Shown here: piece by piece, positions 1 through 64,000 of the stretch | How the letters are laid out: each line of letters begins with the position of its first letter | Position numbering within the stretch: position 1 is the stretch's first letter | From: a virus | Lineage: Duplodnaviria > Caudoviricetes | DNA length: 64,000 nt | IMG/VR virus record: IMGVR_UViG_3300033177_000258 | Direction: 5' to 3' (one strand) | The notes under the pieces: model-generated | Database searches by the model: none | What the model was told of the DNA's origin: nothing | The model's input: only the letters and a program-made list of their open reading frames with translations | Program-made: the position numbers and the translations under genes

Positions 1-1
1 C

Positions 2-361
2 TGGCCGGTTGAGATTCCCTATCGTCTCATTCGCATGCACAGCTTCGTGGGCGACGTGATAGTTGACCCGTTTACCGGAAGTGCCGGTACTCAACTGGCC
101 GCCGCCAGTTGCGGCCGGCACTCATTGGGAGTGGAGAAACATGAGCAATACTGGCCCGACGCCCGGCACCGCTGCGGAGGCTCTGAGTTCATTGGCTATT
201 CCAACCTCCGGCGATTCGATGACCCTGCCGGCGCCGTCCGATATGTCTTCGACGGAGGAGTTGGACCGGGGGCACCAGCAGATGAGGGTGGTGCTGCTCC
301 ACTACCGCTTGCCACTGCATCAACAGCCAGGGACCCTGGCGATGACATCATCTCAGCTTGA
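2..361 (+). CDS. DNA N4-C/N6-A methyltransferase, C-terminal part (runs off the window start)
   Basis: PVEIPYRLIRMHS...GDVIVDPFTGSAGT...GRHSLGVE = SAM-binding motif I (DPFxGSG) of beta-class MTases. Confidence 0.75.
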   Translation, partial: WPVEIPYRLIRMHSFVGDVIVDPFTGSAGTQLAAASCGRHSLGVEKHEQYWPDARHRCGGSEFIGYSNLRRFDDPAGAVRYVFDGGVGPGAPADEGGAAPLPLATASTARDPGDDIISA

Positions 362-671
362 CGGTCTGCAAACCGAGCTCGAAATGCTCAAGGTCCGGGC
401 CAAGTCCTGGGCCGCCAAACTGGAAGACGAGTTCAGTGCTGAGAAGGCACGGGCCATGATGAAGGCCCGGAACGAAGAGGGACTCAAGAACGCAGAAGAG
501 CGGCAAGCCTGGGTTTCAGCCCAGGTCCAGCCGACGCAGGAGCGCCTGACCCGAGCCCAGTCCTGGCTCAACCTCTACTCGGGCGCCTGCAAGGTCATTG
601 AGACGCGCGTAACCCTGCTTGCTTTGCAGGCATCTGGTGTGCGCTCGAACGCTTCGCTTGGAGGAGCATGA
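219..671 (+). CDS. Hypothetical coiled-coil protein, possibly a UvsY-like recombination mediator; start uncertain
   Basis: Part of ORF 63..671; helical composition; stop overlaps the recA start (ATGA). Confidence 0.45.
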   Translation: MTLPAPSDMSSTEELDRGHQQMRVVLLHYRLPLHQQPGTLAMTSSQLDGLQTELEMLKVRAKSWAAKLEDEFSAEKARAMMKARNEEGLKNAEERQAWVSAQVQPTQERLTRAQSWLNLYSGACKVIETRVTLLALQASGVRSNASLGGA

Positions 672-1855
672 TGGCTCGAAAGTCAAAGAAAACAGAAGAA
701 GAAGTACCAGTGGTTGAAGAGCCGAAAGAAGGAGCGCGCCCGTTTGCGGACGCGGCCCAGACCTACACGGTCGGTTCAATGGATGACGACGACTTCGTGA
801 CGTTCTGCTTCCTGAGCACCGGCGTGCCGGCTGTGGACCTCATCCTCAAGGGCGGCTACCCCTGCGGCGTGTTCTGCCAGGTCTACGGCGAAGACCGCTC
901 AGGGAAGACGCTCATGTCGTTGAGAGCCGCCCGCGAGGCCCTGCTGATGGACCCGGAGGCGTGGGTGCTCTACATTGACAGCGAGCACAGCATCACTCGG
1001 GAGCTGTGCATCCTGAACGACTTCGAGCCCGACCAGCTCAAGCGTCTCTACGTGGTGCACACGGCGGTCCTGGAGGATACCCTGCGCTGGATGAAGACGG
1101 CGCTGACGGGTGACTACTCGGACTTCCCCGAAGGCGCGCGGCCCCCGGTCAAAGCTCTGGTTGAGCAGCTCAAGCGCCCGCCCGCCCTCATCGTCTGGGA
1201 CAGCGTGGCGACCGCCATCACGTCCAACGACTACGAAGCTGACCCCGGCAAGCAGGTGGGCTACTCCGGCGTTGCCAAGGTCATGCCCCGCCGCCTGCCG
1301 GCCATCGCGGCCTACGCCTTCCACGCCAAGGTCCCCATCCTGCTGACGAACCAGGCGCGCGAGAGCCTGGACATCTTCGACAAGGAAATGAAGTTCTCGG
1401 GCGGCAAGCATCTGCGCCACACGCACTTCACCCGCCTCCTGCTGGACCGCTATCTGGACAAGAAGACCAACATCTCGACCCACAAGGTCCAGGTGTCCAA
1501 GAGCAAGCTTGTCGGCGACGGCATCCAGACGGAGTTCGTGTTCGCGCCCGAGACCGGGTTCGACTACATTGACGCCATCATCAACGGGGTGGCTCTGCCG
1601 CTCGGCATCGTCACCAAGGCCGGCGCCTACTACCAGTGGCGCGGTCAGTCTTTCTACCTCAAGGATGCGCTCACGAAGCTCGGCGCGCAGATAAAGGACC
1701 TGGTAGCGGACATCCGCGCCGCCAGCGGCATCCCCCTGCTGGGCGGCCGCAGTCTCGACAGGTTCATTGAGAAGCGCTTGGCTTCCATCAAGGAGGCGGA
1801 AGACGGTGGTGGCGACAACGAGTTCGCCGAAGAGCCAGGAGAGGGCGCCGAGTAG
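668..1855 (+). CDS. recA: RecA/UvsX-like recombinase
   Basis: LSTG..AVDLIL.GGYP.G, Walker A GEDRSGKT, YIDSEH, IVWDSVA, LLTNQ.R, SGGKHL, KAGAYY. Confidence 0.93.
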   Translation: MMARKSKKTEEEVPVVEEPKEGARPFADAAQTYTVGSMDDDDFVTFCFLSTGVPAVDLILKGGYPCGVFCQVYGEDRSGKTLMSLRAAREALLMDPEAWVLYIDSEHSITRELCILNDFEPDQLKRLYVVHTAVLEDTLRWMKTALTGDYSDFPEGARPPVKALVEQLKRPPALIVWDSVATAITSNDYEADPGKQVGYSGVAKVMPRRLPAIAAYAFHAKVPILLTNQARESLDIFDKEMKFSGGKHLRHTHFTRLLLDRYLDKKTNISTHKVQVSKSKLVGDGIQTEFVFAPETGFDYIDAIINGVALPLGIVTKAGAYYQWRGQSFYLKDALTKLGAQIKDLVADIRAASGIPLLGGRSLDRFIEKRLASIKEAEDGGGDNEFAEEPGEGAE

Positions 1856-1859
1856 AGGG

Positions 1860-2117
1860 CTGAAGCCCCACAAGACGCTTCGCTTCTACCTTTGGCTTGT
1901 ACAGCAGGGTAGGTGCATCTGGTGCAAGCGCAATCACCCGTTCGGGACGACGACGTTGGAACACATCCATCCCAAAAGCGAACAAGGGGCACTCGGGGTA
2001 AGCAACCTGGCGGTGGCTTGCCCCGAGTGCAACAGTTCGCGCCGACAACAGCCTTCATCGCAGAAAGGTTCTCCGAATGTCTCAACGTCAACAGCTCCTG
2101 GATGCAACCAGGGCTAA
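1860..2117 (+). CDS. Small free-standing HNH endonuclease; start uncertain
   Basis: QQGRCIWC...TLEHIHPKSEQG....SNLAVACPECNSSR. Confidence 0.8.
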   Translation: MKPHKTLRFYLWLVQQGRCIWCKRNHPFGTTTLEHIHPKSEQGALGVSNLAVACPECNSSRRQQPSSQKGSPNVSTSTAPGCNQG

Positions 2118-3366
2118 GGTTTTCAACTGCAAGTTGTGCCCGCTTCGCGAGCATGCGAAGCAGACCGTGTGGGGGGAAGGCCCTATTGACGCTCCGGTCT
2201 TCATCATCGGTGAAGCGCCGGGAGCGGACGAAGACGAGCAGGGGCGCCCGTTCGTGGGCCGTGCTGGCAAGGTGCTCGATGACGCGCTGAAGACAGCGGG
2301 GCTCGACCGCCAGGCACTCTATGTGGACAATGTGCTGTCATGTCGTCCTCCGAACAACAGCTTCCCGGATGACCCGACTCCGGTCCAGTCTTGCCTGCCC
2401 TACCTCAACGACAATCTCGCCGCCGTGCTGCCCGAAGTAGCTGTGGTGCTGGGCGCCAACGCCTACAAGTCCATCTTCGACGGCCGCCCGCAGATGATGA
2501 TGAGCAAGACGCGGGGCACCGTGTTCATGCACCAGTTCTTCGCCAACGGCCGACCGCTGGCGCTGCCGATGGTGCTGAGCTACCACCCCTCATACGTCGC
2601 ACGCCGGGGCGGCTCAGACACGCGCGAGTACCGCGAGCTGGTCGAAGACATCAAGTTTGCTGCAACGCTAGCGGAGACCAGGCGCCAAGTCCCGGAAATC
2701 TTCGCCGGTGTCGTTACCTCGCTGCCGGAGCCCGTTCAGGCGGTTACGCGCGCGGCGCTGGAGCGGGCCCCCGATACCTTCACCAAAGCCCCCGCGTCAT
2801 CATCCGGCAAGCATCACCCCGCATGGGCCAACGAAGATGGCGGCCTGCTGTCGCATAGCCTGGGCGTGTCCTACATCGCCGGGGAAATCGCCGCCCGGAT
2901 GGGCGAGGAGCAGTTCGTTACCATCTTGCGCGCGGCCGGCCTGCTGCACGACCTCATTAAGTGGGGTTACGGGAGCCAGGGGTACAAGAGCGACTACAAG
3001 CATCACGAGGCAATATCTTCTGGTTTCGTGGCAGCGGTTGCTGACCGGATGGGCCTGTACGAAGACGGCAACGTCTTGCGTCTACTCTGCGCCATCGGCA
3101 CCCACGCGGGCCAGTGGGGCGACAACCGCCCGCGCATCTGGTATGAGTTGGCGCTGCATCTCGGCGACTTGCTCATGTCCAACAAGAACATGCCCGACCC
3201 CCTGCACATTTCGGTAGTCACACAGGACGCCAAAGAGGCGCTCACTGAGCTCTCGCGCATCCAGGACTACAGCTCCATACCGCGCTCTGCTGAAGCGATA
3301 GATGCTGCGCGCGCCGTCGTTACCGCCCTGCGGCCGGGCTTTGCTCGTTCGCTACTCAGAAAGTGA
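2077..3366 (+). CDS. Uracil-DNA glycosylase (family 4) fused to an HD-domain hydrolase
   Basis: CKLCPL, GEAPGADED..GRPFVGRAG, CRPPNN, YHPSY; C-terminal KHHP...GGLLSH...LLHDLIK...HAGQW...LHLGD. Confidence 0.88.
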   Translation: MSQRQQLLDATRAKVFNCKLCPLREHAKQTVWGEGPIDAPVFIIGEAPGADEDEQGRPFVGRAGKVLDDALKTAGLDRQALYVDNVLSCRPPNNSFPDDPTPVQSCLPYLNDNLAAVLPEVAVVLGANAYKSIFDGRPQMMMSKTRGTVFMHQFFANGRPLALPMVLSYHPSYVARRGGSDTREYRELVEDIKFAATLAETRRQVPEIFAGVVTSLPEPVQAVTRAALERAPDTFTKAPASSSGKHHPAWANEDGGLLSHSLGVSYIAGEIAARMGEEQFVTILRAAGLLHDLIKWGYGSQGYKSDYKHHEAISSGFVAAVADRMGLYEDGNVLRLLCAIGTHAGQWGDNRPRIWYELALHLGDLLMSNKNMPDPLHISVVTQDAKEALTELSRIQDYSSIPRSAEAIDAARAVVTALRPGFARSLLRK

Positions 3367-3377
3367 GGGCTTGACCT

Positions 3378-3998
3378 ATGCAGTACAGCGGCACCCCCAT
3401 CATGGCCCTGGAGGCCCCGAGCCAAGAGCGCCTGATTGAGGCGTTCTGGTCATCCGGCTTGTGTGCGCTTCAGGTGGTGAACCCGAAAGTCTTTGCGCGC
3501 CCTTTGCCGGCGCAAGAGGGCGAGCACAACGCCGTGCACGACGCCGCGTCGGCGGCCCTGCGGTCCAGCACATTGTCTCGCTACGTCGCGCTGGACATGA
3601 CCCATAACGTAGAGCCGGAGACGATGGCGGCTGCCGTCGCGCTTTGCATGGTCACGCAGGCCGAGCTCCTCGTGGTCTCCGAGTACGGCCACTTCCCCAT
3701 GCTCTTCCGGCAACTGCTGCAGGTGAATGAAGTCGCCGACGCCGACGCACTCATTGCACTCGCTGGTCAGCTACTAGGTAAGGACCACGAAGAGCGACGC
3801 ATGAACATCCCCCTGATGGCGACGCTCTCCCTGCCGGTTGAGGGCGCGGGCGGCGTATCGCTCGGGGACGCGGACAAGGTGATGGAGCTCCTGCGTCTCG
3901 CGTTCAACAACGCGGCGAACATCAAGCCGGCCCCGGACCACATCATCATCCACGCCATGGCCAGTGTGGTCATGCCGAAACCCCTGTTGGAGGGCTAA
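3378..3998 (+). CDS. Hypothetical protein
   Basis: 206-aa ORF in operon, phage-like codon usage. Confidence 0.6.
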   Translation: MQYSGTPIMALEAPSQERLIEAFWSSGLCALQVVNPKVFARPLPAQEGEHNAVHDAASAALRSSTLSRYVALDMTHNVEPETMAAAVALCMVTQAELLVVSEYGHFPMLFRQLLQVNEVADADALIALAGQLLGKDHEERRMNIPLMATLSLPVEGAGGVSLGDADKVMELLRLAFNNAANIKPAPDHIIIHAMASVVMPKPLLEG

Positions 3999-3999
3999 C

Positions 4000-4827
4000 A
4001 TGGAACTGCACGTCTTTGGCACCCAAGAAACCATCCACCTCTCGTACAGCGAGATTCCGTGGGATGTAGACACGAAGCAGCGCACCGACCTGGACCCCGG
4101 CACCGGCGAACCCATGATGGAGTTCGTGCTCGACGCCGATGGCAAGATGAAGCGAGACGAAAACCTCAACCCGCTGATGCGGGCGGCGGACGGTAGCGAA
4201 GTCCCGGTGAAGACCGACGTGTGGGTCGAGAACCGCGCTTTCACCGTCCCCTTCGGCCCCTGCTGCATCAACCAGGAAGTCAAGCAGACGCAGTACGCCG
4301 ACCGCCCCGACGTGCAGGTCTGTCGCGGCACCTGCTGCCGCCAGCCGGTCTCAGTGAAGGTTAGCACCATCGCGGCCATCCTCAAGCACATGGATGGCAT
4401 CCTCAAGCACATGCCCCCGGCGAACGCGAAGCTGGCTTCGCTGGCGAGCCCGTTCCGCCACGAGTCCATCCGCCCGATGCCCGATGGCTCCTGTATCTTC
4501 TGGAACCCGGTCAACGGCCAGTGCGCGCTGTACAACTACGCCCAGGCCAACGGCCTGGATGTGAACCGCCTGCGGCCCATCCCATGCTCGCTGTTCCCCC
4601 TGCAGATTCAGGCCGGCTGGCTCGACCAGACCCCGCGCTACTTCGCGATGTTCATTGACCCCATCGTGATGCAGCAGCACAACATCGCCTGCCCCACGGC
4701 CGGCAATGGTGCCTGCAAGCCGGCGTACCTGAGCCTGAAGCGCGAGTTCGACACCGCCTTCGGGGAAGGCTTCTGGGAGGTCATGGTAGACGTGTATGAG
4801 CGGCACTTCAGACCAAAGCACGAGTAG
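4000..4827 (+). CDS. Cysteine-cluster protein (YkgJ/DUF3109-like)
   Basis: CRGTCC, GSCIF...CALY...RPIPCSLFPL; RBS GGAGGG. Confidence 0.7.
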   Translation: MELHVFGTQETIHLSYSEIPWDVDTKQRTDLDPGTGEPMMEFVLDADGKMKRDENLNPLMRAADGSEVPVKTDVWVENRAFTVPFGPCCINQEVKQTQYADRPDVQVCRGTCCRQPVSVKVSTIAAILKHMDGILKHMPPANAKLASLASPFRHESIRPMPDGSCIFWNPVNGQCALYNYAQANGLDVNRLRPIPCSLFPLQIQAGWLDQTPRYFAMFIDPIVMQQHNIACPTAGNGACKPAYLSLKREFDTAFGEGFWEVMVDVYERHFRPKHE

Positions 4828-4854
4828 GCTCACGGCGCTTTTCAGGTATATTCC

Positions 4855-5120
4855 GCAAGACGACGGCGACGGTAGACCCGCGCGGGACGAGTCAGAAGTG
4901 CTCGCGGTGTGGGCACGTTGCGCGGGGCAACCGCGTCAGCCAGTCAGAGTTCCAGTGCCAGAAGTGCGGCTTTCGAATCAACGCTGACCTCAACGCGGGA
5001 CGGAATGTGAAGGGGAAGTACCTGGTCCGAGAGGGCAGCGCCGTCTCGGGCGGGCCGCGTCAACCGGCCTAATGCAGCGTGTTGTTTGCGGCTGCAAGCT
5101 GCCTTCGGGTAGTGGTTGAC
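4855..5120 (+). mobile_element. Orphan tnpB 3'-end/omega-RNA cassette, cognate to TnpB 43960-45066
   Basis: Near-identical to the reverse complement of ~43905-44176 (KTTATVDPRGTSQKCSRC...NADLNAGRNV); ends ...GCTGCAAGC-hairpin-GGTTGAC. Confidence 0.88.
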
Positions 5121-5158
5121 GGTGGATGTTTACTACTATTGGCTTTGTGTAGAACGTA

Positions 5159-5596
5159 ATGTTCACAACGGGAATATCCCAATTGTTGGCTACCGCTAGC
5201 GAACGCGTGTCCACGCCCGAGGGTCTGTTCGCGGCTCTTGGGCGCCTGGAGACGTTCATCGTGGAGCTCTCAGAGTCGCTGAGCGAGAGCAAACCCGAGC
5301 ACGCCGTCGCCGCCGCGTTTCTTTCGGACGATGACATCGTGTCGGCTGTCCGCAGTATGTGCGCCGAGTATCTTCTCTCGGCCTGGTTCATGGGCAGCCT
5401 CAACGAAGCCATCAAGTCCAACTCGATTCCGTCGCAGCGCTTCACACCAGACGCCATTGTGAAAGCCATGACCAAGTTGCAGCGTATGGCCAAGCCGGTG
5501 GGCGAGACGGGAGCGAAGGTCGAGCAAGCCCTGGAAGCACTCATGCCCGCAGAAGGCACCGCAGCACCAGTTGCACTATCCGAGAAAGGATTGTAG
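5159..5596 (+). CDS. Hypothetical protein
   Basis: 145-aa ORF in operon. Confidence 0.55.
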   Translation: MFTTGISQLLATASERVSTPEGLFAALGRLETFIVELSESLSESKPEHAVAAAFLSDDDIVSAVRSMCAEYLLSAWFMGSLNEAIKSNSIPSQRFTPDAIVKAMTKLQRMAKPVGETGAKVEQALEALMPAEGTAAPVALSEKGL

Positions 5597-5612
5597 CCAG
5601 AGAGGAATCGCA

Positions 5613-8231
5613 ATGTCAAACAAAGTGGATAAGAGCCCGGTCGTCAGCACGTCTGTCCGTAGTCTCGCTGCCGCCATCGGCGTCAAGGAGCTGGATGTCT
5701 CGATTGCCAAGATGGCGTTCGTGCAGGGCATGAAGCGCGAGCAGATTTCCACCGCGCTCGGGCTCAGTTTCCGCAACGTGCAGGCCCGTCTGCACACGTT
5801 CGCGCAGTTCCATAAGGCGGCCGACATGCCCCCCGTGGACGCCGTTGATGCGCTGATGGGAATGCACGACGACGACCTTGAGTACACCCCGCCTGCCGAG
5901 CGCTACCGCAAGCGGCTTCAGGCGCAGGCACAGGCCATTGCCCGCCTGCACGAGTCGCTCAACAAGCGACAGGTTGTCATTGACAACGTGGTCGCGGCCC
6001 TCGTCGCCGAGCTGGGCACCTACGACCCGTCTCCCTATACGCCCATCCCGATGGAGGGCCGCAAGGGCCGGCCCGAGTACGCCATGCTGGAGCTCAGCGA
6101 CTGGCAGTTCGGGTCGAACTGGACTGGCGAAGACGTGGCCGGTCTGAACGAAATGAGCACCACCATCCTGGAGCAGCGCGTCGAACTGCTGACCCAGCGC
6201 GTGCTCCACCTCATTGACCTGCAGCGCTCCGCCGTGAACATCCCATGGCTGGTCATCAACGCCCTGGGCGACTTCATCGAGAACGAAATCATCTGGGAGA
6301 GCCAGGGCACGTACATTGATATGAACGCCTCCGACCAGATGATGGCGTGCCTAGAGTCCATGGAGAAGATGATGGTGACGTTCCTCCAGCACGGCGGCTT
6401 CGAGGAAATTAGGATGTACTGTTTCCCCGCTGGCACGCCGGTCCTAATGGGCGACCTCAAGCAGAAGCCCATCGAGGATGTGTCGGTAGGGGATGAGGTC
6501 ATCACGCACACGGGAGCGAGGAGAAAGGTTACTCGCACCGGCTCCCGTATTGCTGGTTCGGTCGTATCCATCGAAGCGGAGGGTTTGCCCAAGGCCATCA
6601 ATGCGACTCCCGAGCACCCATTCTTCGCCATAAAGGGCGACGGGGTGGTTTGTGCTCGCTACCCATCTTTCCAGAAGATGGGACGACGTTGTTGGCTACA
6701 AGAGCGCGACGTAGAGCACCACCCATGTTGCAGTTGCAATTCCAGACCCAATCCCAAGGCGGAGTGGGTGAAAGCGGCCGACCTCGTAGAGGGGGATTAC
6801 TTGCTGGTTCCCACTACGTCGGGCTTGGTGGACAACCCGACCCCAATTGGCCCTGACCACGATGCCTTCTCTGGGTGTGTTGTGCGGCGATACGGAGAGA
6901 GGTTTTCGGTTAGCAACTCGGAGCGCGCAGCCATGCAGGAACGTATGGGTGAGGTCAAGTCCATGCTGCCATTCGAGTTCTCTCCCCGCAATATGCGCAT
7001 ACTTGGTTTGTGGGTGGCAGAGGGTAGTGTGGGGGGTCCGACTGAGGGACAGCCCAATTCGCTCAGCTTCTCGTTCGGGGCGCATGAGGCGGAAACGCTG
7101 GCGCGCGATGTCGTTGAGTGGGCGCGGGATATGGGGGTGTCTAATGAAGACATCCGGCAGAACCTCCAAAATGAGAATAAATCTGCATTGGTAGTTACCC
7201 TGAACAACACGATGCTAGCCCGTCTCTTTGTCTACCTGGCCGGGAAGGGGGCAGCGGAGAAGAGCCTCCATTCGTCGCTGCTGATGATGGACCCATCGCT
7301 CCAACGGGAGCTGCTGATGGGCATGTGTGACGGCGACGGGACACGCTATGAGAAGGGGGCTTGTAGGGGTGCGCATCTGCGCTACTACACAGTATCGTCT
7401 TCACTGGCTGAAGACGCCAGGAGATTGGCTCTTCGCTGTGGTTTCCTGACATCTAATCAGGTGAGTGAGAGAGGAGACGGTCGTCTGCCCCAGCATTCCG
7501 TATGCCTCTCCCACCCGGATATCCCAGGTTCGGGGGACGGGAACGCGGGGAGGACGAAGCGTTGGGGAGGGTACATCGCGTTGCCCATCAGACAGATAAC
7601 GGCGGAGACCGCCGAGACTGTGGTATACAACCTGGAAGTCGAGATTGACCACTCGTATGTGGCAGGAGATGCTGCTGTTCACAACTGCGTGGCAGGTAAC
7701 CACGGCAGAATGGGAAAGAAACCAAACTCTATGCACTGGAAGAACAACTGGGACTTCCTGCTGTACCGCTTCCTGGCGCGCCGCTTCAAGAACGAGCCCC
7801 GCGTCAAGTTCATCATCGGCACGTCGCCCTGGCTCGCCTACCGGCTGCCGCAGGCCCCGCGCTGGAACCACGTCATCCTGCACGGAGACACCATCCCGAA
7901 CAACCTGGGCATCCCGTACTACGGCATCAACCGCGAGGTCGCCAAGATGGCAACCCTGACGAACATGCCGGTGCACCTGGTCCACCTCGGCCACTTCCAC
8001 CAGCCGTCCATCCTGGACAACACCTACGGCGCCAAAATCATCAACGGCTGTCTCACCGGCGCCTCGCCGTTCTCAGTGGGCAAGTTGCTGATGGGTGGCC
8101 TGCCGCAGCAGTTGCTGTTCGGCGTTCACCCGGAACACGGGCGCACCTGGAACTACCCGGTGCTGCTCGCCAACATGCCGGAAGTCACTGCCGATGACGA
8201 AGGCGTCTACTCGTCCTACGTCGAGGAGTAG
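5613..8231 (+). CDS. Calcineurin-like metallophosphoesterase with N-terminal HTH/coiled coil, intein-containing
   Basis: LSDWQFG, LGDFIE, GNHGR, LHGD, LGHFH motifs; RBS GAGGA. Confidence 0.85.
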   Translation: MSNKVDKSPVVSTSVRSLAAAIGVKELDVSIAKMAFVQGMKREQISTALGLSFRNVQARLHTFAQFHKAADMPPVDAVDALMGMHDDDLEYTPPAERYRKRLQAQAQAIARLHESLNKRQVVIDNVVAALVAELGTYDPSPYTPIPMEGRKGRPEYAMLELSDWQFGSNWTGEDVAGLNEMSTTILEQRVELLTQRVLHLIDLQRSAVNIPWLVINALGDFIENEIIWESQGTYIDMNASDQMMACLESMEKMMVTFLQHGGFEEIRMYCFPAGTPVLMGDLKQKPIEDVSVGDEVITHTGARRKVTRTGSRIAGSVVSIEAEGLPKAINATPEHPFFAIKGDGVVCARYPSFQKMGRRCWLQERDVEHHPCCSCNSRPNPKAEWVKAADLVEGDYLLVPTTSGLVDNPTPIGPDHDAFSGCVVRRYGERFSVSNSERAAMQERMGEVKSMLPFEFSPRNMRILGLWVAEGSVGGPTEGQPNSLSFSFGAHEAETLARDVVEWARDMGVSNEDIRQNLQNENKSALVVTLNNTMLARLFVYLAGKGAAEKSLHSSLLMMDPSLQRELLMGMCDGDGTRYEKGACRGAHLRYYTVSSSLAEDARRLALRCGFLTSNQVSERGDGRLPQHSVCLSHPDIPGSGDGNAGRTKRWGGYIALPIRQITAETAETVVYNLEVEIDHSYVAGDAAVHNCVAGNHGRMGKKPNSMHWKNNWDFLLYRFLARRFKNEPRVKFIIGTSPWLAYRLPQAPRWNHVILHGDTIPNNLGIPYYGINREVAKMATLTNMPVHLVHLGHFHQPSILDNTYGAKIINGCLTGASPFSVGKLLMGGLPQQLLFGVHPEHGRTWNYPVLLANMPEVTADDEGVYSSYVEE
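6420..7685 (+). mobile_element. Intein (422 aa) with LAGLIDADG homing endonuclease
   Basis: Y|CFPAGT...ATPEHPF...LGLWVAEGS...LLMGMCDGDG...VYNLEV..DHSYVA...VHN|C. Confidence 0.92.
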
Positions 8232-8234
8232 GGG

Positions 8235-8263
8235 TTGACGGCCGTCCTTCTTTGTGGTAGAGT
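8235..8263 (+). promoter_or_regulatory. Sigma-70-type promoter
   Basis: TTGACG-N17-TAGAGT upstream of the radical SAM gene. Confidence 0.55.
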
Positions 8264-8296
8264 GTCCAAAGCAACTTAACACTCCGGGAGGGAGTA

Positions 8297-9331
8297 ATGA
8301 GCATCTGTGCAGTGCCATGGTTCAGGATGGAAGTTCACGAAAACCGTCTGTGCCCGTGCAACCTCATCCATCCTCAGCTCTTCTGGCACGCTAAGCGGAG
8401 CCGTTACTGGGACTTCCTGGAAGACGGTGTGAAGCCGCTGGTGAACAGCTTGCAGTACCAGCAGTTCAGGACCAGCATGGCAGCGACCGAAGCGGAGGGT
8501 GCCTGTGGCGCCGAACGACGTTGTGGCGCCCCCTCCGCCTTTCCCAACCTTCCCGTCCACGCGCTCCCGTCTATCGCGGAGAACTACCGCCTCGTCAAAG
8601 AGGATTGGGAAGCGCGCAGCCCTATTCTGCGCGGCGTCCCTCCGGTGTGGACAGTCTCTACTGGCGCGCGTTGTGACATGCGCTGTGTAATGTGTCCCAT
8701 TGACCACAGTCTGGACATCCCGCCGCTTACGACAGATGCGGCGACGCAGCTTCGAGAAGCGGCCGAACTAGCGCTCAACTGGACGGTAGTTGGGGGCGAG
8801 CCACTTCATTCCCCTGCGGCTGTCCTGGATTCGATTCTTCCCACACCTCACCCCTGCCGGAAGGTGATGATGCTCACGTCTCTTTCGGCGCCGACAGATG
8901 TGGTCGCGGCCATCATTGACCGGCTCACGCACATCACGGTCTCGTTGTGCGCCCCCTCCGAGCGCATCTACAACAAGGTGCAGGTGGGCGGGAACTTCCG
9001 TTGGGTCATGGACAACATCCAGCTTGCGGTCCCCCGGACCATAGCCGACTGCTCTCAGATTATCATGGCCTCCACCCTGCCCACCCTGGCGTACATGGGC
9101 CCGTTCCTGGACGACCTCGGGTTCCAGTTCTTGACCCCGACGCCCATGGTTAACATCAAGGGGCCCGATGAGGAGGACATCTTCGGCAAAGCTGCGACGG
9201 ACGCGACGACCCGAGAACTCATTCGCCAAAGAGAGCTGGCTGAAGAGTTGACGGCGGGGCGGAACATAGTCTGTAATTGGGGCATCTTCGATTCTGCCCT
9301 ATTGAGACTCAGGACACGGTTCAACCTATGA
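8297..9331 (+). CDS. Radical SAM protein with N-terminal SPASM/twitch-like Cys region
   Basis: CDMRCVMC motif, GGEPL. Confidence 0.8.
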   Translation: MSICAVPWFRMEVHENRLCPCNLIHPQLFWHAKRSRYWDFLEDGVKPLVNSLQYQQFRTSMAATEAEGACGAERRCGAPSAFPNLPVHALPSIAENYRLVKEDWEARSPILRGVPPVWTVSTGARCDMRCVMCPIDHSLDIPPLTTDAATQLREAAELALNWTVVGGEPLHSPAAVLDSILPTPHPCRKVMMLTSLSAPTDVVAAIIDRLTHITVSLCAPSERIYNKVQVGGNFRWVMDNIQLAVPRTIADCSQIIMASTLPTLAYMGPFLDDLGFQFLTPTPMVNIKGPDEEDIFGKAATDATTRELIRQRELAEELTAGRNIVCNWGIFDSALLRLRTRFNL

Positions 9332-10053
9332 AGCGGGCTTTGATGGCGGAGCAAACCAAGACGTGGTTCGACGCGCAGTGGAAGCGAGGCGTCGCCAATG
9401 TTGCCGGTCGCGTATTGGACTTTGGCTGCGGCACTTCTACTGAGCCGGTATGCCTTGCTCAACTTCCTGGGGTGGACCACGTATATGCTTACGACATCGG
9501 CATGGACCGCCAGTGGGTCCAGTCTGCTATAGAGGAGTACGGGTGCGCCGACAGGGTGACGATAGTCATTGGGCCAGACGAACTGGAGCGACTGGCGTCG
9601 GCCTCGTTTGACACGGCCTTCTGTTGGAACGTGACGGAGCACCTGGAGTGCCCCATTGCCGAGTTCGAGCGCGTCGCCAACCTGCTCAAGCCGGGCGGGC
9701 TTTGGTCCATCAGGCACCACTGCTACTACTCGTACATGGATGGACACCACCTACTCATTCCCTTCTACCTTGACCATGAGAACGAGGAGTGGCGTCACCG
9801 CCTGCAGTTTGGTGCCCACCTGTCGGACAGTGACGCTTTCATCAGGACTCACCGTCATCAGATACGCGGCATGACTCTCAACATGATGACGCTCTTCCAG
9901 GTCCGTGCCTTTCTGATTCTGGCCGGCTTTGAGATTGTGGAGTGGGAAGTACAGCATTGGCCAGACACAACGGGCATCCCTCGCTCCCTCGACATTTCGG
10001 AGCTTGACGCCACCGCTGCGCACCTGCATGTTGTAGCTCGAAAGGAGCCCTGA
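9328..10053 (+). CDS. Class I SAM-dependent methyltransferase
   Basis: VLDFGCG, FDTAFCWNVTEH, LLKPGG. Confidence 0.85.
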   Translation: MKRALMAEQTKTWFDAQWKRGVANVAGRVLDFGCGTSTEPVCLAQLPGVDHVYAYDIGMDRQWVQSAIEEYGCADRVTIVIGPDELERLASASFDTAFCWNVTEHLECPIAEFERVANLLKPGGLWSIRHHCYYSYMDGHHLLIPFYLDHENEEWRHRLQFGAHLSDSDAFIRTHRHQIRGMTLNMMTLFQVRAFLILAGFEIVEWEVQHWPDTTGIPRSLDISELDATAAHLHVVARKEP

Positions 10054-10057
10054 AGCC

Positions 10058-12889
10058 ATGCCGTTGACAGGTCTAACGCCCGAGCAGTTTGCCGCCGCGA
10101 CCGCGCCTCCGTCGCCCACCATCATTGTCGCCGGTCCTGGAAGTGGGAAGACCCGCACCATCGTCGCGCGGGCTCGCCACTACTCACAGGTGATTGACCC
10201 TCGCCGCATCCTGCTTGTCACATTCACCAACAAGGCGGCCCGTGAGGCGGGGGAGAGGCTCGCCAGCTACGGCGCGGCCGGCTTCCACACGTCAACCTTC
10301 CACTCCCTTTGCGCTCAGAACCTGCTGGCGCGGACCAAGTTCTCCATCGCCGATGAAGACGCGGCCAAGTCCATCATCAAGGAAGCCATCGAAATGGGCG
10401 GGCTGGGCCTGGACCCCGGCCGGGTCCGAGACTGGATTAGCTGCGAGCGCAACAAGGGCTTCACGCTGACGGAGCCGCCGCCCCAGGCCGTTGACGAGTT
10501 CATGGAAATCTGGAAGCAGTATGATGCCCTGAAGGCCCACTACAGACTGCTAGACTTTGACGATTTACTGTCTGAGTTCGTCTCGACAGGCATCGTGGAT
10601 GAAGTGGCGCAATTCTTCCAGATGGTGCTGGTAGATGAGGTGCAGGACACGAACATTGGCCAGTATAGGATAGTAGAGCGTCTTGCTGCGCCCCATAGAA
10701 ATGTAACCATGGTAGGGGACGTTGACCAGTGCGTAGCCCCTGAAACCATGATACGCATTGGAGGCTCGGGGCGTAGGATAGACCAGTGCCGCCCTGGCAC
10801 AATGGTTACGGCCATTGGGCGGGAAGGCGCCCATCGCAGCATGATTTCCGACAGAAAGGAATTGTGGGGGCCGCGTTTGCGTGTGACGCTTTCCAATGGT
10901 TCGAGCCTCGTTTGCTCCCCGTCCCACAAGATGTTTGCCAGGATGCCTCGCGAGAGCGCCGGGAACGATGGGTTGGTCTACCTCATGCGCGACGCCACAG
11001 GTCAGCGATGGCGCGTGGGCCGCACTAAAATGCGCTTTCGCAGCAATAGCCCAGGAAGAACATGGACTGGCCTCCATAATCGGCTTCATTTCGAGAAAGG
11101 CGATTGCGCCTGGATTGTAAAGTCGGACCTGACTGCCTCTGAAGCGGCTTCTTGGGAGCAGATAACGGCTTGTCGCTACGGCATACCCACAGCATGTTTC
11201 TCTGCGAAACCAGGAGCTATGAGCCAGGAAACAATTGACGCGATTTATGATGGCCTGGAAGGGGGGAGGGAAGGGGCGGCTCGTTTACTTGCTGACTTGG
11301 GTTATGACACCGCCCACCCACATGCCACCACTAACCGCGCCTGGCGCGAAGCGGATTATGCCCCGATGTTGAACCTGGTCATGAATTGCGCTCGGCCGAG
11401 GCGGCGCCATCGCATTCAGTTGGAAAGTCGCTGTAGGAAGACGGCGGAACGGGTTGCCTCGGTGCTTGGGGCGAGTGCTATCCGTATAGGTGACGCGGGT
11501 TGGAGAGTGGCGACGGAATCGTCCAGCTTTGAGCTTCTTGTGGAGCAGGCGGCTCTAATCAGGCGCACGATGGGGGACGGAGTAGATTTCCGTGAAACGG
11601 CAAACTTTCCTCAAGGGCGTTTCGACGTGATGCCTGCGTCCAACCTGTGCGTTGGGATGGAAGTTCCGGTTATAGTGGGGGAGCATCACGTAGTAGCAGT
11701 AGTTTCGTCAGTAATCCCTGTCGGGGATGGGCCGCTGGTTGACATATCCATTCCTGAGTATGGCAATTATGTCGCCAATGGCATCGTGACCCACAACAGC
11801 ATCTACGGCTGGCGCGGGGCACAGCCCGGTAACTTGGAGAAGTTCGCCACCGAGTTCAACGCCCAGGTCTTCGAATTGACCTACAACCACCGCTCCACCA
11901 GTCGCATCGTGGACTTCAGCCGGAAGGTCATTGACCAGTACCCCGCCCCGATGCGGACTTCCGCTCTGCAGTCCACCCGGCCCGAGGGGCATCACCCGTC
12001 AGTCTACGTCTACTATGACAACGAGGCGGAAGCACGTGCCATTTCGACCTGGTGTCGCGACCTGATGAACCAGGGCGTCCCGGCGCGCGAAATCGCCGTG
12101 CTCTTCAGGACCAACGCCCAGACCCAGCCGGTCGAGGAGGCTTTCACGGAGAGCCGTCTCGGCTACACCGTTGTGGGGGCCATGTCGTTCTACGACCGCA
12201 AAGAGGTGCGCGATGCGCTCTCGTTCGTGCGGGTCCTGGTCAACGACATGGACGTGCCCAGCTTCCGGCGTAGCCTGCTGTGCGTGCCGGGCGTCGGTGA
12301 CGGCAGCGTCCGCGACCTCGTGGGCATCATGAACCAGGAGAGCTGTGGGCCGCTGGCGGCCATCGCGCGCTACTGCTCGGGCAAGTCCGGGGACCGCGCC
12401 GAAATGCTCCAGCGCTATGCCGATGCGATGTACCAGATGCAGCAGATGCGCCCCGAAGAGGGCATCAAGCTGGCCGCCGACGAGTTCCTGACGGCGAAGT
12501 ACGCTTCGGACCAGCGGGCCCAGGACCGCATGGAGAACGTTGAGGCGCTGTACAATGTGGCGGCCAAGTTCGCTACGGCCAGCCAGTTCATCACCTCCGT
12601 CTCGCTCGTGTCATCTTCCGATGAGGAGCACCAGGGTGTCTGCCTGGCCACCTGCCACGCGGTCAAGGGCCTGGAGTTCTCGGCGGTCTGGGTGGCCGGC
12701 GTCGAAGACGGGCTCTTCCCTCACGTCAAAGCCGATAGCGACGAGGAAGAGAACCGCTTGCTCTACGTCGCCTGCACCCGCGCCAAGGACATCCTGTCCC
12801 TGAGCTGGTGCCGGATGCGCAAGCACTGGGGCAAGACCTCAACCACTGACCCGAGTCCATATCTGGTAGCCATGGGAGCTGCGAAATGA
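10058..12889 (+). CDS. uvrD: UvrD/PcrA/Rep helicase, intein-containing
   Basis: AGPGSGKT, TFTNKAA, TFHS, VDEVQD, GDVDQ|SIYGWRGA, NHRS, FRTNAQ, HAVKGLEF, EENRLLYVACTRA. Confidence 0.93.
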   Translation: MPLTGLTPEQFAAATAPPSPTIIVAGPGSGKTRTIVARARHYSQVIDPRRILLVTFTNKAAREAGERLASYGAAGFHTSTFHSLCAQNLLARTKFSIADEDAAKSIIKEAIEMGGLGLDPGRVRDWISCERNKGFTLTEPPPQAVDEFMEIWKQYDALKAHYRLLDFDDLLSEFVSTGIVDEVAQFFQMVLVDEVQDTNIGQYRIVERLAAPHRNVTMVGDVDQCVAPETMIRIGGSGRRIDQCRPGTMVTAIGREGAHRSMISDRKELWGPRLRVTLSNGSSLVCSPSHKMFARMPRESAGNDGLVYLMRDATGQRWRVGRTKMRFRSNSPGRTWTGLHNRLHFEKGDCAWIVKSDLTASEAASWEQITACRYGIPTACFSAKPGAMSQETIDAIYDGLEGGREGAARLLADLGYDTAHPHATTNRAWREADYAPMLNLVMNCARPRRRHRIQLESRCRKTAERVASVLGASAIRIGDAGWRVATESSSFELLVEQAALIRRTMGDGVDFRETANFPQGRFDVMPASNLCVGMEVPVIVGEHHVVAVVSSVIPVGDGPLVDISIPEYGNYVANGIVTHNSIYGWRGAQPGNLEKFATEFNAQVFELTYNHRSTSRIVDFSRKVIDQYPAPMRTSALQSTRPEGHHPSVYVYYDNEAEARAISTWCRDLMNQGVPAREIAVLFRTNAQTQPVEEAFTESRLGYTVVGAMSFYDRKEVRDALSFVRVLVNDMDVPSFRRSLLCVPGVGDGSVRDLVGIMNQESCGPLAAIARYCSGKSGDRAEMLQRYADAMYQMQQMRPEEGIKLAADEFLTAKYASDQRAQDRMENVEALYNVAAKFATASQFITSVSLVSSSDEEHQGVCLATCHAVKGLEFSAVWVAGVEDGLFPHVKADSDEEENRLLYVACTRAKDILSLSWCRMRKHWGKTSTTDPSPYLVAMGAAK
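10730..11797 (+). mobile_element. Intein (356 aa) with a probable GIY-YIG-like endonuclease
   Basis: Q|CVAPET...CSPSHKM...VYLM...RVGRT...GNYVANGIVTHN|S. Confidence 0.88.
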
Positions 12890-13926
12890 GTATCCCGCTT
12901 TCCGAACATGTAGCCGAGCGCGGGGCCTTCTCCGAGAGCGACTTTGAGGCCCTGTCCGCTTTACTGGCCCAAGTCGAATCCAACGATGTGCTGGCCGACG
13001 ACAGCGATGGGGTGGCCATCAGGCCATTGGGCCCGCTCGCGGTCTCCAGCCTGACCACGCTCTCCATCACCCAACAGCTCAGCACCAGGCAGTTCCCTGC
13101 TTGGTTGGCTGCGCAGAAGACCACGCGCGAAATCATGCGCCTCATCCTGCACCACACCCAGACCCTGAGTTCTACCTGGAAGGGCGAGGAGAGCATCCGC
13201 GACTGCTGGAACTGGCATGTGTTGGAGCGTGGCTGGCGGCATATCGGCTACCACTTCATCATCGCCCCAGATGGCAGCATCTGGGTCTGCCGGCCGCTCA
13301 ACTGGACGGGCGCCCATGCCGGCCCGACCGGCAACCCCATGTCCATAGGCGTCTCTCTGTGGGCCGACCTGACCCAGGAAGAGCCAACCGAGGCGGCGCT
13401 GGAAGCGCTGGGTATCGTGTGGGCTTCGGCAACCGACTTCTTCGGCATGCGGCCCGAAGTCTTCTTCCACCGCGACTTCATGCAGACGGACTGTCCCGGC
13501 AACATCGAGAAGGGGGATGTATCCTACTACGCGGCGGATGCAGAAATGCAACTCGGCAAAGGAAGCGCCGAGCGCCGCCTGCATAACGGCAAGTGCGGGG
13601 TCTCGGTCAAGGGCCGCGTGTACGCAGACGCGGGCTGGTGCCAGGACGGTATATGCTGGCTTCCCGCCAGTCTCGTCTCCGGCCTGGGCTACCAGGTGCA
13701 GTGGGATGGGAAGCGCAAGCTGGGCGTCATCTACAACGACAACCGCGTCTTCCACTCCATCCCCGCCGTGCCGGCGCTCGCCGGCCGGCCGCAGTGCTTC
13801 GCGGTCAACAGCTACATCCCCTGCTTCATCAGCAGCGAGAACAAGCTGTATGTCGCCGCTCGCCCGCTGGCGCAGGCGCTCGGTGTCCAGGTCGGGTGGG
13901 AGAACAACACACTGACACTCGGTTAG
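12886..13926 (+). CDS. N-acetylmuramoyl-L-alanine amidase (Amidase_2/PGRP-like) with C-terminal stalk-like repeats
   Basis: LILHHT, RGWRHIGYHF, GAHA, HRDF..TDCPG. Confidence 0.88.
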   Translation: MSIPLSEHVAERGAFSESDFEALSALLAQVESNDVLADDSDGVAIRPLGPLAVSSLTTLSITQQLSTRQFPAWLAAQKTTREIMRLILHHTQTLSSTWKGEESIRDCWNWHVLERGWRHIGYHFIIAPDGSIWVCRPLNWTGAHAGPTGNPMSIGVSLWADLTQEEPTEAALEALGIVWASATDFFGMRPEVFFHRDFMQTDCPGNIEKGDVSYYAADAEMQLGKGSAERRLHNGKCGVSVKGRVYADAGWCQDGICWLPASLVSGLGYQVQWDGKRKLGVIYNDNRVFHSIPAVPALAGRPQCFAVNSYIPCFISSENKLYVAARPLAQALGVQVGWENNTLTLG

Positions 13927-13948
13927 GGCGCGCAACCAGGAGGCCAGA

Positions 13949-14146
13949 ATGAAGCCAACCAAGAAAGAGCTCCCGCCCGAGCCATTGTACTCCATCTGCC
14001 GAGACTGCGCGGAGAAGCGCGGGTGGGAGCCTGTTAGCTTCCCCGTAGGTGTCTGGACGGGGGAGTGCGAGGTGTGTGGTGAGACCAAACTGTGCACGGC
14101 ACAGCGCGACTACAAGCGGTCTCCGACTAACCCCTACGGCCGGTGA
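13949..14146 (+). CDS. Small zinc-finger hypothetical protein
   Basis: RBS AGGAGG; CRDC, CEVC. Confidence 0.6.
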   Translation: MKPTKKELPPEPLYSICRDCAEKRGWEPVSFPVGVWTGECEVCGETKLCTAQRDYKRSPTNPYGR

Positions 14147-14186
14147 CCTGCCGTACAGATAGATGGGTTACGAGCAAAGATTCTCC

Positions 14187-14215
14187 TTGACTTCTCCCAA
14201 GAAGCTCTGTAGAAT
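14187..14215 (+). promoter_or_regulatory. Sigma-70-type promoter of the tRNA cluster
   Basis: TTGACT-N17-TAGAAT just upstream of the first tRNA. Confidence 0.7.
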
Positions 14216-14227
14216 AAGCTCCAGTGA

Positions 14228-14303
14228 CGCGGGGATAAGCCAGGCAGGCTACAACGTCTCATTAGCGTTGAATGACCGGGTTGGAGTCCCGGCCCCGCTA
14301 CCA
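14228..14303 (+). tRNA. tRNA-Met(CAU), atypical, initiator-like acceptor
   Basis: CGCGGGG/CCCCGCT-A-CCA; anticodon loop CTCATTA; T loop TTGGAGT. Confidence 0.7.
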
Positions 14304-14387
14304 AAGTACCTTGACATCTGAAACTTTTCCAGTGCTACCCATGACGTGGGTTCGATTTTGCGGAATACTTCTCTCTGGTGATGACCA

Positions 14388-15080
14388 ATGGCTAAGCCGG
14401 AATTGAGAGAGAAGGCCCGAGCGCTCAGGCGTGAGGGCAAGTCCGTGAAGTACATCCAGAAAGCACTCGGGGTATCTTCGTCATCTGTCAGTAGATGGGT
14501 GAAGAGCGTTGAGCTAACTGAAGAGCAGAAGCAAGCACTGCGGGATGCCAGCGGCGGAGACCGGCGTGCGCTTGTAGGCGAAGAGGCATTGGCCAAACGC
14601 AGGGAGCGCGCCGAGCAGCGGTGGAAGCAGGCAGAAGAAGAGGCGGAGAAGCAGTGGCCCGAGCTCGTCAAAGACCCGCTCTTTGGTATCGGGCTGGGCT
14701 GCTACATCGGCGAAGGCACCAAAGGCAACGGCGTAGTGACTATCTGCAACTCCGACCTGTTTGTTGTCAAGAACTTCATCGAGTTCAGCCGGCTAATCGG
14801 CGCCGACATAGACAGGATGAGGCTTACGGTGCACATGGCCTACGACCCGACCCCGGAGCAGCGAAAAGCTGTTCTTGAGCACTGGCTCGCAGGCTTGGGC
14901 GTCTCTCCTTCGCAGTTGGCTCCTCAACCAATAATACTGAAGCGGGGAGCCGGTCCACTCCGCAATGGCGGTGAAGGTTCTCGGCGTAGCCTGCTGTATG
15001 GAGTTGCGCGTTTTGGTTGCACAGACGTTCAACTCAGTAAGAAGCTGCACTGGTGGATGCGTAAAGCACTGGGAAAGTGA
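14388..15080 (+). CDS. Putative homing endonuclease (N-terminal HTH plus degenerate single LAGLIDADG domain)
   Basis: REKARALRREGKS...IQKALGVSSSSVSRWV; GLGCYIGEGTK...ICNSD; lies between two CAU tRNAs. Confidence 0.65.
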   Translation: MAKPELREKARALRREGKSVKYIQKALGVSSSSVSRWVKSVELTEEQKQALRDASGGDRRALVGEEALAKRRERAEQRWKQAEEEAEKQWPELVKDPLFGIGLGCYIGEGTKGNGVVTICNSDLFVVKNFIEFSRLIGADIDRMRLTVHMAYDPTPEQRKAVLEHWLAGLGVSPSQLAPQPIILKRGAGPLRNGGEGSRRSLLYGVARFGCTDVQLSKKLHWWMRKALGK

Positions 15081-15091
15081 AGATGTTAGTA

Positions 15092-15166
15092 CGCGGGGAG
15101 CGTGTTGGCTCGCCAGCGTGGCCCATTACCACGCCTACCCACGTTCGATTCGTGGCCCCGCTCCCA
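15092..15166 (+). tRNA. tRNA-Met(CAU), atypical
   Basis: CGCGGGG/CCCCGCT-C-CCA; GCGTGG-CCCATTA-CCACGC; TTCGATT. Confidence 0.65.
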
Positions 15167-15271
15167 TATTTCGACTGAGGCAAACCCATGTCCGCGCTGC
15201 TTAGCCCAGGCCCGCTCCTGGGCGAGCGATAGACGCAACCATCTGCACAAGGGAAGGAGAGCACCAAGACA

Positions 15272-15502
15272 ATGAAGACCACCAAGCAGGCAGTCGTGTT
15301 GTCGGATACCGCAATGAGCATCCTGCGGACCCTCAATGACGGCGGCACCATGAGCAAGGACGCAGTTCTGGCCAAGATGCGCGGTACCTGCCCGGCCGGC
15401 CCCACGAGCCGCTCACTGAGCACTCTGGTCGGCAAGGGTATGGTCAAGGAGACGAGCAAGGGCTTCAGCATCATGGCGGCGGGCCGCAAGGCCATCGCGT
15501 AG
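15272..15502 (+). CDS. Small winged-HTH protein
   Basis: RBS AAGGAG; wHTH pattern SRSLSTLVGKGMV...GFSI...GR. Confidence 0.6.
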   Translation: MKTTKQAVVLSDTAMSILRTLNDGGTMSKDAVLAKMRGTCPAGPTSRSLSTLVGKGMVKETSKGFSIMAAGRKAIA

Positions 15503-15528
15503 GACCGGCAGCACCGACAAGAAGGTAC

Positions 15529-15553
15529 GGGGCGCCCCCTGCGGGGCGCCCCG
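15529..15553 (+). terminator. Hairpin, putative terminator
   Basis: GGGGCGCCCC-ctgc-GGGGCGCCCC inverted repeat after the stop codon. Confidence 0.45.
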
Positions 15554-15581
15554 TTGCATTGTACAGATAGAGTGGGAGAGT

Positions 15582-15657
15582 GGCTGGGTAGCTTAGTTGG
15601 CAGAGCAGACGGCCCATACCCGGAAGGTCGCGGGTTCGACCCCCGCCCCAGCTACCA
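15582..15657 (+). tRNA. tRNA(CAU), Met or Ile2
   Basis: GGCTGGG/CCCAGCT-A-CCA; TAGCTTAGTTGG; loop CCCATAC; GGTTCGAC. Confidence 0.75.
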
Positions 15658-15677
15658 ACATTCTTCTGGAGCGCGCG

Positions 15678-16271
15678 ATGAATACCACAGAGTACCTGAT
15701 GCGCTACTTTTCGGCGGCCGGCAAGCTGGCGGCCGACGAGAACCTATGGGACAAGGTGAAAGCCTTTGTGGGGGTGCTGCGGCGGGTCAAGCGCAACGAA
15801 GGCCGGGTCTTTGTCATCGGCCTGGGCGGCAGCGCCGCCAACGCTTCCCATGCGGTCAATGACTTCAGGAAGATTGCCGACATCGAGACCTACGCCCCCA
15901 CCGACAATGTGGCGGAGCTGACGGCTCGCATCAACGACCAGGACTTCGACACGTCGCTGGTGGAGTGGCTGAAGGGCTCCAGGCTCAGGACCAACGATGT
16001 TCTGCTGGTGCTGTCCACCGGCGGAGGTTCGTACAAGTTTGGCAAGCCCACCTCGGCGCCCCTCCTTATGGCGGCGCAGTGGGCCAGACAGCAGGGCGCG
16101 GAAGTGGTCTCCATCCTGGGGAACCCCAAGGGACTTCTCAACCTGCCGTCCTACTCTTCGCTGGTCATCGTCACACCCGCGCCATCCGGTTTCATGGTCC
16201 CGCTGGCCGAGTCCTTCCAGGCGGTTGTGTGGCACGCGGCCTGCAACGCCGTGGCCCAGGATGAAGACTAA
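15678..16271 (+). CDS. SIS-domain phosphosugar isomerase (GmhA-like)
   Basis: RVFVIGLGGSAANASHAVND, LTARIND, DVLLVLSTGG, ESFQAVVWH. Confidence 0.8.
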   Translation: MNTTEYLMRYFSAAGKLAADENLWDKVKAFVGVLRRVKRNEGRVFVIGLGGSAANASHAVNDFRKIADIETYAPTDNVAELTARINDQDFDTSLVEWLKGSRLRTNDVLLVLSTGGGSYKFGKPTSAPLLMAAQWARQQGAEVVSILGNPKGLLNLPSYSSLVIVTPAPSGFMVPLAESFQAVVWHAACNAVAQDED

Positions 16272-16696
16272 TGTACCAGAACTGTCACGTGCCTTGGTTC
16301 ACTACGTTCATCGAGCCGTTCACGCCTCCCGTCTGTTGCCTGATGGACCTCCAGGAACGCGCCATCATGCGTCCGCCCCCGGATGCGGCCCCCGCCGCGT
16401 GGGTGTACATTGACGAAGACCTGACGTGGTGGCGCGAAGGCCCGGAGTTCCAGCGGGCGCGCGAGTTGGTGACCGGCCGCCTCTGCGGCTTCCAGGGCGT
16501 CATTACGGCGCACAGCGAGTACCTCAACGGCTCCGTCCGGTACACCATCGAGGCCGACACGCTGGACAAGGACGGCAAGGTCCGCGATGGCGAGACGTTC
16601 GATGAACTGATGCTCGACCCCATCGAGACGCCGAAGGAAGAGCGCGTCAACCCCGGCCGCAAGGGCGGCCCGGCGCCGAACCCGCCGAAGATGTAG
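16271..16696 (+). CDS. Hypothetical protein
   Basis: 141-aa ORF translationally coupled to the upstream gene. Confidence 0.55.
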   Translation: MYQNCHVPWFTTFIEPFTPPVCCLMDLQERAIMRPPPDAAPAAWVYIDEDLTWWREGPEFQRARELVTGRLCGFQGVITAHSEYLNGSVRYTIEADTLDKDGKVRDGETFDELMLDPIETPKEERVNPGRKGGPAPNPPKM

Positions 16697-16704
16697 TGAG
16701 TAGT

Positions 16705-16980
16705 GTCCGTGGACTTACCGGGGCCCTGGGTAGGGCGCGCGCCTCGGTCTGAGGAACACCGGCTGCCAACAAGCCCAGGGCCCTGACAACCCGGTAAGTC
16801 CACGGACGAAAGATGTGGGGCCTTCCCGCTAGGGGCGGCGCGCACCGCTCGGCCCCACCTGACCCGCAGGAACCTTGGGAATGTCATGGACGGGGAGTAG
16901 CCGGTTCCCACTTAGTGCTGGTGGCCCCACCTTATCACGTGTGAGGGTGGGTGCACACCTTGGCAGGCGCTCCTGCGGGC
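16705..16980 (+). ncRNA. Putative structured non-coding RNA
   Basis: Perfect 18-bp inverted repeat (16705-16722 / 16790-16807) plus further paired stems; intergenic in the tRNA cluster. Confidence 0.45.
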
Positions 16981-16983
16981 TGT

Positions 16984-17061
16984 GCATCGTTAGCTCAGTT
17001 GGAAACGAGCGCTGCCCTGCGGAGGCAGAGGCCCCTGGTTCGAGTCCAGGACGGTGCACCA
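16984..17061 (+). tRNA. tRNA-Arg(GCG)
   Basis: GCATCGT/ACGGTGC-A-CCA; CTGCC-CTGCGGA-GGCAG. Confidence 0.88.
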
Positions 17062-17069
17062 TAGTTTTC

Positions 17070-17145
17070 GGGCTCGTAGCTCAGGGGACAGAGCCGGGGT
17101 TTTCTAAGCCTTGGGGCGGGGGTTCGAATCCTCCCGAGCCTACCA
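17070..17145 (+). tRNA. tRNA-Arg(UCU)
   Basis: GGGCTCG/CGAGCCT-A-CCA; loop TTTCTAA; GU-rich anticodon stem. Confidence 0.78.
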
Positions 17146-17209
17146 ACATCTTCTGTACTCGAACCGTAGAGCGCGAAATACTTTAGATGTGCTTGACGGA
17201 TGTTCGAGA

Positions 17210-17866
17210 ATGAGCAAAGTTATGGAGCATTGGGCGCGGGTTAGGGCTGATTACGACGCGAGCCCCAACCTATGTACTGCACCGGGCTGCAATAAGCCGC
17301 TGCCGTTCGAGAAGCGCAACAACAAGTTCTGCGGTTGCTCGTGTGCTGCCAAGGTGAATAACGCTGGTCGCTGCAAGAACCCGCAGGGTTGTAATGGCCA
17401 TCCTCGTCGCTTGACCCCAGGCCCGTGCCCGGTCTGTGGCGGGGACGTACCCAGGGGCGCAAAGTATTGTTGCTCCGACTGCTATAAGGTTGGCCAGTGG
17501 AAGGAAAGGGTAGCGCTCATAGAAGCTACGGGCGTGGCGCCCGAGCTGAACGAGAACCACCAGCGCAAGGTGATGCGCCGCTACCTCATCGAGAAGTACG
17601 GCCACAGGTGTTCGGTTTGCGGCGGGAGAAAGTGGCGGGGTGCGCCCATCCCATTGGTGGTAGACCACATTGACGGTGACCCATCCAACCGAGCGGTAGC
17701 CAACTATCGCATGGTCTGCCCCAACTGCGATGCTCAGTCGCCTACGTACTGCGGTCGCAACAAATGCAACGGGCCGTCAAGAGACTGGCGGTACGGCAAG
17801 ACAGACCCCCGTACCCATCGCGTAAATAGCCCTCGTGGCCGAGAGGACCAGGTGCCCGCCTCCTAA
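17210..17866 (+). CDS. HNH homing endonuclease with N-terminal zinc fingers
   Basis: CSVCG..KWRG.PIPLVVDHIDGD..N....NYRMVCPNCDAQ; 3' end overlaps tRNA-Arg(CCU). Confidence 0.88.
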   Translation: MSKVMEHWARVRADYDASPNLCTAPGCNKPLPFEKRNNKFCGCSCAAKVNNAGRCKNPQGCNGHPRRLTPGPCPVCGGDVPRGAKYCCSDCYKVGQWKERVALIEATGVAPELNENHQRKVMRRYLIEKYGHRCSVCGGRKWRGAPIPLVVDHIDGDPSNRAVANYRMVCPNCDAQSPTYCGRNKCNGPSRDWRYGKTDPRTHRVNSPRGREDQVPAS

Positions 17867-17914
17867 GCGGGGCTCTTCGGAGCAACGTAGGTTCGAATCC
17901 TACCGAGGGCACCA
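17829..17914 (+). tRNA. tRNA-Arg(CCU) with long variable arm
   Basis: GCCCTCG/CGAGGGC-A-CCA; CCCGC-CTCCTAA-GCGGG; V-arm GCTC-TTCG-GAGC. Confidence 0.82.
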
Positions 17915-17957
17915 TCATTGCCACACACGCAGCTTTCATCACAGTGAGGTTCGCAGC

Positions 17958-18539
17958 ATGAAACTAGGGTTTGACCTGGATGGAGTCGTCTTCAACTCGA
18001 CCCCCGCGTTCGTGGCCGAAGGCGTGCGACTCGGCCTCATTCCCCCCGAGGTAACGGCTGGAGACATCACGCATTGGGACCTGGGAGACCAGTTCGGCCT
18101 CCAGCCGGAAGTGGCCTGTGCCATGTGGGCACCGGAGGTCTATGGCCGCGCCGTCATCTACAAGGAGGCTTTGCCGGCCCTGCGCAAGCTGAAGAGCATG
18201 GGCGCGGAGCTCTGGTTCATCACCGCGCGCTGTGGCCAGTTCCACGATGCGGAGGCGGTCCAGGAAGTCACCCGCGCGCAGCTTGGCCAGTACGGCCTGC
18301 TCGACGGTAGCAACATCATCTGGTCGCCAACGGCCGACAAGGCCGCCGAGGTGGACCGGCACAAGCTCGACCACTACGTGGACGACCATCCCCTGCCCAT
18401 CGAGTTACTCTACGAGAGCGGCTACCAGGGCGCCTGGCTCATGGCCAGGCGCTGGAACGAGAACGTCTATGGGCTCCCGCGCACCAACTGGCATGCCTAC
18501 TTCCAGGCGGTGCACGCCCTCCTGAAAGGGGCTCAGTAG
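17958..18539 (+). CDS. HAD-family 5'(3')-deoxyribonucleotidase-like hydrolase
   Basis: GFDLDGV, FITAR, K...YVDD, WN. Confidence 0.8.
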   Translation: MKLGFDLDGVVFNSTPAFVAEGVRLGLIPPEVTAGDITHWDLGDQFGLQPEVACAMWAPEVYGRAVIYKEALPALRKLKSMGAELWFITARCGQFHDAEAVQEVTRAQLGQYGLLDGSNIIWSPTADKAAEVDRHKLDHYVDDHPLPIELLYESGYQGAWLMARRWNENVYGLPRTNWHAYFQAVHALLKGAQ

Positions 18540-18540
18540 C

Positions 18541-18960
18541 ATGACCGCCGAGGTCAGTTACGACCCCAAGTTCGACCGGACGGATGAGGAGCTCCAGGCG
18601 TTCATGCTGTTCGCCATGATGGAGCCGGTGAAGCCCATGTTCGCGGACTTCGATGTCAACCAGGTCCAGCTCAGTCTGGAGTTCCGCCGCGTCAAGGCCC
18701 GGCCTTCTGACGAGTTGATGGCGCGGGCCCAGGCCATCATCCTGGAGCAGGCGGAGCGGGAGCTGTTCTCGATGTTCGCCCTGCCGGCCGATGCTCTGCA
18801 GATGACCTCGGACAGAGGCGGGAGCTACGTCACCGCGCAGGCAATGCGCGAGCAGATAGAACGAATGCGAGGCCTCCGAGCCCGCGAGAAGACTGCCCCT
18901 TTCGATGGGCTCAGCCATGACGAAGCAATGAAGCGGCTCTTAGATGTTGCTGCCGGATAG
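18541..18960 (+). CDS. Hypothetical protein
   Basis: 139-aa ORF. Confidence 0.55.
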   Translation: MTAEVSYDPKFDRTDEELQAFMLFAMMEPVKPMFADFDVNQVQLSLEFRRVKARPSDELMARAQAIILEQAERELFSMFALPADALQMTSDRGGSYVTAQAMREQIERMRGLRAREKTAPFDGLSHDEAMKRLLDVAAG

Positions 18961-18972
18961 CCAAGTTGGTAA
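18951..18972 (+). pseudogene. 5' fragment of tRNA-Gln
   Basis: TGCCGGATAGCCAAGTTGGTA, nearly identical to the 5' end of tRNA-Gln at 19543. Confidence 0.75.
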
Positions 18973-19048
18973 TGCGCTGCTCAAGTATCCCGAATAGTGT
19001 CTTACCACAACCATAGCCAGCACGGAATACTTCATGTTGGTGATGGAA

Positions 19049-19552
19049 ATGCAGAAGCGAAGCATTATCTGGCGCTTGCCGTCGAACGAGTTCCGAGAAT
19101 TGGTTGCGTCCTGCGACACGTATGCGGAAGTGCTGCGGCATTTTGGCATGCTGCACAAGGGCGGGAACCACAACACCCTCAAGAGACGTATCCAACATGA
19201 AGGCATAGACGCGTCCCATCTTGAGGAAGGCGGTGCCCGACGTTCCAGAGAAGCGCTTGGGCGCTCCAGCAAGGGGCTTAGGCTTTCAGACGAAGATGTC
19301 TTCCGCGAAGGGTCCACCTACTGCCGCTACAATCTGAAGCGGCGTATCTTGGAGCAGGGTCTCATACCTTATGTGTGCGGGGTATGCGGCATGGGGCCAG
19401 AGTGGAATGGCAAGCCCATCTCTCTACCATTGGACCACATCAACGGTGTGTCTGACGACCACCGTTTGGAGAATCTGCGTTTTCTGTGCCCCAATTGCCA
19501 CGCCCAGACGGAGACGTTTGGGAGGCGAAAAAGGGGTGGTGTTGCCGGATAG
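19049..19552 (+). CDS. HNH homing endonuclease
   Basis: CGVCG...EWNGKPISL.LDHING...DHRLENLRFLCPNCHAQT; stop lies inside tRNA-Gln. Confidence 0.9.
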   Translation: MQKRSIIWRLPSNEFRELVASCDTYAEVLRHFGMLHKGGNHNTLKRRIQHEGIDASHLEEGGARRSREALGRSSKGLRLSDEDVFREGSTYCRYNLKRRILEQGLIPYVCGVCGMGPEWNGKPISLPLDHINGVSDDHRLENLRFLCPNCHAQTETFGRRKRGGVAG

Positions 19553-19616
19553 CCAAGTGGTACGGCAATCGGCTCTGGACCGATGACCGCTGGTTCGACC
19601 CCAGCTCCGGCAACCA
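19543..19616 (+). tRNA. tRNA-Gln(CUG)
   Basis: TGCCGGA/TCCGGCA-A-CCA; ATCGG-CTCTGGA-CCGAT. Confidence 0.88.
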
Positions 19617-19673
19617 TTTTGTCTGGTAAGGCCATATTGCGCGAACCAACAATATGTCCTCCAGAGACAATAT

Positions 19674-19767
19674 GCTCGCGTAGTCGAATTGGTTTCAGAC
19701 GGCAGCCTTTCAAGCTGCGGCATGGTGGAAACACCCAATGCGGGTTCGAATCCCGTCGCGAGTACCA
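19674..19767 (+). tRNA. tRNA with Glu(UUC) anticodon and long variable arm
   Basis: GCTCGCG/CGCGAGT-A-CCA; GCAGC-CTTTCAA-GCTGC; ~20-nt variable region. Confidence 0.78.
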
Positions 19768-19773
19768 AAGTTT

Positions 19774-19940
19774 GGGTCGGTGGCGCAAACGTGATGCGAC
19801 ACGAGGGTCACTGCCGGAGGCCGGCGCCGGCTGAAAGGCGAGACGGGCGGGTGCATACTGCCCGGATGAACAGCGCATCATAGACGCAAGGCTACAAGCC
19901 CCGACAAGTGCAGGTAGCCAGTCCTGCCCGACCCAACCCA
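19774..19940 (+). ncRNA. tRNA-like RNA with a large insertion
   Basis: GGGTCGG...CCGACCC acceptor-like stem, GCAGG/CCTGC T-like stem, internal TGATGCG/CGCATCA stem. Confidence 0.45.
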
Positions 19941-20029
19941 TAGAAACGAACCCAGGTCCTATGTGTGTCGTACAACAATTCTTGATGCGTTCGTGTTCAG
20001 CACAGAATACTTCATTCTGGTGATGAACA

Positions 20030-20779
20030 ATGGCATTTAGACGCAGCAAGATATGGCTTGTACCGGAAGACGAGTTCCGGCGCTTGGTGGCAGACGCCGC
20101 ATCGCGTTCTGACATCCTGGTATCACTCGGTTTCGCTGTTGGCTCGGGGGGGTATCGGGTCCTCAACGACCGCATCGCAGAGTTGGGGTTGAGCACAGAG
20201 CATTTCGCGGAGCGCTCCTACGAGAAGCGCAAGTCAGCTCTTCTGGCGGCTTCTAAGCCGAAAAGACCTATAGAAGAGTTGCTGGTAGAGGGCGCGAACA
20301 ACCACTCTGCCGGCCTAAAGAAGAAGCTCATCGAAGAGGGCATCTTACCTAACATGTGTTCGGAGTGTGGCGCCCTGCCAGAGTGGAACGGGAAACCGCT
20401 GTCGTTGCAATTGCACCACCGCAACGGCAGACGGGGCGATGACCGAAAAGAGAACCTCTGTCTGCTCTGTCCCAACTGTCGCAGCCAGACGCCCAACTTC
20501 TCGGGGCGCGGCAAGAGGCAAGAGACTAAGCGCTGCGCCTGTGGGACGCCCATCCATAAGTCATCACTGCGCTGCAGGAAGTGTGCCGGTGCGGACCTTA
20601 AGCACCACCACCGCAAAGTAGAAGAGCGGCCATCGAGTGGGGTTCTCCTGCAAGAAGTGTCTGCCGCGAACTATGAAGCCGTGGGGCGCAGATATGGGGT
20701 GACAGGTAGGACCATCAAGGACTGGCTCATTGCCGATGGCATAGAGCCTCCTCGGAAGCACAAAGCTCGCGTGGTGTAG
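20030..20779 (+). CDS. HNH homing endonuclease with C-terminal zinc finger and HTH
   Basis: CSECG...EWNGKPLSLQLHHRNG...DDRKENLCLLCPNC; stop lies inside tRNA-Glu(CUC). Confidence 0.88.
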   Translation: MAFRRSKIWLVPEDEFRRLVADAASRSDILVSLGFAVGSGGYRVLNDRIAELGLSTEHFAERSYEKRKSALLAASKPKRPIEELLVEGANNHSAGLKKKLIEEGILPNMCSECGALPEWNGKPLSLQLHHRNGRRGDDRKENLCLLCPNCRSQTPNFSGRGKRQETKRCACGTPIHKSSLRCRKCAGADLKHHHRKVEERPSSGVLLQEVSAANYEAVGRRYGVTGRTIKDWLIADGIEPPRKHKARVV

Positions 20780-20852
20780 CGGCCGAACATCTCCGGTTCT
20801 CAACCGGAAGACCGAGAAGGTTACGCGGGTTCGAATCCCTCCGCGAGTACCA
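20765..20852 (+). tRNA. tRNA with Glu(CUC) anticodon and long variable arm
   Basis: GCTCGCG/CGCGAGT-A-CCA; TCCGG-TTCTCAA-CCGGA; V-arm GACC-GAGAA-GGTT. Confidence 0.78.
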
Positions 20853-20868
20853 TCTTTCACCAGTCGAG

Positions 20869-21582
20869 GTGCCAGTTATGATACCCGAAACCATGGTTGA
20901 GCGCTTCAAAGCCTGTGTGATGGCGGCCCAAGACGGCAGTAGCCATCTCAGCGATGATTCGTCATGGGTGGAGAGATTGGGGAGCTTCATCGAAGCCATC
21001 CCCCCCTGCAAGGGGCCGGCCCTGGTGGTTGGCCCCGGCGCCGGTTACGAGTGCCGTCTGCTCCAGCGACGGGGCTATGAAGTGCACGCTGTGGACATCG
21101 AGCCCAAGGTGACCGAGCACCACATCCGCATGCGAGGGGAAGGCGTTCACATTCTCAACAACGTGCCGATGGAGAACATGCCTTATGGTCCGGGTGAGTT
21201 CGGCATAGTGTCGTCGCACCACTGTCTGGAGCATAGCCTCGCCCCTCTGGCGGCGCTATGCGAGTGGAATAGGGTGTTGCGGGTGGGCGGCTTTCTGGCT
21301 CTCGGCGTGCCGCCAGTGAGCACCGCCAGCGCCGTCGCGCTGCACATCTGCAACTTCTCGCGTCCCCTGGTCGCTTACCTATTGGCTGCCACGGGCTTCG
21401 ACGTGCGGCGCGGGCTCCAATTCAGCCAGGACTATGACGAGTGCTTCATAGTGAGGAAGGTGGCGGACCCCTTGCAGACGATGCAGCTCCGTGACCTGGT
21501 ACCACTGCTGCCTGAGGGGATGTACCGTGAGTACCCGAATGGGAACTGCGAGCTTGCGGATACGTTCGGTGGTTGCGGGTAG
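20869..21582 (+). CDS. Class I SAM-dependent methyltransferase
   Basis: LVVGPGAG, AVDI, SHHCLEHS...EWNRVLRVGG. Confidence 0.8.
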   Translation: MPVMIPETMVERFKACVMAAQDGSSHLSDDSSWVERLGSFIEAIPPCKGPALVVGPGAGYECRLLQRRGYEVHAVDIEPKVTEHHIRMRGEGVHILNNVPMENMPYGPGEFGIVSSHHCLEHSLAPLAALCEWNRVLRVGGFLALGVPPVSTASAVALHICNFSRPLVAYLLAATGFDVRRGLQFSQDYDECFIVRKVADPLQTMQLRDLVPLLPEGMYREYPNGNCELADTFGGCG

Positions 21583-21625
21583 CCCTTCCGCCATATTCTT
21601 CAGAGAAGCACCCGAGAAAGAACGG

Positions 21626-21654
21626 TTGACAGCGAGCCGTAGAGCTGCTAAGAT
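21626..21654 (+). promoter_or_regulatory. Sigma-70-type promoter
   Basis: TTGACA-N17-TAAGAT. Confidence 0.65.
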
Positions 21655-21694
21655 AGCGTCATTGGGAAACATCACGATGCGGAGCCGAGGCCCA

Positions 21695-21922
21695 ATGAAC
21701 TTGTGGGAACGGCATGAGCAGTACAAAGAGCGTGAGAGACGTAGAGAACAGAAACGCCGGCGTAACCGAAAGCGCTGGTGGTACCAGGGAGACCACCTGG
21801 AGAACCTCTGCGACTGCCACGACTGCCGCAAGCGACGCAAGCATGGGGACGTGGTGATACCGAGCCCCCAGGAGTTGCGCCAGCGAGAGCGCGATAGAGA
21901 GAACATTGAGTCGGTCAGATAG
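21695..21922 (+). CDS. Small basic hypothetical protein
   Basis: RBS GAGG; downstream of the promoter; CDCHDC. Confidence 0.5.
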   Translation: MNLWERHEQYKERERRREQKRRRNRKRWWYQGDHLENLCDCHDCRKRRKHGDVVIPSPQELRQRERDRENIESVR

Positions 21923-21956
21923 AAGCAGTACACCACGCTACGCCGAGGTCACGCTA

Positions 21957-22829
21957 ATGTCTGGTATCCACACACAGCCACACCCCAAAGGCATCATCAC
22001 TCCCCCACCGCATAGTGGTTTTTCCATCCGGGCATCTCTTCATTCATTCTTCTCTCCCCGTGCCGCTGGCTTTGCGTCCATTCACCCCAAGATGGAGGCT
22101 GCATTGCGCTCGGTTGGGATTCGTGATGACCAAGTTAGCCAAGGGTTCGGTTGGGCGCCCGCTTCGGCTGGCTACCATAGCCCGGTCGGCTGGGTCAATG
22201 GTCACCGATACAGCACGTGTGTGGACCTGCGCACTAGCATCGGCTGCACGCCCGAGATGCGCTCCCGGCTGGTAGCGGCCGGCTTTGCTCCATTCTTTAG
22301 GCTCGATACGAGCTGGAGGGGCAATGAGCACGTGCATTGTGTCTACGTCGCCGACCTACCGCTGCTGCCTGGCCCGTTGCAACAGGCGTATGACTACGCG
22401 GCCGGCCTGAACGGCCTGGTAGGCCACGGGCGCTTGAAAGGCCCGTTGGCGCCGACAGATGAAGAGCGCAAGAGCATCGCCTACGCCCTGCAGACCAAGG
22501 CCCGGCATGTGGCGGTGAAGGTCCTGGCCCCTAACGGGAAAGTCATCCCGTGCTATGCGTTTCTGGAGCGCTTCTGGTACAGCAAGCAATACAAGGTGCG
22601 TTGTGAGGTGCGGCCCTTCGTGGAGTATTGGGGGGCCGTCATCCTGGACCAGAAGACGTTCCGCTTCAAGGGCGGCAACGTTGTGATGACCTCAGCCCAG
22701 ACCATGGTCTCGGGGCAGTTCCTGCGGGGCAACCTGCGCGAGCTGGCCGGGCTCCTGGGTCTCAAGGTCGTGAAGTTCGAGCTCACCGCCGATGGCACCA
22801 GCGCCACCGTGCGGCTAGGCTACAAGTAG
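21957..22829 (+). CDS. Hypothetical protein, possible M15-like cell-wall peptidase with a C-terminal domain resembling that of the amidase
   Basis: SAGYH...CVD...EHVH pattern; C-terminal IPCY...VRPFVEYWGA...LRELAGLLG. Confidence 0.5.
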   Translation: MSGIHTQPHPKGIITPPPHSGFSIRASLHSFFSPRAAGFASIHPKMEAALRSVGIRDDQVSQGFGWAPASAGYHSPVGWVNGHRYSTCVDLRTSIGCTPEMRSRLVAAGFAPFFRLDTSWRGNEHVHCVYVADLPLLPGPLQQAYDYAAGLNGLVGHGRLKGPLAPTDEERKSIAYALQTKARHVAVKVLAPNGKVIPCYAFLERFWYSKQYKVRCEVRPFVEYWGAVILDQKTFRFKGGNVVMTSAQTMVSGQFLRGNLRELAGLLGLKVVKFELTADGTSATVRLGYK

Positions 22830-22841
22830 GAGTGTTGTCCA

Positions 22842-22973
22842 ATGCAGTCAGCAAACGGAGCCCGGCGCAGCCCTTGTGGCGCATGCGGCGGCTCAGGCAA
22901 GAAGGAAGGCGCGACCTGCCCCACCTGTAAGGGTTCGGGCAAGGCTTCGCCGGCACGCTACAACAAGGAGTAG
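22842..22973 (+). CDS. 43-aa DnaJ-type zinc-finger miniprotein (absent from the ORF track)
   Basis: MQSANGARRSPCGACGGSGKKEGATCPTCKGSGKASPARYNKE; two CxxCxGxG motifs; RBS AGGAG; directly before groES. Confidence 0.65.
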   Translation: MQSANGARRSPCGACGGSGKKEGATCPTCKGSGKASPARYNKE

Positions 22974-22977
22974 TGAC

Positions 22978-23274
22978 ATGAGTTTCAAGGCGACCCGCAA
23001 CCGCATCATCGTGGAGTTCGTCAACCCCGAGCAGAGGAAGAGCGTCATCGTCATCCCGGACAAGGCCAAGCCGCTCCCCACGGCCGGCGTCGTCGTCAGC
23101 ATCGGCGAGTGTCGGACCTGGGGTGACGGCATCCCGTTCGACCCCTGCATCGAAGTAGGCGACGTGGTGCTGTTCCCGGCGCGCGCGGCGCAGTACCTGG
23201 ACGACCAGTTCATCCGTGGCTCCATCCTGGTCCAAGACGTGATGGCCAAGCTGAAGCCTGGTGGAGTCGAGTAG
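22978..23274 (+). CDS. groES: Co-chaperonin GroES
   Basis: FKATRNRIIVE...IVIPDKAK...GVVVSIG...IEVGDVVLF...DVMA. Confidence 0.82.
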   Translation: MSFKATRNRIIVEFVNPEQRKSVIVIPDKAKPLPTAGVVVSIGECRTWGDGIPFDPCIEVGDVVLFPARAAQYLDDQFIRGSILVQDVMAKLKPGGVE

Positions 23275-23277
23275 CCA

Positions 23278-24318
23278 ATGGCGCCCCCGTGTTCTCTTCC
23301 GTGGATTAACCTCCAGACCACCAGCGACCTGCTGTACAACTGCTGCTACCAAACAGAATTGAGCAGCAGCCGGTCTTGGCATAGCGGTCACTGTTGGGAG
23401 TACGCTGAAGGGCGCGAGCCGCTGGAGCTGGTCAACTTCCCAGAAGGAGTGGCCCTACGCAGGAGCATCGCGAGCGGCGGCGTACTCGGTGCCTGCGGCG
23501 GCAACCGGCGTTGTCCCCGGCCTTCAATGGACGTGTACGACGGCCGCCGTCTCGATGGGCAGAGCCCCGACTACTACAGCAACTACGACCGTCTTAGGGC
23601 AGAGTGGGAAGCCGGCCAGGATGTCCTGACCGCTTTCCCCACTACCTACAGCTTCGTACTAGGGGGTAACTGCAATCTTGGCTGCCCCATGTGCCCCTCC
23701 GACCGGGCGACGCCTCGGGACTACCCGTGGATGCCGCTGGAAGTGGCTGAGAAGTTCCGGGTCTTCTTGCCTTACGCGTCGGAATGGTCGGTCTCGGGCG
23801 GCGAGCCCCTGTTGGCCCCATTCACCCTCCTCGACACCATGCTGCCGCCCCCGGCTGAGCGCGAGAAGTCGTACATCAACACGAACCTGTGCATCGGTAG
23901 CGGGCGGGTCGAACAGCTATCGCAGCGCATCGGGTTGTTCGTGGTTTCGCTGCACGCGCTCGACCAGGCGATGGCCAGCTACATCCAGCCTGGGGTGGAC
24001 CTTGCTTTGGTCCTCAGGAACATCAGGACCGTCTCCCAGCTTTCCCAGGTTTCCGTCGTGACGGTGGTTCGGGCATGCAACCTTGGCCAGCTCCGTTTCT
24101 TCCCAGACATGCTGAAGCAGATGGGTGTACGCGACTGGTGGGTTACACCGATGGTAGACTATGGACGGCTCGACAAGTCCGAGTTCGCCATGGGGCCCAA
24201 CGTCAGCCATGAACAGACCGAGCGCACTGAGAAGATACTCCTGGACGTACAACATCACTGCGAAGAGCTAGGGCTCCCATGTATACTGATGGGTGTTAGA
24301 GGCTCAGGAGACGGCTAA
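23278..24318 (+). CDS. Radical SAM protein (paralog of 8297-9331)
   Basis: CSLPW...CC; CNLGCPMC; SGGEPLL. Confidence 0.82.
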   Translation: MAPPCSLPWINLQTTSDLLYNCCYQTELSSSRSWHSGHCWEYAEGREPLELVNFPEGVALRRSIASGGVLGACGGNRRCPRPSMDVYDGRRLDGQSPDYYSNYDRLRAEWEAGQDVLTAFPTTYSFVLGGNCNLGCPMCPSDRATPRDYPWMPLEVAEKFRVFLPYASEWSVSGGEPLLAPFTLLDTMLPPPAEREKSYINTNLCIGSGRVEQLSQRIGLFVVSLHALDQAMASYIQPGVDLALVLRNIRTVSQLSQVSVVTVVRACNLGQLRFFPDMLKQMGVRDWWVTPMVDYGRLDKSEFAMGPNVSHEQTERTEKILLDVQHHCEELGLPCILMGVRGSGDG

Positions 24319-24995
24319 TGTTCGAACCGAAGAACCTACGAGGCGTAGATGTATACCGTGGGGATGGCGTCATCAACTGGCAGAAGGTCTACAATGACGG
24401 GGTGCGCTTCGCCTGCATCAAGGCGACCGAAGGCGTCACCATCACGGACGCCAGGATGTTCTACAACCTGACGGAGGCGCGCAAAGCCGGCCTCTACTGC
24501 GGTCTTTACCACTACTTCCTGCCGACCGGGAACGCGTGGGCGCAGTCCGAGTATTACATGGAGGCGGTGCGGAAGGCGGTGGGGGCGAAGACGAAGAAGG
24601 AAGCATTCAGCAACCTGCTGGTGCCTTTGCTGGACCTGGAAGACGCCGGCGACATGGAAGACGAGGCCCTGGTCAACTCAGCACTGGCCTTCATCAAGCA
24701 CGTGCAGGAGACCATCGGGCGCGGGTGCATCGTGTACACGTACCCCTACTTCATCACCGAACACCTCGTGGAAGCCAGCAAGGCACGCTACCTGGCCGGC
24801 TACCCGCTGTGGATTGCCAGCTACCCGAAGGATGGCCAGCCGGGGCGCCCCTACATCCCGGCGCTATGGAAGACGGCAACGATGCAGCAGTACACGGACC
24901 ACGGCTCGCAGCCGGGCATCCCTCGCAACGGTGGCGTGGACCTGGACGTGTTCTTCGGCGACGCGCAGGCCATGGAGCACTTCGTCGTGCACTAA
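24318..24995 (+). CDS. GH25 muramidase (lysozyme/endolysin)
   Basis: GVDVY, IKATEG, GLYHYF, LDLE, VYT, LWIASY, QYT..G..PGI...VDLD. Confidence 0.9.
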   Translation: MFEPKNLRGVDVYRGDGVINWQKVYNDGVRFACIKATEGVTITDARMFYNLTEARKAGLYCGLYHYFLPTGNAWAQSEYYMEAVRKAVGAKTKKEAFSNLLVPLLDLEDAGDMEDEALVNSALAFIKHVQETIGRGCIVYTYPYFITEHLVEASKARYLAGYPLWIASYPKDGQPGRPYIPALWKTATMQQYTDHGSQPGIPRNGGVDLDVFFGDAQAMEHFVVH

Positions 24996-25004
24996 GGAGA
25001 AGAC

Positions 25005-25820
25005 ATGGGCATCCTGAAGTGGGACAAACCACAGCCAGTCAGAGCCAAGATGAAGCTCGAACAGCTCCATCCTGAGCACCCAGGGGACTACATCCCCAAC
25101 ATGTCTGAAGAAGACAAACATGCCTGGAAGGCCAAACTGGTTGGCCACAAGTCAGGAGACCCGCGCGTCGAGATTCGTAAGACGACCGATGGTGGGCACC
25201 ACGCATCGGATGGCTTCCGCACTGTTGGATGGCCGACCGAGCGCGAGGTGCCCGTCATCGAGGGTGTCGCCCAGGTGTTGATGGTCGTCTGGCCGGATGG
25301 CAGCGTGCGCTTATCCATGAACTCCAAGGCGGAGTTCAGCATGGAAGAGCTCACCGCCGCCGTCTCCGAGGCCCTTGACTTCCTGCATGCCTACATCCGC
25401 GAGGCGGCGGTCCAGGCGGCTAAGCCGGCGCCCATCACTCTCAAGTGGCAGCGGTTATACCGGGTAAAGCACCACGACTATTTCTACCAGACCACCTACG
25501 GCAAGAACTGGATTATCAACGTCCAGCATCATCCTGATGGGGGTTGGCAGTGGGCCATTCTCCGGCGTGAGCGCCCAGGTAGGCCGGTGGTCAACCACAC
25601 CGAGTGCGACGCTCCTTGCCGTTCCCTGCAGGCCGCAAAGACGGAGGCCAAGGACTGTCTCGAACGACTTATCAACTCGACTGAGGAGCATCATGGCCAA
25701 GCTGTCGCCGGCCTTTGTGGAGCGCCAACTGATGGTCTACTATGCGGTGCTGAGTGCCCAGGAACTGAAGGCGCTGTACCCGAGCATGGGGAAGACCCAA
25801 CTCCGCCAGCATCGCCGTAG
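25005..25820 (+). CDS. Hypothetical protein
   Basis: RBS AAGGAG; 271 aa. Confidence 0.55.
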   Translation: MGILKWDKPQPVRAKMKLEQLHPEHPGDYIPNMSEEDKHAWKAKLVGHKSGDPRVEIRKTTDGGHHASDGFRTVGWPTEREVPVIEGVAQVLMVVWPDGSVRLSMNSKAEFSMEELTAAVSEALDFLHAYIREAAVQAAKPAPITLKWQRLYRVKHHDYFYQTTYGKNWIINVQHHPDGGWQWAILRRERPGRPVVNHTECDAPCRSLQAAKTEAKDCLERLINSTEEHHGQAVAGLCGAPTDGLLCGAECPGTEGAVPEHGEDPTPPASP

Positions 25821-25905
25821 TGCTCTGCGGTCCTTGGCCCAGCACAGAGACTGTGGTTCGATGTACCACTGGGCCGAGCGGACCATTCGGGAGTTGTTGT
25901 CGTAG
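25693..25905 (+). CDS. Hypothetical protein
   Basis: RBS GAGGAG before MAKLSP; overlaps the upstream ORF. Confidence 0.45.
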   Translation: MAKLSPAFVERQLMVYYAVLSAQELKALYPSMGKTQLRQHRRSALRSLAQHRDCGSMYHWAERTIRELLS

Positions 25906-25981
25906 GGCCCTTAGCTCAGAAGAGTAGAGCAGCGTGCTCATAATACGCAGGCCGCTGGTTCGAGTCCAGCAGGGCCCACCA
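25905..25981 (+). tRNA. tRNA-Ile2(CAU), or Met
   Basis: GGGCCCT/AGGGCCC-A-CCA; GCGTG-CTCATAA-TACGC. Confidence 0.85.
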
Positions 25982-25985
25982 TTGA

Positions 25986-26004
25986 GCCGGTATAACTCAG
26001 TAGG
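25986..26004 (+). pseudogene. 5' fragment of tRNA-Thr
   Basis: GCCGGTATAACTCAGTAGG versus GCCGGTGTACCTCAGTAGG at 26724. Confidence 0.7.
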
Positions 26005-26087
26005 TGATACAGCCATTGCGGCCCCCACGGAGCAGTTTTTTGTCATTGAGTTACACAGCGCGGAATACTTCCGTTAGGTGATGACCA

Positions 26088-26741
26088 ATGCCAGATTGCT
26101 TGAAGTGTGGGGCCCATTTCCCTAACTGGGTTTCCATAGACGGAGTCAAGAAGAACTTGGCTTCCCGTAAGTATTGTCTCGACTGCTCTCCTTGGGGCGA
26201 ACACAATACCAAGCCGCTGCACGGCAATACGGGACCCACATCTAAGATATACCAGGTTCCAGAAGAAGAGTTTAGGAAGATTGTTGCTAAGAGCCCGTCG
26301 TACTCAGCCGCCATCCGCTCTATCGGGATGTTCCCGTACCCAGGGCACTACCGGACGCTGAAGCGACGCATAGCCGAGTGCGGCATAGATGTCAGCCACA
26401 TGGTTGAGGGCCGAGCGCAGATTAGTAGAAGCATCTCGCGCGCTGCCGGCGCAAGACGGCGCCGGCCGATTTCCGACTACTTGGTTGAACATAGCTCTCT
26501 GCCGGGTGTCACGCTCAAGAAAAGACTCATTGCTGAGGGTTTCATAGAGGAGAAGTGCGACGAGTGCGGTATGGGCCCAGAGTGGAACGACAAGCCGCTC
26601 TCTCTCCATCTAGACCACATCAACGGAGTGCACGACGACGCGCGCCCAGAGAATCTTAGACTACTTTGCCCCAATTGCCACTCGCAGACCGATACCTATG
26701 CGGGACGTAATAGGAAGAAAAGGGCCGGTGTACCTCAGTAG
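26088..26741 (+). CDS. HNH homing endonuclease
   Basis: CDECG...EWNDKPLSLHLDHING...DARPENLRLLCPNCHSQT; stop lies inside tRNA-Thr. Confidence 0.9.
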   Translation: MPDCLKCGAHFPNWVSIDGVKKNLASRKYCLDCSPWGEHNTKPLHGNTGPTSKIYQVPEEEFRKIVAKSPSYSAAIRSIGMFPYPGHYRTLKRRIAECGIDVSHMVEGRAQISRSISRAAGARRRRPISDYLVEHSSLPGVTLKKRLIAEGFIEEKCDECGMGPEWNDKPLSLHLDHINGVHDDARPENLRLLCPNCHSQTDTYAGRNRKKRAGVPQ

Positions 26742-26799
26742 GCAGAGGAGGGCACTTGTAATGCTCGCGCCGCCCGTTCGAATCCCTCTGCCGGCTCCA
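26724..26799 (+). tRNA. tRNA-Thr(UGU), poorly paired T-stem
   Basis: GCCGGTG/TGCCGGC-T-CCA; GGGCA-CTTGTAA-TGCTC. Confidence 0.7.
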
Positions 26800-26810
26800 T
26801 CCGTTTCCTC

Positions 26811-26839
26811 TTGACACCATTCTCCCTTATTGGTACCAT
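26811..26839 (+). promoter_or_regulatory. Sigma-70-type promoter
   Basis: TTGACA-N17-TACCAT upstream of the helicase. Confidence 0.65.
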
Positions 26840-26863
26840 GCCCCCAACGGAGAAACCCCACCA

Positions 26864-28642
26864 ATGCAGCTTGACCTCTTCGGAGAGAAGAAGCAACTCA
26901 CCTATACTTTCACCCACCACACCGTGGTGCTCAACCCGGTCGAGCCAGACCTCATCAAACTCACCGGGGGCCGCGTCACTGCTGCTGGTTTGGAAGTCCC
27001 CTACTTCCGCTGGCCCGAGGTCTCCAAAGCATTGGGCTTCGGGCTCCCCCAGGTAGACCAATTCCTTGGCGTCCTGAGCTCTGCTAAGCAGCAGGCGCCG
27101 GATGGTCTCAGCATCCCCCAGACCCCCTTCTACCACCACCAGAAAGTCGGCATCAACTTCATGTACTCAGCCCTGTCGTCCATGGGCTATGTGGCCAACC
27201 ACGACGAGCAGGGGCTGGGCAAGACCCTCCAGGCCATCGTGACGGCCGACATGGGCCGTGTGGCCTGGGGCGCCAGCAAGGTGTTGGTGCTGTGCCCGGC
27301 CTACCTGGTGCGCCAGTGGGCACGCGAAATCATCAAGTTCTCGTACAGCCCGGTGCTGGCTGTGCCGGGGGATTTCGAGGCTAAGCGCAAGGCGGAGTAC
27401 CTGGGGACGCTGGGCTACATCACCAGCATGGACAACAAGCGCCGGCTGCGCTGGGAGAAGGGCGAACCCTACTTCGTTGTGATGGGCTACGACAGCCTGC
27501 GCAGCAAGCCGATGCTGGCGGCCGCGCTGTCCCATACCTGGGACCTGGCCATCCTGGACGAAATCACCTGCGCCTACAACTACAAAACCCAGCGCGGCAA
27601 GGGTACCCGGTGGGTTCTGGGCCGAGCTCTCAAGCGCATCGGCCTGACGGGTACGCCCGTCATGAACCGCCCTATGGATGTTTGGTCGGAACTCGACCTG
27701 CTGTCGGGCATGGCCCCGCCTGAGCCCTGGTTCGTGGACCGCTACTGCGTGGTGCGCAAGACCAATGTGGAACTCAAGGGGCGGCAGGACGCAGACGGCA
27801 ACCCGGTCAACATTGACATCAGCTACATCAAGGGCTGGAAGAAGCGCAAGACGCCCGAGCTGGCTCCCGCCATCGAGCGCGTGAGCATCCGGCGCCGGCG
27901 CGCTGAGGCGACAGACCTGCCTCCCATCCAGTACCGGGTCTTGACGGTTGAGCTGGCCGACAAGCAGAAGTCTGCCTACAACAGCATCGCCGAGAGCGGC
28001 ATGGCGGTGGTGGGGAACTGTCAGATAGACGCTACCAGCAGCGACCTGACGAAGCTGACGTACCTGCGCATCGCGGCCGATGGTCTGCAGCACTGGGGGG
28101 TTCGCGCCAGCGGCAAAGCCGACGCGGCCCTGGAAATGCTCAAGGACAGCGAAGGGACCCCGACGCTCGTCTTCACGGCGTTCGAGAAGCTGGCTCACGA
28201 CATCTACGAGCGTGCCTGCAAAGAGGGTCTGCGCTGTGGCATAGCCACCGGGGAAGAGACGGCACAACAGCGCGACGAGGTGATGGTGGCGTTCCAGGAC
28301 CGGCAGGAACTTGACGTGGTGGTCACGACATACCAGGCCACCCAGTTCGGGCTCAACCTGCAGCGGGCGGAGCACGTCATCCTCTGCGGTATGATGTACA
28401 ACCCGAAGATGATGGAGCAGTCCATCACTCGCGCCCACCGTCTCGGCGGCTCCAGCAAGACGCTGGTGACCCTGCTGCTGTCGGAGGGCACCGTGGACGA
28501 CCATATCTTCAACAACATCATCGGGGACAAGGCCGAGCTCATTGAGACGCTCAAGGTGGCCGGAGACATCGAAGCCATGATGAAGCAAGAGCCGCAAGCC
28601 TACATCCCCGAGCCCAAACGGAAGCGAAAGACCAATGGGTGA
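26864..28642 (+). CDS. SNF2-family (SF2) helicase
   Basis: DEQGLGKT, LCPA, ILDE, LTGTPVMN, GLNLQ, EQSITRAHRLG. Confidence 0.9.
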   Translation: MQLDLFGEKKQLTYTFTHHTVVLNPVEPDLIKLTGGRVTAAGLEVPYFRWPEVSKALGFGLPQVDQFLGVLSSAKQQAPDGLSIPQTPFYHHQKVGINFMYSALSSMGYVANHDEQGLGKTLQAIVTADMGRVAWGASKVLVLCPAYLVRQWAREIIKFSYSPVLAVPGDFEAKRKAEYLGTLGYITSMDNKRRLRWEKGEPYFVVMGYDSLRSKPMLAAALSHTWDLAILDEITCAYNYKTQRGKGTRWVLGRALKRIGLTGTPVMNRPMDVWSELDLLSGMAPPEPWFVDRYCVVRKTNVELKGRQDADGNPVNIDISYIKGWKKRKTPELAPAIERVSIRRRRAEATDLPPIQYRVLTVELADKQKSAYNSIAESGMAVVGNCQIDATSSDLTKLTYLRIAADGLQHWGVRASGKADAALEMLKDSEGTPTLVFTAFEKLAHDIYERACKEGLRCGIATGEETAQQRDEVMVAFQDRQELDVVVTTYQATQFGLNLQRAEHVILCGMMYNPKMMEQSITRAHRLGGSSKTLVTLLLSEGTVDDHIFNNIIGDKAELIETLKVAGDIEAMMKQEPQAYIPEPKRKRKTNG

Positions 28643-29605
28643 CGCTGCCGCCTAAGCGGCTTCTCGCTTGCGCGAGCTACGTGCTGGGCGTCCCCCGGAA
28701 CTACCTGGAGCGATGACCCCAGGATACTTGTAGGTCCAGACGTTGGGCACGTCACAGCCTGGAACAAGCGCACCTTGACTCCCGATGCAGCGGATGTTGG
28801 CGGAGCCTACCACGTCACGTGGGGCGGTGAAGCCACACTGCTTGCAACGGTAGGTCCGCTGGCACTTGTTCCTAGTTCCGCAAACGGGACACGTTTGGGA
28901 ACTGTACGCCTCGCCTACGGTGATTGCTCCCGCAGTCTTGTAGTCGAGTTGCGTAATGAGCCTGCGGTTGCAGGCTTGCGATACTTGTTGGGTAGTCTTT
29001 CGAGACATCTTCTGGGACGCGTCATTGAACGGCTCACCGACGTAGCACTTGGCACCAGGGAAGGTGTCGGCGACGATGCGGGTGGCCTTGTGGGTGAGGT
29101 CTTTGACGCGATTCTCGCTCTTCTTCAGCAGCTTACGTTTACGGCGCTGGAGTCTGCCATACTGGCGAGAACCCCGGTGACAGTTCGACTGCTTGCCGCT
29201 GAGCGACGCGAGACGCTTGTTGCGCCACTGGACCGTGGCTTTGAGTTCGCGGCCCGAGACGAGCACGGCAGTCTCGCCGTCTGTGGCGGCGAGGAGGGTG
29301 TTGACACCAAGGTCTATGCCGAGGGTGGGGCCGCCTGATTGCAGAGCCATTTCGCAGTCCCATATAAGCTCCAGTTTGCCGTAGGACAGGCGAGCCTCCA
29401 TGAGGCGGCCAGCGGGCCATAGCATACGGCGCGGGATACGGATAAAGAGCGCCCCGGCACTTCCGTTAGGGAGCCTCAATTCGTAGCCGTTGATGTTGGT
29501 AACGGCTTGATTGGTGTAGATGATGTCGTGGAACTCGGGTTTGCGCCAAGGGTACTTGACTTCACGCCCATTGCGGCGCAGGGCGGCCGCAGCTCCAACA
29601 AAATA
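28639..29605 (-). mobile_element. tnpB: 5'-truncated tnpB element (IS200/IS605-derived) with intact omega-RNA end
   Basis: GIDLG, HKAT, SSQTCPVCG...CKQCG...RDVVGSANI; no proper N-terminus; ends GGCAGCGTCAC; TCAC also at the left junction. Confidence 0.82.
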
Positions 29606-29618
29606 GGTGAGATGCCCA

Positions 29619-30140
29619 ATGATGGATAATGTACCTGCCGATGTGGACCTGGTGGAGAGCGGCGCGACCTGCCCCATGTGTGGCCGAGCCACCCGCGTAC
29701 TGCTTAGCTGTTCTCTCTGTGAGACGGAAGTGTGCGAGCTTTGCATGGTGGGGCACTCAGCCCGCCACGCTCTAGAGAGCGCGCAGAACCCGGTGCCGGC
29801 AGGCTACCTGGTGCCGCGCCCCATCTGGGCAGCCATGGTTCACAAGACCCACCCCGACGTGGTGGTATGTTCTTCAAGATTCTCTGCAGCACTTTCCCCC
29901 TTGCATGTTCTGGACGGACCTGCTATTATGGGTGAGGTCGCAACGGGGGCATCCAAGCTGTACCAGGTGGCGACCATCGTTGCGCCTAACGTGGATGATG
30001 GGCCGGAGTTCATTGGAGCCTGCGAAGTCATGGCCAGCGACACGTTCATCGTAACACGCACCGCAGAACCAATCGAAGGCTATACGCAACAACAGGAGCA
30101 CGACGGATGGTTTCTTCTAAAGAGGGAGCTTGCCCCCTAA
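29619..30140 (+). CDS. Hypothetical protein with N-terminal zinc finger
   Basis: CPMC..CSLC..CELC..H. Confidence 0.55.
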   Translation: MMDNVPADVDLVESGATCPMCGRATRVLLSCSLCETEVCELCMVGHSARHALESAQNPVPAGYLVPRPIWAAMVHKTHPDVVVCSSRFSAALSPLHVLDGPAIMGEVATGASKLYQVATIVAPNVDDGPEFIGACEVMASDTFIVTRTAEPIEGYTQQQEHDGWFLLKRELAP

Positions 30141-30925
30141 CCGACGCCCAGCGGCTTGAGGTCTTCAGGCGCTATCACAAACCGCTTGTGGACTGGGCCA
30201 AACGCTTCCGTGGTGCCTCAATGGACATGGAAGACCGGGAGGCTGAGGCTCTCTGCGTGCTGTGGGAGTTCTCCGCACAGTACGACCCCAACCGCTCAGA
30301 CACCTTCTTCGCTCTCTGCACCAAACCTCTCGGCGAGCGTCTCCTGAACGCCCCGCGCAACAACGAAATGGGCGAGAGCGCCCGACAACGGCGCTACGTT
30401 CGCCGCGCCATGGCTCTCCTTTCCGAGGAAGAGCTGGCGCTGCCCCTCGGCGAACTGGTCCCCATCCTGATGAAGAAGCTCAAGTGCGACAAGGACTCCG
30501 CGTTCTCCGTGTACAACATCATCGTCTGCGGCAACGCGATGATGGGCGAGCTCGATGACGCTAAGGGCGTCGGCCAGCGAAATACGGAGACCGACCGCTA
30601 CGTCGAGAACGATTTTGCCGCGCTCTGCTTCACTGAGGCTCAGCGCCAGCTCTGCCGCTACAAAGGTCGCACCGACTGCCCTTACTGCAACGAAGCCGTC
30701 CGATACCAGTGCCCGTTCTTCTGCCTGCTCTACGCCATCGGGGCTGATGGTTGGTGGTGCGACGGCGACCGCAAGACAGGCGAGGGCATGGAGGCAACGC
30801 GCAAGGACGAGGACGAAGCGGCGAAGCAGTTGGGACTGGACCCGGCCGCCTACCGGGCGATGGTCGCCAAGGCGCGTCGGGTCATGGGGGAAGTCCAGAG
30901 GGCGCTGGCAGGCGAGCAGATATAG
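30107..30925 (+). CDS. Phage sigma-70-like RNA polymerase sigma factor
   Basis: Region 2-like LVDWAKRF....MEDREAEALCVLWE....YDPNR..TF; C-terminal HTH (EAAKQLGLD...YRAMVAKARR). Confidence 0.7.
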   Translation: MVSSKEGACPLTDAQRLEVFRRYHKPLVDWAKRFRGASMDMEDREAEALCVLWEFSAQYDPNRSDTFFALCTKPLGERLLNAPRNNEMGESARQRRYVRRAMALLSEEELALPLGELVPILMKKLKCDKDSAFSVYNIIVCGNAMMGELDDAKGVGQRNTETDRYVENDFAALCFTEAQRQLCRYKGRTDCPYCNEAVRYQCPFFCLLYAIGADGWWCDGDRKTGEGMEATRKDEDEAAKQLGLDPAAYRAMVAKARRVMGEVQRALAGEQI

Positions 30926-30934
30926 GCTGTTGCC

Positions 30935-32041
30935 TTACTGGCAACTCGCAGCTAGCCCAAGTACAGCAGCCGCCGCGTATGGCTGACCTATAGCAGCCCT
31001 GCGGCCGATTTCGACCGCAGCGAAGTGGTCGGCCGGCCCAGCGAGACCGCACGACACACAGAGAAACTGGTCGCGAGTAGGACGGTTCGCCTTCGCGACA
31101 TGACCACACCCAGGACAAGTCCGACTGGTGTTCCTGGGGTCTACCTTGACAAACGGCACGCCCGCCAAAGCAGCTTTGTACTCGACAAACGAGGCCAACT
31201 GCCAGAAGCCCCAAGAGTGAAGTGCGCGACGCTGTGCCTTGCGAACCGTTACCCGCTCGCGGATTCCCGTCAGGTCTTCTACGGAAATGCCACGCTCGGT
31301 GCCTTTGGCTTTCGCGACTACATGATTGGAGACTTCATGGTTGACGTGGCGCCCGAAACGACTCTCTCGTCCGCTTTGTTGCTTGAGCCGGCGCGTGGCC
31401 GACCTTGTGCCTTTGCTCTGGAGCCTGGCTCGCAATGACGCATGACGGCGGCGCAAGCCGTTGACTTCGGCCCCGCTGAAGTTCTCGCCATCGCTGTCGG
31501 TAGCTATGTTGACGACGCCCATGTCTACGCCGAGCCAGTCTTTAGGCTGCCCGCGCGGTGGCTCTGGAATGTCAACGACGACGCACAGGTAGAAATGTCC
31601 ATTGCGAAGTACGAGGTCCGCCTGGCCTCTGACGCCGTAAGCAGTGATGCGGTCGTGGGCGTAGCCATAGACAACCACCGGCATTTTGAGCCGGCCGGAG
31701 ACTGACAAGATAGACACTGTATCCAAGCTCCTGAACGAGAGGTTCCGTTGGTCGTAGACGACCGAGCCGTGGGGCTTGAACTTCGGTTGCTTCTTTTTGT
31801 CGCGCTTGAGAGCCTCGCAAACTTTCGCGATGGCGCGGACAGCAAGTTGGGCCGGCAAAGAGAACCGTTCTCGGGCTTCCTGGTAGGTAAGACGGTGCAC
31901 GATATTGCGGTTGGCAGAGCCGTTCTCGTAGGCTACACCGGCAATCCAATTACACGCCGTATTGAACGACTCCATGGTATGGACCAGAGCCTGATGTTGG
32001 TCGGCTGACGGCGCGAGTTTTAGCTGCAATGTGGTGTTCAT
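30935..32041 (-). CDS. tnpB: RNA-guided endonuclease TnpB, intact
   Basis: GVDMG, VEDL, TSRTCPGCG...FLCVSCG...ADHFAA; RuvC D-E-D intact. Confidence 0.93.
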   Translation of the reverse strand: MNTTLQLKLAPSADQHQALVHTMESFNTACNWIAGVAYENGSANRNIVHRLTYQEARERFSLPAQLAVRAIAKVCEALKRDKKKQPKFKPHGSVVYDQRNLSFRSLDTVSILSVSGRLKMPVVVYGYAHDRITAYGVRGQADLVLRNGHFYLCVVVDIPEPPRGQPKDWLGVDMGVVNIATDSDGENFSGAEVNGLRRRHASLRARLQSKGTRSATRRLKQQSGRESRFGRHVNHEVSNHVVAKAKGTERGISVEDLTGIRERVTVRKAQRRALHSWGFWQLASFVEYKAALAGVPFVKVDPRNTSRTCPGCGHVAKANRPTRDQFLCVSCGLAGPADHFAAVEIGRRAAIGQPYAAAAVLGLAASCQ

Positions 32042-32110
32042 CGGGTAGAAGTATCCCGTGGTGTGCCGGGTTGTGTTTGAAGTTTTTCATCAAACGATTG
32101 GGGAAGTCGT

Positions 32111-32734
32111 ATGAAGTGGGTCGGGCTTGATTGGGATTGGGTCACGGGCGACTGTGCCCTGCTGCTTGACCATACCGTTGCCTGTGCCAGGATGTGTAGG
32201 TTCTGCGCCGGCAAGTTCGAGTTTGGGCGCGGCATCCGGGACCCGCAGGACGAAAGCTGGAAGCCCAAGCTGGAAGCCATCCGGGCCAAGCTGCACGAGT
32301 TGCGCATCATCCCTCCCATCATCATGCGGGACAGCCATGCCCAGATTCTGAGCCATGTTGAACGCGGGGATGTTGTTTACCACATTGACGAACACGACGA
32401 CTGGCCCTGGCACAAGTTCATGTACGACCTGGACTCGGAGGACGGCACAGACGACGGCATGAAGCGAGCCATTATGGAACACAGCCGTCTGGGTAGCCGC
32501 CGGCCCTGGTCTTACCCAACCTGTGCTAATTGGCGCAGTATCGCCCTGCACAAGGGTGTAGACACCTTCCAGTCTGAGCCCTGCGAAATCCGGGATGGCT
32601 TGACCTGCCGCCTGTTCGTGTGTCGCTCTGCACCGTATACCTCGGCCGACCTTGACGGCAAGCTGCTCGAACTCGTGACGGGTCTCGGGCTTCCGATTGA
32701 CCTCTACTTTGGACCTGATGGTAGGAGAAGCTGA
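32111..32734 (+). CDS. Hypothetical protein (arginase/UPF0489-like metal motif)
   Basis: LDWDW, DSHA, HIDEHDD, CRSAPYT. Confidence 0.5.
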   Translation: MKWVGLDWDWVTGDCALLLDHTVACARMCRFCAGKFEFGRGIRDPQDESWKPKLEAIRAKLHELRIIPPIIMRDSHAQILSHVERGDVVYHIDEHDDWPWHKFMYDLDSEDGTDDGMKRAIMEHSRLGSRRPWSYPTCANWRSIALHKGVDTFQSEPCEIRDGLTCRLFVCRSAPYTSADLDGKLLELVTGLGLPIDLYFGPDGRRS

Positions 32735-33720
32735 TGCTTTACAAAATGTACAAGCCGAAGAACTTTGCCGACATGCTGGGCGACGCACCGGCTTTGGTGC
32801 ACGCCATCGCCAACCGCAAGCGCGCCGGCTACAACGTTCATGCGCTACTCTTCTACGGTCAGAAGGGGACGGGCAAGACTGCCTCGGCCCAGATACTGGC
32901 TCGGGCCCTGAACTGCGAGAAATACGACGAGGCCATCGGCCCCTGCAACGCCTGCAACGGTTGTCGGCTCTCGGAGAACGAGCCCATACTCCACCAGTTC
33001 GACGCCGCCGCCATGTCTGGCGCCGAGCAGGCGCGCGAGGCCACCGCGTCCATGCGCTCCATCCCATCGGGTCGGAATGTCACGTACATCTTCGATGAAG
33101 CGCACAACATGTCGGACAAGGCCAAGGACGTACTACTGCTCCCCATCGAGGACCCCCGCGACCGCTTGACCATCGTGCTCTGCACCACCGAACCTCAAGC
33201 CATCAAGGACACCATCTTCAGCCGCTGTGCCCGCGTCGCGTTCCATGCTGTGCCGGCCGACCAACTCTCCGGCCTGGCCCGGCGCGTTCTGGCTGAGCAG
33301 GCGCCCGCCCTGCAGTACACCGACGCTGACATCGAGCGGGTCGTGACCCTATCGGGCGGCAGCCCCCGCGACCTGCTGTCGCTGCTGGAGACCCCCATCG
33401 CCGTGGGTTCCATGAGCGCCGCCTTGAACAACCTGGGGACGCCTGTGGCTGATGACCTGCTCCGCAACCTGCGGACTGGCGACCTGATGGCGGCTGCCAA
33501 GCTGATGCGGGACCGCCGCAATGAGTTCAGCAACCCCGTCCAGCAGTTGACCGAAATCTTCGGCAAGCTCGTGGACGAGTACGAACAGACCAAGGACCCT
33601 ACCATCGGGCGCGGAGCCGATGCGCTGATGGAGGGGCTCGTGAAAGCCGGCCGCGTGGGCAACAAGGGGCTTGCCTCGTGGCTTATCCACTACGCGCTCC
33701 TGGGAGCCGCTACGCGCTAA
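32734..33720 (+). CDS. dnaX: DNA polymerase III gamma/tau-like clamp loader
   Basis: LYKMYKPKNFAD, GQKGTGKT, ARALNC..PCNACNGC, FDEAH, CTTEP, SRC, GSPRD. Confidence 0.9.
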   Translation: MLYKMYKPKNFADMLGDAPALVHAIANRKRAGYNVHALLFYGQKGTGKTASAQILARALNCEKYDEAIGPCNACNGCRLSENEPILHQFDAAAMSGAEQAREATASMRSIPSGRNVTYIFDEAHNMSDKAKDVLLLPIEDPRDRLTIVLCTTEPQAIKDTIFSRCARVAFHAVPADQLSGLARRVLAEQAPALQYTDADIERVVTLSGGSPRDLLSLLETPIAVGSMSAALNNLGTPVADDLLRNLRTGDLMAAAKLMRDRRNEFSNPVQQLTEIFGKLVDEYEQTKDPTIGRGADALMEGLVKAGRVGNKGLASWLIHYALLGAATR

Positions 33721-33998
33721 TGTCTAGAGTACCCGAGTGGGAACCCAAGCGCCTGACGGCCTTTGAGAAGGCCCTCATCGCTACCGGCCGCGCCCACATC
33801 GCCTTCGACATGGTGATGAAGCGCTGTGACGTGGAAATCAGACTGCTATGCACCGAGACCCAAAAGGCAGTGGCTATCCGCACCGTGGCCACCCAGTGCA
33901 TGAACAAGGTCGGTCTGTACCACAAGCTGGGCAAGTCTTGGGACGAAGCCCATGACGCGCTCTGCGACCTACTGAGGATGCCTCATGCCACCCGCTAA
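33720..33998 (+). CDS. Hypothetical protein
   Basis: ORF translationally coupled to dnaX. Confidence 0.5.
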   Translation: MSRVPEWEPKRLTAFEKALIATGRAHIAFDMVMKRCDVEIRLLCTETQKAVAIRTVATQCMNKVGLYHKLGKSWDEAHDALCDLLRMPHATR

Positions 33999-34620
33999 GG
34001 CCCGCTGCAAAATCATCACAGGTGACCCCGCCGCCATCGAGGGCTACATCATCTTCCACGGTCTCATGCGAGTGGGGCCCGAGGAAGCTATGGAGCTGAT
34101 GGTCTGCAACTTGGCACCACCCAACCTGGCTGTGGTGGGGTCATCCAAAGAGGTCGCGTCTGTGGGACGCCGGCGTCTCTCTCACATACCGCTGGTCCTG
34201 TGTTGCGCTAAGCCGGGGGACGAGCTCAAGAAGCTGGGCATGCTGGAAGAGCTCAAGAAGCCGAAGCCGGGGCCGGCCCTGGCGCAGAAGTGGCTCAAGA
34301 AGTACGGGCTCGACAGCCGTTACGTGCCCTACCTGCAGCACCTGGACGAGCTCAACCTGAACGCCGCCATCCTCTCCGGGTTGGCCACCGGGCGCTTCGA
34401 CATCGTGCCGCCCATGCCCACCCCAGAGGCGTTCCACCAGGCCCTGCGCACCGGGACCCCGCTCCCTGACGGTTGGCAGAAGATGGAACACCTCTACTTT
34501 GCTCTGTCCTACTTCGACGGGCTCTCTCCGCGCGCGGCCCGCATCCTGAGCGTCGCCCCTGACCTGCCGCTTGACCTGCTGGGGGTCATGGCGACATATG
34601 TCCACAGAAGGTTCGGATAG
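33985..34620 (+). CDS. Hypothetical protein, possibly a clamp-loader delta-like subunit
   Basis: 211-aa ORF; suggestion rests on position next to dnaX only. Confidence 0.45.
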   Translation: MPPAKARCKIITGDPAAIEGYIIFHGLMRVGPEEAMELMVCNLAPPNLAVVGSSKEVASVGRRRLSHIPLVLCCAKPGDELKKLGMLEELKKPKPGPALAQKWLKKYGLDSRYVPYLQHLDELNLNAAILSGLATGRFDIVPPMPTPEAFHQALRTGTPLPDGWQKMEHLYFALSYFDGLSPRAARILSVAPDLPLDLLGVMATYVHRRFG

Positions 34621-34622
34621 CC

Positions 34623-35195
34623 ATGTCTGCCGCATACCACTTCAAGACCCAACACCCGGCCATCCGCGAATGGGAGCAACGCTTCGCTCTACGCCTGGCC
34701 CAGATGGACATTCTCTTCGGATGTCTCAAGCTGCTGGCGGTTGACCACATAGATGACCGTGAGCTCAACAAAGCATACGGCGACCTGCTGGTCTGGTACC
34801 GCTCACTCAAAGACACTCGGGTGGACTACATGGTGGCCGACCTGAAGTGCGACATCTGGGAGCTGCGCAACCGGGAGACCGGCAACCTGGCCATCGAGAC
34901 CGGGACGACCTACCCCGATGGCACCCACGTGCCTCGGAACCTCGACATGATGGTCTGGCACTGGCGTGCGCTGGATGACACGGTGTACCTCTACGTGCCG
35001 TCACGGTTGGACCTGACGGGTAAGCCTACCATTGACACCGTGAACAAAGACAATACCGGGCAGGAGCTCTACCGCTCCCACAATGCGCTGTACCCTGCAG
35101 CCCAACTCTGCGTCCCCCGCATCACTGGCTTCTTCGGGCAGTCTTGGGCTGGCGAGACCACGCGCCTCAAGGAAGAGACAAAGGACTGGGCCTGA
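34623..35195 (+). CDS. Hypothetical protein, PD-(D/E)xK-like
   Basis: VDY..ADLKCD....TGNLAIE pattern. Confidence 0.5.
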   Translation: MSAAYHFKTQHPAIREWEQRFALRLAQMDILFGCLKLLAVDHIDDRELNKAYGDLLVWYRSLKDTRVDYMVADLKCDIWELRNRETGNLAIETGTTYPDGTHVPRNLDMMVWHWRALDDTVYLYVPSRLDLTGKPTIDTVNKDNTGQELYRSHNALYPAAQLCVPRITGFFGQSWAGETTRLKEETKDWA

Positions 35196-35321
35196 AATGA
35201 GCGATATAGTTGGAGAGCTTCTTCTGAGAGAGGCCGAACTGTATTCGCAGCAGGTGTTGGCAGGGAGTAAGCCGGTTGCTTCCATGCAGTTCCACTCTAG
35301 ACATCTGGACGCGGTAACGGA

Positions 35322-35403
35322 GCAGGGCTGCTATAGGTCAGCCATACGCGGCAGCGGCCATATCGCTAGCTGCGAACCCTGGGGTTGCACCATGGTAGTT
35401 GAC
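35322..35403 (+). ncRNA. Orphan TnpB omega-RNA cassette, cognate to TnpB 30935-32041
   Basis: GCAGGGCTGCTATAGGTCAGCCATACGCGGC...GCTAGCTGCGA matches the 3' end of that tnpB; ends GGTAGTTGAC. Confidence 0.8.
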
Positions 35404-35440
35404 CAAGAGCTGGGACACCGGCGCAAGGGAGTGTTGTTGG

Positions 35441-37453
35441 TTGGCTACTAATCGTCTCAATGATTTAAGTAATACGGAGTGGGTTCGCTTTACGAAGAGT
35501 TGGGAAATCATCAACCCATCCCAGCGCAGCAAGGACAAGCGCGCGCACCCGGCCGCCTACCCCGAGGAGCTTGTGCTCCCCTACATCAGCTTCTTTACCA
35601 AGCAGGGCGGCTGGGTCTTGGAGCCGTTCCTGGGGAGCGGCAGCACCCTCATCGCCGCCATGAAGCTCGGGCGGAACGCGGCCGGCATCGAGCTCAACCC
35701 CCACTTTGCCGGCATCGCGCGCGACCGCATCCGAGACGCCAGGAAGCGCCTGGACGTGTCAGAACGGGTCGCCCTGGCCACCGGGCCCCAAGTGGACCAG
35801 CACGTGCTCTGCGGCGATTCTCGCTTCGCTGTGGACATCCTGGGCAAGTCCCTGCCCGGCCAGCAGTTCGACTACTGCATCACCAGCCCGCCGTACTGGG
35901 ATATGCTACACCAGAAGGGCGCCGAGAACCAGCAGAAGCGGCGCGACGAAGGCCTCCAGACGGTCTACAGCGACAGCACCGATGACATGGGTAACATCCA
36001 TGACTACGACCAGTTCGTGACGGAGCTGGTGCAGATGTTCGCCAGGCTGGCGCCCCTGTTCAAGCCGAAAGCCTACCTGACCGTCGTCCTGCAGAACGTC
36101 CGCAAGGGCCCCAAGGTGTACCCGCTGGCCTGGGACTTCGCCATCCAGCTTGACAAGACCGGCGCGTTCGACCTGAGCAACGAGAAGTTGTGGTGTCTCC
36201 CACCAGGGGAGAAGGTTTGGACGACGCGCGGCTCCCTACCCATAGAAGATGTCAACGAAGGCGATGAGGTGCTGTCACACGATGGGGCTCTGCACCGAGT
36301 CACTTCCACTATGTCCCGCCCATGCGAAGGTCCGGTGGTGTCGCTGAAGCCCAAATTGCTCAATCGCGCAGTACGGCTCACGCCCGAGCACGAAGTCTTG
36401 GCTATGCCCAGGGCGACTTACTTTCACGCCAACGGCAAGCGTTTCTTCGAGCCGTTCGCCAACGCTTATCGGCGGGGTCCGCGATGGGTGCCTGCGGGGG
36501 AGCTCAAAGACGGCGACCTTGTGGCTTTCCCGGTTCCTACCGACGAGCGAGACGCAGGACCGATTGATGTGCTGGCCCATATGATGGAGCCCGAAAGGTG
36601 GGCTATTGATGGGGACAGGCTACGCCTGGACAGAGTTGGGGGCAGGGTTTCGACGCTGCCGAGAACCATCGAGCTCACAGACGAGTTCATGGAGTTGGCT
36701 GGATGGTATATCGCCGAAGGTAGCTCCGGCGTTTCTGGGGTTTGCATCGCGAACCATGCGGAAGATGTGAATGTCCGGGTCGCTTGCCTAGTCAGGAAAG
36801 TGTTTGGCCTCCCCGTCAACACCACCCGGCGCGGTGTCTGGTGTTACAGCCGCATGGCTGGTCAGTTGCTGTCTTCGTTGTTTGGGGCAGACTCATACAC
36901 CAAGCGCATCCCCGCCGCCTGGCTGCACCTGCCGGTTGACAGGCAGAAGCATCTGCTGCGCGGGATGTGGGGAGGTGACGGGCATAGCCGCCACGACATG
37001 GTGGGTTACACCACCGCGTCAGAAGAGCTGGCCTTGGCAACTATGTATGTCTCAGCCAGGTGCGGGGCTGTTCCCTCCATTCGGGTCGAGTCGGGCAAGT
37101 ACCACCACCTCCAGTTTAGGGCTACCGACGCCCACAACATGCGGTCGCAACTGGCGCTTCCCGAGGAGCAGGAGGGCGAGTTCCGGCGCAGCCAACATTG
37201 GTTCAGGGATGGATTGGTATGGATTCCTCTCAGTCGCGTCTCTCTTGAGACCTACTCTGGCCCGGTCTACAACCTGTCGGTACAGGAAGCGAACAGTTAT
37301 ACCACATCGGCTTTCGTCGTCCATAATTGCCAAGACAACAAGAGCCTCTTCCCATTCGCGGTGGGCTCGGCGTTCGTCGCCAACCAGCATCACCACTACT
37401 GCCTGAACTTCCGCAGACCCGTACCCAACACAGCAGAGGTAACAGACGAATGA
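35441..37453 (+). CDS. DNA methyltransferase (N4-C type, SPPY), intein-containing
   Basis: NRLNDLS..EW..FTKSW, HPAAYP, LEPFLGSGST, GIELN, TSPPYW; TTG start after RBS AAGGGAG. Confidence 0.88.
   Translation: MATNRLNDLSNTEWVRFTKSWEIINPSQRSKDKRAHPAAYPEELVLPYISFFTKQGGWVLEPFLGSGSTLIAAMKLGRNAAGIELNPHFAGIARDRIRDARKRLDVSERVALATGPQVDQHVLCGDSRFAVDILGKSLPGQQFDYCITSPPYWDMLHQKGAENQQKRRDEGLQTVYSDSTDDMGNIHDYDQFVTELVQMFARLAPLFKPKAYLTVVLQNVRKGPKVYPLAWDFAIQLDKTGAFDLSNEKLWCLPPGEKVWTTRGSLPIEDVNEGDEVLSHDGALHRVTSTMSRPCEGPVVSLKPKLLNRAVRLTPEHEVLAMPRATYFHANGKRFFEPFANAYRRGPRWVPAGELKDGDLVAFPVPTDERDAGPIDVLAHMMEPERWAIDGDRLRLDRVGGRVSTLPRTIELTDEFMELAGWYIAEGSSGVSGVCIANHAEDVNVRVACLVRKVFGLPVNTTRRGVWCYSRMAGQLLSSLFGADSYTKRIPAAWLHLPVDRQKHLLRGMWGGDGHSRHDMVGYTTASEELALATMYVSARCGAVPSIRVESGKYHHLQFRATDAHNMRSQLALPEEQEGEFRRSQHWFRDGLVWIPLSRVSLETYSGPVYNLSVQEANSYTTSAFVVHNCQDNKSLFPFAVGSAFVANQHHHYCLNFRRPVPNTAEVTDE
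36194..37327 (+). mobile_element. Intein (378 aa) with LAGLIDADG endonuclease
   Basis: W|CLPPGE...LTPEHEV...AGWYIAEGS...LLRGMWGGDG...VYNLSV..ANSY...VHN|C. Confidence 0.92.
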
Positions 37454-37821
37454 CACAGCACGCCGTCCAAGAGTTCCTGGTCCGGGGCTTGACTGACCTG
37501 GGCAAGCGCATCAGCACCTTCGTGTCCACCCGAGGCTTCTTCACCCCTCGGTCCATCAACACAGACCTTTGCCCGGTGGCGCTCACCAACGGCGACGCCA
37601 TGCTGGGTAAGCTCATGCTCGTCAACACCGAGCTCTGCGAAGCAGCAGAAGCGGCGCGCGACGGAGACATGGAGAACTTCAAGGAAGAGCTGGCGGATGC
37701 CGTCATCCGCATCCTGGACATCTGCGGCGCCTGCGGCATTGACATTGAGGAAGTTATTGCTCAGAAGATGCTGGTGAACGTGGGCCGGCCGCCGAAGCAC
37801 GGACGCAAGACCACCTTGTAG
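37450..37821 (+). CDS. MazG-like nucleotide pyrophosphohydrolase
   Basis: KLMLVNTELCEAAEAAR...EELADAVIRILD...KM..N..RP.KHG. Confidence 0.85.
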   Translation: MTQHAVQEFLVRGLTDLGKRISTFVSTRGFFTPRSINTDLCPVALTNGDAMLGKLMLVNTELCEAAEAARDGDMENFKEELADAVIRILDICGACGIDIEEVIAQKMLVNVGRPPKHGRKTTL

Positions 37822-37831
37822 GAGGCGCGAC

Positions 37832-38128
37832 GTGGGGCAGATACACTTTGCGGTGACGGAATACGCTCTGTTGCACAACACATCGGTAGCTTCTATGCCG
37901 GTGGGCCAAACACTCAGCGATGCTGAGGCGGCCGAGTACCTGACCAAGAAGGAGCGAGCGGTCATCTGCTGTGCTGGAACCCAGCCGCTCTGCGTCTTGG
38001 CTCACCACAAGGTGGTGGCGTCAACCGGCCGCCACCCTCGGCTTCGCGACACCAAGTACGCGGTGGCCGAGACCCGCAGCATCTACACACGCTGGTTCGC
38101 AATCGTTGCACATCTTGAGGGAGAATAA
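37832..38128 (+). CDS. Hypothetical protein
   Basis: RBS AGGAGG; in operon. Confidence 0.5.
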   Translation: MGQIHFAVTEYALLHNTSVASMPVGQTLSDAEAAEYLTKKERAVICCAGTQPLCVLAHHKVVASTGRHPRLRDTKYAVAETRSIYTRWFAIVAHLEGE

Positions 38129-38745
38129 TGACAGCCAAAGAAATGGCCGCAGCCAATGGTCACAACCTCATCGTCGGCATTGCCGGCGCCTCCAGTTCCA
38201 GGAAGACTACCCTGGGTCGGGCGCTCTGTCGCCTGCTGTCCCCAGGGGCGGAAGTCGTGGAAGAAGTGCCCCGGCACATGTTCGAGCACGGAGCGCCGAA
38301 GGGGGCGGACACGCTTCTCCTGCAGCACTACTTCATGGCTCAGCAGATGCACGAGGAAAACATCAAGAGCCAGGTCTATCCCATCACCATTTCCGATGCG
38401 CCGGCCCTGGCCATCATCGCGCACTCGTTCCGGTGCAAGGAGCACGGGCTCCCCGAGTCCAAGCTCTTCGCCGACATCATGAAGATGGCGTGGCACTCCA
38501 TCGGGCGCTATGCGGTCATCTTCGTGGTCGAGCCCTCGGACTTCCGGCAGGACGGCCTGCGCGACCGCTCGGGCGAAGCCAACAGTCGCGGCATCTACAG
38601 TGCTCTGGCTGGGTTGGGGGAGGTAATGGGGTGGGAGCAGCATGACCCGCCCATCGTCCACCTGACGGGCGAGTACGAGGTGCGGGAGAGGCGGGCGGTC
38701 GAGGTCTTGGAGAAGCTGGCGGCTGGCGCCGAGTTGGTGGAGTAG
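38128..38745 (+). CDS. P-loop nucleotide kinase-like protein (NadR/AAA_28-like)
   Basis: GASSSRKTT, EVPR, ISD, QDGLRD. Confidence 0.7.
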   Translation: MTAKEMAAANGHNLIVGIAGASSSRKTTLGRALCRLLSPGAEVVEEVPRHMFEHGAPKGADTLLLQHYFMAQQMHEENIKSQVYPITISDAPALAIIAHSFRCKEHGLPESKLFADIMKMAWHSIGRYAVIFVVEPSDFRQDGLRDRSGEANSRGIYSALAGLGEVMGWEQHDPPIVHLTGEYEVRERRAVEVLEKLAAGAELVE

Positions 38746-39573
38746 ATGGGAGACACGCAAAACCTGGGACACCAGGCAGGGCGCTGTTACTTCAAGCGGG
38801 CTGACGTTCTAGACGGTATCCGCGAGTTCGGGTCCTTGGCTGACCTGGTGGTCACCAGCCCGCCATACAACGTCGGCAAGAGCTACGACTCCTGCAACGA
38901 CCTGTTACCAATCGGCGAGTACACCTCCTGGTTCGGGAACTGGCTCTTCGCCCTGCACGAGCGGGCCAAGTCGGGTTGCCGCCTGGTCGTCAACGTGCCG
39001 GCGCTGGTCAAGGGCATTGTGGACGAGGACGGGACAGTTGGGACATTCTCCGTCAACGAGGTTCTCTTTCCGTTGTTCTTCAGGTCTGGGTGGAAGCTGT
39101 GTGGGGAGGTCATCTGGTCGAAGTACGGGGGGAAGGAACAGGAGCGACCGGCTCCGGGGACCGCCTGGGGGAGCTTTGGGAGCCCCTCGGCTCCCTCGAT
39201 ACGCACACACACCGAGCGCATCTGGTTCTGGTACAAGGGGGACTGGAAGGTGCCGCCGCCGTCGCCCGACCTGGCCGGCGAAATCATAGACCGCACGGAC
39301 TTTGCCAGGGCGACCCACGACATCTGGACCATCCACGGCGAAATGAGCAAGCATCACCCGGCCGTCATGGCCCATGAAGTGGCCCGGCGCGCCATCGCGC
39401 TCTGCAGCTACCCCGGCGCTGTCGTCTACGACCCATTCAACGGACGCGGTACAGTGCCCATCCAGGCTGCGCTAAACGGCCGTATAGGCGTTGGGACGGA
39501 CCTATCTGAGGGGTACGTTACCTTGGCGAAACGCGAGGCCCTGGGAGCCCATGTGCCAGCTTACGTGCTGTAG
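38746..39573 (+). CDS. DNA methyltransferase (beta class, SPPY)
   Basis: VTSPPYNVG, VIWSK, HPAV, VYDPFNGRGT. Confidence 0.9.
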   Translation: MGDTQNLGHQAGRCYFKRADVLDGIREFGSLADLVVTSPPYNVGKSYDSCNDLLPIGEYTSWFGNWLFALHERAKSGCRLVVNVPALVKGIVDEDGTVGTFSVNEVLFPLFFRSGWKLCGEVIWSKYGGKEQERPAPGTAWGSFGSPSAPSIRTHTERIWFWYKGDWKVPPPSPDLAGEIIDRTDFARATHDIWTIHGEMSKHHPAVMAHEVARRAIALCSYPGAVVYDPFNGRGTVPIQAALNGRIGVGTDLSEGYVTLAKREALGAHVPAYVL

Positions 39574-39600
39574 GCGAAAAGCGCCTGTCTGAGCCCTTCT

Positions 39601-39626
39601 GAGAGACCCCTGCGGGTCTCTCTTTT
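39601..39626 (+). terminator. Rho-independent terminator
   Basis: GAGAGACCC-ctgc-GGGTCTCTC-TTTT. Confidence 0.65.
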
Positions 39627-39682
39627 GCTTCGCGGAATACTTCCCCAAAATGGGGTTTGTTCGCACCCCAAGGAGGTGCCGA

Positions 39683-39895
39683 ATGTCCGCCAAGCAGCCC
39701 AAGCGCCCGGCTGTGCCGGAGCGTCGCACCGCGCCCACCGTCCTCAAGGGCATTCCCATCGAGCAGTGCCCCAGCGGTTGGTGCTACTGCGAGTCGTGCC
39801 AGACGTGCTTCACGGTTCAGGAATCCATGAAGAATGACAACCGGGATGATTCCTGCCCCGAGTGCGGCAACACGTCACTGACGTATCCGTTGTAG
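39683..39895 (+). CDS. Small zinc-ribbon protein
   Basis: RBS AAGGAGG; CESC...CPECG. Confidence 0.6.
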   Translation: MSAKQPKRPAVPERRTAPTVLKGIPIEQCPSGWCYCESCQTCFTVQESMKNDNRDDSCPECGNTSLTYPL

Positions 39896-39930
39896 TTTTC
39901 ACTGGTTTTACAGCCCTGGAGGACGCGCTA

Positions 39931-40506
39931 ATGCCCAGAGCCGCTAAGAACAAAGAAGAGAAGGTGGTGCAGGAGGAGAAGGTGGTAGACGACCGGGAGA
40001 GAGTGGGGGAATTGGTTGAGTTGCTGGTCCCGCTGTTGTCGGTGCAGGGTTGGGACTTAACCATCGAGTACCGTCAAGAGGTCGTCATCAACGGGGAGCC
40101 GGCAGAGGCCGCTATCGCCATCTTCCCGGCACTGTTGGAAGCGGTCATCTTCGTGGACGAGACCCTTCCGCTAGCACGTAAGATGATGGCGGCCGTTCAC
40201 GAGTTCGTTCACCTCTCGCAGCACGAGCTTATCTACGTCGCCCAGGAGTTGGACATCTACCTGCGAGAGCCGGAGCTATCCATCCTGGAGCGCAGGCTTT
40301 CCAAGGCTCTGGAGCCTGCCTGCATCCGCGTCTGCCGGCCGCTCTATGAGATGCTTGGCGGGACATTCCCAGAGCTTCTGGAGGATTGCGAGGCTCCGCT
40401 CCTGACACAGGAATCGGCGTCCCGCAACCAGACAGGCATCAACTCCATCAGCAGCAAAGAGTTGCGTCAACGAAGCCGGGGCACACCTTACACAGTCCTG
40501 GTATAG
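39931..40506 (+). CDS. Hypothetical protein with HExxH motif
   Basis: RBS GGAGG; AVHEFVHL. Confidence 0.55.
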   Translation: MPRAAKNKEEKVVQEEKVVDDRERVGELVELLVPLLSVQGWDLTIEYRQEVVINGEPAEAAIAIFPALLEAVIFVDETLPLARKMMAAVHEFVHLSQHELIYVAQELDIYLREPELSILERRLSKALEPACIRVCRPLYEMLGGTFPELLEDCEAPLLTQESASRNQTGINSISSKELRQRSRGTPYTVLV

Positions 40507-40526
40507 GCGTCGGGGAGGAGCAACAA

Positions 40527-40554
40527 AGAGGGGGCGGCCAGAGCCGCCCCCTCT
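40527..40554. terminator. Bidirectional terminator at the strand switch
   Basis: AGAGGGGGCGGC-caga-GCCGCCCCCTCT between convergent genes. Confidence 0.7.
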
Positions 40555-40558
40555 GCTG

Positions 40559-41569
40559 TTACTCTTGGGGGTCGGTCCCGTGTAGCAGACCGCGCCCGAT
40601 GTCGGTGATTTCTCGGCCGCGCGGCCCCCGTAGGATAGCTCCGACCTCCTGCAGGTATCGCTCAGCGGCGCAGATGTTGTCTGGGCTCTCGCCCAAGTAC
40701 GCCGCCATGGCGTCTATTCCCACGGGCTTGCCGACCTGAACCAACTTCCGCAGGAGCCGGCGCTCCAGAGCGCCCAGCCCGTGGCGGTCTACCCCCATTA
40801 GGTCGGCCATCACTTCGGCCACCCACTCCCCCGAGACCGTCGTATCACTGGCTTCCACGAGAGCCACGTCGGCGAGTTCACTGAGGTTCCGCACGATGAG
40901 GCGTGGGGTCCCCTGGGAGCGCTGAGCAACGGCGCGCAGGGCATCATCGCTGAAGCGCGCCATCTGCGGCTGGCTGCAGCGGTCCATGTCGTAGTGCGCC
41001 TTGGTGATGCGGAACAACTCCTCCTCGGTGTACGGCTCCAAGTACATCATGCGCACGCGGGTGACCAGCGGCGTGAGTAGCTGCCCGGCGTCGGTGGTGG
41101 CTCCCACCAGCGTGAACTTGGGGAGGATGCCGCTCACGAGACGGTTGTTCTTGACTAAGTTGACCTGACGGTCTTCGATGGGATGATAGAGCGCCTCGGT
41201 GGCGTCCTTGGTCATCCGGTGAATCTCGTCAATGAACAGGATGGTAGGCTTGATGGGGGCCCCGGTCTGGACCCAGGCGTCAGTGGCTGGGTCGAAGATG
41301 TAGCCCTCGACCGAAATCTCGTCCACCAGCCGGATGACATCTTCTTTGGTGCGCACGGAGTCCCCGGTGGTCTCCACGAAGTTGACGCCTCGCTCATGCG
41401 CCAGGGCGCGAGCGAACGTTGTCTTCCCGGTCCCGCGCGGGCCGTAGAACACCATGTGAGGCAGGGCATCGTTCTTGATGCGGGACGCCTCAACCAGCAC
41501 GCTGAGCCGGCGCCGCAGAGCCTCCTGCCCTACGATGTCGGTCAGCTTGGACGGTCTCCAGTCGCTCAT
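40559..41569 (-). CDS. ruvB: Holliday junction branch-migration helicase RuvB
   Basis: RPSKL.DIVGQE, GPRGTGKTT, FIDEIHR, FTLVGATT, GTPR, GPRGR. Confidence 0.93.
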   Translation of the reverse strand: MSDWRPSKLTDIVGQEALRRRLSVLVEASRIKNDALPHMVFYGPRGTGKTTFARALAHERGVNFVETTGDSVRTKEDVIRLVDEISVEGYIFDPATDAWVQTGAPIKPTILFIDEIHRMTKDATEALYHPIEDRQVNLVKNNRLVSGILPKFTLVGATTDAGQLLTPLVTRVRMMYLEPYTEEELFRITKAHYDMDRCSQPQMARFSDDALRAVAQRSQGTPRLIVRNLSELADVALVEASDTTVSGEWVAEVMADLMGVDRHGLGALERRLLRKLVQVGKPVGIDAMAAYLGESPDNICAAERYLQEVGAILRGPRGREITDIGRGLLHGTDPQE

Positions 41570-41579
41570 GTGCGGACTC

Positions 41580-42335
41580 CTACTTGGTCAATGCCTCTCG
41601 GTTCAGACCTGTTACCACCCAGCCGAACTGCTGTTCCTCGATGTTCTCGGACTTGAGCCCCGCGAGGTTCGCCAGGATGACGGCTTCCTCCTGCGTGAAC
41701 TGCAGGTTCATCAGGCCCCGCACTGACATGGACGCCAGCGTGAACAGCGTGGTCTGGAAGATGGAGCAGCGCGCCGTCAGGGACCCATAGCTGCGGATGC
41801 CGTCCACGTAGCCCCCGAGCGTGCCGCACAGCAGCAGCCGGGCATTGGTGTCGCAGAAGGCGCTCACGCGGTCGCTCAGCACCATCTGGTCGTAGCCCTG
41901 CTTCTCGGCTTCCTCGTTCAGTAGCTGCATCATCTTGGCCGAGTGGCCGTCGAACATCACGATGCGTCGCTCATTCTGCTGATGCGCCGCCAGGGGTCGC
42001 CCCTGCCCGCTCAGGAAGAAGCGGAAGTAGGTGCCCTTGTCGTCTTCCTCCGTCAGTACCGCGAGCTTCCGTTCGGTGTTGAACTCCTCCACGCGCACCA
42101 GTGCGCTGGTCACAGCCGGCGTCAAGCCGCTGTTCTGGACAGCCTCCCGCTCCAGGTACAGAGCGAGGTCGGCGACGTGGCCCTGACTCAAGACCTCCTC
42201 GCCAAACCCCATGATGGCTTCGGGGTCGTCCGTCTCAACCGTGGTGGGGTTCTTGGACCCCAACTCGATGTTGCCCCCGTTCTCGTCCTTCTGGTTCACC
42301 AGCAGCAGCGCGTTGGTATGTAGCGTCAACTTCAT
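41580..42335 (-). CDS. Hypothetical protein
   Basis: RBS AAGGAG; headed by the repeat element. Confidence 0.6.
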   Translation of the reverse strand: MKLTLHTNALLLVNQKDENGGNIELGSKNPTTVETDDPEAIMGFGEEVLSQGHVADLALYLEREAVQNSGLTPAVTSALVRVEEFNTERKLAVLTEEDDKGTYFRFFLSGQGRPLAAHQQNERRIVMFDGHSAKMMQLLNEEAEKQGYDQMVLSDRVSAFCDTNARLLLCGTLGGYVDGIRSYGSLTARCSIFQTTLFTLASMSVRGLMNLQFTQEEAVILANLAGLKSENIEEQQFGWVVTGLNREALTK

Positions 42336-42396
42336 CTATTCGGTTAACTCCTTTGTGGTAACACTTATCCGCGCACGATTGCGGGGCGCAAAGCAA

Positions 42397-42428
42397 AACG
42401 GGCACCCGGCCGAAACCGGGTGCCCGTT
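42397..42428 (-). terminator. Rho-independent terminator
   Basis: AACGGGCACCCGG/CCGGGTGCCCGTT hairpin followed by T-run on the - strand, directly before a repeat element. Confidence 0.7.
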
Positions 42429-42446
42429 CATTGGCGGTGGCAGGGC

Positions 42447-43082
42447 TCAGCGCGCCTGCTTCCTCGTGACCTGGCCGATGACCCAGACCGTGCGGCCGTA
42501 GTAGGTCTCGTTGGCGAGATACTTGGCGCGGCTCGGAGAGATGACGCACACATCCAGGTGGTTGGCCTTCCGCACGGCGGACCCACGGTCTACCACAATG
42601 AGCGAACGGTCCTGCTGCGGGCTATAGAAGACCGTGCCAAACGGCCAGCGCTTGGATGCGGCGCAGTCCCCGTCGCGCAAGTACTTGCGGCAGCCCCAGG
42701 CGGGCCCTCCGCTGCCCCCGAGGGGGTCATAGTGCGGGCGGTTGAACGAGTAGTTCGGCTGGTAGTGGGTCATCTTGATGCCGCCCACCTTCTCGCACTT
42801 GCCCATGGCGAGGCGCTCGGCACAAGCTCGCTTCCAGTCGGGGGAGCTAGGGTCAAGCAGGACGCGGCGCGCCCAGAGTAGGGCGGGGTTCTGCGGGTTC
42901 TGGTTGAGACGCGACCCGAGCGTATAGAGCGGCCCAGGGCACAGAGGGACGGGAACGTCGAGCAGCGTAGCCGCCCAGGCTTTGACTTCAGCCTTCTCGG
43001 CGGTGGTGGCGGGCGCGGCGTGGACCATGGCGGCGGTAAGTAGACCCAACATGAGGGCCAGAACGACCTGTCTCTTCAACAT
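42447..43082 (-). CDS. Secreted protein with 3D/RlpA-like domain
   Basis: Signal peptide; MTHY...CAA...WPFGT...VVDRGSAV...HLDV. Confidence 0.65.
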   Translation of the reverse strand: MLKRQVVLALMLGLLTAAMVHAAPATTAEKAEVKAWAATLLDVPVPLCPGPLYTLGSRLNQNPQNPALLWARRVLLDPSSPDWKRACAERLAMGKCEKVGGIKMTHYQPNYSFNRPHYDPLGGSGGPAWGCRKYLRDGDCAASKRWPFGTVFYSPQQDRSLIVVDRGSAVRKANHLDVCVISPSRAKYLANETYYGRTVWVIGQVTRKQAR

Positions 43083-43161
43083 TGGCGTTGCTCCTTCTAG
43101 CGCACCGGGGGAGCCTTGCGGCGTCACCCGGTTTGCCTACTGTGATTATGGTGCGGCTCTC

Positions 43162-43848
43162 TTAGTTGTCGTTGCTCGTGCGGGCTTCGTCGGCCAGTTC
43201 CCGGACCAGGGCGGCGTGCGCCTGGCTGTACCAACTGCGGAAGACCTTGGAGCGGTCGAGCGTGTAGAGGTACTCGTCGTAACGCTGGTTTTCGGGCTGG
43301 AACGGAGAGACCATCTTGTCGGTGACGGCGCTCTTGGGGGCCAGCACCATACCGGCGATGTTGCGGCTCTCCGCTACCACGTGTGCGATGCGGCGCTCCC
43401 AGTCGGCCAGGAGCCCCGGCCGTTTGATGGCGGTGGCGATGATGTCCATGACGGCAGTACGAAGCTCCCCGCTGTCACGCGGGTCCATGATGTAGGCGAA
43501 GTCAGCGGCTTCGACACCGACTTCCGAGGCTGCGACGGCGCGCGTGCGGGCGCTCTCCCAGCCCTCGGTGTGACTGAACTGGTCCTCGGGAGAGCAGCCG
43601 GAGACCCCGAAGTAGACGTGCCGGGGAGCGCCGGGCTCCGTCTTCAGGGACAGCCCGCAGATGACGAGTCCGCCGTAGGGCAGCAACATCAGGCGGTTGC
43701 TGGAGTTGGGAATGTGGGCCAGTTCGGTGAAGAGACGGAGCGTGACGCCCCAGGACTCGTAGGGTGCGTTGGCGGTGCCGCAGCGGCCACACACGTCAGA
43801 CCCTGCGGGAAGTTCGTTTTGACACTGACGACACTGGACTAGAGACAT
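43162..43848 (-). CDS. Hypothetical protein with N-terminal zinc ribbon
   Basis: RBS AGGAGG; CRQC...CGRCG. Confidence 0.6.
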   Translation of the reverse strand: MSLVQCRQCQNELPAGSDVCGRCGTANAPYESWGVTLRLFTELAHIPNSSNRLMLLPYGGLVICGLSLKTEPGAPRHVYFGVSGCSPEDQFSHTEGWESARTRAVAASEVGVEAADFAYIMDPRDSGELRTAVMDIIATAIKRPGLLADWERRIAHVVAESRNIAGMVLAPKSAVTDKMVSPFQPENQRYDEYLYTLDRSKVFRSWYSQAHAALVRELADEARTSNDN

Positions 43849-43959
43849 GGCGATTCCTCCTGCGCTTTCGTTGGGTTTGAGTGAGTAGCTTCTCGAAGCC
43901 GGCCCATCAACCGCCGCTACGCTTTGGTAACGGCTTGCAGCCGCAAACAACACGCTACT

Positions 43960-45066
43960 TTAGGCCGGTTGACGCGGCCCACTCGGAACGCCTATAGCCT
44001 CCCGAGTTAGGTACTTCCCCTTCACATTCCGTCCCGCATTGAGGTCGGCGTTGATTCTGAAGCCGCACTTCTGGCACCGGAACTCTGACTGGCTGACGCG
44101 GTTGCCCCGCGCGACGTGTCCGCACCGCGAGCATTTCTGGCTCGTCCCGCGCGGGTCTACCGTCGCCGTCGTCTTGCCGCCTTCCTCGGCTTTGTAGGCC
44201 GTGAACGCGAACAGTTGGGCGAAGCTCCACCCGTGGAGACGACGGTTGCCATGCCGGCCGAAGTCAGCGCGGTCACGGATTCCAGTCAGGTTCTCGAAGA
44301 CGAGTACGGCTCCTGGGTCAACGGACTCTACAAGGCGGCGGGACAGTACGTGGTCGCAGTCGCGGCGAAACCTAGCCTGCTTGCCCGAGAGCTTACGTAG
44401 CTTACGACGGGCGGAGCGAGTGGCCTTTGCCTGCAAGGCTCTGCGAAGACGGAAGTACCGCTGTTCGACGTTGCGCCAGCGCCGCTCACCGAAGAACTGG
44501 GCTTCGGAGGTGACGGCCGGGCGGACAATGCCCAAGTCTACACCGACAACCTCGCCGGTTGCGGTGTAGACGGGGGCGGGGGACTCTACAACGACGTGGA
44601 GCCAGAACTGGTTGCGACGGTAGACGAGTTCGGCCGAGGTGGGCTTCCAGGTCTGGAGCCGGGTGAAGCTGGCGTCGAATGTGACGCGCTGGCGACCGGC
44701 GACCGTGGCGAGGGTGGCCCAGCCTTCGGTGAGGGAAATGGTGTAGGACTTTACATCATACCTGACGCTTTGGCATCGCGACTGCGGGAGTGTCGCCGCC
44801 TTTCCTTTGGCGAGACGCACTCTTACGCTCTGAAGAGCTTCTGTGGCTTTGGCTCTGGAAGAGCATACCAGGCGGGAGTGCAACGATGGGTATTGCTCGC
44901 GCAGGGGGTAGTAGGTAGCATGGTGAATGGCCACGCCATTGGTTGTCTTGTTCTTCCAACCGAACTCGGCAGCCACGTTGAAGCAGGCCGTGTACTGCTC
45001 CATGGTAGCCAGGAGAGCTTCACGACCTGCTTTCACATCGAGTTGGACGATGATGGTACGCTGCAT
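43960..45066 (-). CDS. tnpB: RNA-guided endonuclease TnpB, intact; omega-RNA end at ~43905
   Basis: GVDLG, FENL, TSQKCSRCG...FRCQKCG...NADLNAG; downstream GTCAACC...GCTGCAAGC...GGTTGAT. Confidence 0.93.
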   Translation of the reverse strand: MQRTIIVQLDVKAGREALLATMEQYTACFNVAAEFGWKNKTTNGVAIHHATYYPLREQYPSLHSRLVCSSRAKATEALQSVRVRLAKGKAATLPQSRCQSVRYDVKSYTISLTEGWATLATVAGRQRVTFDASFTRLQTWKPTSAELVYRRNQFWLHVVVESPAPVYTATGEVVGVDLGIVRPAVTSEAQFFGERRWRNVEQRYFRLRRALQAKATRSARRKLRKLSGKQARFRRDCDHVLSRRLVESVDPGAVLVFENLTGIRDRADFGRHGNRRLHGWSFAQLFAFTAYKAEEGGKTTATVDPRGTSQKCSRCGHVARGNRVSQSEFRCQKCGFRINADLNAGRNVKGKYLTREAIGVPSGPRQPA

Positions 45067-45148
45067 TGGGAGTTCTATGGAACCTCAGTTCATGCTGGTT
45101 ACGCATAGAAGTATTCCGTGTTGCGGCGTGCCGTGTCGAGAAAAGTTG

Positions 45149-45484
45149 CTACGTGATGACAACGCCAGCATCCGCCAGCGTGCGCTCCACCCGCAGCTTG
45201 GCTTTGTACGCCACGTTCCGCGCGTCGTTGCGGTCATACGGCGTACCATCCTCGTGCTTGAGGCCCAGGTCCATCACCCGGTCGGCGAGCTTGCCATACA
45301 ACTGCCGGCGCGTCAACTTCTTGACGGCTGGGATGGAGAACTTGCCCACCTGGCTGTCCACGAGCATGACGCCCGCCACTTTGCAGGTGTGGCGCACTAC
45401 ATTGGTCGCCTTCGGCTGCGTCTTGGCGGCAGCCTTCGCCTTCGGGCTCTTGGCGGGCGCACTGCCCGCAGCCTTCGTCTTCAT
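45149..45484 (-). CDS. Hypothetical basic protein (K/A-rich N-terminus)
   Basis: RBS AGGAGG; headed by the repeat element. Confidence 0.65.
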   Translation of the reverse strand: MKTKAAGSAPAKSPKAKAAAKTQPKATNVVRHTCKVAGVMLVDSQVGKFSIPAVKKLTRRQLYGKLADRVMDLGLKHEDGTPYDRNDARNVAYKAKLRVERTLADAGVVIT

Positions 45485-45661
45485 CGTCTTCCTCCTGTGG
45501 TGAATAGCTTACATCTGTGTGCGCACGATTGCGCTTCAGTCTTTCGGGTGTCGGTAGCCCTTGGGGCATGACTGGTAGCGGGCCCTGCTGCAGTTCTTGT
45601 TGCCCTCGCAGGGGCGATGGGTTGTCGAGCAGCGCGGGGGCTCGTACCAGTCATAGACGAA

Positions 45662-45904
45662 CTAGACGCGGACCCTGAGCCGGCAGAGCTTCTTGCGCTC
45701 GTTGGCGAGCTTCTTTTCGACGTACTCCACCAGTGGCTTACAGAGCGCAGCCAGGGCGCGCGGCACGTTGCAGTGCCAGTTGTAGGCGACACCGATGTTG
45801 CCACACTGGAGCCAGCCATTGGGGGCGGCACGGTCGGCAATGACGGTCCAGCCATCTTCGTCAGTGTAGGGTGGTCGGCGCTTGTTAGCTGCCATCATCA
45901 TCAC
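45662..45904 (-). CDS. Hypothetical protein
   Basis: ORF in - strand operon. Confidence 0.45.
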   Translation of the reverse strand: MMMMAANKRRPPYTDEDGWTVIADRAAPNGWLQCGNIGVAYNWHCNVPRALAALCKPLVEYVEKKLANERKKLCRLRVRV

Positions 45905-46511
45905 CCTGGAGCGCTCGCTCCAGCACTTCCGCCAGCTTGTCGGCGTTCAGGCCGGGGGGCATAAGCTCCCCGAAGAGACGCTGGAAACGCAACTCTACCG
46001 CGTCGGTCTCCTCTGGGGTCGGTGTGTGTCCGTGTTTGTTGGTGAACAGCACGTACAGGTGGCTGCGCCGGATGCTGTACACTGTGTCGTCGTTGGCCTC
46101 GTTGCCGTCGAACCGGGCCCCCCACTCGTTGGCCATCTCAGCACCTACGCTGGCCGCGAAGCTCTCACGCGTCTTGCGCTCCCTGACGGGATAGTGCCGA
46201 AGCGGGATGATGTGCTCGTGGAGCAGGTAGATGTTGTCGCCGCGCTCGGCGAACGCATAGTGCTGCTCCCGCATGAAGACGCGGATGAGGATGCCCACAT
46301 CCGGCAGGTCGCGGGTCGTGACGTACTTGCCCTCGATGTGCGTGATGGGTTGGCTGCCACAGGTGTCGCCATGGGCGGTCAGGTAGCGGCCGCACTTCAG
46401 GCACAAGGACTTGGCGACCCCCTCGTGGGGTACACCAAGACCTTCCGGGGCATCGAGCGCCGGGACAGTATCGTTGCAGAAATCACAGCGGACCCACTTG
46501 ATGTGGAGCAT
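45885..46511 (-). CDS. Hypothetical protein
   Basis: RBS GAGG; headed by the repeat element. Confidence 0.6.
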   Translation of the reverse strand: MLHIKWVRCDFCNDTVPALDAPEGLGVPHEGVAKSLCLKCGRYLTAHGDTCGSQPITHIEGKYVTTRDLPDVGILIRVFMREQHYAFAERGDNIYLLHEHIIPLRHYPVRERKTRESFAASVGAEMANEWGARFDGNEANDDTVYSIRRSHLYVLFTNKHGHTPTPEETDAVELRFQRLFGELMPPGLNADKLAEVLERALQGDDDGS

Positions 46512-46635
46512 GTTGTCCTCATTATGCTTTACGGCGCACGATTGCGGGCAGACGCCGGCCCCAGTAGTAACTGCCTCACGTTGAACCTACCAACGGGCTT
46601 TCCTGGCTGGGGTCGGCATCTGCCCGCAAGGGGGC

Positions 46636-47226
46636 TTAGTCTTCACTGTCGGGTTGAACCCCGGCCTTCATCAGCAGCGCCGTGATGGTCTTGGCGCGGT
46701 CTGCCCCAGGGAAGTCGTCGGGGGCGGCAGCCAGGAACTTGACGTAGCGGTCCAGTAGCTTGGCTTCCTGCCGCTCAGCGCGGTCGCGGAGCCGCAGGGC
46801 TGTATTGACAGCGTTGGCCTCGCCAGCCTTGCCCACTTCGGCCGGGTGCTCTTTGACCCAATCGTTCACTGCGGCCATAACAGCCAGCCGGAGGTCTTCC
46901 TGCAGCGTGACCGGGACCTTGCGCTCGTCAAAGTGACGGCGGCAGAACCCAGTGGTGATGCGGTGCTCGGGGATGAACTCGCCATTGGCGTCTCGGTGCA
47001 GGTGCATCAGGAAGGTCACGTCGTAGGTGTGCCCTCGGGAGGTTGCGCGCATGAAGCGGCAGTTCTCGTCGGGCACGTCCTCCGCGCCGAAGCGCCGAGT
47101 CGCCGAGTTCTTGTTGGCGTCCACGACGATATGGTCATCGCTTGGCACTGACATCCATACCGGGCCGAACTTCGTTTCCAGCCGGATGTCCGTGGGGTAC
47201 TGTTGGTACTCCGGTTCGTTGCTCAC
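46636..47226 (-). CDS. Hypothetical protein
   Basis: ORF coupled to the upstream gene. Confidence 0.6.
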   Translation of the reverse strand: MSNEPEYQQYPTDIRLETKFGPVWMSVPSDDHIVVDANKNSATRRFGAEDVPDENCRFMRATSRGHTYDVTFLMHLHRDANGEFIPEHRITTGFCRRHFDERKVPVTLQEDLRLAVMAAVNDWVKEHPAEVGKAGEANAVNTALRLRDRAERQEAKLLDRYVKFLAAAPDDFPGADRAKTITALLMKAGVQPDSED

Positions 47227-48491
47227 TACTCGACCTCCTTGATGACGGCCACGCGGGTCACCGTGGTCTGCTTGGTGCCTTTGTACTCGTCATGCTTCTT
47301 GGGGGTGGCCTTCACCCGGTAGGTGTGGCCCACTTCCATGTCGTTGGTGGTGCTGGCGAACCAGATGATGAGGTTGCCGGCTTCGTCCACCATGCGGTGC
47401 AGGTGGCTGTCCCCGTACATGGTCTCGATGAGGCGCACGTCAAGAACTTGCACCGTGAACTCTTGGCGGACCTTGAGGGTGCCTACGTGCTGCGAGTCCT
47501 TGACGACGGCGGCTTCCTTCAGCCGCTGCAGGTGGCGCTGGTAGCTGGCCACCATCGAGGCAGCAAGCCCCCGGTCGCGCCACTCCATCCCGGCATTGTT
47601 CGCCAGGACGTACAGGTTGTTCATGTAGTCGCTCTGGCGCTCGTCTTCCGACAGGGATGCCGCCCAGGCGATGGCCGCCCTGGCCTCCTCCCAGTGCTTT
47701 TCCTCCGGCAGGAACGCCTCGTAGCGCCCTTCGTCATCGCGCCTAGTCTGCCACCAGGTAGTGGCCTGGTCGCTGGTGCTGCCGGTGCGGCGGAAGTCAT
47801 AGTCGTACTCGGCCTTGGCCCGAGAGACCCAGCCGTGGTGCTCGATGACGTGCGCCACGTAGGCCAGGAACTCGGTCAGGTTGTGGACGCGGCGGCTGTA
47901 GAGCCCGTCGCCCCCGTCGCCGTAGGCGTCTTCGGGGTCCAGGTTCTCCTCGGCCTCCAGGCTTTCGTACAGGTCCCACAGGTCGTGGAACCAACTGGCG
48001 TAGGTCTCGGCGTTGGTGCTGCCGGTGAAGTCCACGATGCAGGTGCTGCCCACTTGCTTCCAGTCGCCCGTCTCGTCGTTGTAGACGAGGTAGGTGTCCC
48101 GGCGCTTGCGTTTGTACCCGCAGTGGTCACACACCGCGTCCCGTTCACGGAACTCGGCAGGCGCCTGCAGGTTGAAGTCGAACATGCGGATGATGTTGCC
48201 GACGCCATCGGTGTGCTCGATGGTCCCGGCGAAGCGCCAGCCGGCGAGCTTCATGGCGACACTCGTTACCTCCACCCAGAACAGCTTGCGCAGGGTGTAC
48301 TCGCCCTCGCGCATGGTGAATACATCATCCCAGACCTTGACGCTCTCCTCGCGCACCACTTCCATGCCGGGCATGGGGTCGAGCTTCAGCTTCTCGGCGC
48401 GCTTGACCAACTCGGCCATGAGTTCCTGCAGGCGGACCCAGCAGGGCTCCCAGACGCGGATGACGAACTTGTTGTCGTTGACCTGCCACAT
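47226..48491 (-). CDS. Phage hypothetical protein with zinc finger and C-terminal OB-fold-like domain
   Basis: CDHC...RRRDTY...QVGSTC; SQHVGTLKVRQEFTV...KHDEYKGTKQTTVTRV; RBS AAGGAGG. Confidence 0.7.
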   Translation of the reverse strand: MWQVNDNKFVIRVWEPCWVRLQELMAELVKRAEKLKLDPMPGMEVVREESVKVWDDVFTMREGEYTLRKLFWVEVTSVAMKLAGWRFAGTIEHTDGVGNIIRMFDFNLQAPAEFRERDAVCDHCGYKRKRRDTYLVYNDETGDWKQVGSTCIVDFTGSTNAETYASWFHDLWDLYESLEAEENLDPEDAYGDGGDGLYSRRVHNLTEFLAYVAHVIEHHGWVSRAKAEYDYDFRRTGSTSDQATTWWQTRRDDEGRYEAFLPEEKHWEEARAAIAWAASLSEDERQSDYMNNLYVLANNAGMEWRDRGLAASMVASYQRHLQRLKEAAVVKDSQHVGTLKVRQEFTVQVLDVRLIETMYGDSHLHRMVDEAGNLIIWFASTTNDMEVGHTYRVKATPKKHDEYKGTKQTTVTRVAVIKEVE

Positions 48492-48616
48492 GGCTCGGGC
48501 CTCCTTCAGGTGTGTGCTTACACCTATTGGCGCACGATTGCGGATTTCTCTGACACTGCTCCGCGCGACACGGAATACTTCTATGTGACAGAACAAAGTT
48601 CCTATACGAGCCAAGA

Positions 48617-48904
48617 ATGAACCGCACGCTCGCCGTCAAACTCAGTCCGAATGAAGTGACCCGCGTGGCGCTCCTGGCAACCATGGAGCAATACACGGCC
48701 TGTTTCAATGCGGCTGCCGAGTTTGGTTGGGAAGGCAAGACGGATAACGGCGTCGCGCTCCATCATGGTACCTACTACCCACTGCGAGAGCGGTTTCCTC
48801 AACTCCCGGCAGAGCTTGTTTGCTCGTCTCGCGTGAAAGCTACCGAAGCCCTCAAGTTCGTTCGCGCCCGCATCCGCAAGGGGATGAACTTTGGCCAGGC
48901 TTGA
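48617..48904 (+). pseudogene. tnpB: tnpB N-terminal fragment
   Basis: MNRTLAVKL...LLATMEQYTACFN...HHGTYYPLRE, homologous to the N-terminus of 43960-45066. Confidence 0.85.
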
Positions 48905-49021
48905 GTGACTTCCATACAACCTCCCTTTGGTCTTGGGGCAAGACCGTTACCCCATGGCGTCAGTGCTTTACACCTTCAGCGGCGACAGACCACCTCCCGG
49001 CTACCTACCAGTTCCGCGCGC

Positions 49022-49477
49022 TCAGTGCTCGGCATGTTGTGCCCCCTGGTCGGCTAGCGCCAGTAGTTCGGCCACGTCATCCCGGTCCAGCCGGTTGACC
49101 ACCACGTGTTCCCGGCCACGGTCCTCCCAGGACACGTCCGTCAGGTGGGCCTCCGGCACCGCCACGGTCTCACAGTCCCCGTCCCGGAACTGGACTATCG
49201 CGACCGGGAACTGCCATTGGTCCAGCCGGTCCCGCACGGCCAGCAGGGCCCGCGTGGTCGCCGTCAACACAATGGCCTCATCAGTCGGTGCCAACGGCGA
49301 CCACCATCGCTCACAGGTGTGGGCCGCCGGCGCCTTGACGGTCCACCCGCCCCCCGGTCCGCCGTAACAGGTGCCGTAGCCCAACACGCGCCCGTACATG
49401 GCGATTGACTCGGCGTCGGTATCCATCCGGCAATAGTGACACGTTGCGCACACTCGCTGCAGGTAGTTGGTCATCAT
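49022..49477 (-). CDS. Hypothetical protein
   Basis: ORF in - strand operon; CATCHYC. Confidence 0.5.
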   Translation of the reverse strand: MMTNYLQRVCATCHYCRMDTDAESIAMYGRVLGYGTCYGGPGGGWTVKAPAAHTCERWWSPLAPTDEAIVLTATTRALLAVRDRLDQWQFPVAIVQFRDGDCETVAVPEAHLTDVSWEDRGREHVVVNRLDRDDVAELLALADQGAQHAEH

Positions 49478-49698
49478 GCCACCCCCTGGTCGGGCAGTGG
49501 GCCGTCCGGGCCAAACCATCGCTCAGTGCCCGGATCCCATAGCGCCCCGTCGCTCACCCGGCGCACGGACCCGCCCCAATGGCAGACGTGGGCCTTCGCC
49601 TCGGCAAGGTCGTCCGTGGTCTCGTGCAGGTGCGGCCTCTCGTAGTCGCCGCCCAGGTCGTCTGAGTACCGATACACCTCGTATGTCTCCGGCATCAT
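49474..49698 (-). CDS. Hypothetical protein
   Basis: Translationally coupled ORF. Confidence 0.5.
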   Translation of the reverse strand: MMPETYEVYRYSDDLGGDYERPHLHETTDDLAEAKAHVCHWGGSVRRVSDGALWDPGTERWFGPDGPLPDQGVA

Positions 49699-50165
49699 GC
49701 GCACCCTCCCAGCAGTCGGGCCACCGTCGCCGGCTCCTCTGGTAGGCCGTCCAGGCCGCCAGATGCAATAGCCGCCGCGTTCACCCGTTCCTTGATGGTC
49801 TCATAGGCCTGGTATGCGGCCCAATCGGCCAGGTCTGACCGCACCGTGATGTTGAGCCCGCCGTTGTACTCCACGAGGTTGATTCCGGGGCGGCGCGCGA
49901 TGTAGAGCATCCGGTCTTCGCCCATGAACAGCAGGGTGGTCGTGGGAGCGCCCAACTGGCCCATGGTGGTGGCGAACCTGTATTGCCCAGGCTCCGCGCT
50001 GTCCATGATTTGTCGCATCTGCTCGATGGCTTCGGCCTTCTTGGCTTCGGTATCCTCGGCAATACTCAGGTGCGACGTGGACATGTACGCCCCCACCGTG
50101 CCGTAGTGGGCAGGGGCGTCGCGAACTTCTTGCGCAATCTCATGCCAGATGTAGTCATTGCTCAT
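49695..50165 (-). CDS. Hypothetical protein
   Basis: Translationally coupled ORF. Confidence 0.55.
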   Translation of the reverse strand: MSNDYIWHEIAQEVRDAPAHYGTVGAYMSTSHLSIAEDTEAKKAEAIEQMRQIMDSAEPGQYRFATTMGQLGAPTTTLLFMGEDRMLYIARRPGINLVEYNGGLNITVRSDLADWAAYQAYETIKERVNAAAIASGGLDGLPEEPATVARLLGGCA

Positions 50166-50692
50166 GACGGTACCTCGAAGTCGAACATGATGTTGTGCTG
50201 GCCCATGATGTATATGTCAGTGGCCCCGGCCTTCTCCAGGCGCGGCTTGAAAGCGTCAGCGTTGCCCGAGGTGCTGAACTCAGTGATGGGGTACAGGTCG
50301 GCTCCGGTGACCAGCATCGGGCGCAGGTTGCGGCCGACGTTGGTAGGCCAGAACTCGTACACGCGACGCCCGAACGCGGACGGCCAGCCGATGGCTTTGG
50401 CGACGTGCTCCAGGTCCTCGAACTCGACCACTTCCTCGGGTGCCGACACGCCAGCCGCATAGTCGCTGAGCATGTTGCACCAGGAGTAGAAGCCGTGCGT
50501 GCGGCAGTCGCTGGTGTAGCTTAGCCCCTTGCCGCCCTTGCTGGGCCCATTGGCCACGACGATGATGGGCGGCTCGCCACGGTCCTCGATACGGTTCCAG
50601 GGCTCCACGTCAATCCAGGCCCCCGTCTTGGCGTCATAGTAGCGGTCCACGTAACCGAACTGGCCGCCTCTCAATGTGAATGACTTCAGCAT
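50162..50692 (-). CDS. Hypothetical protein
   Basis: RBS GAGGAG; headed by the repeat element. Confidence 0.6.
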   Translation of the reverse strand: MLKSFTLRGGQFGYVDRYYDAKTGAWIDVEPWNRIEDRGEPPIIVVANGPSKGGKGLSYTSDCRTHGFYSWCNMLSDYAAGVSAPEEVVEFEDLEHVAKAIGWPSAFGRRVYEFWPTNVGRNLRPMLVTGADLYPITEFSTSGNADAFKPRLEKAGATDIYIMGQHNIMFDFEVPS

Positions 50693-50732
50693 CAGTGCTC
50701 ACTCTCCTCGCTTCTCTGCGCACGATTGCGGC

Positions 50733-51341
50733 CTACAGTTGGACCTCGCCTTTGAGGCTGTCGGCGATAAGGTCGGGGAGACTGCGGTAGACGGTGATGT
50801 CGGAGGTGTCGTACAGGTATGGGTCGGTGACGTTGTTGCCATTCTCAAGGGCCGACGTGATTCCGTAGACCGCATCTTCCACGTCAGGCAGGAACGGGTC
50901 CTTGGCAAGCTCGCCGGTATTGCGCTTGACCTTGACGACTACCAGGAAGGTGTGCTCGTCGCCCTTGGGTTTCACGCGCTCAGAGGCGTACTCCAGCCCT
51001 CCCATGTGCGCGTCCACGTCGAAGTTCTCCTCGGGCACAGCATTGCGTCGCAGCAGGTCCTCCTGCAGGGCGTCCTCGCACAGGAAGCTGCAGAACTCCC
51101 AGATGTCGGGACGGTCGCGGCTGATTACGTCCAGGCCGGCCAGGACCTCGATGGCCTGGTCATTGGGGATGGCGACCTTCCAGTCGCGGTACTCGCCGCT
51201 GTCGGTGGGCACGATGTCGAGCCCGTGGTTGATGACGAGGGCCCGCACCACCTCGGCCTTGTCGGCGTTGTTCTCGCCGGGCCCGAAGACGCGGATGTTC
51301 AACTCGATGATGCCGGTCTGTCGCACGGGGTAAGTAATCAT
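50733..51341 (-). CDS. Hypothetical protein
   Basis: RBS AAGGAG; repeat elements on both sides. Confidence 0.6.
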   Translation of the reverse strand: MITYPVRQTGIIELNIRVFGPGENNADKAEVVRALVINHGLDIVPTDSGEYRDWKVAIPNDQAIEVLAGLDVISRDRPDIWEFCSFLCEDALQEDLLRRNAVPEENFDVDAHMGGLEYASERVKPKGDEHTFLVVVKVKRNTGELAKDPFLPDVEDAVYGITSALENGNNVTDPYLYDTSDITVYRSLPDLIADSLKGEVQL

Positions 51342-51408
51342 GGCGCTCTCCTTGGGTGTGTGGAGTACAACTCTTCTCAAACCTGTGCGCACGATTGCGG
51401 GCACAAAC

Positions 51409-51638
51409 GGAAAGAGCCCCGGCGCACAGCGCCAAGGCTCTTTCCAAAACGAAAGCGACCGGGGTACTGCCTCGGGGGAGACAGGTTGCCCGGTCGCTCT
51501 CTCCAGAGGCCGGTAAAGGGAAGCTAAACCTGGCCTCTGCCGCTGGTTCCCGTCCTATGCTGCCGGGGCAGCGCGCAGCCACACCTTAACTGCTTGGTCG
51601 GGAGCGGTCTCGGAGCCGGAGGCTCCTCAGAACTCGAT
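51409..51638 (-). ncRNA. Putative small structured RNA with its own promoter and terminator
   Basis: TTGACG-N17-TATAAT at 51673-51645; multiple hairpins; terminator hairpin at 51409-51445. Confidence 0.55.
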
Positions 51639-51804
51639 GGTGTGATTATACACGGTGGGAGCATTACCGTCAAGCTCCCGAGAAATATGGTGGGGCGGGG
51701 GGACTCGAACCACCCAGTCACTCAGAGGCGCTCGTCAGCCTCCCCTGAGCGGCATGCTGCCTTCACGTTTCGCGGACTAACTCGCCGAGTTTAGGCCCTT
51801 CCCG

Positions 51805-52212
51805 CTACTTTGCTTCTGGCCCCGTACATGCTTCATGCCCCATAGCTCGCTTCTTGCCTGGCCACTTCTTCTGGTCAAGCATGATGTCTTTCTTGTCGGT
51901 GTCGAGCAGGATACCGTTCTCGTCGGTGCTGTCCCAACCTTCGTCGTGGTAGGTGCAGCGCCCGTCCTGCCATCTGAACTGGAAGAGCCCGCCCATGGCG
52001 GTGAACCCGGTGATGCCACTGTGCCGGGTGCCGACCGAAGCAGCGTCTATGGCCTTGAGGTCGCCAGCTTTGTCCCACCGCTGACAGTCGGGGCACCGGC
52101 AGGTCTTGTCGGCCTTCGCGCGCTCATTGGCGGCGCGCCGGTTCGCATAATACCTGTCAATGGCTTCCTGCAGTTGCGGGCTCAGTTGCTTGCACCGTAG
52201 ACGCTTTCTCAC
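51805..52212 (-). CDS. Hypothetical protein
   Basis: RBS GAGGTG. Confidence 0.55.
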   Translation of the reverse strand: MRKRLRCKQLSPQLQEAIDRYYANRRAANERAKADKTCRCPDCQRWDKAGDLKAIDAASVGTRHSGITGFTAMGGLFQFRWQDGRCTYHDEGWDSTDENGILLDTDKKDIMLDQKKWPGKKRAMGHEACTGPEAK

Positions 52213-52304
52213 GGTTCACCTCAGTTCTCCTCGCACGCCTTGTAGGAGCGGATAAGCCACTTCATGCGTGAGACCTCCTTACATCTGTCTGCGCAGGATT
52301 GCGG

Positions 52305-52538
52305 TCAACGGCAGAGGCCGGCGAGCTTCGCCGCTTCGGCGACAATGGCGGCGCTGGCGACGAACGTCACCTTGGTAAGGTAGCCGCACACCACCATAGC
52401 GATGATGCCGCCTAGCGGTTTCTTCTCTGCGATGCCCAGGGAAGCCAGGGTACACAGCGCAAACACGATGGAGAGCAGCAGATAGAGCCCCCACATTAAC
52501 TGCTCTCCCGGCATGAGGTACTGCCATCCCATGAACAT
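52305..52538 (-). CDS. Small membrane protein
   Basis: Two hydrophobic segments; RBS AAGGAG. Confidence 0.55.
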   Translation of the reverse strand: MFMGWQYLMPGEQLMWGLYLLLSIVFALCTLASLGIAEKKPLGGIIAMVVCGYLTKVTFVASAAIVAEAAKLAGLCR

Positions 52539-52544
52539 GAAACA

Positions 52545-53093
52545 TCAACTCCTTTGGGGTAAGACGCCGGCCCCGGTCCAGGTGTCGCGGTCAAAGTATT
52601 CGTAGGTACGGCCCAGGGCGACGGACTTCTCGATGTCCTGGCAGGCGCGTTCCGCCGCTTCCTTGCTTAGGGTCTGGCCGGGGTGTCCGCCCAGGCCAGC
52701 CATGTCGGAGTAGCTCTGGATGCGGGCGACGACCTCGCCGTTGCGGTCGAACAGGTAAGCGTCGTACTCATAGGACTCGGTGTCGTCCAGGTACTCCTCG
52801 AACTCGTCGGGGTACTCCTCCGCCACGCTCGCCATGGTGCGGACCTCGGTGGTAACGCGGTACGCTGGTTCCAGCAGCTTGCAGGCGGCGGAGTTGACGC
52901 GCTCGGTCTCGCCCGTGCGGTCGCTCTTCACGGTGAGAATCTCAGGGTTGCGACCGTCCTGCGCCTGGATGACTTCGAGCACGTCGCCCTCGTATGAGAG
53001 CTTGGGCTCGTCGCGGTCTTCCACCACTACGTGGTCATTGACCATCCAGTCGCGGGTCTCGCCCTCGGGCAGCTTGTATGTGGCAATGCTCAT
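52545..53093 (-). CDS. Hypothetical acidic protein
   Basis: RBS AAGGAGG directly after the repeat element. Confidence 0.6.
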   Translation of the reverse strand: MSIATYKLPEGETRDWMVNDHVVVEDRDEPKLSYEGDVLEVIQAQDGRNPEILTVKSDRTGETERVNSAACKLLEPAYRVTTEVRTMASVAEEYPDEFEEYLDDTESYEYDAYLFDRNGEVVARIQSYSDMAGLGGHPGQTLSKEAAERACQDIEKSVALGRTYEYFDRDTWTGAGVLPQRS

Positions 53094-53237
53094 GGCTAAC
53101 ACCTCCTTATACTACTGCGCGCACGATTGCGGGGGAGATTCTTTGGCGCTGAATAACGGCGTGCCGTCGCTGGTCGGTGACGGCACGATAGCTCCATAAC
53201 TCTGTGGCTCACACTGCGGGAAATCCATAGCTCCTCC

Positions 53238-53735
53238 TCAGTCGCTGCTGTCGCAGGTGTAGGTGGCCTTGCACTTCGTGCAGGAGTAGTCAGTGATGCA
53301 GCGACCACCGCTGCGCCCCTGCCATTCGTGCTCGCAGCCGATGGCGAAGAAGTCTGGCTCGGGTTGCTTGCCGGAGCCCAGAGGGCTGCCGTAGTACCAG
53401 TAGCGCTGGACCATCATCACGAGCTTGGGCGGGCTGCAGTTGCCGCCCCGGCTGAAAGCTATGGTGCCGGTGTCCCGGTAGCTGCGGCGCTCGCGACCTT
53501 CCCATGCGGTGACCTGGGGGCCGGGGATTCCGCTGATGACGAACTCCGCGCCCAACAGGATGTTCAGGAAGTCGCGCTCGGTAATGAGCCGGCGCGGGCC
53601 GGGGAGCCCGGCTCCCTTGCAGAGTTGGCATTCATCGTGGTCAACAGATACACCCAGGTCGGCGAGCTTCTGGAGCAGCTTGTCGCTCTCTTCGCGCTCT
53701 ACAAAGCCGCGCTTCATGAAAGTGCCATTGAACAT
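53238..53735 (-). CDS. Hypothetical protein
   Basis: RBS AGGAGG; C-terminal CEH...C...CTKC...DSSD. Confidence 0.6.
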   Translation of the reverse strand: MFNGTFMKRGFVEREESDKLLQKLADLGVSVDHDECQLCKGAGLPGPRRLITERDFLNILLGAEFVISGIPGPQVTAWEGRERRSYRDTGTIAFSRGGNCSPPKLVMMVQRYWYYGSPLGSGKQPEPDFFAIGCEHEWQGRSGGRCITDYSCTKCKATYTCDSSD

Positions 53736-53907
53736 CGGTGTTTCCTCCTGTGGAAAGCTACCTTTGGGTGGCGGTTGAACCTGTTCTTGGAATCATTACA
53801 GAGAGCCCGCGCCGGGTTGTGTCACCAAGCTATGCCGATGACCCCGGCGCGGACTCTCAAACCTACCCCACAGCACTCTCTAGCCCCACCACCGCCAGCC
53901 TCACCGC

Positions 53908-54387
53908 CTAAGCCTTGACCTTGAGTTCGACGGGATGCGCCTCAGCCACGGCCCGCGCCACGACATCAGCCGGGAGCCCGAGCTTGTTCAGCTTGCCGGC
54001 GTCCAGCCCGGCGCAGGCCAGAGCGCAGGCCAGCGCTTCCACAACGGGAGCCATCGCGGTTTCCAGTTCGTCCGTCATGACGACGACCGGGAAGGTCGTG
54101 GTCATTGTGACGGTGCTGTTCGAGGCGACCTCGGGGATGGAGACGCGCACGTCGCTGCCCGCCGCCTCCAGCGCCTTGTTGGCGTCCTGGATGCGGATGG
54201 CGGCCAACTCGAAAGCGCCCTGGTAGTCCTTGGACGAGCGGCTACCCTCCTCGGTCTGCATCTCCAGCAGGCCGAACGGGAACTCGGCCTCGGTGTTACC
54301 CTGGCCGCGCTCCTTCGCCTTGTCCTTCAGTTCCTTGAACAGTCGCTCGCCCGTCTTCAGCAGCAGCAGAAAGTTACTCATTTCCAT
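53908..54387 (-). CDS. Hypothetical protein
   Basis: RBS AAGGAG; headed by the repeat element. Confidence 0.6.
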   Translation of the reverse strand: MEMSNFLLLLKTGERLFKELKDKAKERGQGNTEAEFPFGLLEMQTEEGSRSSKDYQGAFELAAIRIQDANKALEAAGSDVRVSIPEVASNSTVTMTTTFPVVVMTDELETAMAPVVEALACALACAGLDAGKLNKLGLPADVVARAVAEAHPVELKVKA

Positions 54388-54474
54388 TTACTCTCCTTAG
54401 TCGGGGTGGCCCGCCCGATGGGCGGTCTCATACTACTCAGCGCACGATTGCGGGATTTCTCTGACACCGCCTCG

Positions 54475-54953
54475 CGCGAGCCGCGTCCGCGACCTGACTC
54501 ACAAGGCTACGCGCACGATTGCGGATGCTTTTCCTGGCGCAAAGTGCTATGTGGGCGAGCCATTCAACGACGCGGCCCAGAAGATGGGTCGTCGTCAGGC
54601 CCAACAAGTCTCCCAGGCGTGCAATGCCCGCCTAATCACGCAACTCGGCTACAAGACTGCGGGAGCAATCACCGTAGGCGAGGCGTACAGTTCCCAAACG
54701 TGTCCCGTTTGCGGAACTAGGAACAAGTGCCAGCGGACCTACCGCTGCAAGCAATGCGGCTTTACCGCCCCACGTGACGTGGTAGGCTCCGCCAACATCC
54801 GTTGCATTGGTATGCGCGGCGAGCTTGTTCCAGGCTGTGACGTGCCCAACGTCTGGACCTACAAGTATCATGGGGTCACTGCTCCAGGTAGTTCCGGGGG
54901 ACGCCCGGCACGTAGCTCGCGCAAGCGAGAAGCCGCTTAGGCGGCAGCGTCAC
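54475..54953 (+). mobile_element. tnpB: tnpB 3' fragment with omega-RNA end (copy of the 28639-29605 family)
   Basis: RVRDLTHKATRTIADAFPGAKCYVGEP...RSSRKREAA*; ends GGCAGCGTCAC. Confidence 0.85.
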
Positions 54954-54966
54954 GCACCTATCATCC

Positions 54967-55641
54967 CTAATACGAGTAAGGGAGAAACGGCATATACACC
55001 CTCACGTTGACCCCGCGACTGCGACACAGCCCATCCATGTCATCAGTTCCGTACCGGACCTCGACCAGGAGCTTGAGTTCGGGCGGCACCGCGCTCTTGA
55101 GCCGGTAGCCCATGCTCTGCCGCTTGCCCTGGGTCTGGCGGTCATTGTACTCGAAATCCACGTACTCCTCAACGGTGAACGGGATGCCCGCCCGCGTCAG
55201 GGCGTCCTCTACGAAGCAGAGAGACTCCCTGGCGTACTTGCGGGATTGGGTCTGGGTGGAGTAGTTCGACTGTGTGCTGGAGTCGGTCACGTACTCGGCG
55301 TCGGGGTCCAGTTGCAGGTCCCACTTGCCAGCGTAGAACGCATTGGCGAGCGCTTTCTTGCGCCGCTCGATGATGGCGAGCATGCGGTCGCTGGTGCGAT
55401 AGAGCCTGTCCACACGGTCCCAAAGCGGAAGTCGAATCTCAATGGCCGACTGGATGCTGATGCGGTGCCGCCACTCTTCGTCTTGGCGGAGCCGAGCGCC
55501 CTTCTTGCGAGCCCGGTACGCGACCTCGTTCTCCATCGCGCGGGCGTCCTGTTCACACTGGTTGCAGATGTCGCTGCGCAGGCGCCGGACTAGCTTCTCA
55601 CGCCGGCAGAGTGCGAGGTATTGCTCTTGTGGTGTCATTAT
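54967..55641 (-). CDS. Hypothetical protein
   Basis: RBS GGAGG before MTPQEQ. Confidence 0.55.
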   Translation of the reverse strand: MMTPQEQYLALCRREKLVRRLRSDICNQCEQDARAMENEVAYRARKKGARLRQDEEWRHRISIQSAIEIRLPLWDRVDRLYRTSDRMLAIIERRKKALANAFYAGKWDLQLDPDAEYVTDSSTQSNYSTQTQSRKYARESLCFVEDALTRAGIPFTVEEYVDFEYNDRQTQGKRQSMGYRLKSAVPPELKLLVEVRYGTDDMDGLCRSRGVNVRVYMPFLPYSY

Positions 55642-55765
55642 GCCTCCCATAGCAGAACTCTGTTTGGTTTTGCGCACTCGCCTTTGTTCGGCAGCATCGA
55701 TTCCCAATTTTTTCTCGGGCGTTTTTTCGATTTACCGAATGGTGAGCGGGGACTGGCCTACATCT

Positions 55766-56605
55766 CTATGCGCACGATTGCGGGACTTCATAGTAGAATG
55801 GACCGCCTTCGCTCACCAGCGGCATGAGCCATTCATAGAAGTCAATGTCGCCGCAGAAGTTGAGCAGGAGGCGGTCGAAGCTCTGGCGGGCGTTCAGCGA
55901 GTCGCCCGGTCGCGCCTCGACGCTGCCGCGTATCATCACGCAGGTCAGTTGCCCGGCGCGGCGGTTGGCCTCGTCAATCCACTGCTGGACCTTGGCGGGG
56001 GTACAGCGCCCGCTGCGGGGCCAGTCGCGGCCGGTCAGGCAGGACTTGAGCCTGTCGAGAGCCGTAGCTTCCCGCGCCGGGCTCAGGTTGCGACACCAGT
56101 CCCACTCGCTCGTCTGGAAGACCTTCTCGGCGTGGTGCCCGCCGCCCTTGTTGAACCGCTCGGGCACCTGCACGTAAAGCTCTGGGTACTCGCAGCGGAC
56201 CTCCAACGGCAGCGCCAGGTTGATTGGGTCGTCTGCGCGCTGCTGCAGTATCTGGTCGTGTGCGGCCCGCACGATGGCTTCGTGCTGAATGTAGAGCATG
56301 GACTTGAGCCCTTCATCCAACTGCCAGAAGGTGCGGAAGTCGTAGTTGCCCTTGAAGAGTTCGGTCTCGGCTCCGTCGCGGTTCAGGTCCTGGGCGATGA
56401 CCTTGGCGCGGGTCGGGGTGGTGCGCACCACGGTGAAGCACTCATAGTTGTTGGTGCCGCGCAGGTACACGTAGGTCTCGCCTTCCTGCAGTTCAGCCCA
56501 CGGCACGGTCGGCATGCTCTGCAGCCACTCCTGCATGGCCTGCACCATCTGGCGCGAAGTCATCAGGTGGAAGCCCTTCTCGAAAGCAATCTGTGGGACG
56601 CTCAT
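55766..56605 (-). CDS. Hypothetical protein
   Basis: RBS GGAGG; C-terminus reads into the next repeat element. Confidence 0.6.
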   Translation of the reverse strand: MSVPQIAFEKGFHLMTSRQMVQAMQEWLQSMPTVPWAELQEGETYVYLRGTNNYECFTVVRTTPTRAKVIAQDLNRDGAETELFKGNYDFRTFWQLDEGLKSMLYIQHEAIVRAAHDQILQQRADDPINLALPLEVRCEYPELYVQVPERFNKGGGHHAEKVFQTSEWDWCRNLSPAREATALDRLKSCLTGRDWPRSGRCTPAKVQQWIDEANRRAGQLTCVMIRGSVEARPGDSLNARQSFDRLLLNFCGDIDFYEWLMPLVSEGGPFYYEVPQSCA

Positions 56606-56704
56606 GGTATCCTCCAGTGATAGGCGTTACACCTCTGCGCGCACGATTGCGCGACCCGATGCTCGCAGGACTCGGGGTCGCAGATGTGGGTGACTCTCTG
56701 GTGC

Positions 56705-56935
56705 TCACAAGACTCGGGGGCAGACCAGTTCGCCCTGCTCGTCGTCTTCCTCGGAGGGGCAGCACTCATAGGCGCTGTCCTCACTGTCGTACTCGCGGTT
56801 GCAGGCCAGACAGACGTAGACCTGGAAGGTGTGCACCTCGGTGGAGTTGCAGACCAAGCAGCGGCAGTTGTCCCCGTAGCGGTTGCAGCGGCACTTGCGG
56901 CAGTGGGTCACGTTGCGAGGTTCTACATCGGCCAT
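56705..56935 (-). CDS. Small Cys-rich protein
   Basis: RBS AGGAGG; many Cys pairs. Confidence 0.5.
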   Translation of the reverse strand: MADVEPRNVTHCRKCRCNRYGDNCRCLVCNSTEVHTFQVYVCLACNREYDSEDSAYECCPSEEDDEQGELVCPRVL

Positions 56936-56955
56936 GATGGCCTCCTGAAGATGAT

Positions 56956-57052
56956 TGGTGGGGAGACACCAGGACTCGAACCTGGAACCGAGAGCCAGGA
57001 CGGCCGCAGCCGGTGCCTGTGCTCTTTGCTCGTCCAGCCGCTCTGTCTCCCC
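56956..57052 (-). ncRNA. tRNA-like RNA (acceptor stem, T arm and CCA; no canonical D or anticodon arms)
   Basis: GGGGAGACA...CCAGG-TTCGAGT-CCTGG-TGTCTCCCC-A-CCA. Confidence 0.6.
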
Positions 57053-57203
57053 ATACTACTGCGGGTTGCCGGGCCGAGACCTACAGCATCGGGAGCAGTC
57101 TCGGGGGTATACAAATGTAACGAGGCACCACCCCCGCCCGATTTACCACTGCTTGCGCAGCTTCCCGGCAACCTACATCTATGGGCGCACGATTGCGGCC
57201 GTG

Positions 57204-58223
57204 CTACTCCTCTTCGTACTTGAGTTTGAGCTTGCTCACGGCCTTACCCACGGCCTTGAGCAACACCTGCATAGCCGCCTCATCGAGGCTATAGGCGTGC
57301 AGTTCCAGCGATACGCGACCGGGGCTGCAGGTCAGGTCACCGTGCACACTGGCGTTGGAGGCGACGTTCTCATAGAAGTCCACCTTGCGCGTCTCGCATT
57401 CATTGTTGTCGCTGAGTGTATACTCACGCAGGACGACCGGAGCCATGGCCTTGCGGGCCTTCTCGACGGTGGCGTCGGCCTCGGCAACGGCCTTGTGGTG
57501 GCGCGCCATTTCCGCGTCGGCCTTCTCCATGGCGGCGATATAGCCGGGCAGTACGCGCCGGGTGATTTCGCCGGCGATGGCCTTGGCTCCCCGGTTCGCG
57601 GCCACGGTGATGCTCGGGTTGTTGTCATAGGCATAGAAGCCGGTGTCGTGCTTGTCATGCTCCCGGAGCCCCTCGATGTGGAGGCGCTGGACCGGGTTGT
57701 AGGTGGTCTTGAGGGTGCGGAAGTCGTAATTGATGGTGAACGGGGTCCAACCTACGCGCAGGTTACCCTTCTGGACAAACGCCTTCACGCGCAGTTCATC
57801 CGGCCCGCCGTACTCGACGCCTCCGGCCCAGCCGGGCTCCATGAAGCCGGCGACCTCGACGGCGAACGCCAGCGCCGGGGCCGAGACGGCCTCGACTTGG
57901 GCGAGGTCAGCCTCACGGGCCTGCTCCAGAGCGGGCAGCGTCTCCTTGATGACGGCGATGAAGTCTTCGAGGGTCTCGTCGCCCTCGGTATTGAAGTCAA
58001 TGCGGGTGGTCTGGTTGGCCAGACGGGTCCGGTGCTTGAGGCTGAAAGTCGCCGTCTTGTGGTACTCAGGATACTCCCCGAAGGCGCGGGCGTCAACATG
58101 GTACGTCTCGCCATGCGGCCCCGTCATGTATCCGTCTTCACGGCTGTCGTCATACGGCTGCGCGGTCCAGCCCTCGCCGAGGGCCTCCGCGATTGTCTGC
58201 AAGATGTTGGGTCGGTCGTTCAC
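57204..58223 (-). CDS. Hypothetical protein
   Basis: 339-aa ORF flanked by repeat elements. Confidence 0.65.
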   Translation of the reverse strand: MNDRPNILQTIAEALGEGWTAQPYDDSREDGYMTGPHGETYHVDARAFGEYPEYHKTATFSLKHRTRLANQTTRIDFNTEGDETLEDFIAVIKETLPALEQAREADLAQVEAVSAPALAFAVEVAGFMEPGWAGGVEYGGPDELRVKAFVQKGNLRVGWTPFTINYDFRTLKTTYNPVQRLHIEGLREHDKHDTGFYAYDNNPSITVAANRGAKAIAGEITRRVLPGYIAAMEKADAEMARHHKAVAEADATVEKARKAMAPVVLREYTLSDNNECETRKVDFYENVASNASVHGDLTCSPGRVSLELHAYSLDEAAMQVLLKAVGKAVSKLKLKYEEE

Positions 58224-58280
58224 GGGTTCAACCTCACTGCTTGTGATGGGTGCTTACACTACCAGGCGCACGATTGCGGG

Positions 58281-58625
58281 CTATGCACCGGGGTAGCTCC
58301 ACGGTTTGGACGCGGAGCCGGGCAGTTGCCGGCGGCGCCGGCGGTCATAGAAGTCGCTCCCGTTGCGGGGCAGGCAGCGTTGCAGGAAGTGTAGCGCCTC
58401 GCTCTTGGTGCGCGCCACCACGATGACCTGCTTGCGGTCTCGGGCAGCACTGCGCACTGTCTCCTGAACCTCAGCGAGCCGCGTATCCTTGTCTATGGTG
58501 ACGCAGGGGGCGGCGGGGTCGCGCTCCAGCTTGCCCAGGTAGCGCAGTTCGCCCTCATTGGTGGCCGAAGAAGTGTACAGGTCGGGCTGGAAGAGAAAGC
58601 GAAAAGTGAACGGCGGGTTGTTCAT
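58281..58625 (-). CDS. Hypothetical protein
   Basis: Translationally coupled ORF. Confidence 0.55.
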   Translation of the reverse strand: MNNPPFTFRFLFQPDLYTSSATNEGELRYLGKLERDPAAPCVTIDKDTRLAEVQETVRSAARDRKQVIVVARTKSEALHFLQRCLPRNGSDFYDRRRRRQLPGSASKPWSYPGA

Positions 58626-59245
58626 GATGGCTCCTCGGGGAACTTGATGTCGAGCCCGTGCGGCGAGTGCTTGCCCCGCTCGCTATCGGCCTCCACCAGA
58701 CGCCGGGCATCATCGTTGTAGCCCTGGTCCACAGCCACGGAGCCCTCGCAGTTGAACAGGCGCAGGCGCAGCCCGTGCTTGTTCTCAAGCGTCTCTTCGT
58801 CGGGGTAGGCTTCCTGCTCGATGAAGAGTTCGCCACGCGAGTAGGTGAGCACGATTGCGATGGGGCCGGGGTACTCGGTGTTCTGCTCGCCGCTCAGGAC
58901 GATGCGGGTCTGGGTGTCCCCCTTGCCCAAAGGCCGGAGCCACACAGGTATGTTCCGCTGGGGATGCTCGCGGCCCGCCAGCATCGCCTGCCGGTCGGCG
59001 TCCGCGTCTTCGGCGGTGGCATAGGTGCGGGCCAGGTGCGTGCCTCCGGCCAGAGCCGCCGTCAGAGCCGCCACGGGCAACTCGCCTTCGCCCCAGCCGC
59101 CGCCGGCGCGATAGACACGCCAGACCCACGGGGGATTGGGGCTCACGAGGTGGGCGAGCGCGCAACGCCCGCCGCTGTAGGGCACGTTGACGACCACGAT
59201 GATGTCGCCCGGCTTGTTCACGTCAGACGGTAGCAGGTCACTCAT
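58622..59245 (-). CDS. Hypothetical protein
   Basis: RBS GGAGG. Confidence 0.55.
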   Translation of the reverse strand: MSDLLPSDVNKPGDIIVVVNVPYSGGRCALAHLVSPNPPWVWRVYRAGGGWGEGELPVAALTAALAGGTHLARTYATAEDADADRQAMLAGREHPQRNIPVWLRPLGKGDTQTRIVLSGEQNTEYPGPIAIVLTYSRGELFIEQEAYPDEETLENKHGLRLRLFNCEGSVAVDQGYNDDARRLVEADSERGKHSPHGLDIKFPEEPS

Positions 59246-59247
59246 GG

Positions 59248-59700
59248 TTAGCCTCCATCCAACCAGTCGGTGATAGCCTCGGAGCAGGCGCTCTGGAACG
59301 CAGCCCAGGCAGCCTCTTCGTCTTCGCCACGCCTCACGGCCTGGCGATAGTGCAGGCAGGCATCGTCCACCCTTTCCACGATGGCATCGCGCTCCAACCC
59401 GAGCTTGCCCCGCGCCTTCTCATGCGCGGCCTGCTCAGCATCCCGGTACTTCTGCCCCAGGACCTTGTTGTCGGCTGTTACAGCGGGCCCCAGCGCCATA
59501 AGGCGGTGCATGGTTGCGGTGTCGCAGCGCACCTCGTTGATGAGGAGCGCGCCCATATCCCGCGTGTAGCGGTACGCGTCGCGCAGCGCCCGGCGCTCGT
59601 GCTCCTGGCTCACGCGGTAGCTCTCCATCGAGACCGTGCGGTCCTTGTGGACGACGGTCTGCACTGTGTAGTACAGTCGCTTGCCTCGCACGTCAATCAC
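59248..59700 (-). CDS. Hypothetical protein
   Basis: Headed by the repeat element. Confidence 0.55.
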   Translation of the reverse strand: MIDVRGKRLYYTVQTVVHKDRTVSMESYRVSQEHERRALRDAYRYTRDMGALLINEVRCDTATMHRLMALGPAVTADNKVLGQKYRDAEQAAHEKARGKLGLERDAIVERVDDACLHYRQAVRRGEDEEAAWAAFQSACSEAITDWLDGG

Positions 59701-59759
59701 CTCGGCTTCGTCGGTAGTGGCAGCTTACACCTTTGGGCGCACGATTGCGGCCGGCACCC

Positions 59760-59987
59760 TCAGCGCCCGCAGGGAATGAGTTGCTTCAGAGGGATGCTGA
59801 CGCAGACGACGCCCGTCTTGTCGCTGAGCATCAGGTCCAGCGCCACAGGCTTCGCCTCACCCAAGGTCTCAAGGTCAGCGGTCACGTCACCGCGCTCGTT
59901 CAGGGCGTCGCGGATGATGCGCGCCAGCGTCAGCGCCACGGTCTCGTCATCCATCGCGGGCCATCGCGGCGATGTAGCCATACCCAC
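59760..59987 (-). CDS. Hypothetical protein; start uncertain
   Basis: Short ORF. Confidence 0.4.
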   Translation of the reverse strand: MGMATSPRWPAMDDETVALTLARIIRDALNERGDVTADLETLGEAKPVALDLMLSDKTGVVCVSIPLKQLIPCGR

Positions 59988-60334
59988 GCTTGCGGTCTTC
60001 CGGTGTCAATGCCACTGGTTCATCACTCCTTGGTAGAAACGCAGAACGCCCCACAACGAGACCGGCTGTGTGGGGGAAGCCCCTCCGAACAGTGTCCCCA
60101 TGCTCGGGCCGGCTCATATCACAGCAGGTCTCGGTTGCGGGCGCTGCGCGCCCTTCTGCCTGCCTCCCTGCGGGAGCCACGATGTGGGGCGTTCATCATC
60201 AGCTTACATCATTGGGCGCACGATTGCGGGCGCTGCGCGCCCTTCTGCCTGCCTCCCTGCGGGAGCCACGATTGCGGTCAGGCCATCGCGTCAAGCCGGT
60301 GCAGGGAGTCCGTCGCCCCGCCAGTGCAGACGGG

Positions 60335-60496
60335 TTAGTCTTCACCTTCCACCAGCACGACCTGCCCGTTGTGGTTGTCGGTCCACGCCTTGCCCACCAG
60401 CGAGCCATCGGCCCGCCGCACCTCCACGGCGCTCTCCCCGGCCTTCAGAGCCGCCTGCGCGGTTTCACGTGAAACGCAGTACAGGGTGCCCTTCAT
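60335..60496 (-). CDS. Small hypothetical protein
   Basis: RBS AAGGAG before MKGTLY. Confidence 0.5.
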   Translation of the reverse strand: MKGTLYCVSRETAQAALKAGESAVEVRRADGSLVGKAWTDNHNGQVVLVEGED

Positions 60497-60957
60497 ACGC
60501 TCTGCTCCTTCTTGGTCCACGGATAGGGGTAGCCCCCGAGCAGGCCGTCCACGTACTCCTTGAGGCTCAGCCGGTGGCACTCGTTGCCGATGATGAGGGT
60601 CTCCTTGGTGAAGCAGGCGGGCAGCTTGGGCAGGAACTTGAGCCGGGTGTGCTTGTTGGGCTTGCTGGTGCTCTCCAGACAGCCTACCACTTCCCAGGTC
60701 AGCCTGTCCACGTTGGCCCGCAGGTACACGGTGTAGGACTTGAAGCGCCGGGGGTGGTTCAACTTGCCCCAGACGCCCTCGGTGTCGCCTCCGCTCAGGT
60801 GGAACACGTGAGTCGGCGGCTTAGCATCACCCGCAGCACAGAGCCCGGCGATGTCCTCGGGGTCCAGGTAGGCCCCCACAAAGTGCGAGCCGCTCAGCCG
60901 CCCCCGCGTCATCTCGCAGCGCAGTTGCCGCTCATGTTGCCAGACAATCTCTTGCAT
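60493..60957 (-). CDS. Hypothetical protein
   Basis: RBS GGAGG; headed by the repeat element. Confidence 0.6.
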   Translation of the reverse strand: MQEIVWQHERQLRCEMTRGRLSGSHFVGAYLDPEDIAGLCAAGDAKPPTHVFHLSGGDTEGVWGKLNHPRRFKSYTVYLRANVDRLTWEVVGCLESTSKPNKHTRLKFLPKLPACFTKETLIIGNECHRLSLKEYVDGLLGGYPYPWTKKEQSV

Positions 60958-60987
60958 CAGGTTGACCTCCCGGTCGGTAGTCTATAC

Positions 60988-61992
60988 TCAGGTGCGCACG
61001 ATTGCGGGCGCTGCGCGCCCTTCTGCCTGCCTCCCTGCGGGAGCCACGATTGCGGGCGCTGCGCGCCCTTCTGCCTGCCTCCCTGCGGGAGCCACGATTG
61101 CGGGCGCTGCGCGCCCTTCTGCCTGCCTCCCTGCGGGAGCCACGATTGCGCCCATCTTCCGGCGTTCGATGAGGCCTCCGAGGCGGCTGAACTGCAGGTC
61201 GCGCACGGTCGGCACGGGTACCTCGTTCAGCAGCGCCGTCTTGAGCCAGTCAATCACCTTGTCAGGGACCTTCAGGCGTCCAAACCCGGCCCGCGCGTAC
61301 CACGTCCGCTTGAACTTGCCCTCCACCGGGAAAGGCCCGGTGTCCCCGTTGTAGCTGTAGCCGTGCCCGATGACGACCTGCGCCCCCTCGCCGAGCTTGG
61401 GCCGCATCACCAGCGCCGCCGCCATCCCCAGGAACTCCCGCTCGCCGTCAGGGTCCAGCGCCACGAGGTCGGTTGCCAGCCCGAGCGCCAGAGCCTCATT
61501 CGGTGTCAGCGCCACGTCCAGCACGGCCTTGACGGTCTTCACCGGGTAGCCCACGCTCGTATGCGGAGCCGCCCCCACGCAGTCGGTCCACTCGCCGGCC
61601 GGGAAGGTCCCGCCCGAGACGTTCAACTGCAGCGTCACTCCGTTGACCATCACCTTGGGGTAGCTCGCGCCCCACTCGGGCACCACGGTCACGTCTTCCT
61701 TGCGCACGATGCAGTACAGGTCAATGCCCGGCTTAGCGGTCCAGAACTTCGACCCGTTCTGCCGGTAGTGCTTGTACTCATGGACGCGGCAGACCCGCGC
61801 CAGGAGCCGGGGGTGCTCCAGCTTGCTCAGCGCCGTGCCATAGGACGCCCCCATGACCAGCATCAGGTAGGGAGCCCCGTTGAACGTCACGTGGTACGCC
61901 CCCCGCTCGCCCGGCAGCGAGGTGAACGTCACCTTCTCGGTATCGGCATCGAGCCGCACGGGCTCATTCTCCACGATGATATGCTTAGCCAC
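60988..61992 (-). CDS. Hypothetical protein whose C-terminus reads through three 48-bp repeats
   Basis: GTG start after GGAGG, downstream of the repeat element at 62031; part of ORF 60988..62607. Confidence 0.6.
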   Translation of the reverse strand: MAKHIIVENEPVRLDADTEKVTFTSLPGERGAYHVTFNGAPYLMLVMGASYGTALSKLEHPRLLARVCRVHEYKHYRQNGSKFWTAKPGIDLYCIVRKEDVTVVPEWGASYPKVMVNGVTLQLNVSGGTFPAGEWTDCVGAAPHTSVGYPVKTVKAVLDVALTPNEALALGLATDLVALDPDGEREFLGMAAALVMRPKLGEGAQVVIGHGYSYNGDTGPFPVEGKFKRTWYARAGFGRLKVPDKVIDWLKTALLNEVPVPTVRDLQFSRLGGLIERRKMGAIVAPAGRQAEGRAAPAIVAPAGRQAEGRAAPAIVAPAGRQAEGRAAPAIVRT

Positions 61993-62092
61993 GGTAGGGA
62001 ACCTCCGGTGTGTAGTGGTTACACTACTGCGTGCACGATTGCGGGCGCTGCGCGCCCTTCTGCCTGCCTCCCTGCGGGAGCCACGATTGCGG

Positions 62093-62607
62093 CCACAGAC
62101 GGCTGCGCCGCCCATCGGGGTACACGAGGTACACCTGGTCTTGGATTCCGTTCTGGCCCCCGCCGGACGAGGACGGCTGCGTCCGCTCCAGATACCCCAG
62201 CCGCTCCTGCCCCGCCTAGCCTCAGCCTCCGAGGGATACGTGCCTTCCAGCGGATACGGGTGCCTGTCAAAGGTGTCGTACCCCTCCGGCCTCCACACTT
62301 CCGGCGCCACGGCGCACGATTGCGGCCGCGAAGGCTCCGCCCGCCGCACGTAGTCCCGCCGCATCAGCCACGCCGGGAACCCCCGGTTGGACGGCAGCTT
62401 CCGCCCATCCAGCCCGCTCAGGTCAAAGTCGGTCGGCGCCAGCGTCACCAGCGTCGGCGTCGGCTCCGGTGAACGCTTGCTCACGACACGCCCATCTACC
62501 ACCACCGTCTGGTAGGGATAGGCGAAGCACAGCTTGTAGCCCCTGCGGTCGCTCAGGTCCTTGTGGGCCGGGTCCTTGAGAATGACGTACTCAGCCGCTA
62601 CCCGCAC
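62093..62607 (-). CDS. Hypothetical protein, in frame with the downstream gene through a 48-bp repeat; end uncertain
   Basis: RBS GGAGG before MRVAAEY. Confidence 0.4.
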
Positions 62608-63302
62608 GACCTCCCCGGCGCGCCCCGTAAGCAGTCTTCAGCATCGCCCTATCCTTCCCAGAGGGATTCGCCGGGGGAGAAGAATCACCCCACCATCAGA
62701 ATCATCATCCTACAGCCCACTGCCTTCTCATACGGCTCCCCCGTATAGGTAGGCAGTATCATCACCCGGTCATCACCAGGTCATCACCATAGTGCTCACA
62801 CTGGTCAGAGAAAGCGTCAGGATGCTCAGCGTAGTACGCTTTGGTACAGCAGGCCACCTGTACCCAGATACGTTCCTGTGACGGGTCCGTGCTACCTGCC
62901 TCCCTGCGGGAGCCACGATTGCGGGCGCTGCGCGCCCTTCTGCCTGCCTCCCTGCGGGAGCCGATGGGGAACCGTCCGAACAACCGTTCAGACAACCGAA
63001 TCGGTGTACCGATACCCTACCCCCAACAACCGAATCGATTGCGGAGTGTCAGATTCCCGTTGACATATTTCTTGGTTTCGTACCCGGCCAGTGGTCGGGT
63101 AGCCGGCAGCGCGTATTCTACGTAGTAGAATAGGGGAGCAGGATTGCGGGTGGGAATGGGAAAAAAGGGGAGGTGGTGGGAGGGGAAAAGGAAAAAACGT
63201 TCTGCCAGAGGCACAAAACTCTCTGTTCGCCCCTGTTCACCAACGCTCGAACGCTCGAACGCTCGTCCATCCGCCCGAATCCACGCGCAATCCTCCCTTA
63301 GT

Positions 63303-63396
63303 CGGCCCATTCTTCTCTTCCCGGCCCATTCTTCTCTTCCCGGCCCATTCTTCTCTTCCCGGCCCATTCTTCTCTTCCCGGCCCATTCTTCTCTTC
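63303..63396. repeat. 19-bp tandem repeat x5
   Basis: CGGCCCATTCTTCTCTTCC. Confidence 0.95.
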
Positions 63397-63548
63397 AGCG
63401 TTCCATCGCGCCGTTCAGCGTTCCATCGCGCCGTTCAGCGTTCCATCGCGCCGTTCAGCGTTCCATCGCGCCGTTCAGCGTTCCATCGCGCCGTTCAGCG
63501 TTCCATCGCGCCGTTCAGCGTTCCATCGCGCCGTTCAGCGTTCCATCG
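63394..63548. repeat. 20-bp tandem repeat x7 plus partial copies
   Basis: TTCCATCGCGCCGTTCAGCG. Confidence 0.95.
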
Positions 63549-64000
63549 GGGCGTCACAGACCGTTACCAGGCCGGCGCAGGCCCCACAGGATGCTTCGGC
63601 GTACTTGCGTACCGTTCCCGAGCGCCTGAGAGGCCCCAAGCGGTGCCCGTGAGCCCTGGCCTGGGCTCTAGGTCTGGCATGGCGTGGTTCACCTGTTCCT
63701 TCCGGTTCTTTTCCGGTTCTTGGTGGCTTCTTGGCAAGAAAACATCCCTCTATACCGGGGGAAACGTCCAAATGTACCCGTTTGGGGGGGCAAACTACCG
63801 GAAGGGCCCTTCCGGTTCTTGCCTATCCCACTGCTGTGCGCACGATTGCGGGCGCTGCGCGCCCTTCTGCCTGCCTCCCTGCGGGAGCCACGATTGCGGG
63901 CGCTGCGCGCCCTTCTGCCTGCCTCCCTGCGGGAGCCACGATTGCGGGCGCTGCGCGCCCTTCTGCCTGCCTCCCTGCGGGAGCCACGATTGCGGGCGCT

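Follow-up and report, generated by a model that had tools for sequence, protein, structure and literature searches.

What is known of the natural role of TnpB, the ancestor of Cas12, comes mostly from its TnpA-linked retention in the chromosomes of bacteria; TnpB-only elements are also frequent in phages. In IS200/IS605 elements (ISDra2 and the IS1341 group) TnpB combines RuvC and zinc-ribbon domains, its RNA overlaps the 3' end of the gene and the guide comes from the right flank; at every such right end the guide position is the old flank. PATE/MITE-like derivatives of these elements are copies without the protein that retain the right end. In T-even phages, SegF, SegG and MobE are free-standing homing endonuclease genes, with intronless homing and marker exclusion. 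A review discusses a TnpA-independent spread of IS605 by TnpB to coinfecting phages or plasmids under the name 'non-restorative homing'; there the phage case is a theoretical possibility and the evidence cited is from plasmid experiments (PMC13565253). Restorative homing by TnpB is described in PMC10055086. The locus analyzed here would share with these concepts that TnpB cuts the empty orthologous site of a homologous replicon and that repair copies the element into it; unlike the case in the review, it is inferred from phage strains found in nature, in which duplicates restore the genes and decay products can be seen.

The window, as we call the whole stretch of DNA analyzed, covers 64 kb of an uncultured phage genome of ~215 kb. 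It contains seven copies of TnpB without a transposase, in all stages from intact to almost gone. From their sequences, these copies are probably free-standing, phage-promoter-driven TnpB/omega-RNA homing cassettes in a cycle of invasion, fixation and decay. Close relatives of the phage were found neither among GenBank phages nor in IMG/VR, and a JGI metagenome scan gave nothing beyond TnpB homologues at 24-59% identity. The contigs used for comparison are all metagenome assemblies.

The tnpB genes and their surroundings

Three TnpB families are present in the window, two with an intact gene and one with a 5'-truncated gene, as the earlier note had claimed and as Pfam and the alignments bear out. 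The TnpB1 (30935-32041) and TnpB2 (43960-45066) ORFs, 368 aa each, match Pfam OrfB_IS605 and Cas12f1-like_TNB, and all three ORFs exceed the Pfam cut-off for the RuvC (OrfB_IS605) and zinc-ribbon (TNB) domains; D, E, D motifs and CxxC pairs are seen in the alignments. TnpB2 aligns with TnpB/Cas12f structures and TnpB3 with the ISDra2 TnpB structures 8bf8/8exa (PDB). TnpB1 and TnpB2 share 34% identity, and the third ORF, 28652-29746(-), aligns locally with TnpB2 over 201 residues at ~26% identity. The claimed absence of TnpA from the window also holds, as no Y1 transposase or serine recombinase was found at E<=0.001 among 134 ORFs with a length of 90-330 aa that lie outside the large annotated genes.

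The tnpB2 cassette (43907..45148, minus strand) is the single copy that appears complete. Its box GGAATACTTC (45108-45117) lies upstream of the ORF and its right end closes with ..GGCGGTTGAT (43906-43910), followed by the guide position, of which the first 16 nt (43905-43890) read GGGCCGGCTTCGAGAA. The whole segment 43849..43905 is the displaced final ~17 codons of gene Q, a gene that is uninterrupted and cassette-free in a sister strain (SRR27197515, ~96-97% identical). There, contig L021 matches the window at 99.6% (9709-12038 against 43906-41577), no TnpB homology was found in it, and the flank of the cassette continues as the tail of gene Q, so that the proposed check for a cassette-free allele is positive at this site. 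The site was not simply interrupted, ~1.5 kb of genes having been replaced. Contig L003 has a join inside tnpB2 (at 44748), which may be an assembly chimera.

The tnpB1 cassette (30926..32067, minus strand; box GGGATACTTC at 32048-32057) is without the terminal right-end motif, and the final 3 codons and stop of its ORF fall within the terminator hairpin of gene 30107-30925, which converges on it. This feature and fragment F4 (see below) were both absent from the earlier reading. The tnpB3 gene (28639..29621, minus strand; TnpB homology 28652-29623) has lost the upstream box and ~74 codons of its N-terminal part. Its homology to a longer gene of the sister strain (L022) and to ISDra2 TnpB begins at ORF residue 42, base 29623, where the break adjoins the start of the conserved phage gene H2 (29622-30140), and an intact tnpB3 of 364 aa was ruled out, the first 41 codons being antisense to H2. 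At its right end, ..GCAGCGTCAC (28639-28643) gives a helicase gene its last base and stop codon, and the guide position follows (28638-28623, minus strand).

The upstream regions of the tnpB genes have nothing in common but the promoter-like box GGAATACTTC, which is found upstream of every tnpB start and of HNH endonuclease genes (9 sites vs 3.3 expected). A conserved left end of the IS type was not found upstream of the tnpB genes, and the combination of TnpA with left- and right-end hairpins that marks an IS200/IS605 transposon is not present within the 64-kb window. A MITE-like 'left-end tip' upstream of two decayed copies (C3 and F4) was ruled out, as this sequence, GCGCACGATTGCGG, is a dispersed phage box with ~20 copies on one strand. 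The right ends are conserved, with a GTTGAY motif in families 1 and 2 and GTCAC in family 3; GTTGAC, GTTGAT or GTTTAC is kept in homologues that are just 34-59% identical.

A putative RNA structure before the family-2 right end appears conserved as well. An 11-bp hairpin common to tnpB2 and the remnant C1 carries 4 double and 3 single compensatory changes, which cost amino-acid changes, and the 3' 300 nt differs by 6% against 29% for the remainder; the fold z-scores of the putative omega-RNA are just -1.9 and -2.2. No matching Rfam family was found for this RNA, in which the cassettes differ from described IS200/IS605 TnpB elements. They differ also in the phage promoter-like box, which replaces the left-end hairpin, in the lack of TnpA in the window and in being inserted at the ends of genes, with these ends duplicated, in a large phage of lytic type.

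One possible explanation is that all copies are ordinary debris of IS200/IS605- or IS1341-type elements, formerly moved by a TnpA encoded by the host or elsewhere in the phage genome, with no role of TnpB in spread between phages. The identity of the flanks to empty sites would then be what any insertion shows, given that the guide position is the old flank at every IS200/IS605 right end, and the numerous decayed copies and the commonness of TnpB-only elements in phages (491 phage records with a TnpB match) would fit as well. However, there is no TnpA in 64 kb and no conserved IS-type left end, the common upstream element being a box that HNH genes use too and the supposed tip a dispersed regulatory box. 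The cassettes also lie exactly at gene ends or overlaps with the invaded genes still whole, and the putative RNA structure is kept at the expense of the protein sequence. We therefore consider this explanation unlikely.

Remnants and the alleles of related phages

It had been claimed that 3'-end remnants, each with its own downstream sequence, lie elsewhere in the window, and this was confirmed at all three places. C1 (4828..5120, plus strand) is a family-2 cassette remnant, located in sense between genes A and B. Its part 4855-5120 consists of the final 72 codons and an omega-RNA-like scaffold (266 nt) ending GGTTGAC, with 89% identity to the tnpB2 3' end over 4855-5099, and the deletion took the promoter box and ~296 codons. 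C3 (54474..54953, plus strand) is a family-3 remnant that closes with ..GTCAC. Over 54482-54953 it shares 87% identity with the 3' end of tnpB3, and 157 of its codons are still in frame; here a deletion of 750 bp with a 6-nt microhomology took the first ~240 codons together with the box. The neighbouring genes run antisense to C3, whose guide position GCACCTATCATCCCTA (54954..54969, plus strand) is antisense to the end of gene 54967-55707. C2 (35322..35403, plus strand) is a family-1-like right-end stub ending GTAGTTGAC, 86% identical to the tnpB1 3' end over 35322-35375, and at 82 nt it is too short for a whole scaffold.

F4 (48544..48883, plus strand; box 48572-48581) is the opposite kind of fragment, the 5' part of a family-2-like cassette. 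Its 48617-48883(+) corresponds to codons 1-88, with a 67% match to TnpB2 residues 1-88, and at 48883 it is fused with the start region of gene Q, which lies inverted here (48883-49025, minus strand). A retained right end on its 3' side was ruled out, since what lies there is gene Q's own upstream region and start, inverted. The adjoining 165-aa gene has no homology to the 166-aa or 171-aa genes of the sister strain.

At the C1 site (L009 and L012) and at the C3 site (L022), the genes of the sister strain are long. These 'full-length' genes are visible only in part (codons 1-188 and the right end at the C1 site, codons 1-320 at the C3 site), because Logan contigs break at 31-mer repeats. Relatives at ~73% protein identity are without TnpB at the C1 site (L001/L002) and at the tnpB3 site (L014), and more distant ones (L005-L008, L015-L017) have no TnpB in the matching gene stretches, which take in the C1, tnpB3 and tnpB1 positions; among close relatives, none was found in which the C1, C2 or C3 site is empty. 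Presence and absence between conserved flanking genes is thus polymorphic, with L021, L001/L002 and L014 lacking the cassette and L009/L012 and L022 carrying it in long form where the window has stubs. The differences between remnant and full gene are mostly at third codon positions (15/24 and 43/71); the remnants thus evolved as functional genes until a recent deletion. By this comparison, C1 and C3 arose in place, by internal or 5' deletion, from full cassettes of which the sister strain still has the long form at these sites. PATE/MITE-like derivatives differ from them, as these remnants arose in place, are single-copy and unique to their own sites and have no transposon left end, the C3/F4 tip being the dispersed box.

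Guide positions and the proposed guides in trans

The guide position of C1, GGTGGATGTTTACTAC (5121..5136, plus strand), is a relic of the former overlap of genes A and B. In the cassette-free relatives it is found at 13/13 bases in the overlap of the two genes, where L001/L002 read GGTGGATGTTTAC at the exact place at which the window's own gene reads GGTAGACGTGTAT; the chance of such a match is ~2e-5 by a hand estimate, and over all 16 guide bases L001 matches just 13-14. The check for cassette-free alleles that carry the guide bases is therefore positive for C1. The working tail of gene A (4781..4827, plus strand; TCAT, then GGTAGACGTGTAT...TAG) is a paralogous copy of the relic and differs from it at all 4 wobble sites, and gene B (5159..5596, plus strand) has its working start, ATGTTCACAAC, with the old start retained in the relic, 33 nt upstream.

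It had been proposed that the guide positions of two cassettes are wobble-only variants of the adjacent phage genes. Within the window this is at chance level, as the best local match of C1 has 6/16 mismatches (null median 5) and that of C2 has 4/16. The C2 guide position, CAAGAGCTGGGACACC (35404..35419, plus strand), matches the MTase site 35494-35509 (start codon TTG 35441) at 12/16, which 22% of random 16-mers equal within 600 nt, and another match of 14/16 at 38758 lies in another frame. For C1 the relatives establish a real relationship to the gene A/B overlap, which the in-window match alone does not. The families, the remnants and the lack of TnpA in the earlier observation thus stand, and the wobble-only matches within the window do not.

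The spelling of the C1 site is compatible with self-immunity by synonymous recoding. The 4/4 wobble differences exceed the divergence of the tnpB paralogues (15/73 third positions) and are on a level with the background between these phages (vs L001, 58-69% of the conserved codons are different). The guide-position bases are simply old flank, as at any IS200/IS605 right end.

The earlier note went further and suggested that the phage programs TnpB in trans, with the remnants as maintained guide-RNA genes loaded by the intact TnpBs and its own alleles shielded by selected synonymous recoding. C1 lends this some support, with its long scaffold and kept hairpin, its sense position, which makes read-through transcription possible, the intact TnpB2 available in the window, and a guide that fits cassette-free relatives and differs from the self copy at 4/4 wobble sites, more than the 15/73 of the tnpB paralogues. 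Yet C1 and C3 were recently shortened in place, with the long form kept in the sister strain, and both have lost the promoter box; C3 runs antisense to its neighbours, and the TnpB3 that would be its partner is truncated. Of C2 just 82 nt remain, with a 'recoded target' at chance level, F4 retains a 5' part, so guides are not consistently kept, and the wobble differences are at the genome-wide background vs L001. Taken together, this makes maintained guide genes quite improbable. The full set that a stand-alone guide gene would need, namely a promoter of its own, a complete scaffold, a cognate nuclease in the phage and selected retention, is not found for the remnants, with C1 as the sole possible exception. 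C3 is unlikely to function, as neither a promoter box at C3 nor an intact cognate nuclease within the window was found, and C2 is unlikely to function because only 82 nt are left. It is the likeness to homing endonucleases in the earlier interpretation that survives, through the lack of TnpA and of an IS left end, the HNH-type box and the strain-level presence and absence, and not the programming in trans from dispersed cassettes.

Another hypothesis, which we consider doubtful, is that C1 would be a live, nuclease-less 'guide parasite', transcribed with the A-B operon and loaded into TnpB2 in trans, that would still cut the ancestral A/B overlap allele (GGTGGATGTTTAC...) of cassette-free relatives.

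The proposed homing cycle and its meaning

A mechanism that fits the strain comparison, and that we regard as the probable one, is homing by cassettes that consist of the promoter-like box, tnpB and a putative structured RNA overlapping the tnpB 3' end. The bases directly past the right end, being the original sequence of the invaded site, would serve as the guide, as is expected for selfish homing elements. In a mixed infection the cassette would be transcribed and the nuclease-RNA complex would cut the uninterrupted site of a cassette-free relative next to a suitable TAM, the short motif that TnpB needs there; repair would then copy the cassette and the neighbouring alleles into the cut genome, and the cassette would spread. 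The bases before the matching sites differ (GTAAT in L001, GTTCT in L021 and TCAT in the carrier's own gene), and for this reason the cassette-free alleles may not be cleavable; no single motif common to the left flanks and the empty sites, from which a TAM could be derived, was found. The carrier would be protected since its own site is interrupted, and the duplicates that keep the invaded gene whole (the gene A tail and gene B start) are spelled differently. After fixation selection would end, and the cassettes, no longer selected, would decay by deletion; C1, C2, C3, the truncated tnpB3, the right-end-less tnpB1 and F4 would be the products of this decay.

Such a cycle resembles that of SegF, SegG and MobE, which are likewise nuclease genes lying amid conserved genes and occurring in some close relatives but not in others. 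The cassettes share a promoter-type box with the phage's HNH genes, and cutting of the cognate site of coinfecting relatives and decay after fixation would be expected in both. In contrast to the T-even genes, recognition here would be guided by RNA and not by the protein, and self-protection would come mainly from site interruption and not from sequence polymorphism alone.

The 'orphan omega-RNAs' may accordingly be explained as decay products, not as a new multi-guide system. If the doubtful guide-parasite reading of C1 were true, C1 and the re-spelled ends of genes A and B would be driven into relatives, or relatives would be excluded, and phage gene drives might include, as a general class, RNA-guided homing cassettes that bring along replacement ends for genes. 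In this phage population filled, empty and decayed alleles exist together, and guide positions fit cassette-free alleles. With a defined nuclease, RNA and natural target alleles at hand, RNA-guided homing between viruses becomes directly testable.

TnpB genes of the phage

Three ORFs in the window contain the OrfB_IS605 and Cas12f1-like_TNB domains (Pfam), all of them on the minus strand: TnpB1 (30935-32041, 368 aa), TnpB2 (43960-45066, 368 aa) and TnpB3, a 364-aa ORF from 28652. TnpB2 is 34% identical to TnpB1 and ~26% identical to TnpB3. The TnpB3 ORF aligns with its sister-strain homologue (contig L022) and with ISDra2 TnpB only from residue 42 onward; this residue corresponds to base 29623, where the conserved phage gene H2 (29622-30140) starts on the opposite strand, and the truncation of the third tnpB that the earlier note had described is thereby borne out. 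The H2 counterpart in the relative L014 lies after the helicase gene and is 59% identical. A Pfam scan of 134 further window ORFs found no Y1 transposase and no serine recombinase.

The window has a G+C content of 59-66% (in 2-kb windows) and encodes a UvsX-like recombinase, an exonuclease, helicases, an amidase/endolysin, RuvB-like and clamp-loader-like ATPases, two DNA methyltransferases and 10 clustered tRNA genes accompanied by HNH endonuclease genes. No close relative was found among GenBank phages; exact copies of window proteins occur on JGI metagenome contigs, the longest of which has 215,187 bp. Three replication/modification genes seem to contain inteins (35441-37453, 5571-8231 and 10058-12889). 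Homologues of the methyltransferase contain LAGLIDADG/intein Pfam families, the exonuclease has 872-886 aa compared with 449-459 aa in relatives, and the helicase has 943 aa compared with 586 aa. Dense direct repeats (~48-160 bp, up to 100% identity) occupy 60132-64000, in and around a large minus-strand ORF (60988-62607).

Cassette remnants and their long forms

Comparison of the window with itself recovered the three cassette remnants listed in the earlier note, which match the 3' ends of tnpB2 (C1, 4855-5099, 89% identity), tnpB3 (C3, 54482-54953, 87%) and tnpB1 (C2, 35322-35375, 86%). The comparison also yielded a fourth fragment, F4 (48617-48883, plus strand), which covers residues 1-88 of a TnpB2-like protein (67% identity).

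The remnants had been proposed to be built guide genes. Yet, the sister strain (Logan SRR27197515), which is 96-97% identical to the window in the flanks, has long forms at the C1 and C3 sites. At the C1 site, contig L009 tracks the window to base 4856 and then carries an upstream box and TnpB codons 1-188 (85% identical to TnpB2), while L012 supplies the right end and the same flank. At the C3 site, L022 has the box and codons 1-320, relative to which the window lacks 750 bp, with a 6-nt microhomology at the junction. The differences between remnants and full genes are found mainly at third codon positions (15/24 and 43/71), which indicates that the remnants diverged as working genes and that their 5' parts were lost recently. 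By this sequence comparison, the sister-strain contigs settle that the remnants are deletion products and not purpose-built guide genes. Nor are the guides consistently retained, since the box GGAATACTTC was removed by both the C1 and C3 deletions, C3 is antisense to its neighbour genes and the window has just a truncated form of its cognate nuclease, C2 is only 82 nt long and F4 retains the opposite, 5' half of a cassette. That C1 serves as a guide for TnpB2 in trans seems to us improbable.

Filled and empty sites

C1 lies between genes A and B. In the relatives L001/L002 (~73% protein identity) there is no cassette at this site, and the two genes overlap by 41 nt, reading ...GGTAATGGTGGATGTTTACGAGCG. 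The 13 bases after the C1 right end are identical to this L001/L002 sequence (chance ~2e-5, by hand estimate and not tool output), and the homologous position in gene A of the window has GGTAGACGTGTAT. The C1 relic also keeps an old start for gene B (ATGTTTACTAC), 33 nt upstream of the working start (ATGTTCACAAC); both starts share one reading frame in the sister strain. In the window the old start opens a 9-codon mini-ORF (5126-5161) whose stop, GAG in the sister strain, lies 6 nt before the working start; the latter has no obvious ribosome-binding site, and translational coupling of the two is possible. More distant relatives have a gene of 326-391 aa between A and B (L005:6920-8059, also L006-L008), with no Pfam match and no TnpB similarity, and insertions seem to recur at this junction.

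At the tnpB2 site, sister-strain contig L021 has four small genes instead of TnpB, and the bases after the tnpB2 right end are the last 17 codons of its intact gene Q (99.6% identity). The prediction that cassette-free alleles would match the guide position thus held at both C1 and tnpB2. At the tnpB3 site, the helicase and H2 overlap by 4 nt in L014; in the window, the tnpB3 right end provides the helicase's last base and stop codon. No TnpB was found in the corresponding gene stretches of more distant relatives, including the C1, tnpB3 and tnpB1 positions. The matching site is preceded by GTAAT (L001), by GTTCT (L021) or, in gene A of the carrier itself, by TCAT; the guide-position relics are 13-16 nt long, a length that may reflect TnpB cutting.

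The sister strain's 147-aa gene Q (L021:8210-9819) is represented in the window by fragments only: the ribosome-binding site with the first ~10 codons is joined by rearrangement, in inverted orientation, to F4 (48883-49025(-)), and the last 17 codons follow tnpB2 (43849-43906(-)). The window also lacks three small genes of the sister strain, of 82, 166 and 53 aa. Beside tnpB2, a 111-aa gene matches the sister strain without differences over 46 nt but at only ~60% in the 11 codons that follow and end it (45149-45181(-)), perhaps through gene conversion or because the tail was substituted. The 195-kb JGI contig L003 is 99.9% identical to window 25441-44748 and departs from it inside tnpB2 at 44748 (L003:19309-22013), where it passes into a 5' part of 72% identity and then dnaE; the contig is either a recombinant of two family-2 cassettes or an assembly chimera.

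Another question is whether the adjacent genes were recoded at wobble positions only, as the earlier note had it. Judged within the window alone, the matches at C1 and C2 are not above chance. The best local match of the 16 C1 guide bases has 6 mismatches (null median 5), and that of C2 to the methyltransferase has 4, which 22% of random 16-mers equal within 600 nt; the C2 bases also match at 14/16 in the second methyltransferase, in another frame. No relatives were found for the C2 site. The gene A tail and the C1 relic differ at 4/4 wobble sites, which has p ~0.14 given that 58-69% of conserved codons differ between the window and L001. However, the two family-2 tnpB paralogues differ at only 15/73 third positions, which argues that the working tail did not simply drift as a recent duplicate. 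A recent in-place duplicate that merely drifted is thus unlikely on these codon counts, and the working tail would be either imported or driven to differ.

Right ends, boxes and a proposed life cycle

A short motif closes the right ends in families 1 and 2: ...GTAGTGGTTGAC in C1, ...GGCGGTTGAT in its sister-strain form and in tnpB2, and ...GGTAGTTGAC in C2. The same kind of closure, on GTTGAC or GTTTAC, is seen in homologues from other metagenomes whose proteins are only 34-59% identical, and by this common motif the guide positions had been placed correctly at 5121 and 35404. Both family 3 copies close on ...GCAGCGTCAC. There is no closing right end in tnpB1, where GCTAGCTGCGA is followed by a terminator hairpin and the coding end of a converging gene. 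A hairpin at 5025-5051 in C1 corresponds to 43981-44007 in tnpB2, with 11/11 pairs kept; both bases have changed in four pairs and one base in three, despite protein change, and this conservation supports a structured RNA encoded in the 3' region. C3 compared with tnpB3 shows 6% differences over the final 300 nt and 29% over the 180 nt before these.

The upstream regions of all the tnpB genes have just one sequence in common, (A/G)C-GGAATACTTC, which lies 6-50 nt before each start. It is found at nine sites versus 3.3 expected, among them 14362-14371, 19024-19033, 20004-20013, 26062-26071, 39634-39643, 48572-48581, 32048-32057(-) and 45108-45117(-), and likewise lies in front of two HNH endonuclease genes (19034-19552 and 26088-26741), an HTH gene (14388-15080) and two further small ORFs. 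This box is likely a phage promoter common to mobile nuclease genes, and the cassettes are not classical insertion sequences. Another sequence, GCGCACGATTGCGG, is common to C3 and F4 and has ~20 copies (1.1 expected) in 42371-63851, all on the plus strand and upstream of minus-strand genes; it is a regulatory-type box of the 42-64 kb gene block. One copy is in frame within C3 (54511).

Most likely, the cassettes are selfish, transposase-less TnpB/omega-RNA elements whose way of life resembles that of free-standing homing-endonuclease genes. The idea of homing into coinfecting replicons without TnpA is already present in the literature (PMC13565253; PMC10055086), and the former, a review, puts the phage case forward only as a theoretical possibility. 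In the proposed mechanism, the phage box would drive cassette expression and the displaced original site would become the guide of the RNA; when a relative coinfects with the carrier, the relative's uninterrupted site would be cut, with repair from the carrier's copy, and the cassette would decay once fixed. C1 and C3 are shared insertions of older date that decayed in the window strain, and tnpB2 is intact in this strain and absent from the sister strain, a reciprocal pattern that fits such a cycle of invasion, fixation and decay. An invaded gene that matters, as at A/B, would be kept whole by a differently spelled duplicate, and one that does not matter, such as Q, would simply be lost.

Follow-up and report, generated by a model that had tools for sequence, protein, structure and literature searches.

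TnpB is the ancestor of Cas12; in nature it is known to re-establish the transposon that encodes it once this has been excised. Elements of the IS200/IS605 type normally insert without target duplication. Homing endonucleases, for their part, prefer target sites in conserved, constrained coding DNA of the kind described below, and in engineered 'home-and-rescue' or 'cleave-and-rescue' CRISPR drives the guide is directed against the wild-type form of a needed gene while the drive itself carries a recoded, guide-mismatched gene end. To our knowledge, transposase-independent spread of TnpB between genomes has been shown only in a plasmid experiment, and for phages it has been proposed in theory. 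Restorative homing by TnpB is the subject of Meers et al. (2023; PMC10055086), who also discuss PATE-like elements encoding omega-RNAs for TnpB in trans. TnpB-driven, TnpA-independent spread in a plasmid population and the intronless homing by free-standing homing endonuclease genes of T-even phages, e.g. SegF, are reviewed in PMC13565253, where 'non-restorative homing' into co-infecting phages is also proposed.

The locus described here lies in a 64,000-nucleotide stretch of DNA from a virus of the Caudoviricetes (IMG/VR record IMGVR_UViG_3300033177_000258), which as a whole is referred to below as the window. Between two of its genes, here called gene1 and gene2, there is a short cassette (4834-5120) which is a protein-less, PATE-like derivative of an IS200/IS605-type tnpB-only element. 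The features of this locus, together with those of an intact tnpB gene elsewhere in the window, are collected in Table 1. No DNA match to the window was found among the INPHARED phages; a search of IMG/VR found no relatives of gene1 and no matches to the RNA scaffold, and returned only distant matches to TnpB. Two JGI contigs (L037 and L038) are identical to the window at the cassette locus. Among sister phages the presence of the element varies at both loci, and three haplotypes are seen: none/none, full/none and deleted/full.

Table 1. Positions of the features discussed in the text, in window coordinates
Feature	Position	Strand	Description	Basis
gene1	4000..4827	+	275 aa, DUF3109/Rv0495c-like, complete; stop at 4825-4827	Open reading frame and Pfam match
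GTCAT, TAM-like motif	4780..4784	+	Inside the invariant E-V-M codons of gene1	
O1	4785..4827	+	Rewritten resident copy of the former overlap; only the gene1 frame constrains it	
Left-end 5' stub	4834..4856	+	23 nt, collinear with the left end of the full-length L009 copy; holds TATATT (4847-4852)	
tnpB 3' fragment	4857..5072	+	Last 216 nt, 71 codons and stop; zinc ribbon and RuvC-III; no start codon	Translation
Omega-RNA scaffold	4921..5120	+	Shares sequence with the tnpB 3' end and extends as far as the right end, 5120	Consensus fold
O2 (guide)	5121..5136	+	Relic of the ancestral overlap; matches L003/L004 and L041/L042	
Filler	5137..5158	+	Between guide and gene2; with the ATG of the guide makes a short uORF (MFTTIGFV, then stop)	
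O3	5159..5199	+	Rewritten copy of the former overlap at the gene2 start; only the gene2 frame constrains it	
gene2	5159-5596	+	Gene downstream of the cassette; its start is O3	
Right end and guide of intact copy	43890..43959	-	Right end finishes at 43906; guide 43905..43890	
Intact tnpB	43960..45066	-	368 aa; candidate trans-acting nuclease	Pfam OrfB_IS605, Cas12f1-like_TNB (PF01385, PF07282)

The left end of the cassette starts at about position 4834 with GGCG, as it does in L036, and follows the gene1 stop and six further bases (GCTCAC); the bases immediately 5' of it are CTCAC. From 4855 to 5099 the sequence is an inverted copy (245 nt, 89% DNA identity) of 44177..43933, the 3' end of the intact tnpB. 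Another intact TnpB, P0007, is encoded on the same 215-kb contig as the TnpB of the window and has exactly the C-terminus of the orphan tnpB fragment; the TnpB copies are mosaics of one another. A metagenome scan with P0007 returned distant TnpBs only; the 215-kb contig of P0007 itself was not among the matches.

The origin of the cassette can be read from L009, a Logan contig from another sample, which has a full-length tnpB at exactly the site of the orphan and is 96.6% identical to the window over 4.8 kb of left flank. The two sequences diverge at 4856/4857. In L039, the matching right-hand contig, both the guide and the sequence beyond it are those of the window, and O1, guide and O3 are shared between the window and L009/L039. 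A single deletion, with GC microhomology at 4855-4856, separates the window from the full-length copy; it begins at base 24 of the left end and takes in tnpB codons 1 to about 297. These comparisons identify the orphan as an internal-deletion derivative of the full-length element seen at the same site in L009/L039. What is left has no protein-coding capacity, and the left-end stub, scaffold and right end are all kept. Cassette sequence was also read at 35322-35403 of the window, where it is protein-less as well. Beyond the first 13 nt of the guide, no significant similarity of 5134-5158 to the ancestral overlap, O1, gene2 or anything else was found; L039 has G in place of T at 5150, which abolishes the stop of the short uORF and gives rise to GGAG.

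The orphan carries a genuine omega-RNA scaffold. When the final 200 nt of nine family members are folded to a consensus, 33 pairs form, 22 of them with compensatory changes, and the orphan keeps all of the helices; the two copies in the window differ from each other by compensatory changes in two helices. Rfam has no family that matches this scaffold: the matches reaching the gathering score were to tRNAs only, and those within the cassette were at chance level. The right end at 5120 is backed by seven other family members, six of which end in TTGAC or CTGAC and one (L016) in TTTAC, and in all seven a CAAGC-hairpin precedes the TTGAC-type terminus. Because this type of terminus is shared by the family, we place the end of the element at 5120 and the start of the guide at 5121. 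A boundary 8 nt further on (GGTGGAT), given by MAFFT, was ruled out by the family comparison.

Near the cassette we found neither a sigma-70-type promoter nor a terminator on the + strand. The first-pass annotation had noted a -10-like TATATT at 4848-4853; the motif is present, at 4847-4852, but it belongs to left-end sequence that is also found in L009, and with no sigma-70-type promoter there a role as a -10 element is not supported. A different sequence, CGGAATACTTC, occurs eight times in the window compared with 0.5 expected, the sites upstream of both intact tnpB genes among them. This promoter-like motif was removed from the orphan by the deletion. Since no promoter or terminator was found and CGGAATACTTC has been lost, the orphan RNA would need read-through from gene1 to gene2, and we count the loss of CGGAATACTTC and the failure to find an orphan promoter as a point against the reading that we prefer below.

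The guide starts directly after the terminal GGTTGAC with G GTG GAT GTT TAC (5121-5133), which reads V-D-V-Y. The first-pass annotation had compared this with the upstream gene, in which GTCAT (4780-4784) is followed at 4785-4797, in the gene1 frame, by G GTA GAC GTG TAT, again V-D-V-Y. Direct reading of the sequence bears this out: the two 13-mers are identical at nine of 13 positions and differ at guide positions 4, 7, 10 and 13, all of them third codon positions. The same annotation had supposed that the guide copies the 3' end of the upstream gene, and had named beforehand a search for guide-matching alleles in relatives as the test. Two were found, both in element-free genomes in which the target is intact. 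The more distant pair, L003/L004 (gene1 73% identical at the protein level and only about 72% at the DNA level), has GTAAT and then an exact 13/13 match to the guide at the orthologous position in gene1. The near-isogenic sister phages L041/L042, in which gene1 is the 276-aa variant P0134 of the gene1 protein cluster, have GTCAT followed directly by a match of 14/16 (12/13 over the 13-mer) with mismatches at positions 4 and 14. An exact 13-mer in L003/L004 was matched in none of 300 shuffles (chance expectation about 2e-6), and in a second shuffle test none of 1000 shuffles reached the score of the guide match. Within the window the guide has no other match with three or fewer mismatches in a homologous context.

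In L041/L042 gene1 and gene2 overlap by 41 nt, and the same overlap is present in L003/L004. We regard this empty allele as ancestral because it is not a chimera of O1 and O3 and because its architecture is shared with a distant relative, and the guide is the ancestral sequence of the gene1/gene2 junction. The supposition of the first-pass annotation is thus upheld with one refinement, namely that the guide corresponds to the ancestral form of the gene end. The target lies within a dual-coding stretch, in the codons for the E, V and M residues of gene1 that hold GTCAT, and these residues are invariant in an alignment of the gene1 protein with the orthologues P0004, P0134, P0005 and P0006.

In element-bearing genomes the former overlap is present three times, as O1, O2 (the guide) and O3. 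Compared with L041/L042, the left flank (3716-4790) has one mismatch in 1075 nt and the right flank (5194-5693) has one in 500 nt. From 4791 to 4827 there are mismatches at 4791, 4794, 4797, 4800 and 4806 and then at most positions up to the stop, and over 5159-5193 the sequences differ at 22 of the 35 positions; gene2 codons 2-12 (5164-5193) show nine synonymous and two non-synonymous changes. Overall, about 30-40% of the sites in O1 and O3 are changed relative to the empty allele, mostly at third codon positions and with a three-base periodicity in whichever frame each copy retains; in the flanks the figure is 0.1-0.3% (99.7-99.9% identity). As this divergence is more than 100 times that of the flanks, either the block was imported from a divergent lineage with very sharp boundaries or strong selection has acted on it. 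Its edges lie, on either side, only a few bases from the duplicated overlap.

The guide itself is different. At the third-codon sites where O1 and O3 have changed, the guide has stayed the same, which fits selection on its 13-nt TAM-proximal part. Between O1 and the guide there are six mismatches in 16 positions (4, 7, 10, 13, 14 and 16), four of them within the first 13 nt. Among the alleles compared, the rewritten gene1 end is present only in element-bearing genomes, and to this extent the earlier suggestion that the element supplies a recoded gene end stands; the recoded end does, however, lie outside the element proper, the left end of which is at about 4834. The three copies of the overlap may have arisen by tandem duplication and a canonical insertion 3' of CTCAC, or by insertion at GTCAT accompanied by rescue duplications; both routes are possible.

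The first of these routes is also the core of the strongest alternative to our reading, which we consider the less likely of the two. Here an ancient tandem duplication, in some divergent phage lineage, would have freed the two genes from their overlap; a tnpB element would then have made a canonical insertion 3' of CTCAC, within the middle copy, which is non-coding, and the block would later have been imported by ordinary homologous recombination. The guide match would be a historical by-product, the rewriting would reflect relaxed constraint and the orphan would be a dying, inactive passive relic. The TCAC-like motif directly 5' of the left end (4829-4833) suits canonical insertion, and third-position change is expected after a duplication since each copy is freed from the constraint of the other frame. 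Mosaic patches of similar divergence are found elsewhere in the flanks between haplotypes, for example 16% at 1747-1997, and show that import by recombination is common between these haplotypes; that ordinary recombination could have brought in the block is a second point that we count against our preferred reading. The absence of the promoter-like motif from the orphan and the mismatch of the near-isogenic empty allele at guide position 4 would also be in keeping with a relic. A neutral relic should decay evenly, however, and the middle copy has not done so: its first 13 nt are unchanged relative to a genome that is about 72% identical, whereas the rest of it is unrecognisable and the synonymous sites of O1 and O3 are saturated. 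This uneven decay is the main argument against a passive origin. Against it, too, are the boundaries of the supposedly imported block, which fall so close to the duplicated overlap, and the RNA scaffold, which is fully kept in this deletion; the repeated retention of intact scaffolds is left unexplained. In our view, a passive history accounts for the anatomy of the locus and does not explain the uneven conservation of the guide.

The reading that we prefer, with moderate confidence, is that the guide cassette is served in trans by an intact TnpB and is aimed at element-free relatives, with homing or the destruction of competitors as the outcome. The candidate nuclease in the window has the GVDLG, VFENL and NADLNA motifs (RuvC D-E-D) and a C-terminal CxxC...CxxC zinc ribbon, and in alignment it is homologous to TnpB and Cas12f proteins of solved structure. 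Its gene starts 82 nt from the stop of the neighbouring gene, here called gene U, and the element has no room for tnpA. In the near-isogenic, element-free L034/L035 (99.2-99.7% identical) the place of the intact element is taken by four small genes (1.5 kb). Homology to L034/L035 starts again precisely at 43906, the right end, whereas on the left it ends 34 nt before the gene U stop, and the last 11 codons of U form a diverged patch; in L036 the element follows directly after an ordinary, differently spelled gene U end. No nuclease domain was found by Pfam in the four genes that are replaced. A rewritten target duplication was not seen at this second locus, which also counts against the preferred reading, and the guide there, considered as a copy of the gene U end, was not significant at either the DNA or the protein level. 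At neither locus are the flanks of the element contiguous in the empty site, with O1, O2 and O3 at the cassette and flanks 1.5 kb apart at the intact copy.

The bases immediately 5' of the inferred targets are GTCAT (L041), GTAAT (L003), TTCAT (L010) and GTTCT (L034/L035), which have only T-N-N-T in common. In L010 removal of the element joins a ribosome-binding site to its start codon and leaves TTCAT on the TAM side. Together the target-side motifs and the left-end motif (CTCAC) fit a TCAY-like candidate TAM and do not define one. The first-pass annotation had favoured a TCAT TAM, partly on the grounds that GTCAT also flanks the full tnpB. GTCAT in L041 and TTCAT in L010 are two independent cases that do fit that proposal, and the second GTCAT is indeed present (45158..45154, - strand), but it lies within the native coding end of gene U and not at the left-end junction, and we discard it as evidence for a TAM. 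The sequence CACG(AG)TAG, considered as a shared start of the left end, was likewise rejected as part of the gene U end.

On the preferred reading the cassette would be transcribed together with gene1 and gene2, and the orphan omega-RNA would be loaded by the intact TnpB encoded elsewhere in the genome. In a mixed infection the complex would cut element-free relatives within the dual-coding overlap, at the target next to TCAT; the cut genome would then receive the O1-element-O3 block by recombinational repair, i.e. by non-restorative homing, or the competitor would be destroyed. The carrier would be spared, and we propose that it is protected because O1 mismatches the guide at the six positions given above and because the right end, TTGAC, is not a TAM. 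What the sequences show is the anatomy of the locus with its homologies, its presence or absence among sister phages and the conservation of its RNA structure; expression, trans-loading, cleavage, the TAM and homing are what we infer. L003 and L041 each have one synonymous difference, at TAM position -3 in L003 and at guide position 4 in L041. That these changes fall at sensitive places is suggestive of resistance, with two alleles only to judge by, and the mismatch at guide position 4 in L041/L042 may block cutting.

A variant in which the cassette is not copied, so that the guide acts purely as a weapon against related phage genomes, or against a host or prophage copy, during co-infection, seems to us very improbable. 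It draws on the same molecular evidence as our preferred reading. Homing endonucleases can benefit from the death of competitors whose divergence precludes gene conversion (PMC13565253), and phages of the L003 type, at about 72% DNA identity, still match the guide at 13/13 positions. The same O1, guide and O3 are, however, found unchanged in two backgrounds that are 3.4% apart further out, which suggests transfer, and killing of this kind is not exclusive of homing. A chance resemblance between flank and gene end can be practically discounted: nine identities in 13 within a few hundred bases would by themselves be weak, but guide-matching alleles were found at the orthologous codons, after the same V-M codons, in two independent element-free lineages, exactly so over 13 nt in one of them, and neither shuffle test (0/300 and 0/1000) reproduced the match.

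A wider interpretation can be put forward, tentatively and with less conviction than the preferred reading. The locus might be a natural RNA-guided phage gene drive, in which TnpB and its omega-RNA are directed against a hard-to-mutate, dual-coding 41-nt overlap of two conserved genes. Rewritten, guide-mismatched gene ends would travel along with the element, guide-only copies would borrow TnpB in trans, and the changes in L003 and L041 would be those expected of drive-resistance alleles.

In the literature we found no report that joins TnpB, phage and recoding, none of TnpB cassettes flanked by rewritten target duplicates and none of natural presence/absence alleles in phages with a matching guide. 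The locus offers a natural test case, as sister phages hold all three states: the empty target allele, the full-length element and the guide-only derivative. Should the preferred reading be confirmed, RNA-guided nucleases would act as homing endonucleases in virus populations and the persistence of guide-only cassettes would be explained; a compact TnpB with several natural guides would also be supplied.

Comparison with the described systems shows the locus to be closest to the IS200/IS605 tnpB-only elements and PATEs. As in these, TnpB has RuvC and zinc-ribbon motifs, and the 3' end of tnpB also forms part of the omega-RNA, which reaches to the right end and has flanking DNA as its guide. 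As in PATEs, the deletion has spared the two ends, and the derivative would depend on TnpB in trans (PMC10055086). Unlike IS200/IS605 elements as described, the element is here in a phage genome and without tnpA, its left end is reduced to about 85 nt, with a phage-wide promoter-like motif in it, and the insertion is flanked by diverged duplicates of the target.

The likeness to TnpB homing (PMC10055086, PMC13565253) is that the guide matches an element-free allele next to a candidate TAM. In that process the element-bearing allele is protected by the element itself, which separates the TAM from the target. At the present locus, in contrast, the candidate TAM still precedes the homologous O1, so that any protection would have to be due to base changes, as it is in intronless homing. 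Further differences are that the target is an overlap in which two genes are encoded, that the element comes with replacement ends for both of them and that the locus is known from population genomics alone.

The homing endonuclease genes of T-even phages are similar in that a nuclease cassette lies between two conserved phage genes, its presence differs from one sister phage to another and the target is conserved coding sequence; here too, self would be distinguished from non-self by base changes in an adjacent gene. Recognition would here use an RNA guide and not a protein, and the guide cassette can lack the nuclease gene. With engineered rescue drives the locus shares a recoded, guide-mismatched replacement of the targeted gene end; it differs from them in being natural, TnpB-based and viral, in having two genes rewritten and in that its drive action is putative. 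The rewritten, duplicated ends on both neighbouring genes were unexpected, and they are the same solution that engineers devised for 'rescue' drives.

Comparison with near-isogenic phages that lack the element at the intact tnpB locus shows that the intact tnpB element (window 43906-45183) stands in place of four small genes, namely those of 82, 166 and 53 amino acids and the greater part of one of 147 amino acids (L034 5303-6835). In gene U, the upstream neighbour of the intact tnpB, the last 11 codons form a diverged patch with 68% identity to L034, within a surrounding flank that is 99.7% identical. A sharp-edged patch is also found where the RecA-like gene ends (window 1497-1997), and divergence within it reaches 16% when the window is compared with L041, which is element-free at the orphan site, and with L009, a sister phage carrying a full-length element there; outside this patch the haplotypes are otherwise near-identical. 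The patch shows mosaic recombination to be frequent in this phage population.

In the full-length-element haplotype of L039, a T-to-G change at position 80 (window 5150) abolishes the stop codon closing the short uORF whose start lies in the guide. The same change places the ancestral ATG in the frame of gene2, the gene 3' of the guide, and yields GGAG 6 nt 5' of the gene2 ATG. Weak matches to Hint and LAGLIDADG suggest that the 872-amino-acid gene lying 3' of gene2 contains an intein with a homing endonuclease, which would represent a further mobile nuclease adjoining the orphan cassette, the protein-less tnpB remnant with its omega-RNA scaffold.

Coordinates of the additional features, with strand and remarks where available
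Feature	Window position	Strand	Remarks
872-aa gene	5613-8231		L037 (JGI contig identical to the window at the cassette) 3455-6073
Truncated tnpB, family other than that of the orphan	28560-29700	-	left junction ...TCTCAC / CTATTTT
Second protein-less omega-RNA end	35322-35403		terminates ...GTAGTTGAC
CGGAATACTTC copies	14361, 19023, 20003, 26061, 32048, 39633, 45108, 48571

The motif CGGAATACTTC occurs eight times in the window, compared with 0.5 copies expected. Its placement 5' of both intact tnpB genes and inside the tRNA/nuclease region makes it a probable promoter element of the phage, common to mobile nuclease genes. We also note a motif, GCGCACGATTGCGG, with CTTACA 5' of it, at least seven times across 42-60 kb, clusters of 48-nt tandem repeats at 60100-64000 and a 20-nt tandem repeat in nine copies at 63354-63593.

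The orphan (4855-5099) and intact (43933-44177) tnpB copies are inverted repeats of 245 nt separated by 38.8 kb, and recombination between them could invert the intervening segment. The 357-nt 3' part of the truncated tnpB has an inverted repeat at 54600-54956. The flanks of this truncated element are alike (19 nt on the left against 16 nt on the right, approximately 13/16 with one 3-nt gap), a likeness that in sequence resembles a diverged target duplication, as at the orphan cassette.

The guide following the second protein-less omega-RNA end codes for K-S-W. Approximately 90 nt 3' of this guide, a methyltransferase repeats T-K-S-W in the open frame of the guide (35489-35505), with 10 of 12 bases identical between the two stretches. 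This arrangement follows the same theme as the gene2 side of the orphan cassette, where the start of gene2 is duplicated and rewritten (O3, 5159-5199).

Follow-up and report, generated by a model that had tools for sequence, protein, structure and literature searches.

What is a short piece of tnpB-like sequence, without its gene, doing directly ahead of a DNA methyltransferase (MTase) gene in a phage genome? The bases that follow it, where an omega-RNA would carry its guide, resemble the start of the MTase, and the initial annotation took the piece for a stand-alone omega-RNA aimed in trans at that gene. In the window, meaning the whole 64,000-nt stretch of DNA that was analysed, there are three intact tnpB genes and three gene-less right ends. 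We favour, with a probability of roughly 0.6, the reading that a TnpB-type IS200/IS605 element has decayed at 35206-35403 to a derivative without its gene, and that the resemblance to the MTase is incidental.

A right-end remnant inserted ahead of the MTase

The locus consists of the following features.

34623..35195, plus strand: conserved 190-aa phage gene; its C-terminus, ...ETKDWA*, holds a T-K-x-W word (ACA AAG GAC TGG)
35196..35205, plus strand: left flank AATGAGCGAT, 10 nt, separating the stop codon of the 190-aa gene from the insert; the junction is common to the window and L006
35206..35317, plus strand: left part of the inserted block, with no recognisable TnpB or left-end similarity; polymorphic between strains
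35318..35403, plus strand: recognisable TnpB-type IS200/IS605 right-end remnant, with the last TnpB codons, omega-RNA stems A and B, a weak stem C and the terminus GGTAGTTGAC
35404..35423, plus strand: guide-position bases CAAGAGCTGGGACACCGGCG, flanking the right end; the same in all of six related contigs
35414..35440, plus strand: the 27 nt before the MTase start, with the Shine-Dalgarno sequence AAGGGAG at 35425-35431
35441..37453, plus strand: N6/N4 DNA methyltransferase gene, TTG start, 670 aa, with a Hint and LAGLIDADG intein at about aa 250-630
35489..35509, plus strand: proposed TAM and target-like site, TTTAC GAAGAGTTGGGAAATC, MTase codons 17-23; codon 22 is GAC in L032 and L033

Positions 35322-35358 on the plus strand match 30966-31002 on the minus strand, in the resident gene tnpB2 (30935-32041), with 28 nt exact and 37 nt at 95% identity, where no such match is expected by chance. 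Homology to the tnpB2 3' end can be recognised from about 35311 to 35376, with about 66 nt at 84%, and in the terminus. Read in the TnpB frame, the remnant gives RAAIGQPYAAAAISLAANPGVAPW* (tblastn E 5e-6) with its stop codon, TAG, at 35393-35395. It ends at 35403 in GGTAGTTGAC, and the sequence continues with CAAGAGCTGGGA. Two bacterial MAGs (L012 and L013) carry related elements with an identical right-end terminus, and the flanks of these diverge directly past it. The initial annotation was right about a stand-alone piece matching this tnpB, here a right end with an omega-RNA 3' module, and had placed its boundary correctly. Upstream of 35318, tblastn and blastn of 35150-35450 against TnpBs and left ends gave no TnpB or left-end similarity, and no sigma-70-like promoter or terminator was found in 35000-35600. 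An 84-aa ORF at 35197-35451, called a gene by JGI, has a GC3 of only 0.64 and no Pfam match.

In a syntenic relative (64-70% identity), only 6 nt separate the 190-aa gene and the MTase, therefore 35196-35440 represents an insertion. The same order of 190-aa gene, 6 nt and MTase was seen in L005 and L007-L011, which carry no cassette, tnpB or intein. The insert was present in all close relatives found (six contigs from at least five samples, with strains about 99% alike). Its left part is polymorphic, as SRR27197515 has tnpB2-identical sequence past the same junction at 35205 (30 nt visible before the contig end). An inversion between the two inverted repeats was considered as an origin of the locus and rejected, since synteny with L005 is kept in today's gene order.

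Wider searches returned little: 34600-36400 had no match in the phage collection, the N-terminal part of the MTase gave only distant matches in IMG/VR, and the 190-aa protein gave none in the metagenomes. No joint skipping the cassette was seen in the contigs of four runs compared with 30000-37600, where contigs break at a 28-31-nt repeat and coverage holes are uninformative.

A relic of the junction as it was before the insertion may survive in the 27 nt ahead of the MTase start. Aligned ungapped and anchored at the start codon, these agree with the end of the relative's 190-aa gene and its spacer at 16/27 positions, a score equalled at 27 of about 128,000 window positions (~2e-4 per position), while other gene starts scored 3-11. 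This similarity could also be accommodated by a rearrangement scar, in which an element once split the 190-aa gene-MTase junction and unequal recombination, either between the two T-K-x-W words or involving a diverged co-infecting phage, then produced a duplicate of the junction together with a foreign MTase start of lower GC3. The likeness would then be true homology with no present function. Three AAG-NNN-TGG-G words (35181, 35405 and 35495) and the loss of BLASTN homology to the relative between 35023 and 35489 point the same way, but the alignments of the guide-position bases to the end of the 190-aa gene fall in conflicting registers, each of them weak, and no intermediate genome was found, leaving a scar very unlikely.

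Resident tnpB genes and the omega-RNA fold

The window also contains the following elements.

30921..32088, minus strand: resident tnpB2 element, ORF 30935-32041, with RuvC D-E-D triad and zinc finger intact
54474..54953, plus strand: second gene-less right-end module, 86% identical to tnpB1 (28652-29746) and preceded by a left-end-like ATTTCTCTGACAC... sequence
4855..5120, plus strand: third gene-less right-end module, 89% identical to tnpB3 (43960-45066)

An intact TnpB of the same scaffold type is present in the genome, namely TnpB2, whose catalytic D, E and D and CxxC...CxxC align to Cas12f/TnpB structures. As the module before the MTase is gene-less and the tnpB genes lie elsewhere, any omega-RNA activity it has must be in trans. 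The right end of tnpB2 at 30921 has no GTTGAC, and its terminal GCCTATA pairs with TATAGGT in the loop of its own stem A; the absence of GTTGAC, and CCTATA as an alternative, had both been noted earlier and are borne out by this intact terminus. The left boundary of tnpB2 adjoins TTGAT (32089-32093, minus strand), which is thus the probable TAM of TnpB2, and the left flank of the insert, AATGAGCGAT, likewise ends in GAT. For the tnpB3 family, a TAM of GTCAT was rejected, since the left-end homology (tnpB3, solo1 and a fragment at 48545) begins 15 nt further in and the flanks disagree. A left-end start is retained in solo1, and one left-end fragment also lies in the window.

In ten other copies of the family, the stem-A loop forms a pseudoknot of 5-7 bp with the last 5-7 nt, and the pairing covaries: GTCAAC:GTTGAC, GTAAAC:GTTTAC, GTAAA:TTTAC, GTGACGT:GCGTCAC, TATAGGT:GCCTATA, GTCAACC:GGTTGAT and GTCAACC:GGTTGAC. 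In the 4855..5120 module, stem C is capped by UUCG, the tail reads GGTTGAC and the pseudoknot is intact. In the copy before the MTase, the tail could pair only with GTCAGC, which lies in another register and shares bases with the 3' strand of stem A, making the two pairings mutually exclusive. This copy has stems A and B, but a C.U mismatch (not seen in L032) interrupts stem C and the 5' scaffold is unrecognisable, so that the set of stems A-C and pseudoknot taken to define an omega-RNA scaffold is incomplete. The fold z-score was -0.9, compared with -2.6 to -3.4 for the others. Rfam, also at permissive E-values, returned no family at threshold for either copy, and may lack this omega-RNA type. 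With its pseudoknot out of register, its 5' scaffold unrecognisable and stem C mismatched, the module looks defective, and an RNA made from it in the window strain would probably not be a competent omega-RNA. If the locus is a remnant, a clean pseudoknot supported by covariation is gained for this omega-RNA family.

On the favoured reading, the element inserted 10 nt past the stop of the 190-aa gene, ahead of the MTase, in the ancestor of the phage lineage, and only its last ~86 nt (the final TnpB codons, stems A-C and the terminus GGTAGTTGAC) can still be recognised. The core at 35322-35358 was homogenised with resident tnpB2, probably by gene conversion, which joined a tnpB2-type stem-A loop to a tail of a different type. 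The bases at the guide position are there only as flank, as at every IS605 right end.

The same topology would suit a remnant omega-RNA still used by resident TnpB, with the empty site ...AATGAGCGAT|CAAGAGCTGGGACACC... of co-infecting phages without the insert as its target. Such homing would drive retention and spread of the insert, making the MTase resemblance irrelevant. It is in keeping with standard IS605 topology, with the GAT-ending 5-mer (GCGAT) at the left junction, like TTGAT beside tnpB2, and with the fixation of the insert in all close relatives; trans-acting PATE omega-RNAs and non-restorative homing into phages or plasmids are also discussed in the literature. However, the structural defects described above weigh against it, the close relatives are too alike to show selection, and no empty-site allele appeared in the metagenome scan: the guide-position 20-mer had 13 exact matches in metagenome contigs, all in unrelated bacterial genes (lysS and others), with no phage empty site, and the 18-mer had no match in IMG/VR. 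We consider this form of homing unlikely, as we do a homing function for the module in general.

The resemblance to the MTase

At 35489-35505 the MTase reads TTTAC|GAAGAGTTGGGA in frame, and the reported 10/12 match to the guide-position bases, 90 nt away and with both differences synonymous, was confirmed. The match extends to 12/16 and 13/20. In the two variant strains L032 and L033 it reaches 13/16 (p about 0.002); the mismatches there fall at positions 1, 7 and 15 and include a non-synonymous one. The probability of a 12/16 site by chance within +/-200 nt is about 0.026. There are 11 other sites of at least 10/12 in the window (7.1 expected), and two 14/16 matches, at 38758 (plus) and 48108 (minus), rank above the MTase site. 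With the last 5 nt of the right end added, no 21-mer in the window matches better than the MTase site (16/21, p about 4e-4), but these nucleotides are part of the transposon end, so that the match is not homology by descent. The guide-position 20-mer also matches unrelated bacterial genes exactly. The upstream 190-aa gene likewise ends in a T-K-x-W coding word, which confounds the resemblance. What resembles MTase codons 18-21 is a T-K-S-W coding word in the preferred codons of the genome, and the likeness is therefore most likely fortuitous.

The model built on the initial annotation is instead a working stand-alone omega-RNA, loaded in trans by a TnpB of the phage, whose seed of ~12-16 nt would hit MTase codons 18-23 of competitor phages lacking the cassette. 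Several observations agree with it. The guide copy has the GC-ending codons typical of the MTase body and the resident site has A/T-ending ones, TTCAC occurs at the site in the relative, and the catalytic residues of TnpB2 are intact. The guide-position bases are invariant across the six related contigs (although these strains are ~99% alike), and a strain whose tnpB2-like scaffold is full-length and whose stem C is perfect retains the identical flank. Protein endonucleases of phages also show free-standing homing with sequence substitutions (PMC13565253). A wobble-only paralogue lies near 2/6 right-end flanks in the window, with modest significance, but the other 4/6 have none. In the gene upstream of solo3, the functional C-terminus is the native one, judging by homologues, and the bases following the right end encode only V-D-V-Y of it.

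Recoding of the MTase start was part of the same proposal. GC3 is 0.40 in codons 2-21 and 0.91 in codons 22-250, so the A/T-ending 5' end is real, but a sharp reversion at the site is not: GC-ending codons make up 1/10 of codons 2-11 and 10/14 of codons 12-25, a gradient. The cassette-less relative does not share the dip (GC3 0.65 at the start, baseline 0.64), which had been named beforehand as a check on the idea. Identical amino acids use the same codon in MTase and relative in 2/11 cases at the start and 26/53 further on. The N-terminus of the MTase is native to its family, and low-GC3 gene starts were found elsewhere in the window too.

What counts against aim at the MTase is that the site is not the best in the window, with better 16- and 20-mer matches elsewhere, that the match breaks off after 12 nt in the window strain and nothing agrees past position 16, that the A/T-ending codons are concentrated 20-50 nt upstream of the target, and that the pseudoknot partner mismatches the tail and the 5' scaffold is missing in the window strain. 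The TAM expected for TnpB2 is TTGAT, not the TTCAC that had been suggested or TTTAC. As regards a resistant self allele, the resident MTase differs from the guide at seed positions 1 and 7, and the only cassette-less relative at 1 and 4. The allele predicted for phage MTases, TTCACCAAGAGCTGGGA, had 13 matches in IMG/VR, none in an MTase. Furthermore, there is no obvious route from a transposon flank to a guide against a gene lying wholly downstream. The evidence for a guide aimed at a recoded MTase is weak, and we regard the proposal as unlikely. The allele TTCACCAAGAGCTGGGAC in the MTase of a close (80-95%) cassette-less relative would run counter to the remnant explanation.

In its broadest form, the idea is that this large phage uses TnpB as an RNA-guided free-standing nuclease for homing or competitor exclusion. 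Dispersed gene-less omega-RNAs with 12-16-nt seeds would be directed against conserved neighbouring genes of related phages, resident copies would be synonymously recoded for self-immunity, and the MTase module would be intact in SRR27197515 and decaying in the window strain. This has a small chance of being correct. If it is, the phage would provide the first RNA-guided counterpart to the free-standing homing endonucleases known from T-even phages. A 2026 review (PMC13565253) that lists the known kinds of TnpB homing does not include such a mode.

Comparison with known systems

If the locus is only a remnant, it is a well-documented example in which IS200/IS605 TnpB elements, and derivatives of them that lack the gene, build up and exchange sequence within a very large environmental phage. 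Gene-less right ends together with intact tnpB genes fit the known PATE-like IS200/IS605 derivatives, which encode omega-RNAs that need TnpB in trans (Meers et al. 2023; PMC10055086). Like these, the module at 35318..35403 is gene-less, keeps a right end and an omega-RNA 3' module with flank in the guide position, and shares its genome with full tnpB genes. PATEs are defined by two ends with subterminal hairpins and no ORF; here the right end is present, whereas 35206-35317 has no left-end similarity, and neither a left end nor a subterminal hairpin can be recognised in the remnant. Its scaffold is chimeric as well as truncated, and it resides in a phage (at least 215 kb), not in a bacterial chromosome.

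With ISDra2 TnpB (Karvelis 2021; 8EXA, 8H1J) the resident system shares an omega-RNA that overlaps the tnpB 3' end, guide-adjacent nucleotides in a pseudoknot, a probable TAM (TTGAT) identical to that of ISDra2, and alignment over the D-E-D RuvC triad and zinc finger. It differs in that TnpB2 scores only 34 bits to ISDra2 TnpB, tnpA is absent from the window and the left end of tnpB2 is very short (47 nt). The free-standing homing endonuclease genes of T-even phages (Seg and Mob; intronless homing) are similar in having a mobile cassette between two conserved genes, one neighbour carrying a variant of the possible target. In contrast, the putative nuclease here would be RNA-guided and encoded 4 kb away, and the likeness comes down to a match of 12-16 nt.

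TnpB elements in the phage

The window belongs to a large phage, with MTase-bearing contigs of up to 215 kb, and its stretch is present in sludge, wastewater and digester runs of many studies. It holds three intact tnpB genes, three gene-less right-end modules and one fragment:

28652-29746 (-), tnpB1, intact
30935-32041 (-), tnpB2, intact, the resident gene
43960-45066 (-), tnpB3, intact
4855-5120 (+), gene-less right-end module, solo3
35206-35403 (+), gene-less right-end module, the copy under study, recognisable from 35318
54474-54953 (+), gene-less right-end module, solo1
48545-48791, left end with a 5' tnpB3-like fragment

Each intact tnpB on the minus strand has a plus-strand counterpart, a gene-less right-end paralogue (partial identity 86-95%), and no tnpA was found among the window ORFs scanned. 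The resident tnpB2 carries OrfB_IS605 and Cas12f-like TNB domains and, when aligned to Cas12f/TnpB structures, has the RuvC D, E and D residues and the zinc finger in place. Its right end is at 30921, and the TAG stop of the adjoining 272-aa gene falls within that end. Excision of 30921-32088 yields an ORF whose last codons, ...GTC GTA TGA, overlap the ATG of the gene that follows; from this reconstruction, TTGAT would lie directly before the left boundary of the element.

The tnpB1 and tnpB2 elements are each antisense at the extreme 3' end of a gene: the right end of tnpB1 provides the stop codon (28640-28642) for the 592-aa gene, and that of tnpB2 the stop codon (30923-30925) for the 272-aa gene. 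A 207-aa gene (32111-32734) separates tnpB2 from the clamp-loader gene; missing from the syntenic relative L005, it may have arrived with, or beside, the tnpB2 element. The tnpB2 omega-RNA region, 30928-31021(-), gave a weak Rfam match to Chloroflexi-1 RNA (15.6 bits against a gathering score of 80), and the nearest TnpB relatives include an Anaerolineae MAG.

In solo1, the start of the left end is retained directly 3' of the phage motif GCGCACGATTGCGG. The sequence ATTTCTCTGACAC begins both solo1 (within 54430-54480) and the 48545 fragment (within 48520-48560), immediately after this motif, of which about 20 copies were listed as a repeat family between 42 and 64 kb. Possibly the motif serves the phage as a promoter or regulatory site and doubles as a hotspot for insertion. 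It is borne by arrays of 48-nt tandem units at 60100-64000, where 19-20-nt tandem repeats also occur (63284-63590). The solo1/tnpB1 pair (54474-54953 and 28639-29118) is mosaic, with ~75% identity over the 5' ~200 nt, where most differences are synonymous, and 97% over the 3' ~290 nt, a pattern that points to gene conversion or to constraint on the omega-RNA. A 129-aa ORF in solo1 (54551-54940) still matches the TNB domain. Solo3 was inserted 9 nt past a stop codon, judging by left-end homology, and the sequence 3' of its right end does not code for the native C-terminus.

A right end inserted upstream of the MTase gene

The initial annotation had matched 35322-35403 to the 3' end of tnpB2 and read it as a stand-alone omega-RNA; the homology and the boundary at 35403 were borne out. 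Identity between 35322-35358(+) and 30966-31002 is 95%, including an exact 28-mer (0 expected by chance); recognisable homology spans about 35311-35376, and translation in the TnpB frame gives RAAIGQPYAAAAISLAANPGVAPW followed by a stop. No TnpB or left-end resemblance was found 5' of 35318. Right ends were compared with those of four TnpB relatives of 50-57% identity, all of which terminate with a hairpin and then GGTAGTTGAC or GTTTAC; those from the Saccharibacteria and Anaerolineae MAGs part directly after the shared terminus. As the copy ends in exactly GGTAGTTGAC, 35403 is a genuine right end.

In the lineage with 64% identity (L005, L007-L011), cassette, tnpB and intein are all missing, and a 273-aa gene is followed by the clamp loader, a 211-aa gene, the 190-aa gene, a spacer of 6 nt and a 282-aa MTase. 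A search of 5.8 billion proteins gave just two clusters of homologues for the 190-aa protein. Across all close relatives (L028-L033), the right end, flank and MTase start are the same. In SRR27197515, the contig bearing the 190-aa gene follows the window precisely up to 35205, and its next 30 nt are those of tnpB2; the MTase contig starts within the shared core, with a perfect stem C (CCAGGG) and GAC as MTase codon 22. The left boundary is therefore 35205|35206, and strains vary in the insert's left portion, which would fit gene conversion by tnpB2.

A broken pseudoknot

In every other copy, the terminal 5-7 nt pair with the stem-A loop, and this pairing covaries; in solo3 the pseudoknot is perfect.

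Stem-A loops and terminal sequences of right ends
Source; loop; terminus
L012 (Saccharibacteria MAG), L013 (Anaerolineae MAG); GTCAAC; GTTGAC
L004 (viral contig); GTAAAC; GTTTAC
L014 (Acidobacteriota MAG); GTAAA; TTTAC
tnpB1, solo1; GTGACGT; GCGTCAC
tnpB3; GTCAACC; GGTTGAT
solo3; GTCAACC; GGTTGAC
tnpB2 (resident); TATAGGT; GCCTATA

Because its TATAGGT loop pairs with the GCCTATA terminus, tnpB2 is intact in its own way, as had been supposed from CCTATA despite the lack of GTTGAC. The 35318-35403 copy joins a tnpB2-type loop (CTATAGGT) to a GTTGAC tail, for which the sole pairing option is an out-of-register GTCAGC overlapping the 3' strand of stem A. A C.U mismatch interrupts its stem C (CCCTGG/CCATGG), and its fold, at z -0.9, does not surpass shuffled sequence, where the other copies reach -2.6 to -3.4.

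Does the flank target the MTase?

Empty site and MTase alleles
Empty site; GCGAT+CAAGAGCTGGGACACC
Predicted MTase allele; TTCAC+CAAGAGCTGGGAGATC
Resident MTase allele; TTTAC+GAAGAGTTGGGAAATC

The bases after 35403 had been read as a guide aimed in trans at a recoded MTase gene. The 10/12 match between flank CAAGAGCTGGGA and MTase GAAGAGTTGGGA is present but not exceptional, as 11 other window sites score at least 10/12 (7.1 expected), and over 16 nt the MTase site scores 12/16 (13/20 over 20 nt), below the 14/16 of 38758(+) and 48108(-). A 12/16 site would arise by chance within +/-200 nt with a probability of ~0.026; in L032, the SRR27197515 strain, and L033, the site scores 13/16 (chance ~0.002). 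Extending the comparison into the right end by its final five bases makes the MTase site the top-scoring 21-mer of the window (16/21), these five bases being the transposon's own. When the six right-end flanks in the window were all scanned for wobble-only paralogues nearby, two had one, this module (p ~0.005) and solo3 (p ~0.04). The flank 20-mer recurs without mismatch in unrelated bacterial genes, where it encodes KSWDTG, and the predicted allele, expected in phage MTases, was found in IMG/VR in non-MTase genes only.

The flank could have another source. The 190-aa gene ends ...ACA AAG GAC TGG..., placing a T-K-x-W word on both sides, and the 27 nt just 5' of the MTase start agree at 16/27 with the end of the 190-aa gene and the adjoining spacer in the relative (~2e-4 per position; other gene starts score 3-11). 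This hints that these 27 nt are a relic of the old junction, which would make the origin of the flank ambiguous.

The MTase start codon is TTG 35441, with 670 aa in the public gene call as well, and its N-terminus MATNRLNDLSNTEWVRFTKSWEIINP is native, since it is conserved across the family. The A/T-ending start proposed as recoding is real, with GC3 of 0.40 in codons 2-21 and 0.91 in codons 22-250, and is not shared by the cassette-less relative (0.65 and 0.64). However, the claimed reversion right after the site gave way to a gradient: GC-ending codons number 1/10 in codons 2-11 and 10/14 in codons 12-25, therefore the proposed target is 20-50 nt downstream of most A/T-ending codons. Low-GC3 starts occur elsewhere in the window (0.3 in the first 10 codons of the 272-aa gene and the first 20 of ORF 668-1855). 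A plausible alternative is selection for an unstructured start, the insertion having ended tight coupling to the upstream gene.

At MTase aa ~250-630 (36190-37330) there is a Hint and LAGLIDADG intein, absent from the 64% relatives, and the SRR27197515 strain has an additional 263-aa MTase gene immediately 3' of the MTase.

Comparison with known systems

As the match is short and of marginal significance, and the structure, with its out-of-register pseudoknot, argues against it, targeting of the MTase in trans with recoding is unlikely. Homing of TnpB into plasmids or phages through the presence or absence of the transposon has been discussed (PMC13565253), a paper from which RNA-guided homing through sequence substitutions in a neighbouring gene is absent. 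The 35318-35403 copy is a decayed, chimeric but real right-end remnant of an already known type, PATE-like IS200/IS605 derivatives with omega-RNAs that require TnpB in trans having been described (PMC10055086).
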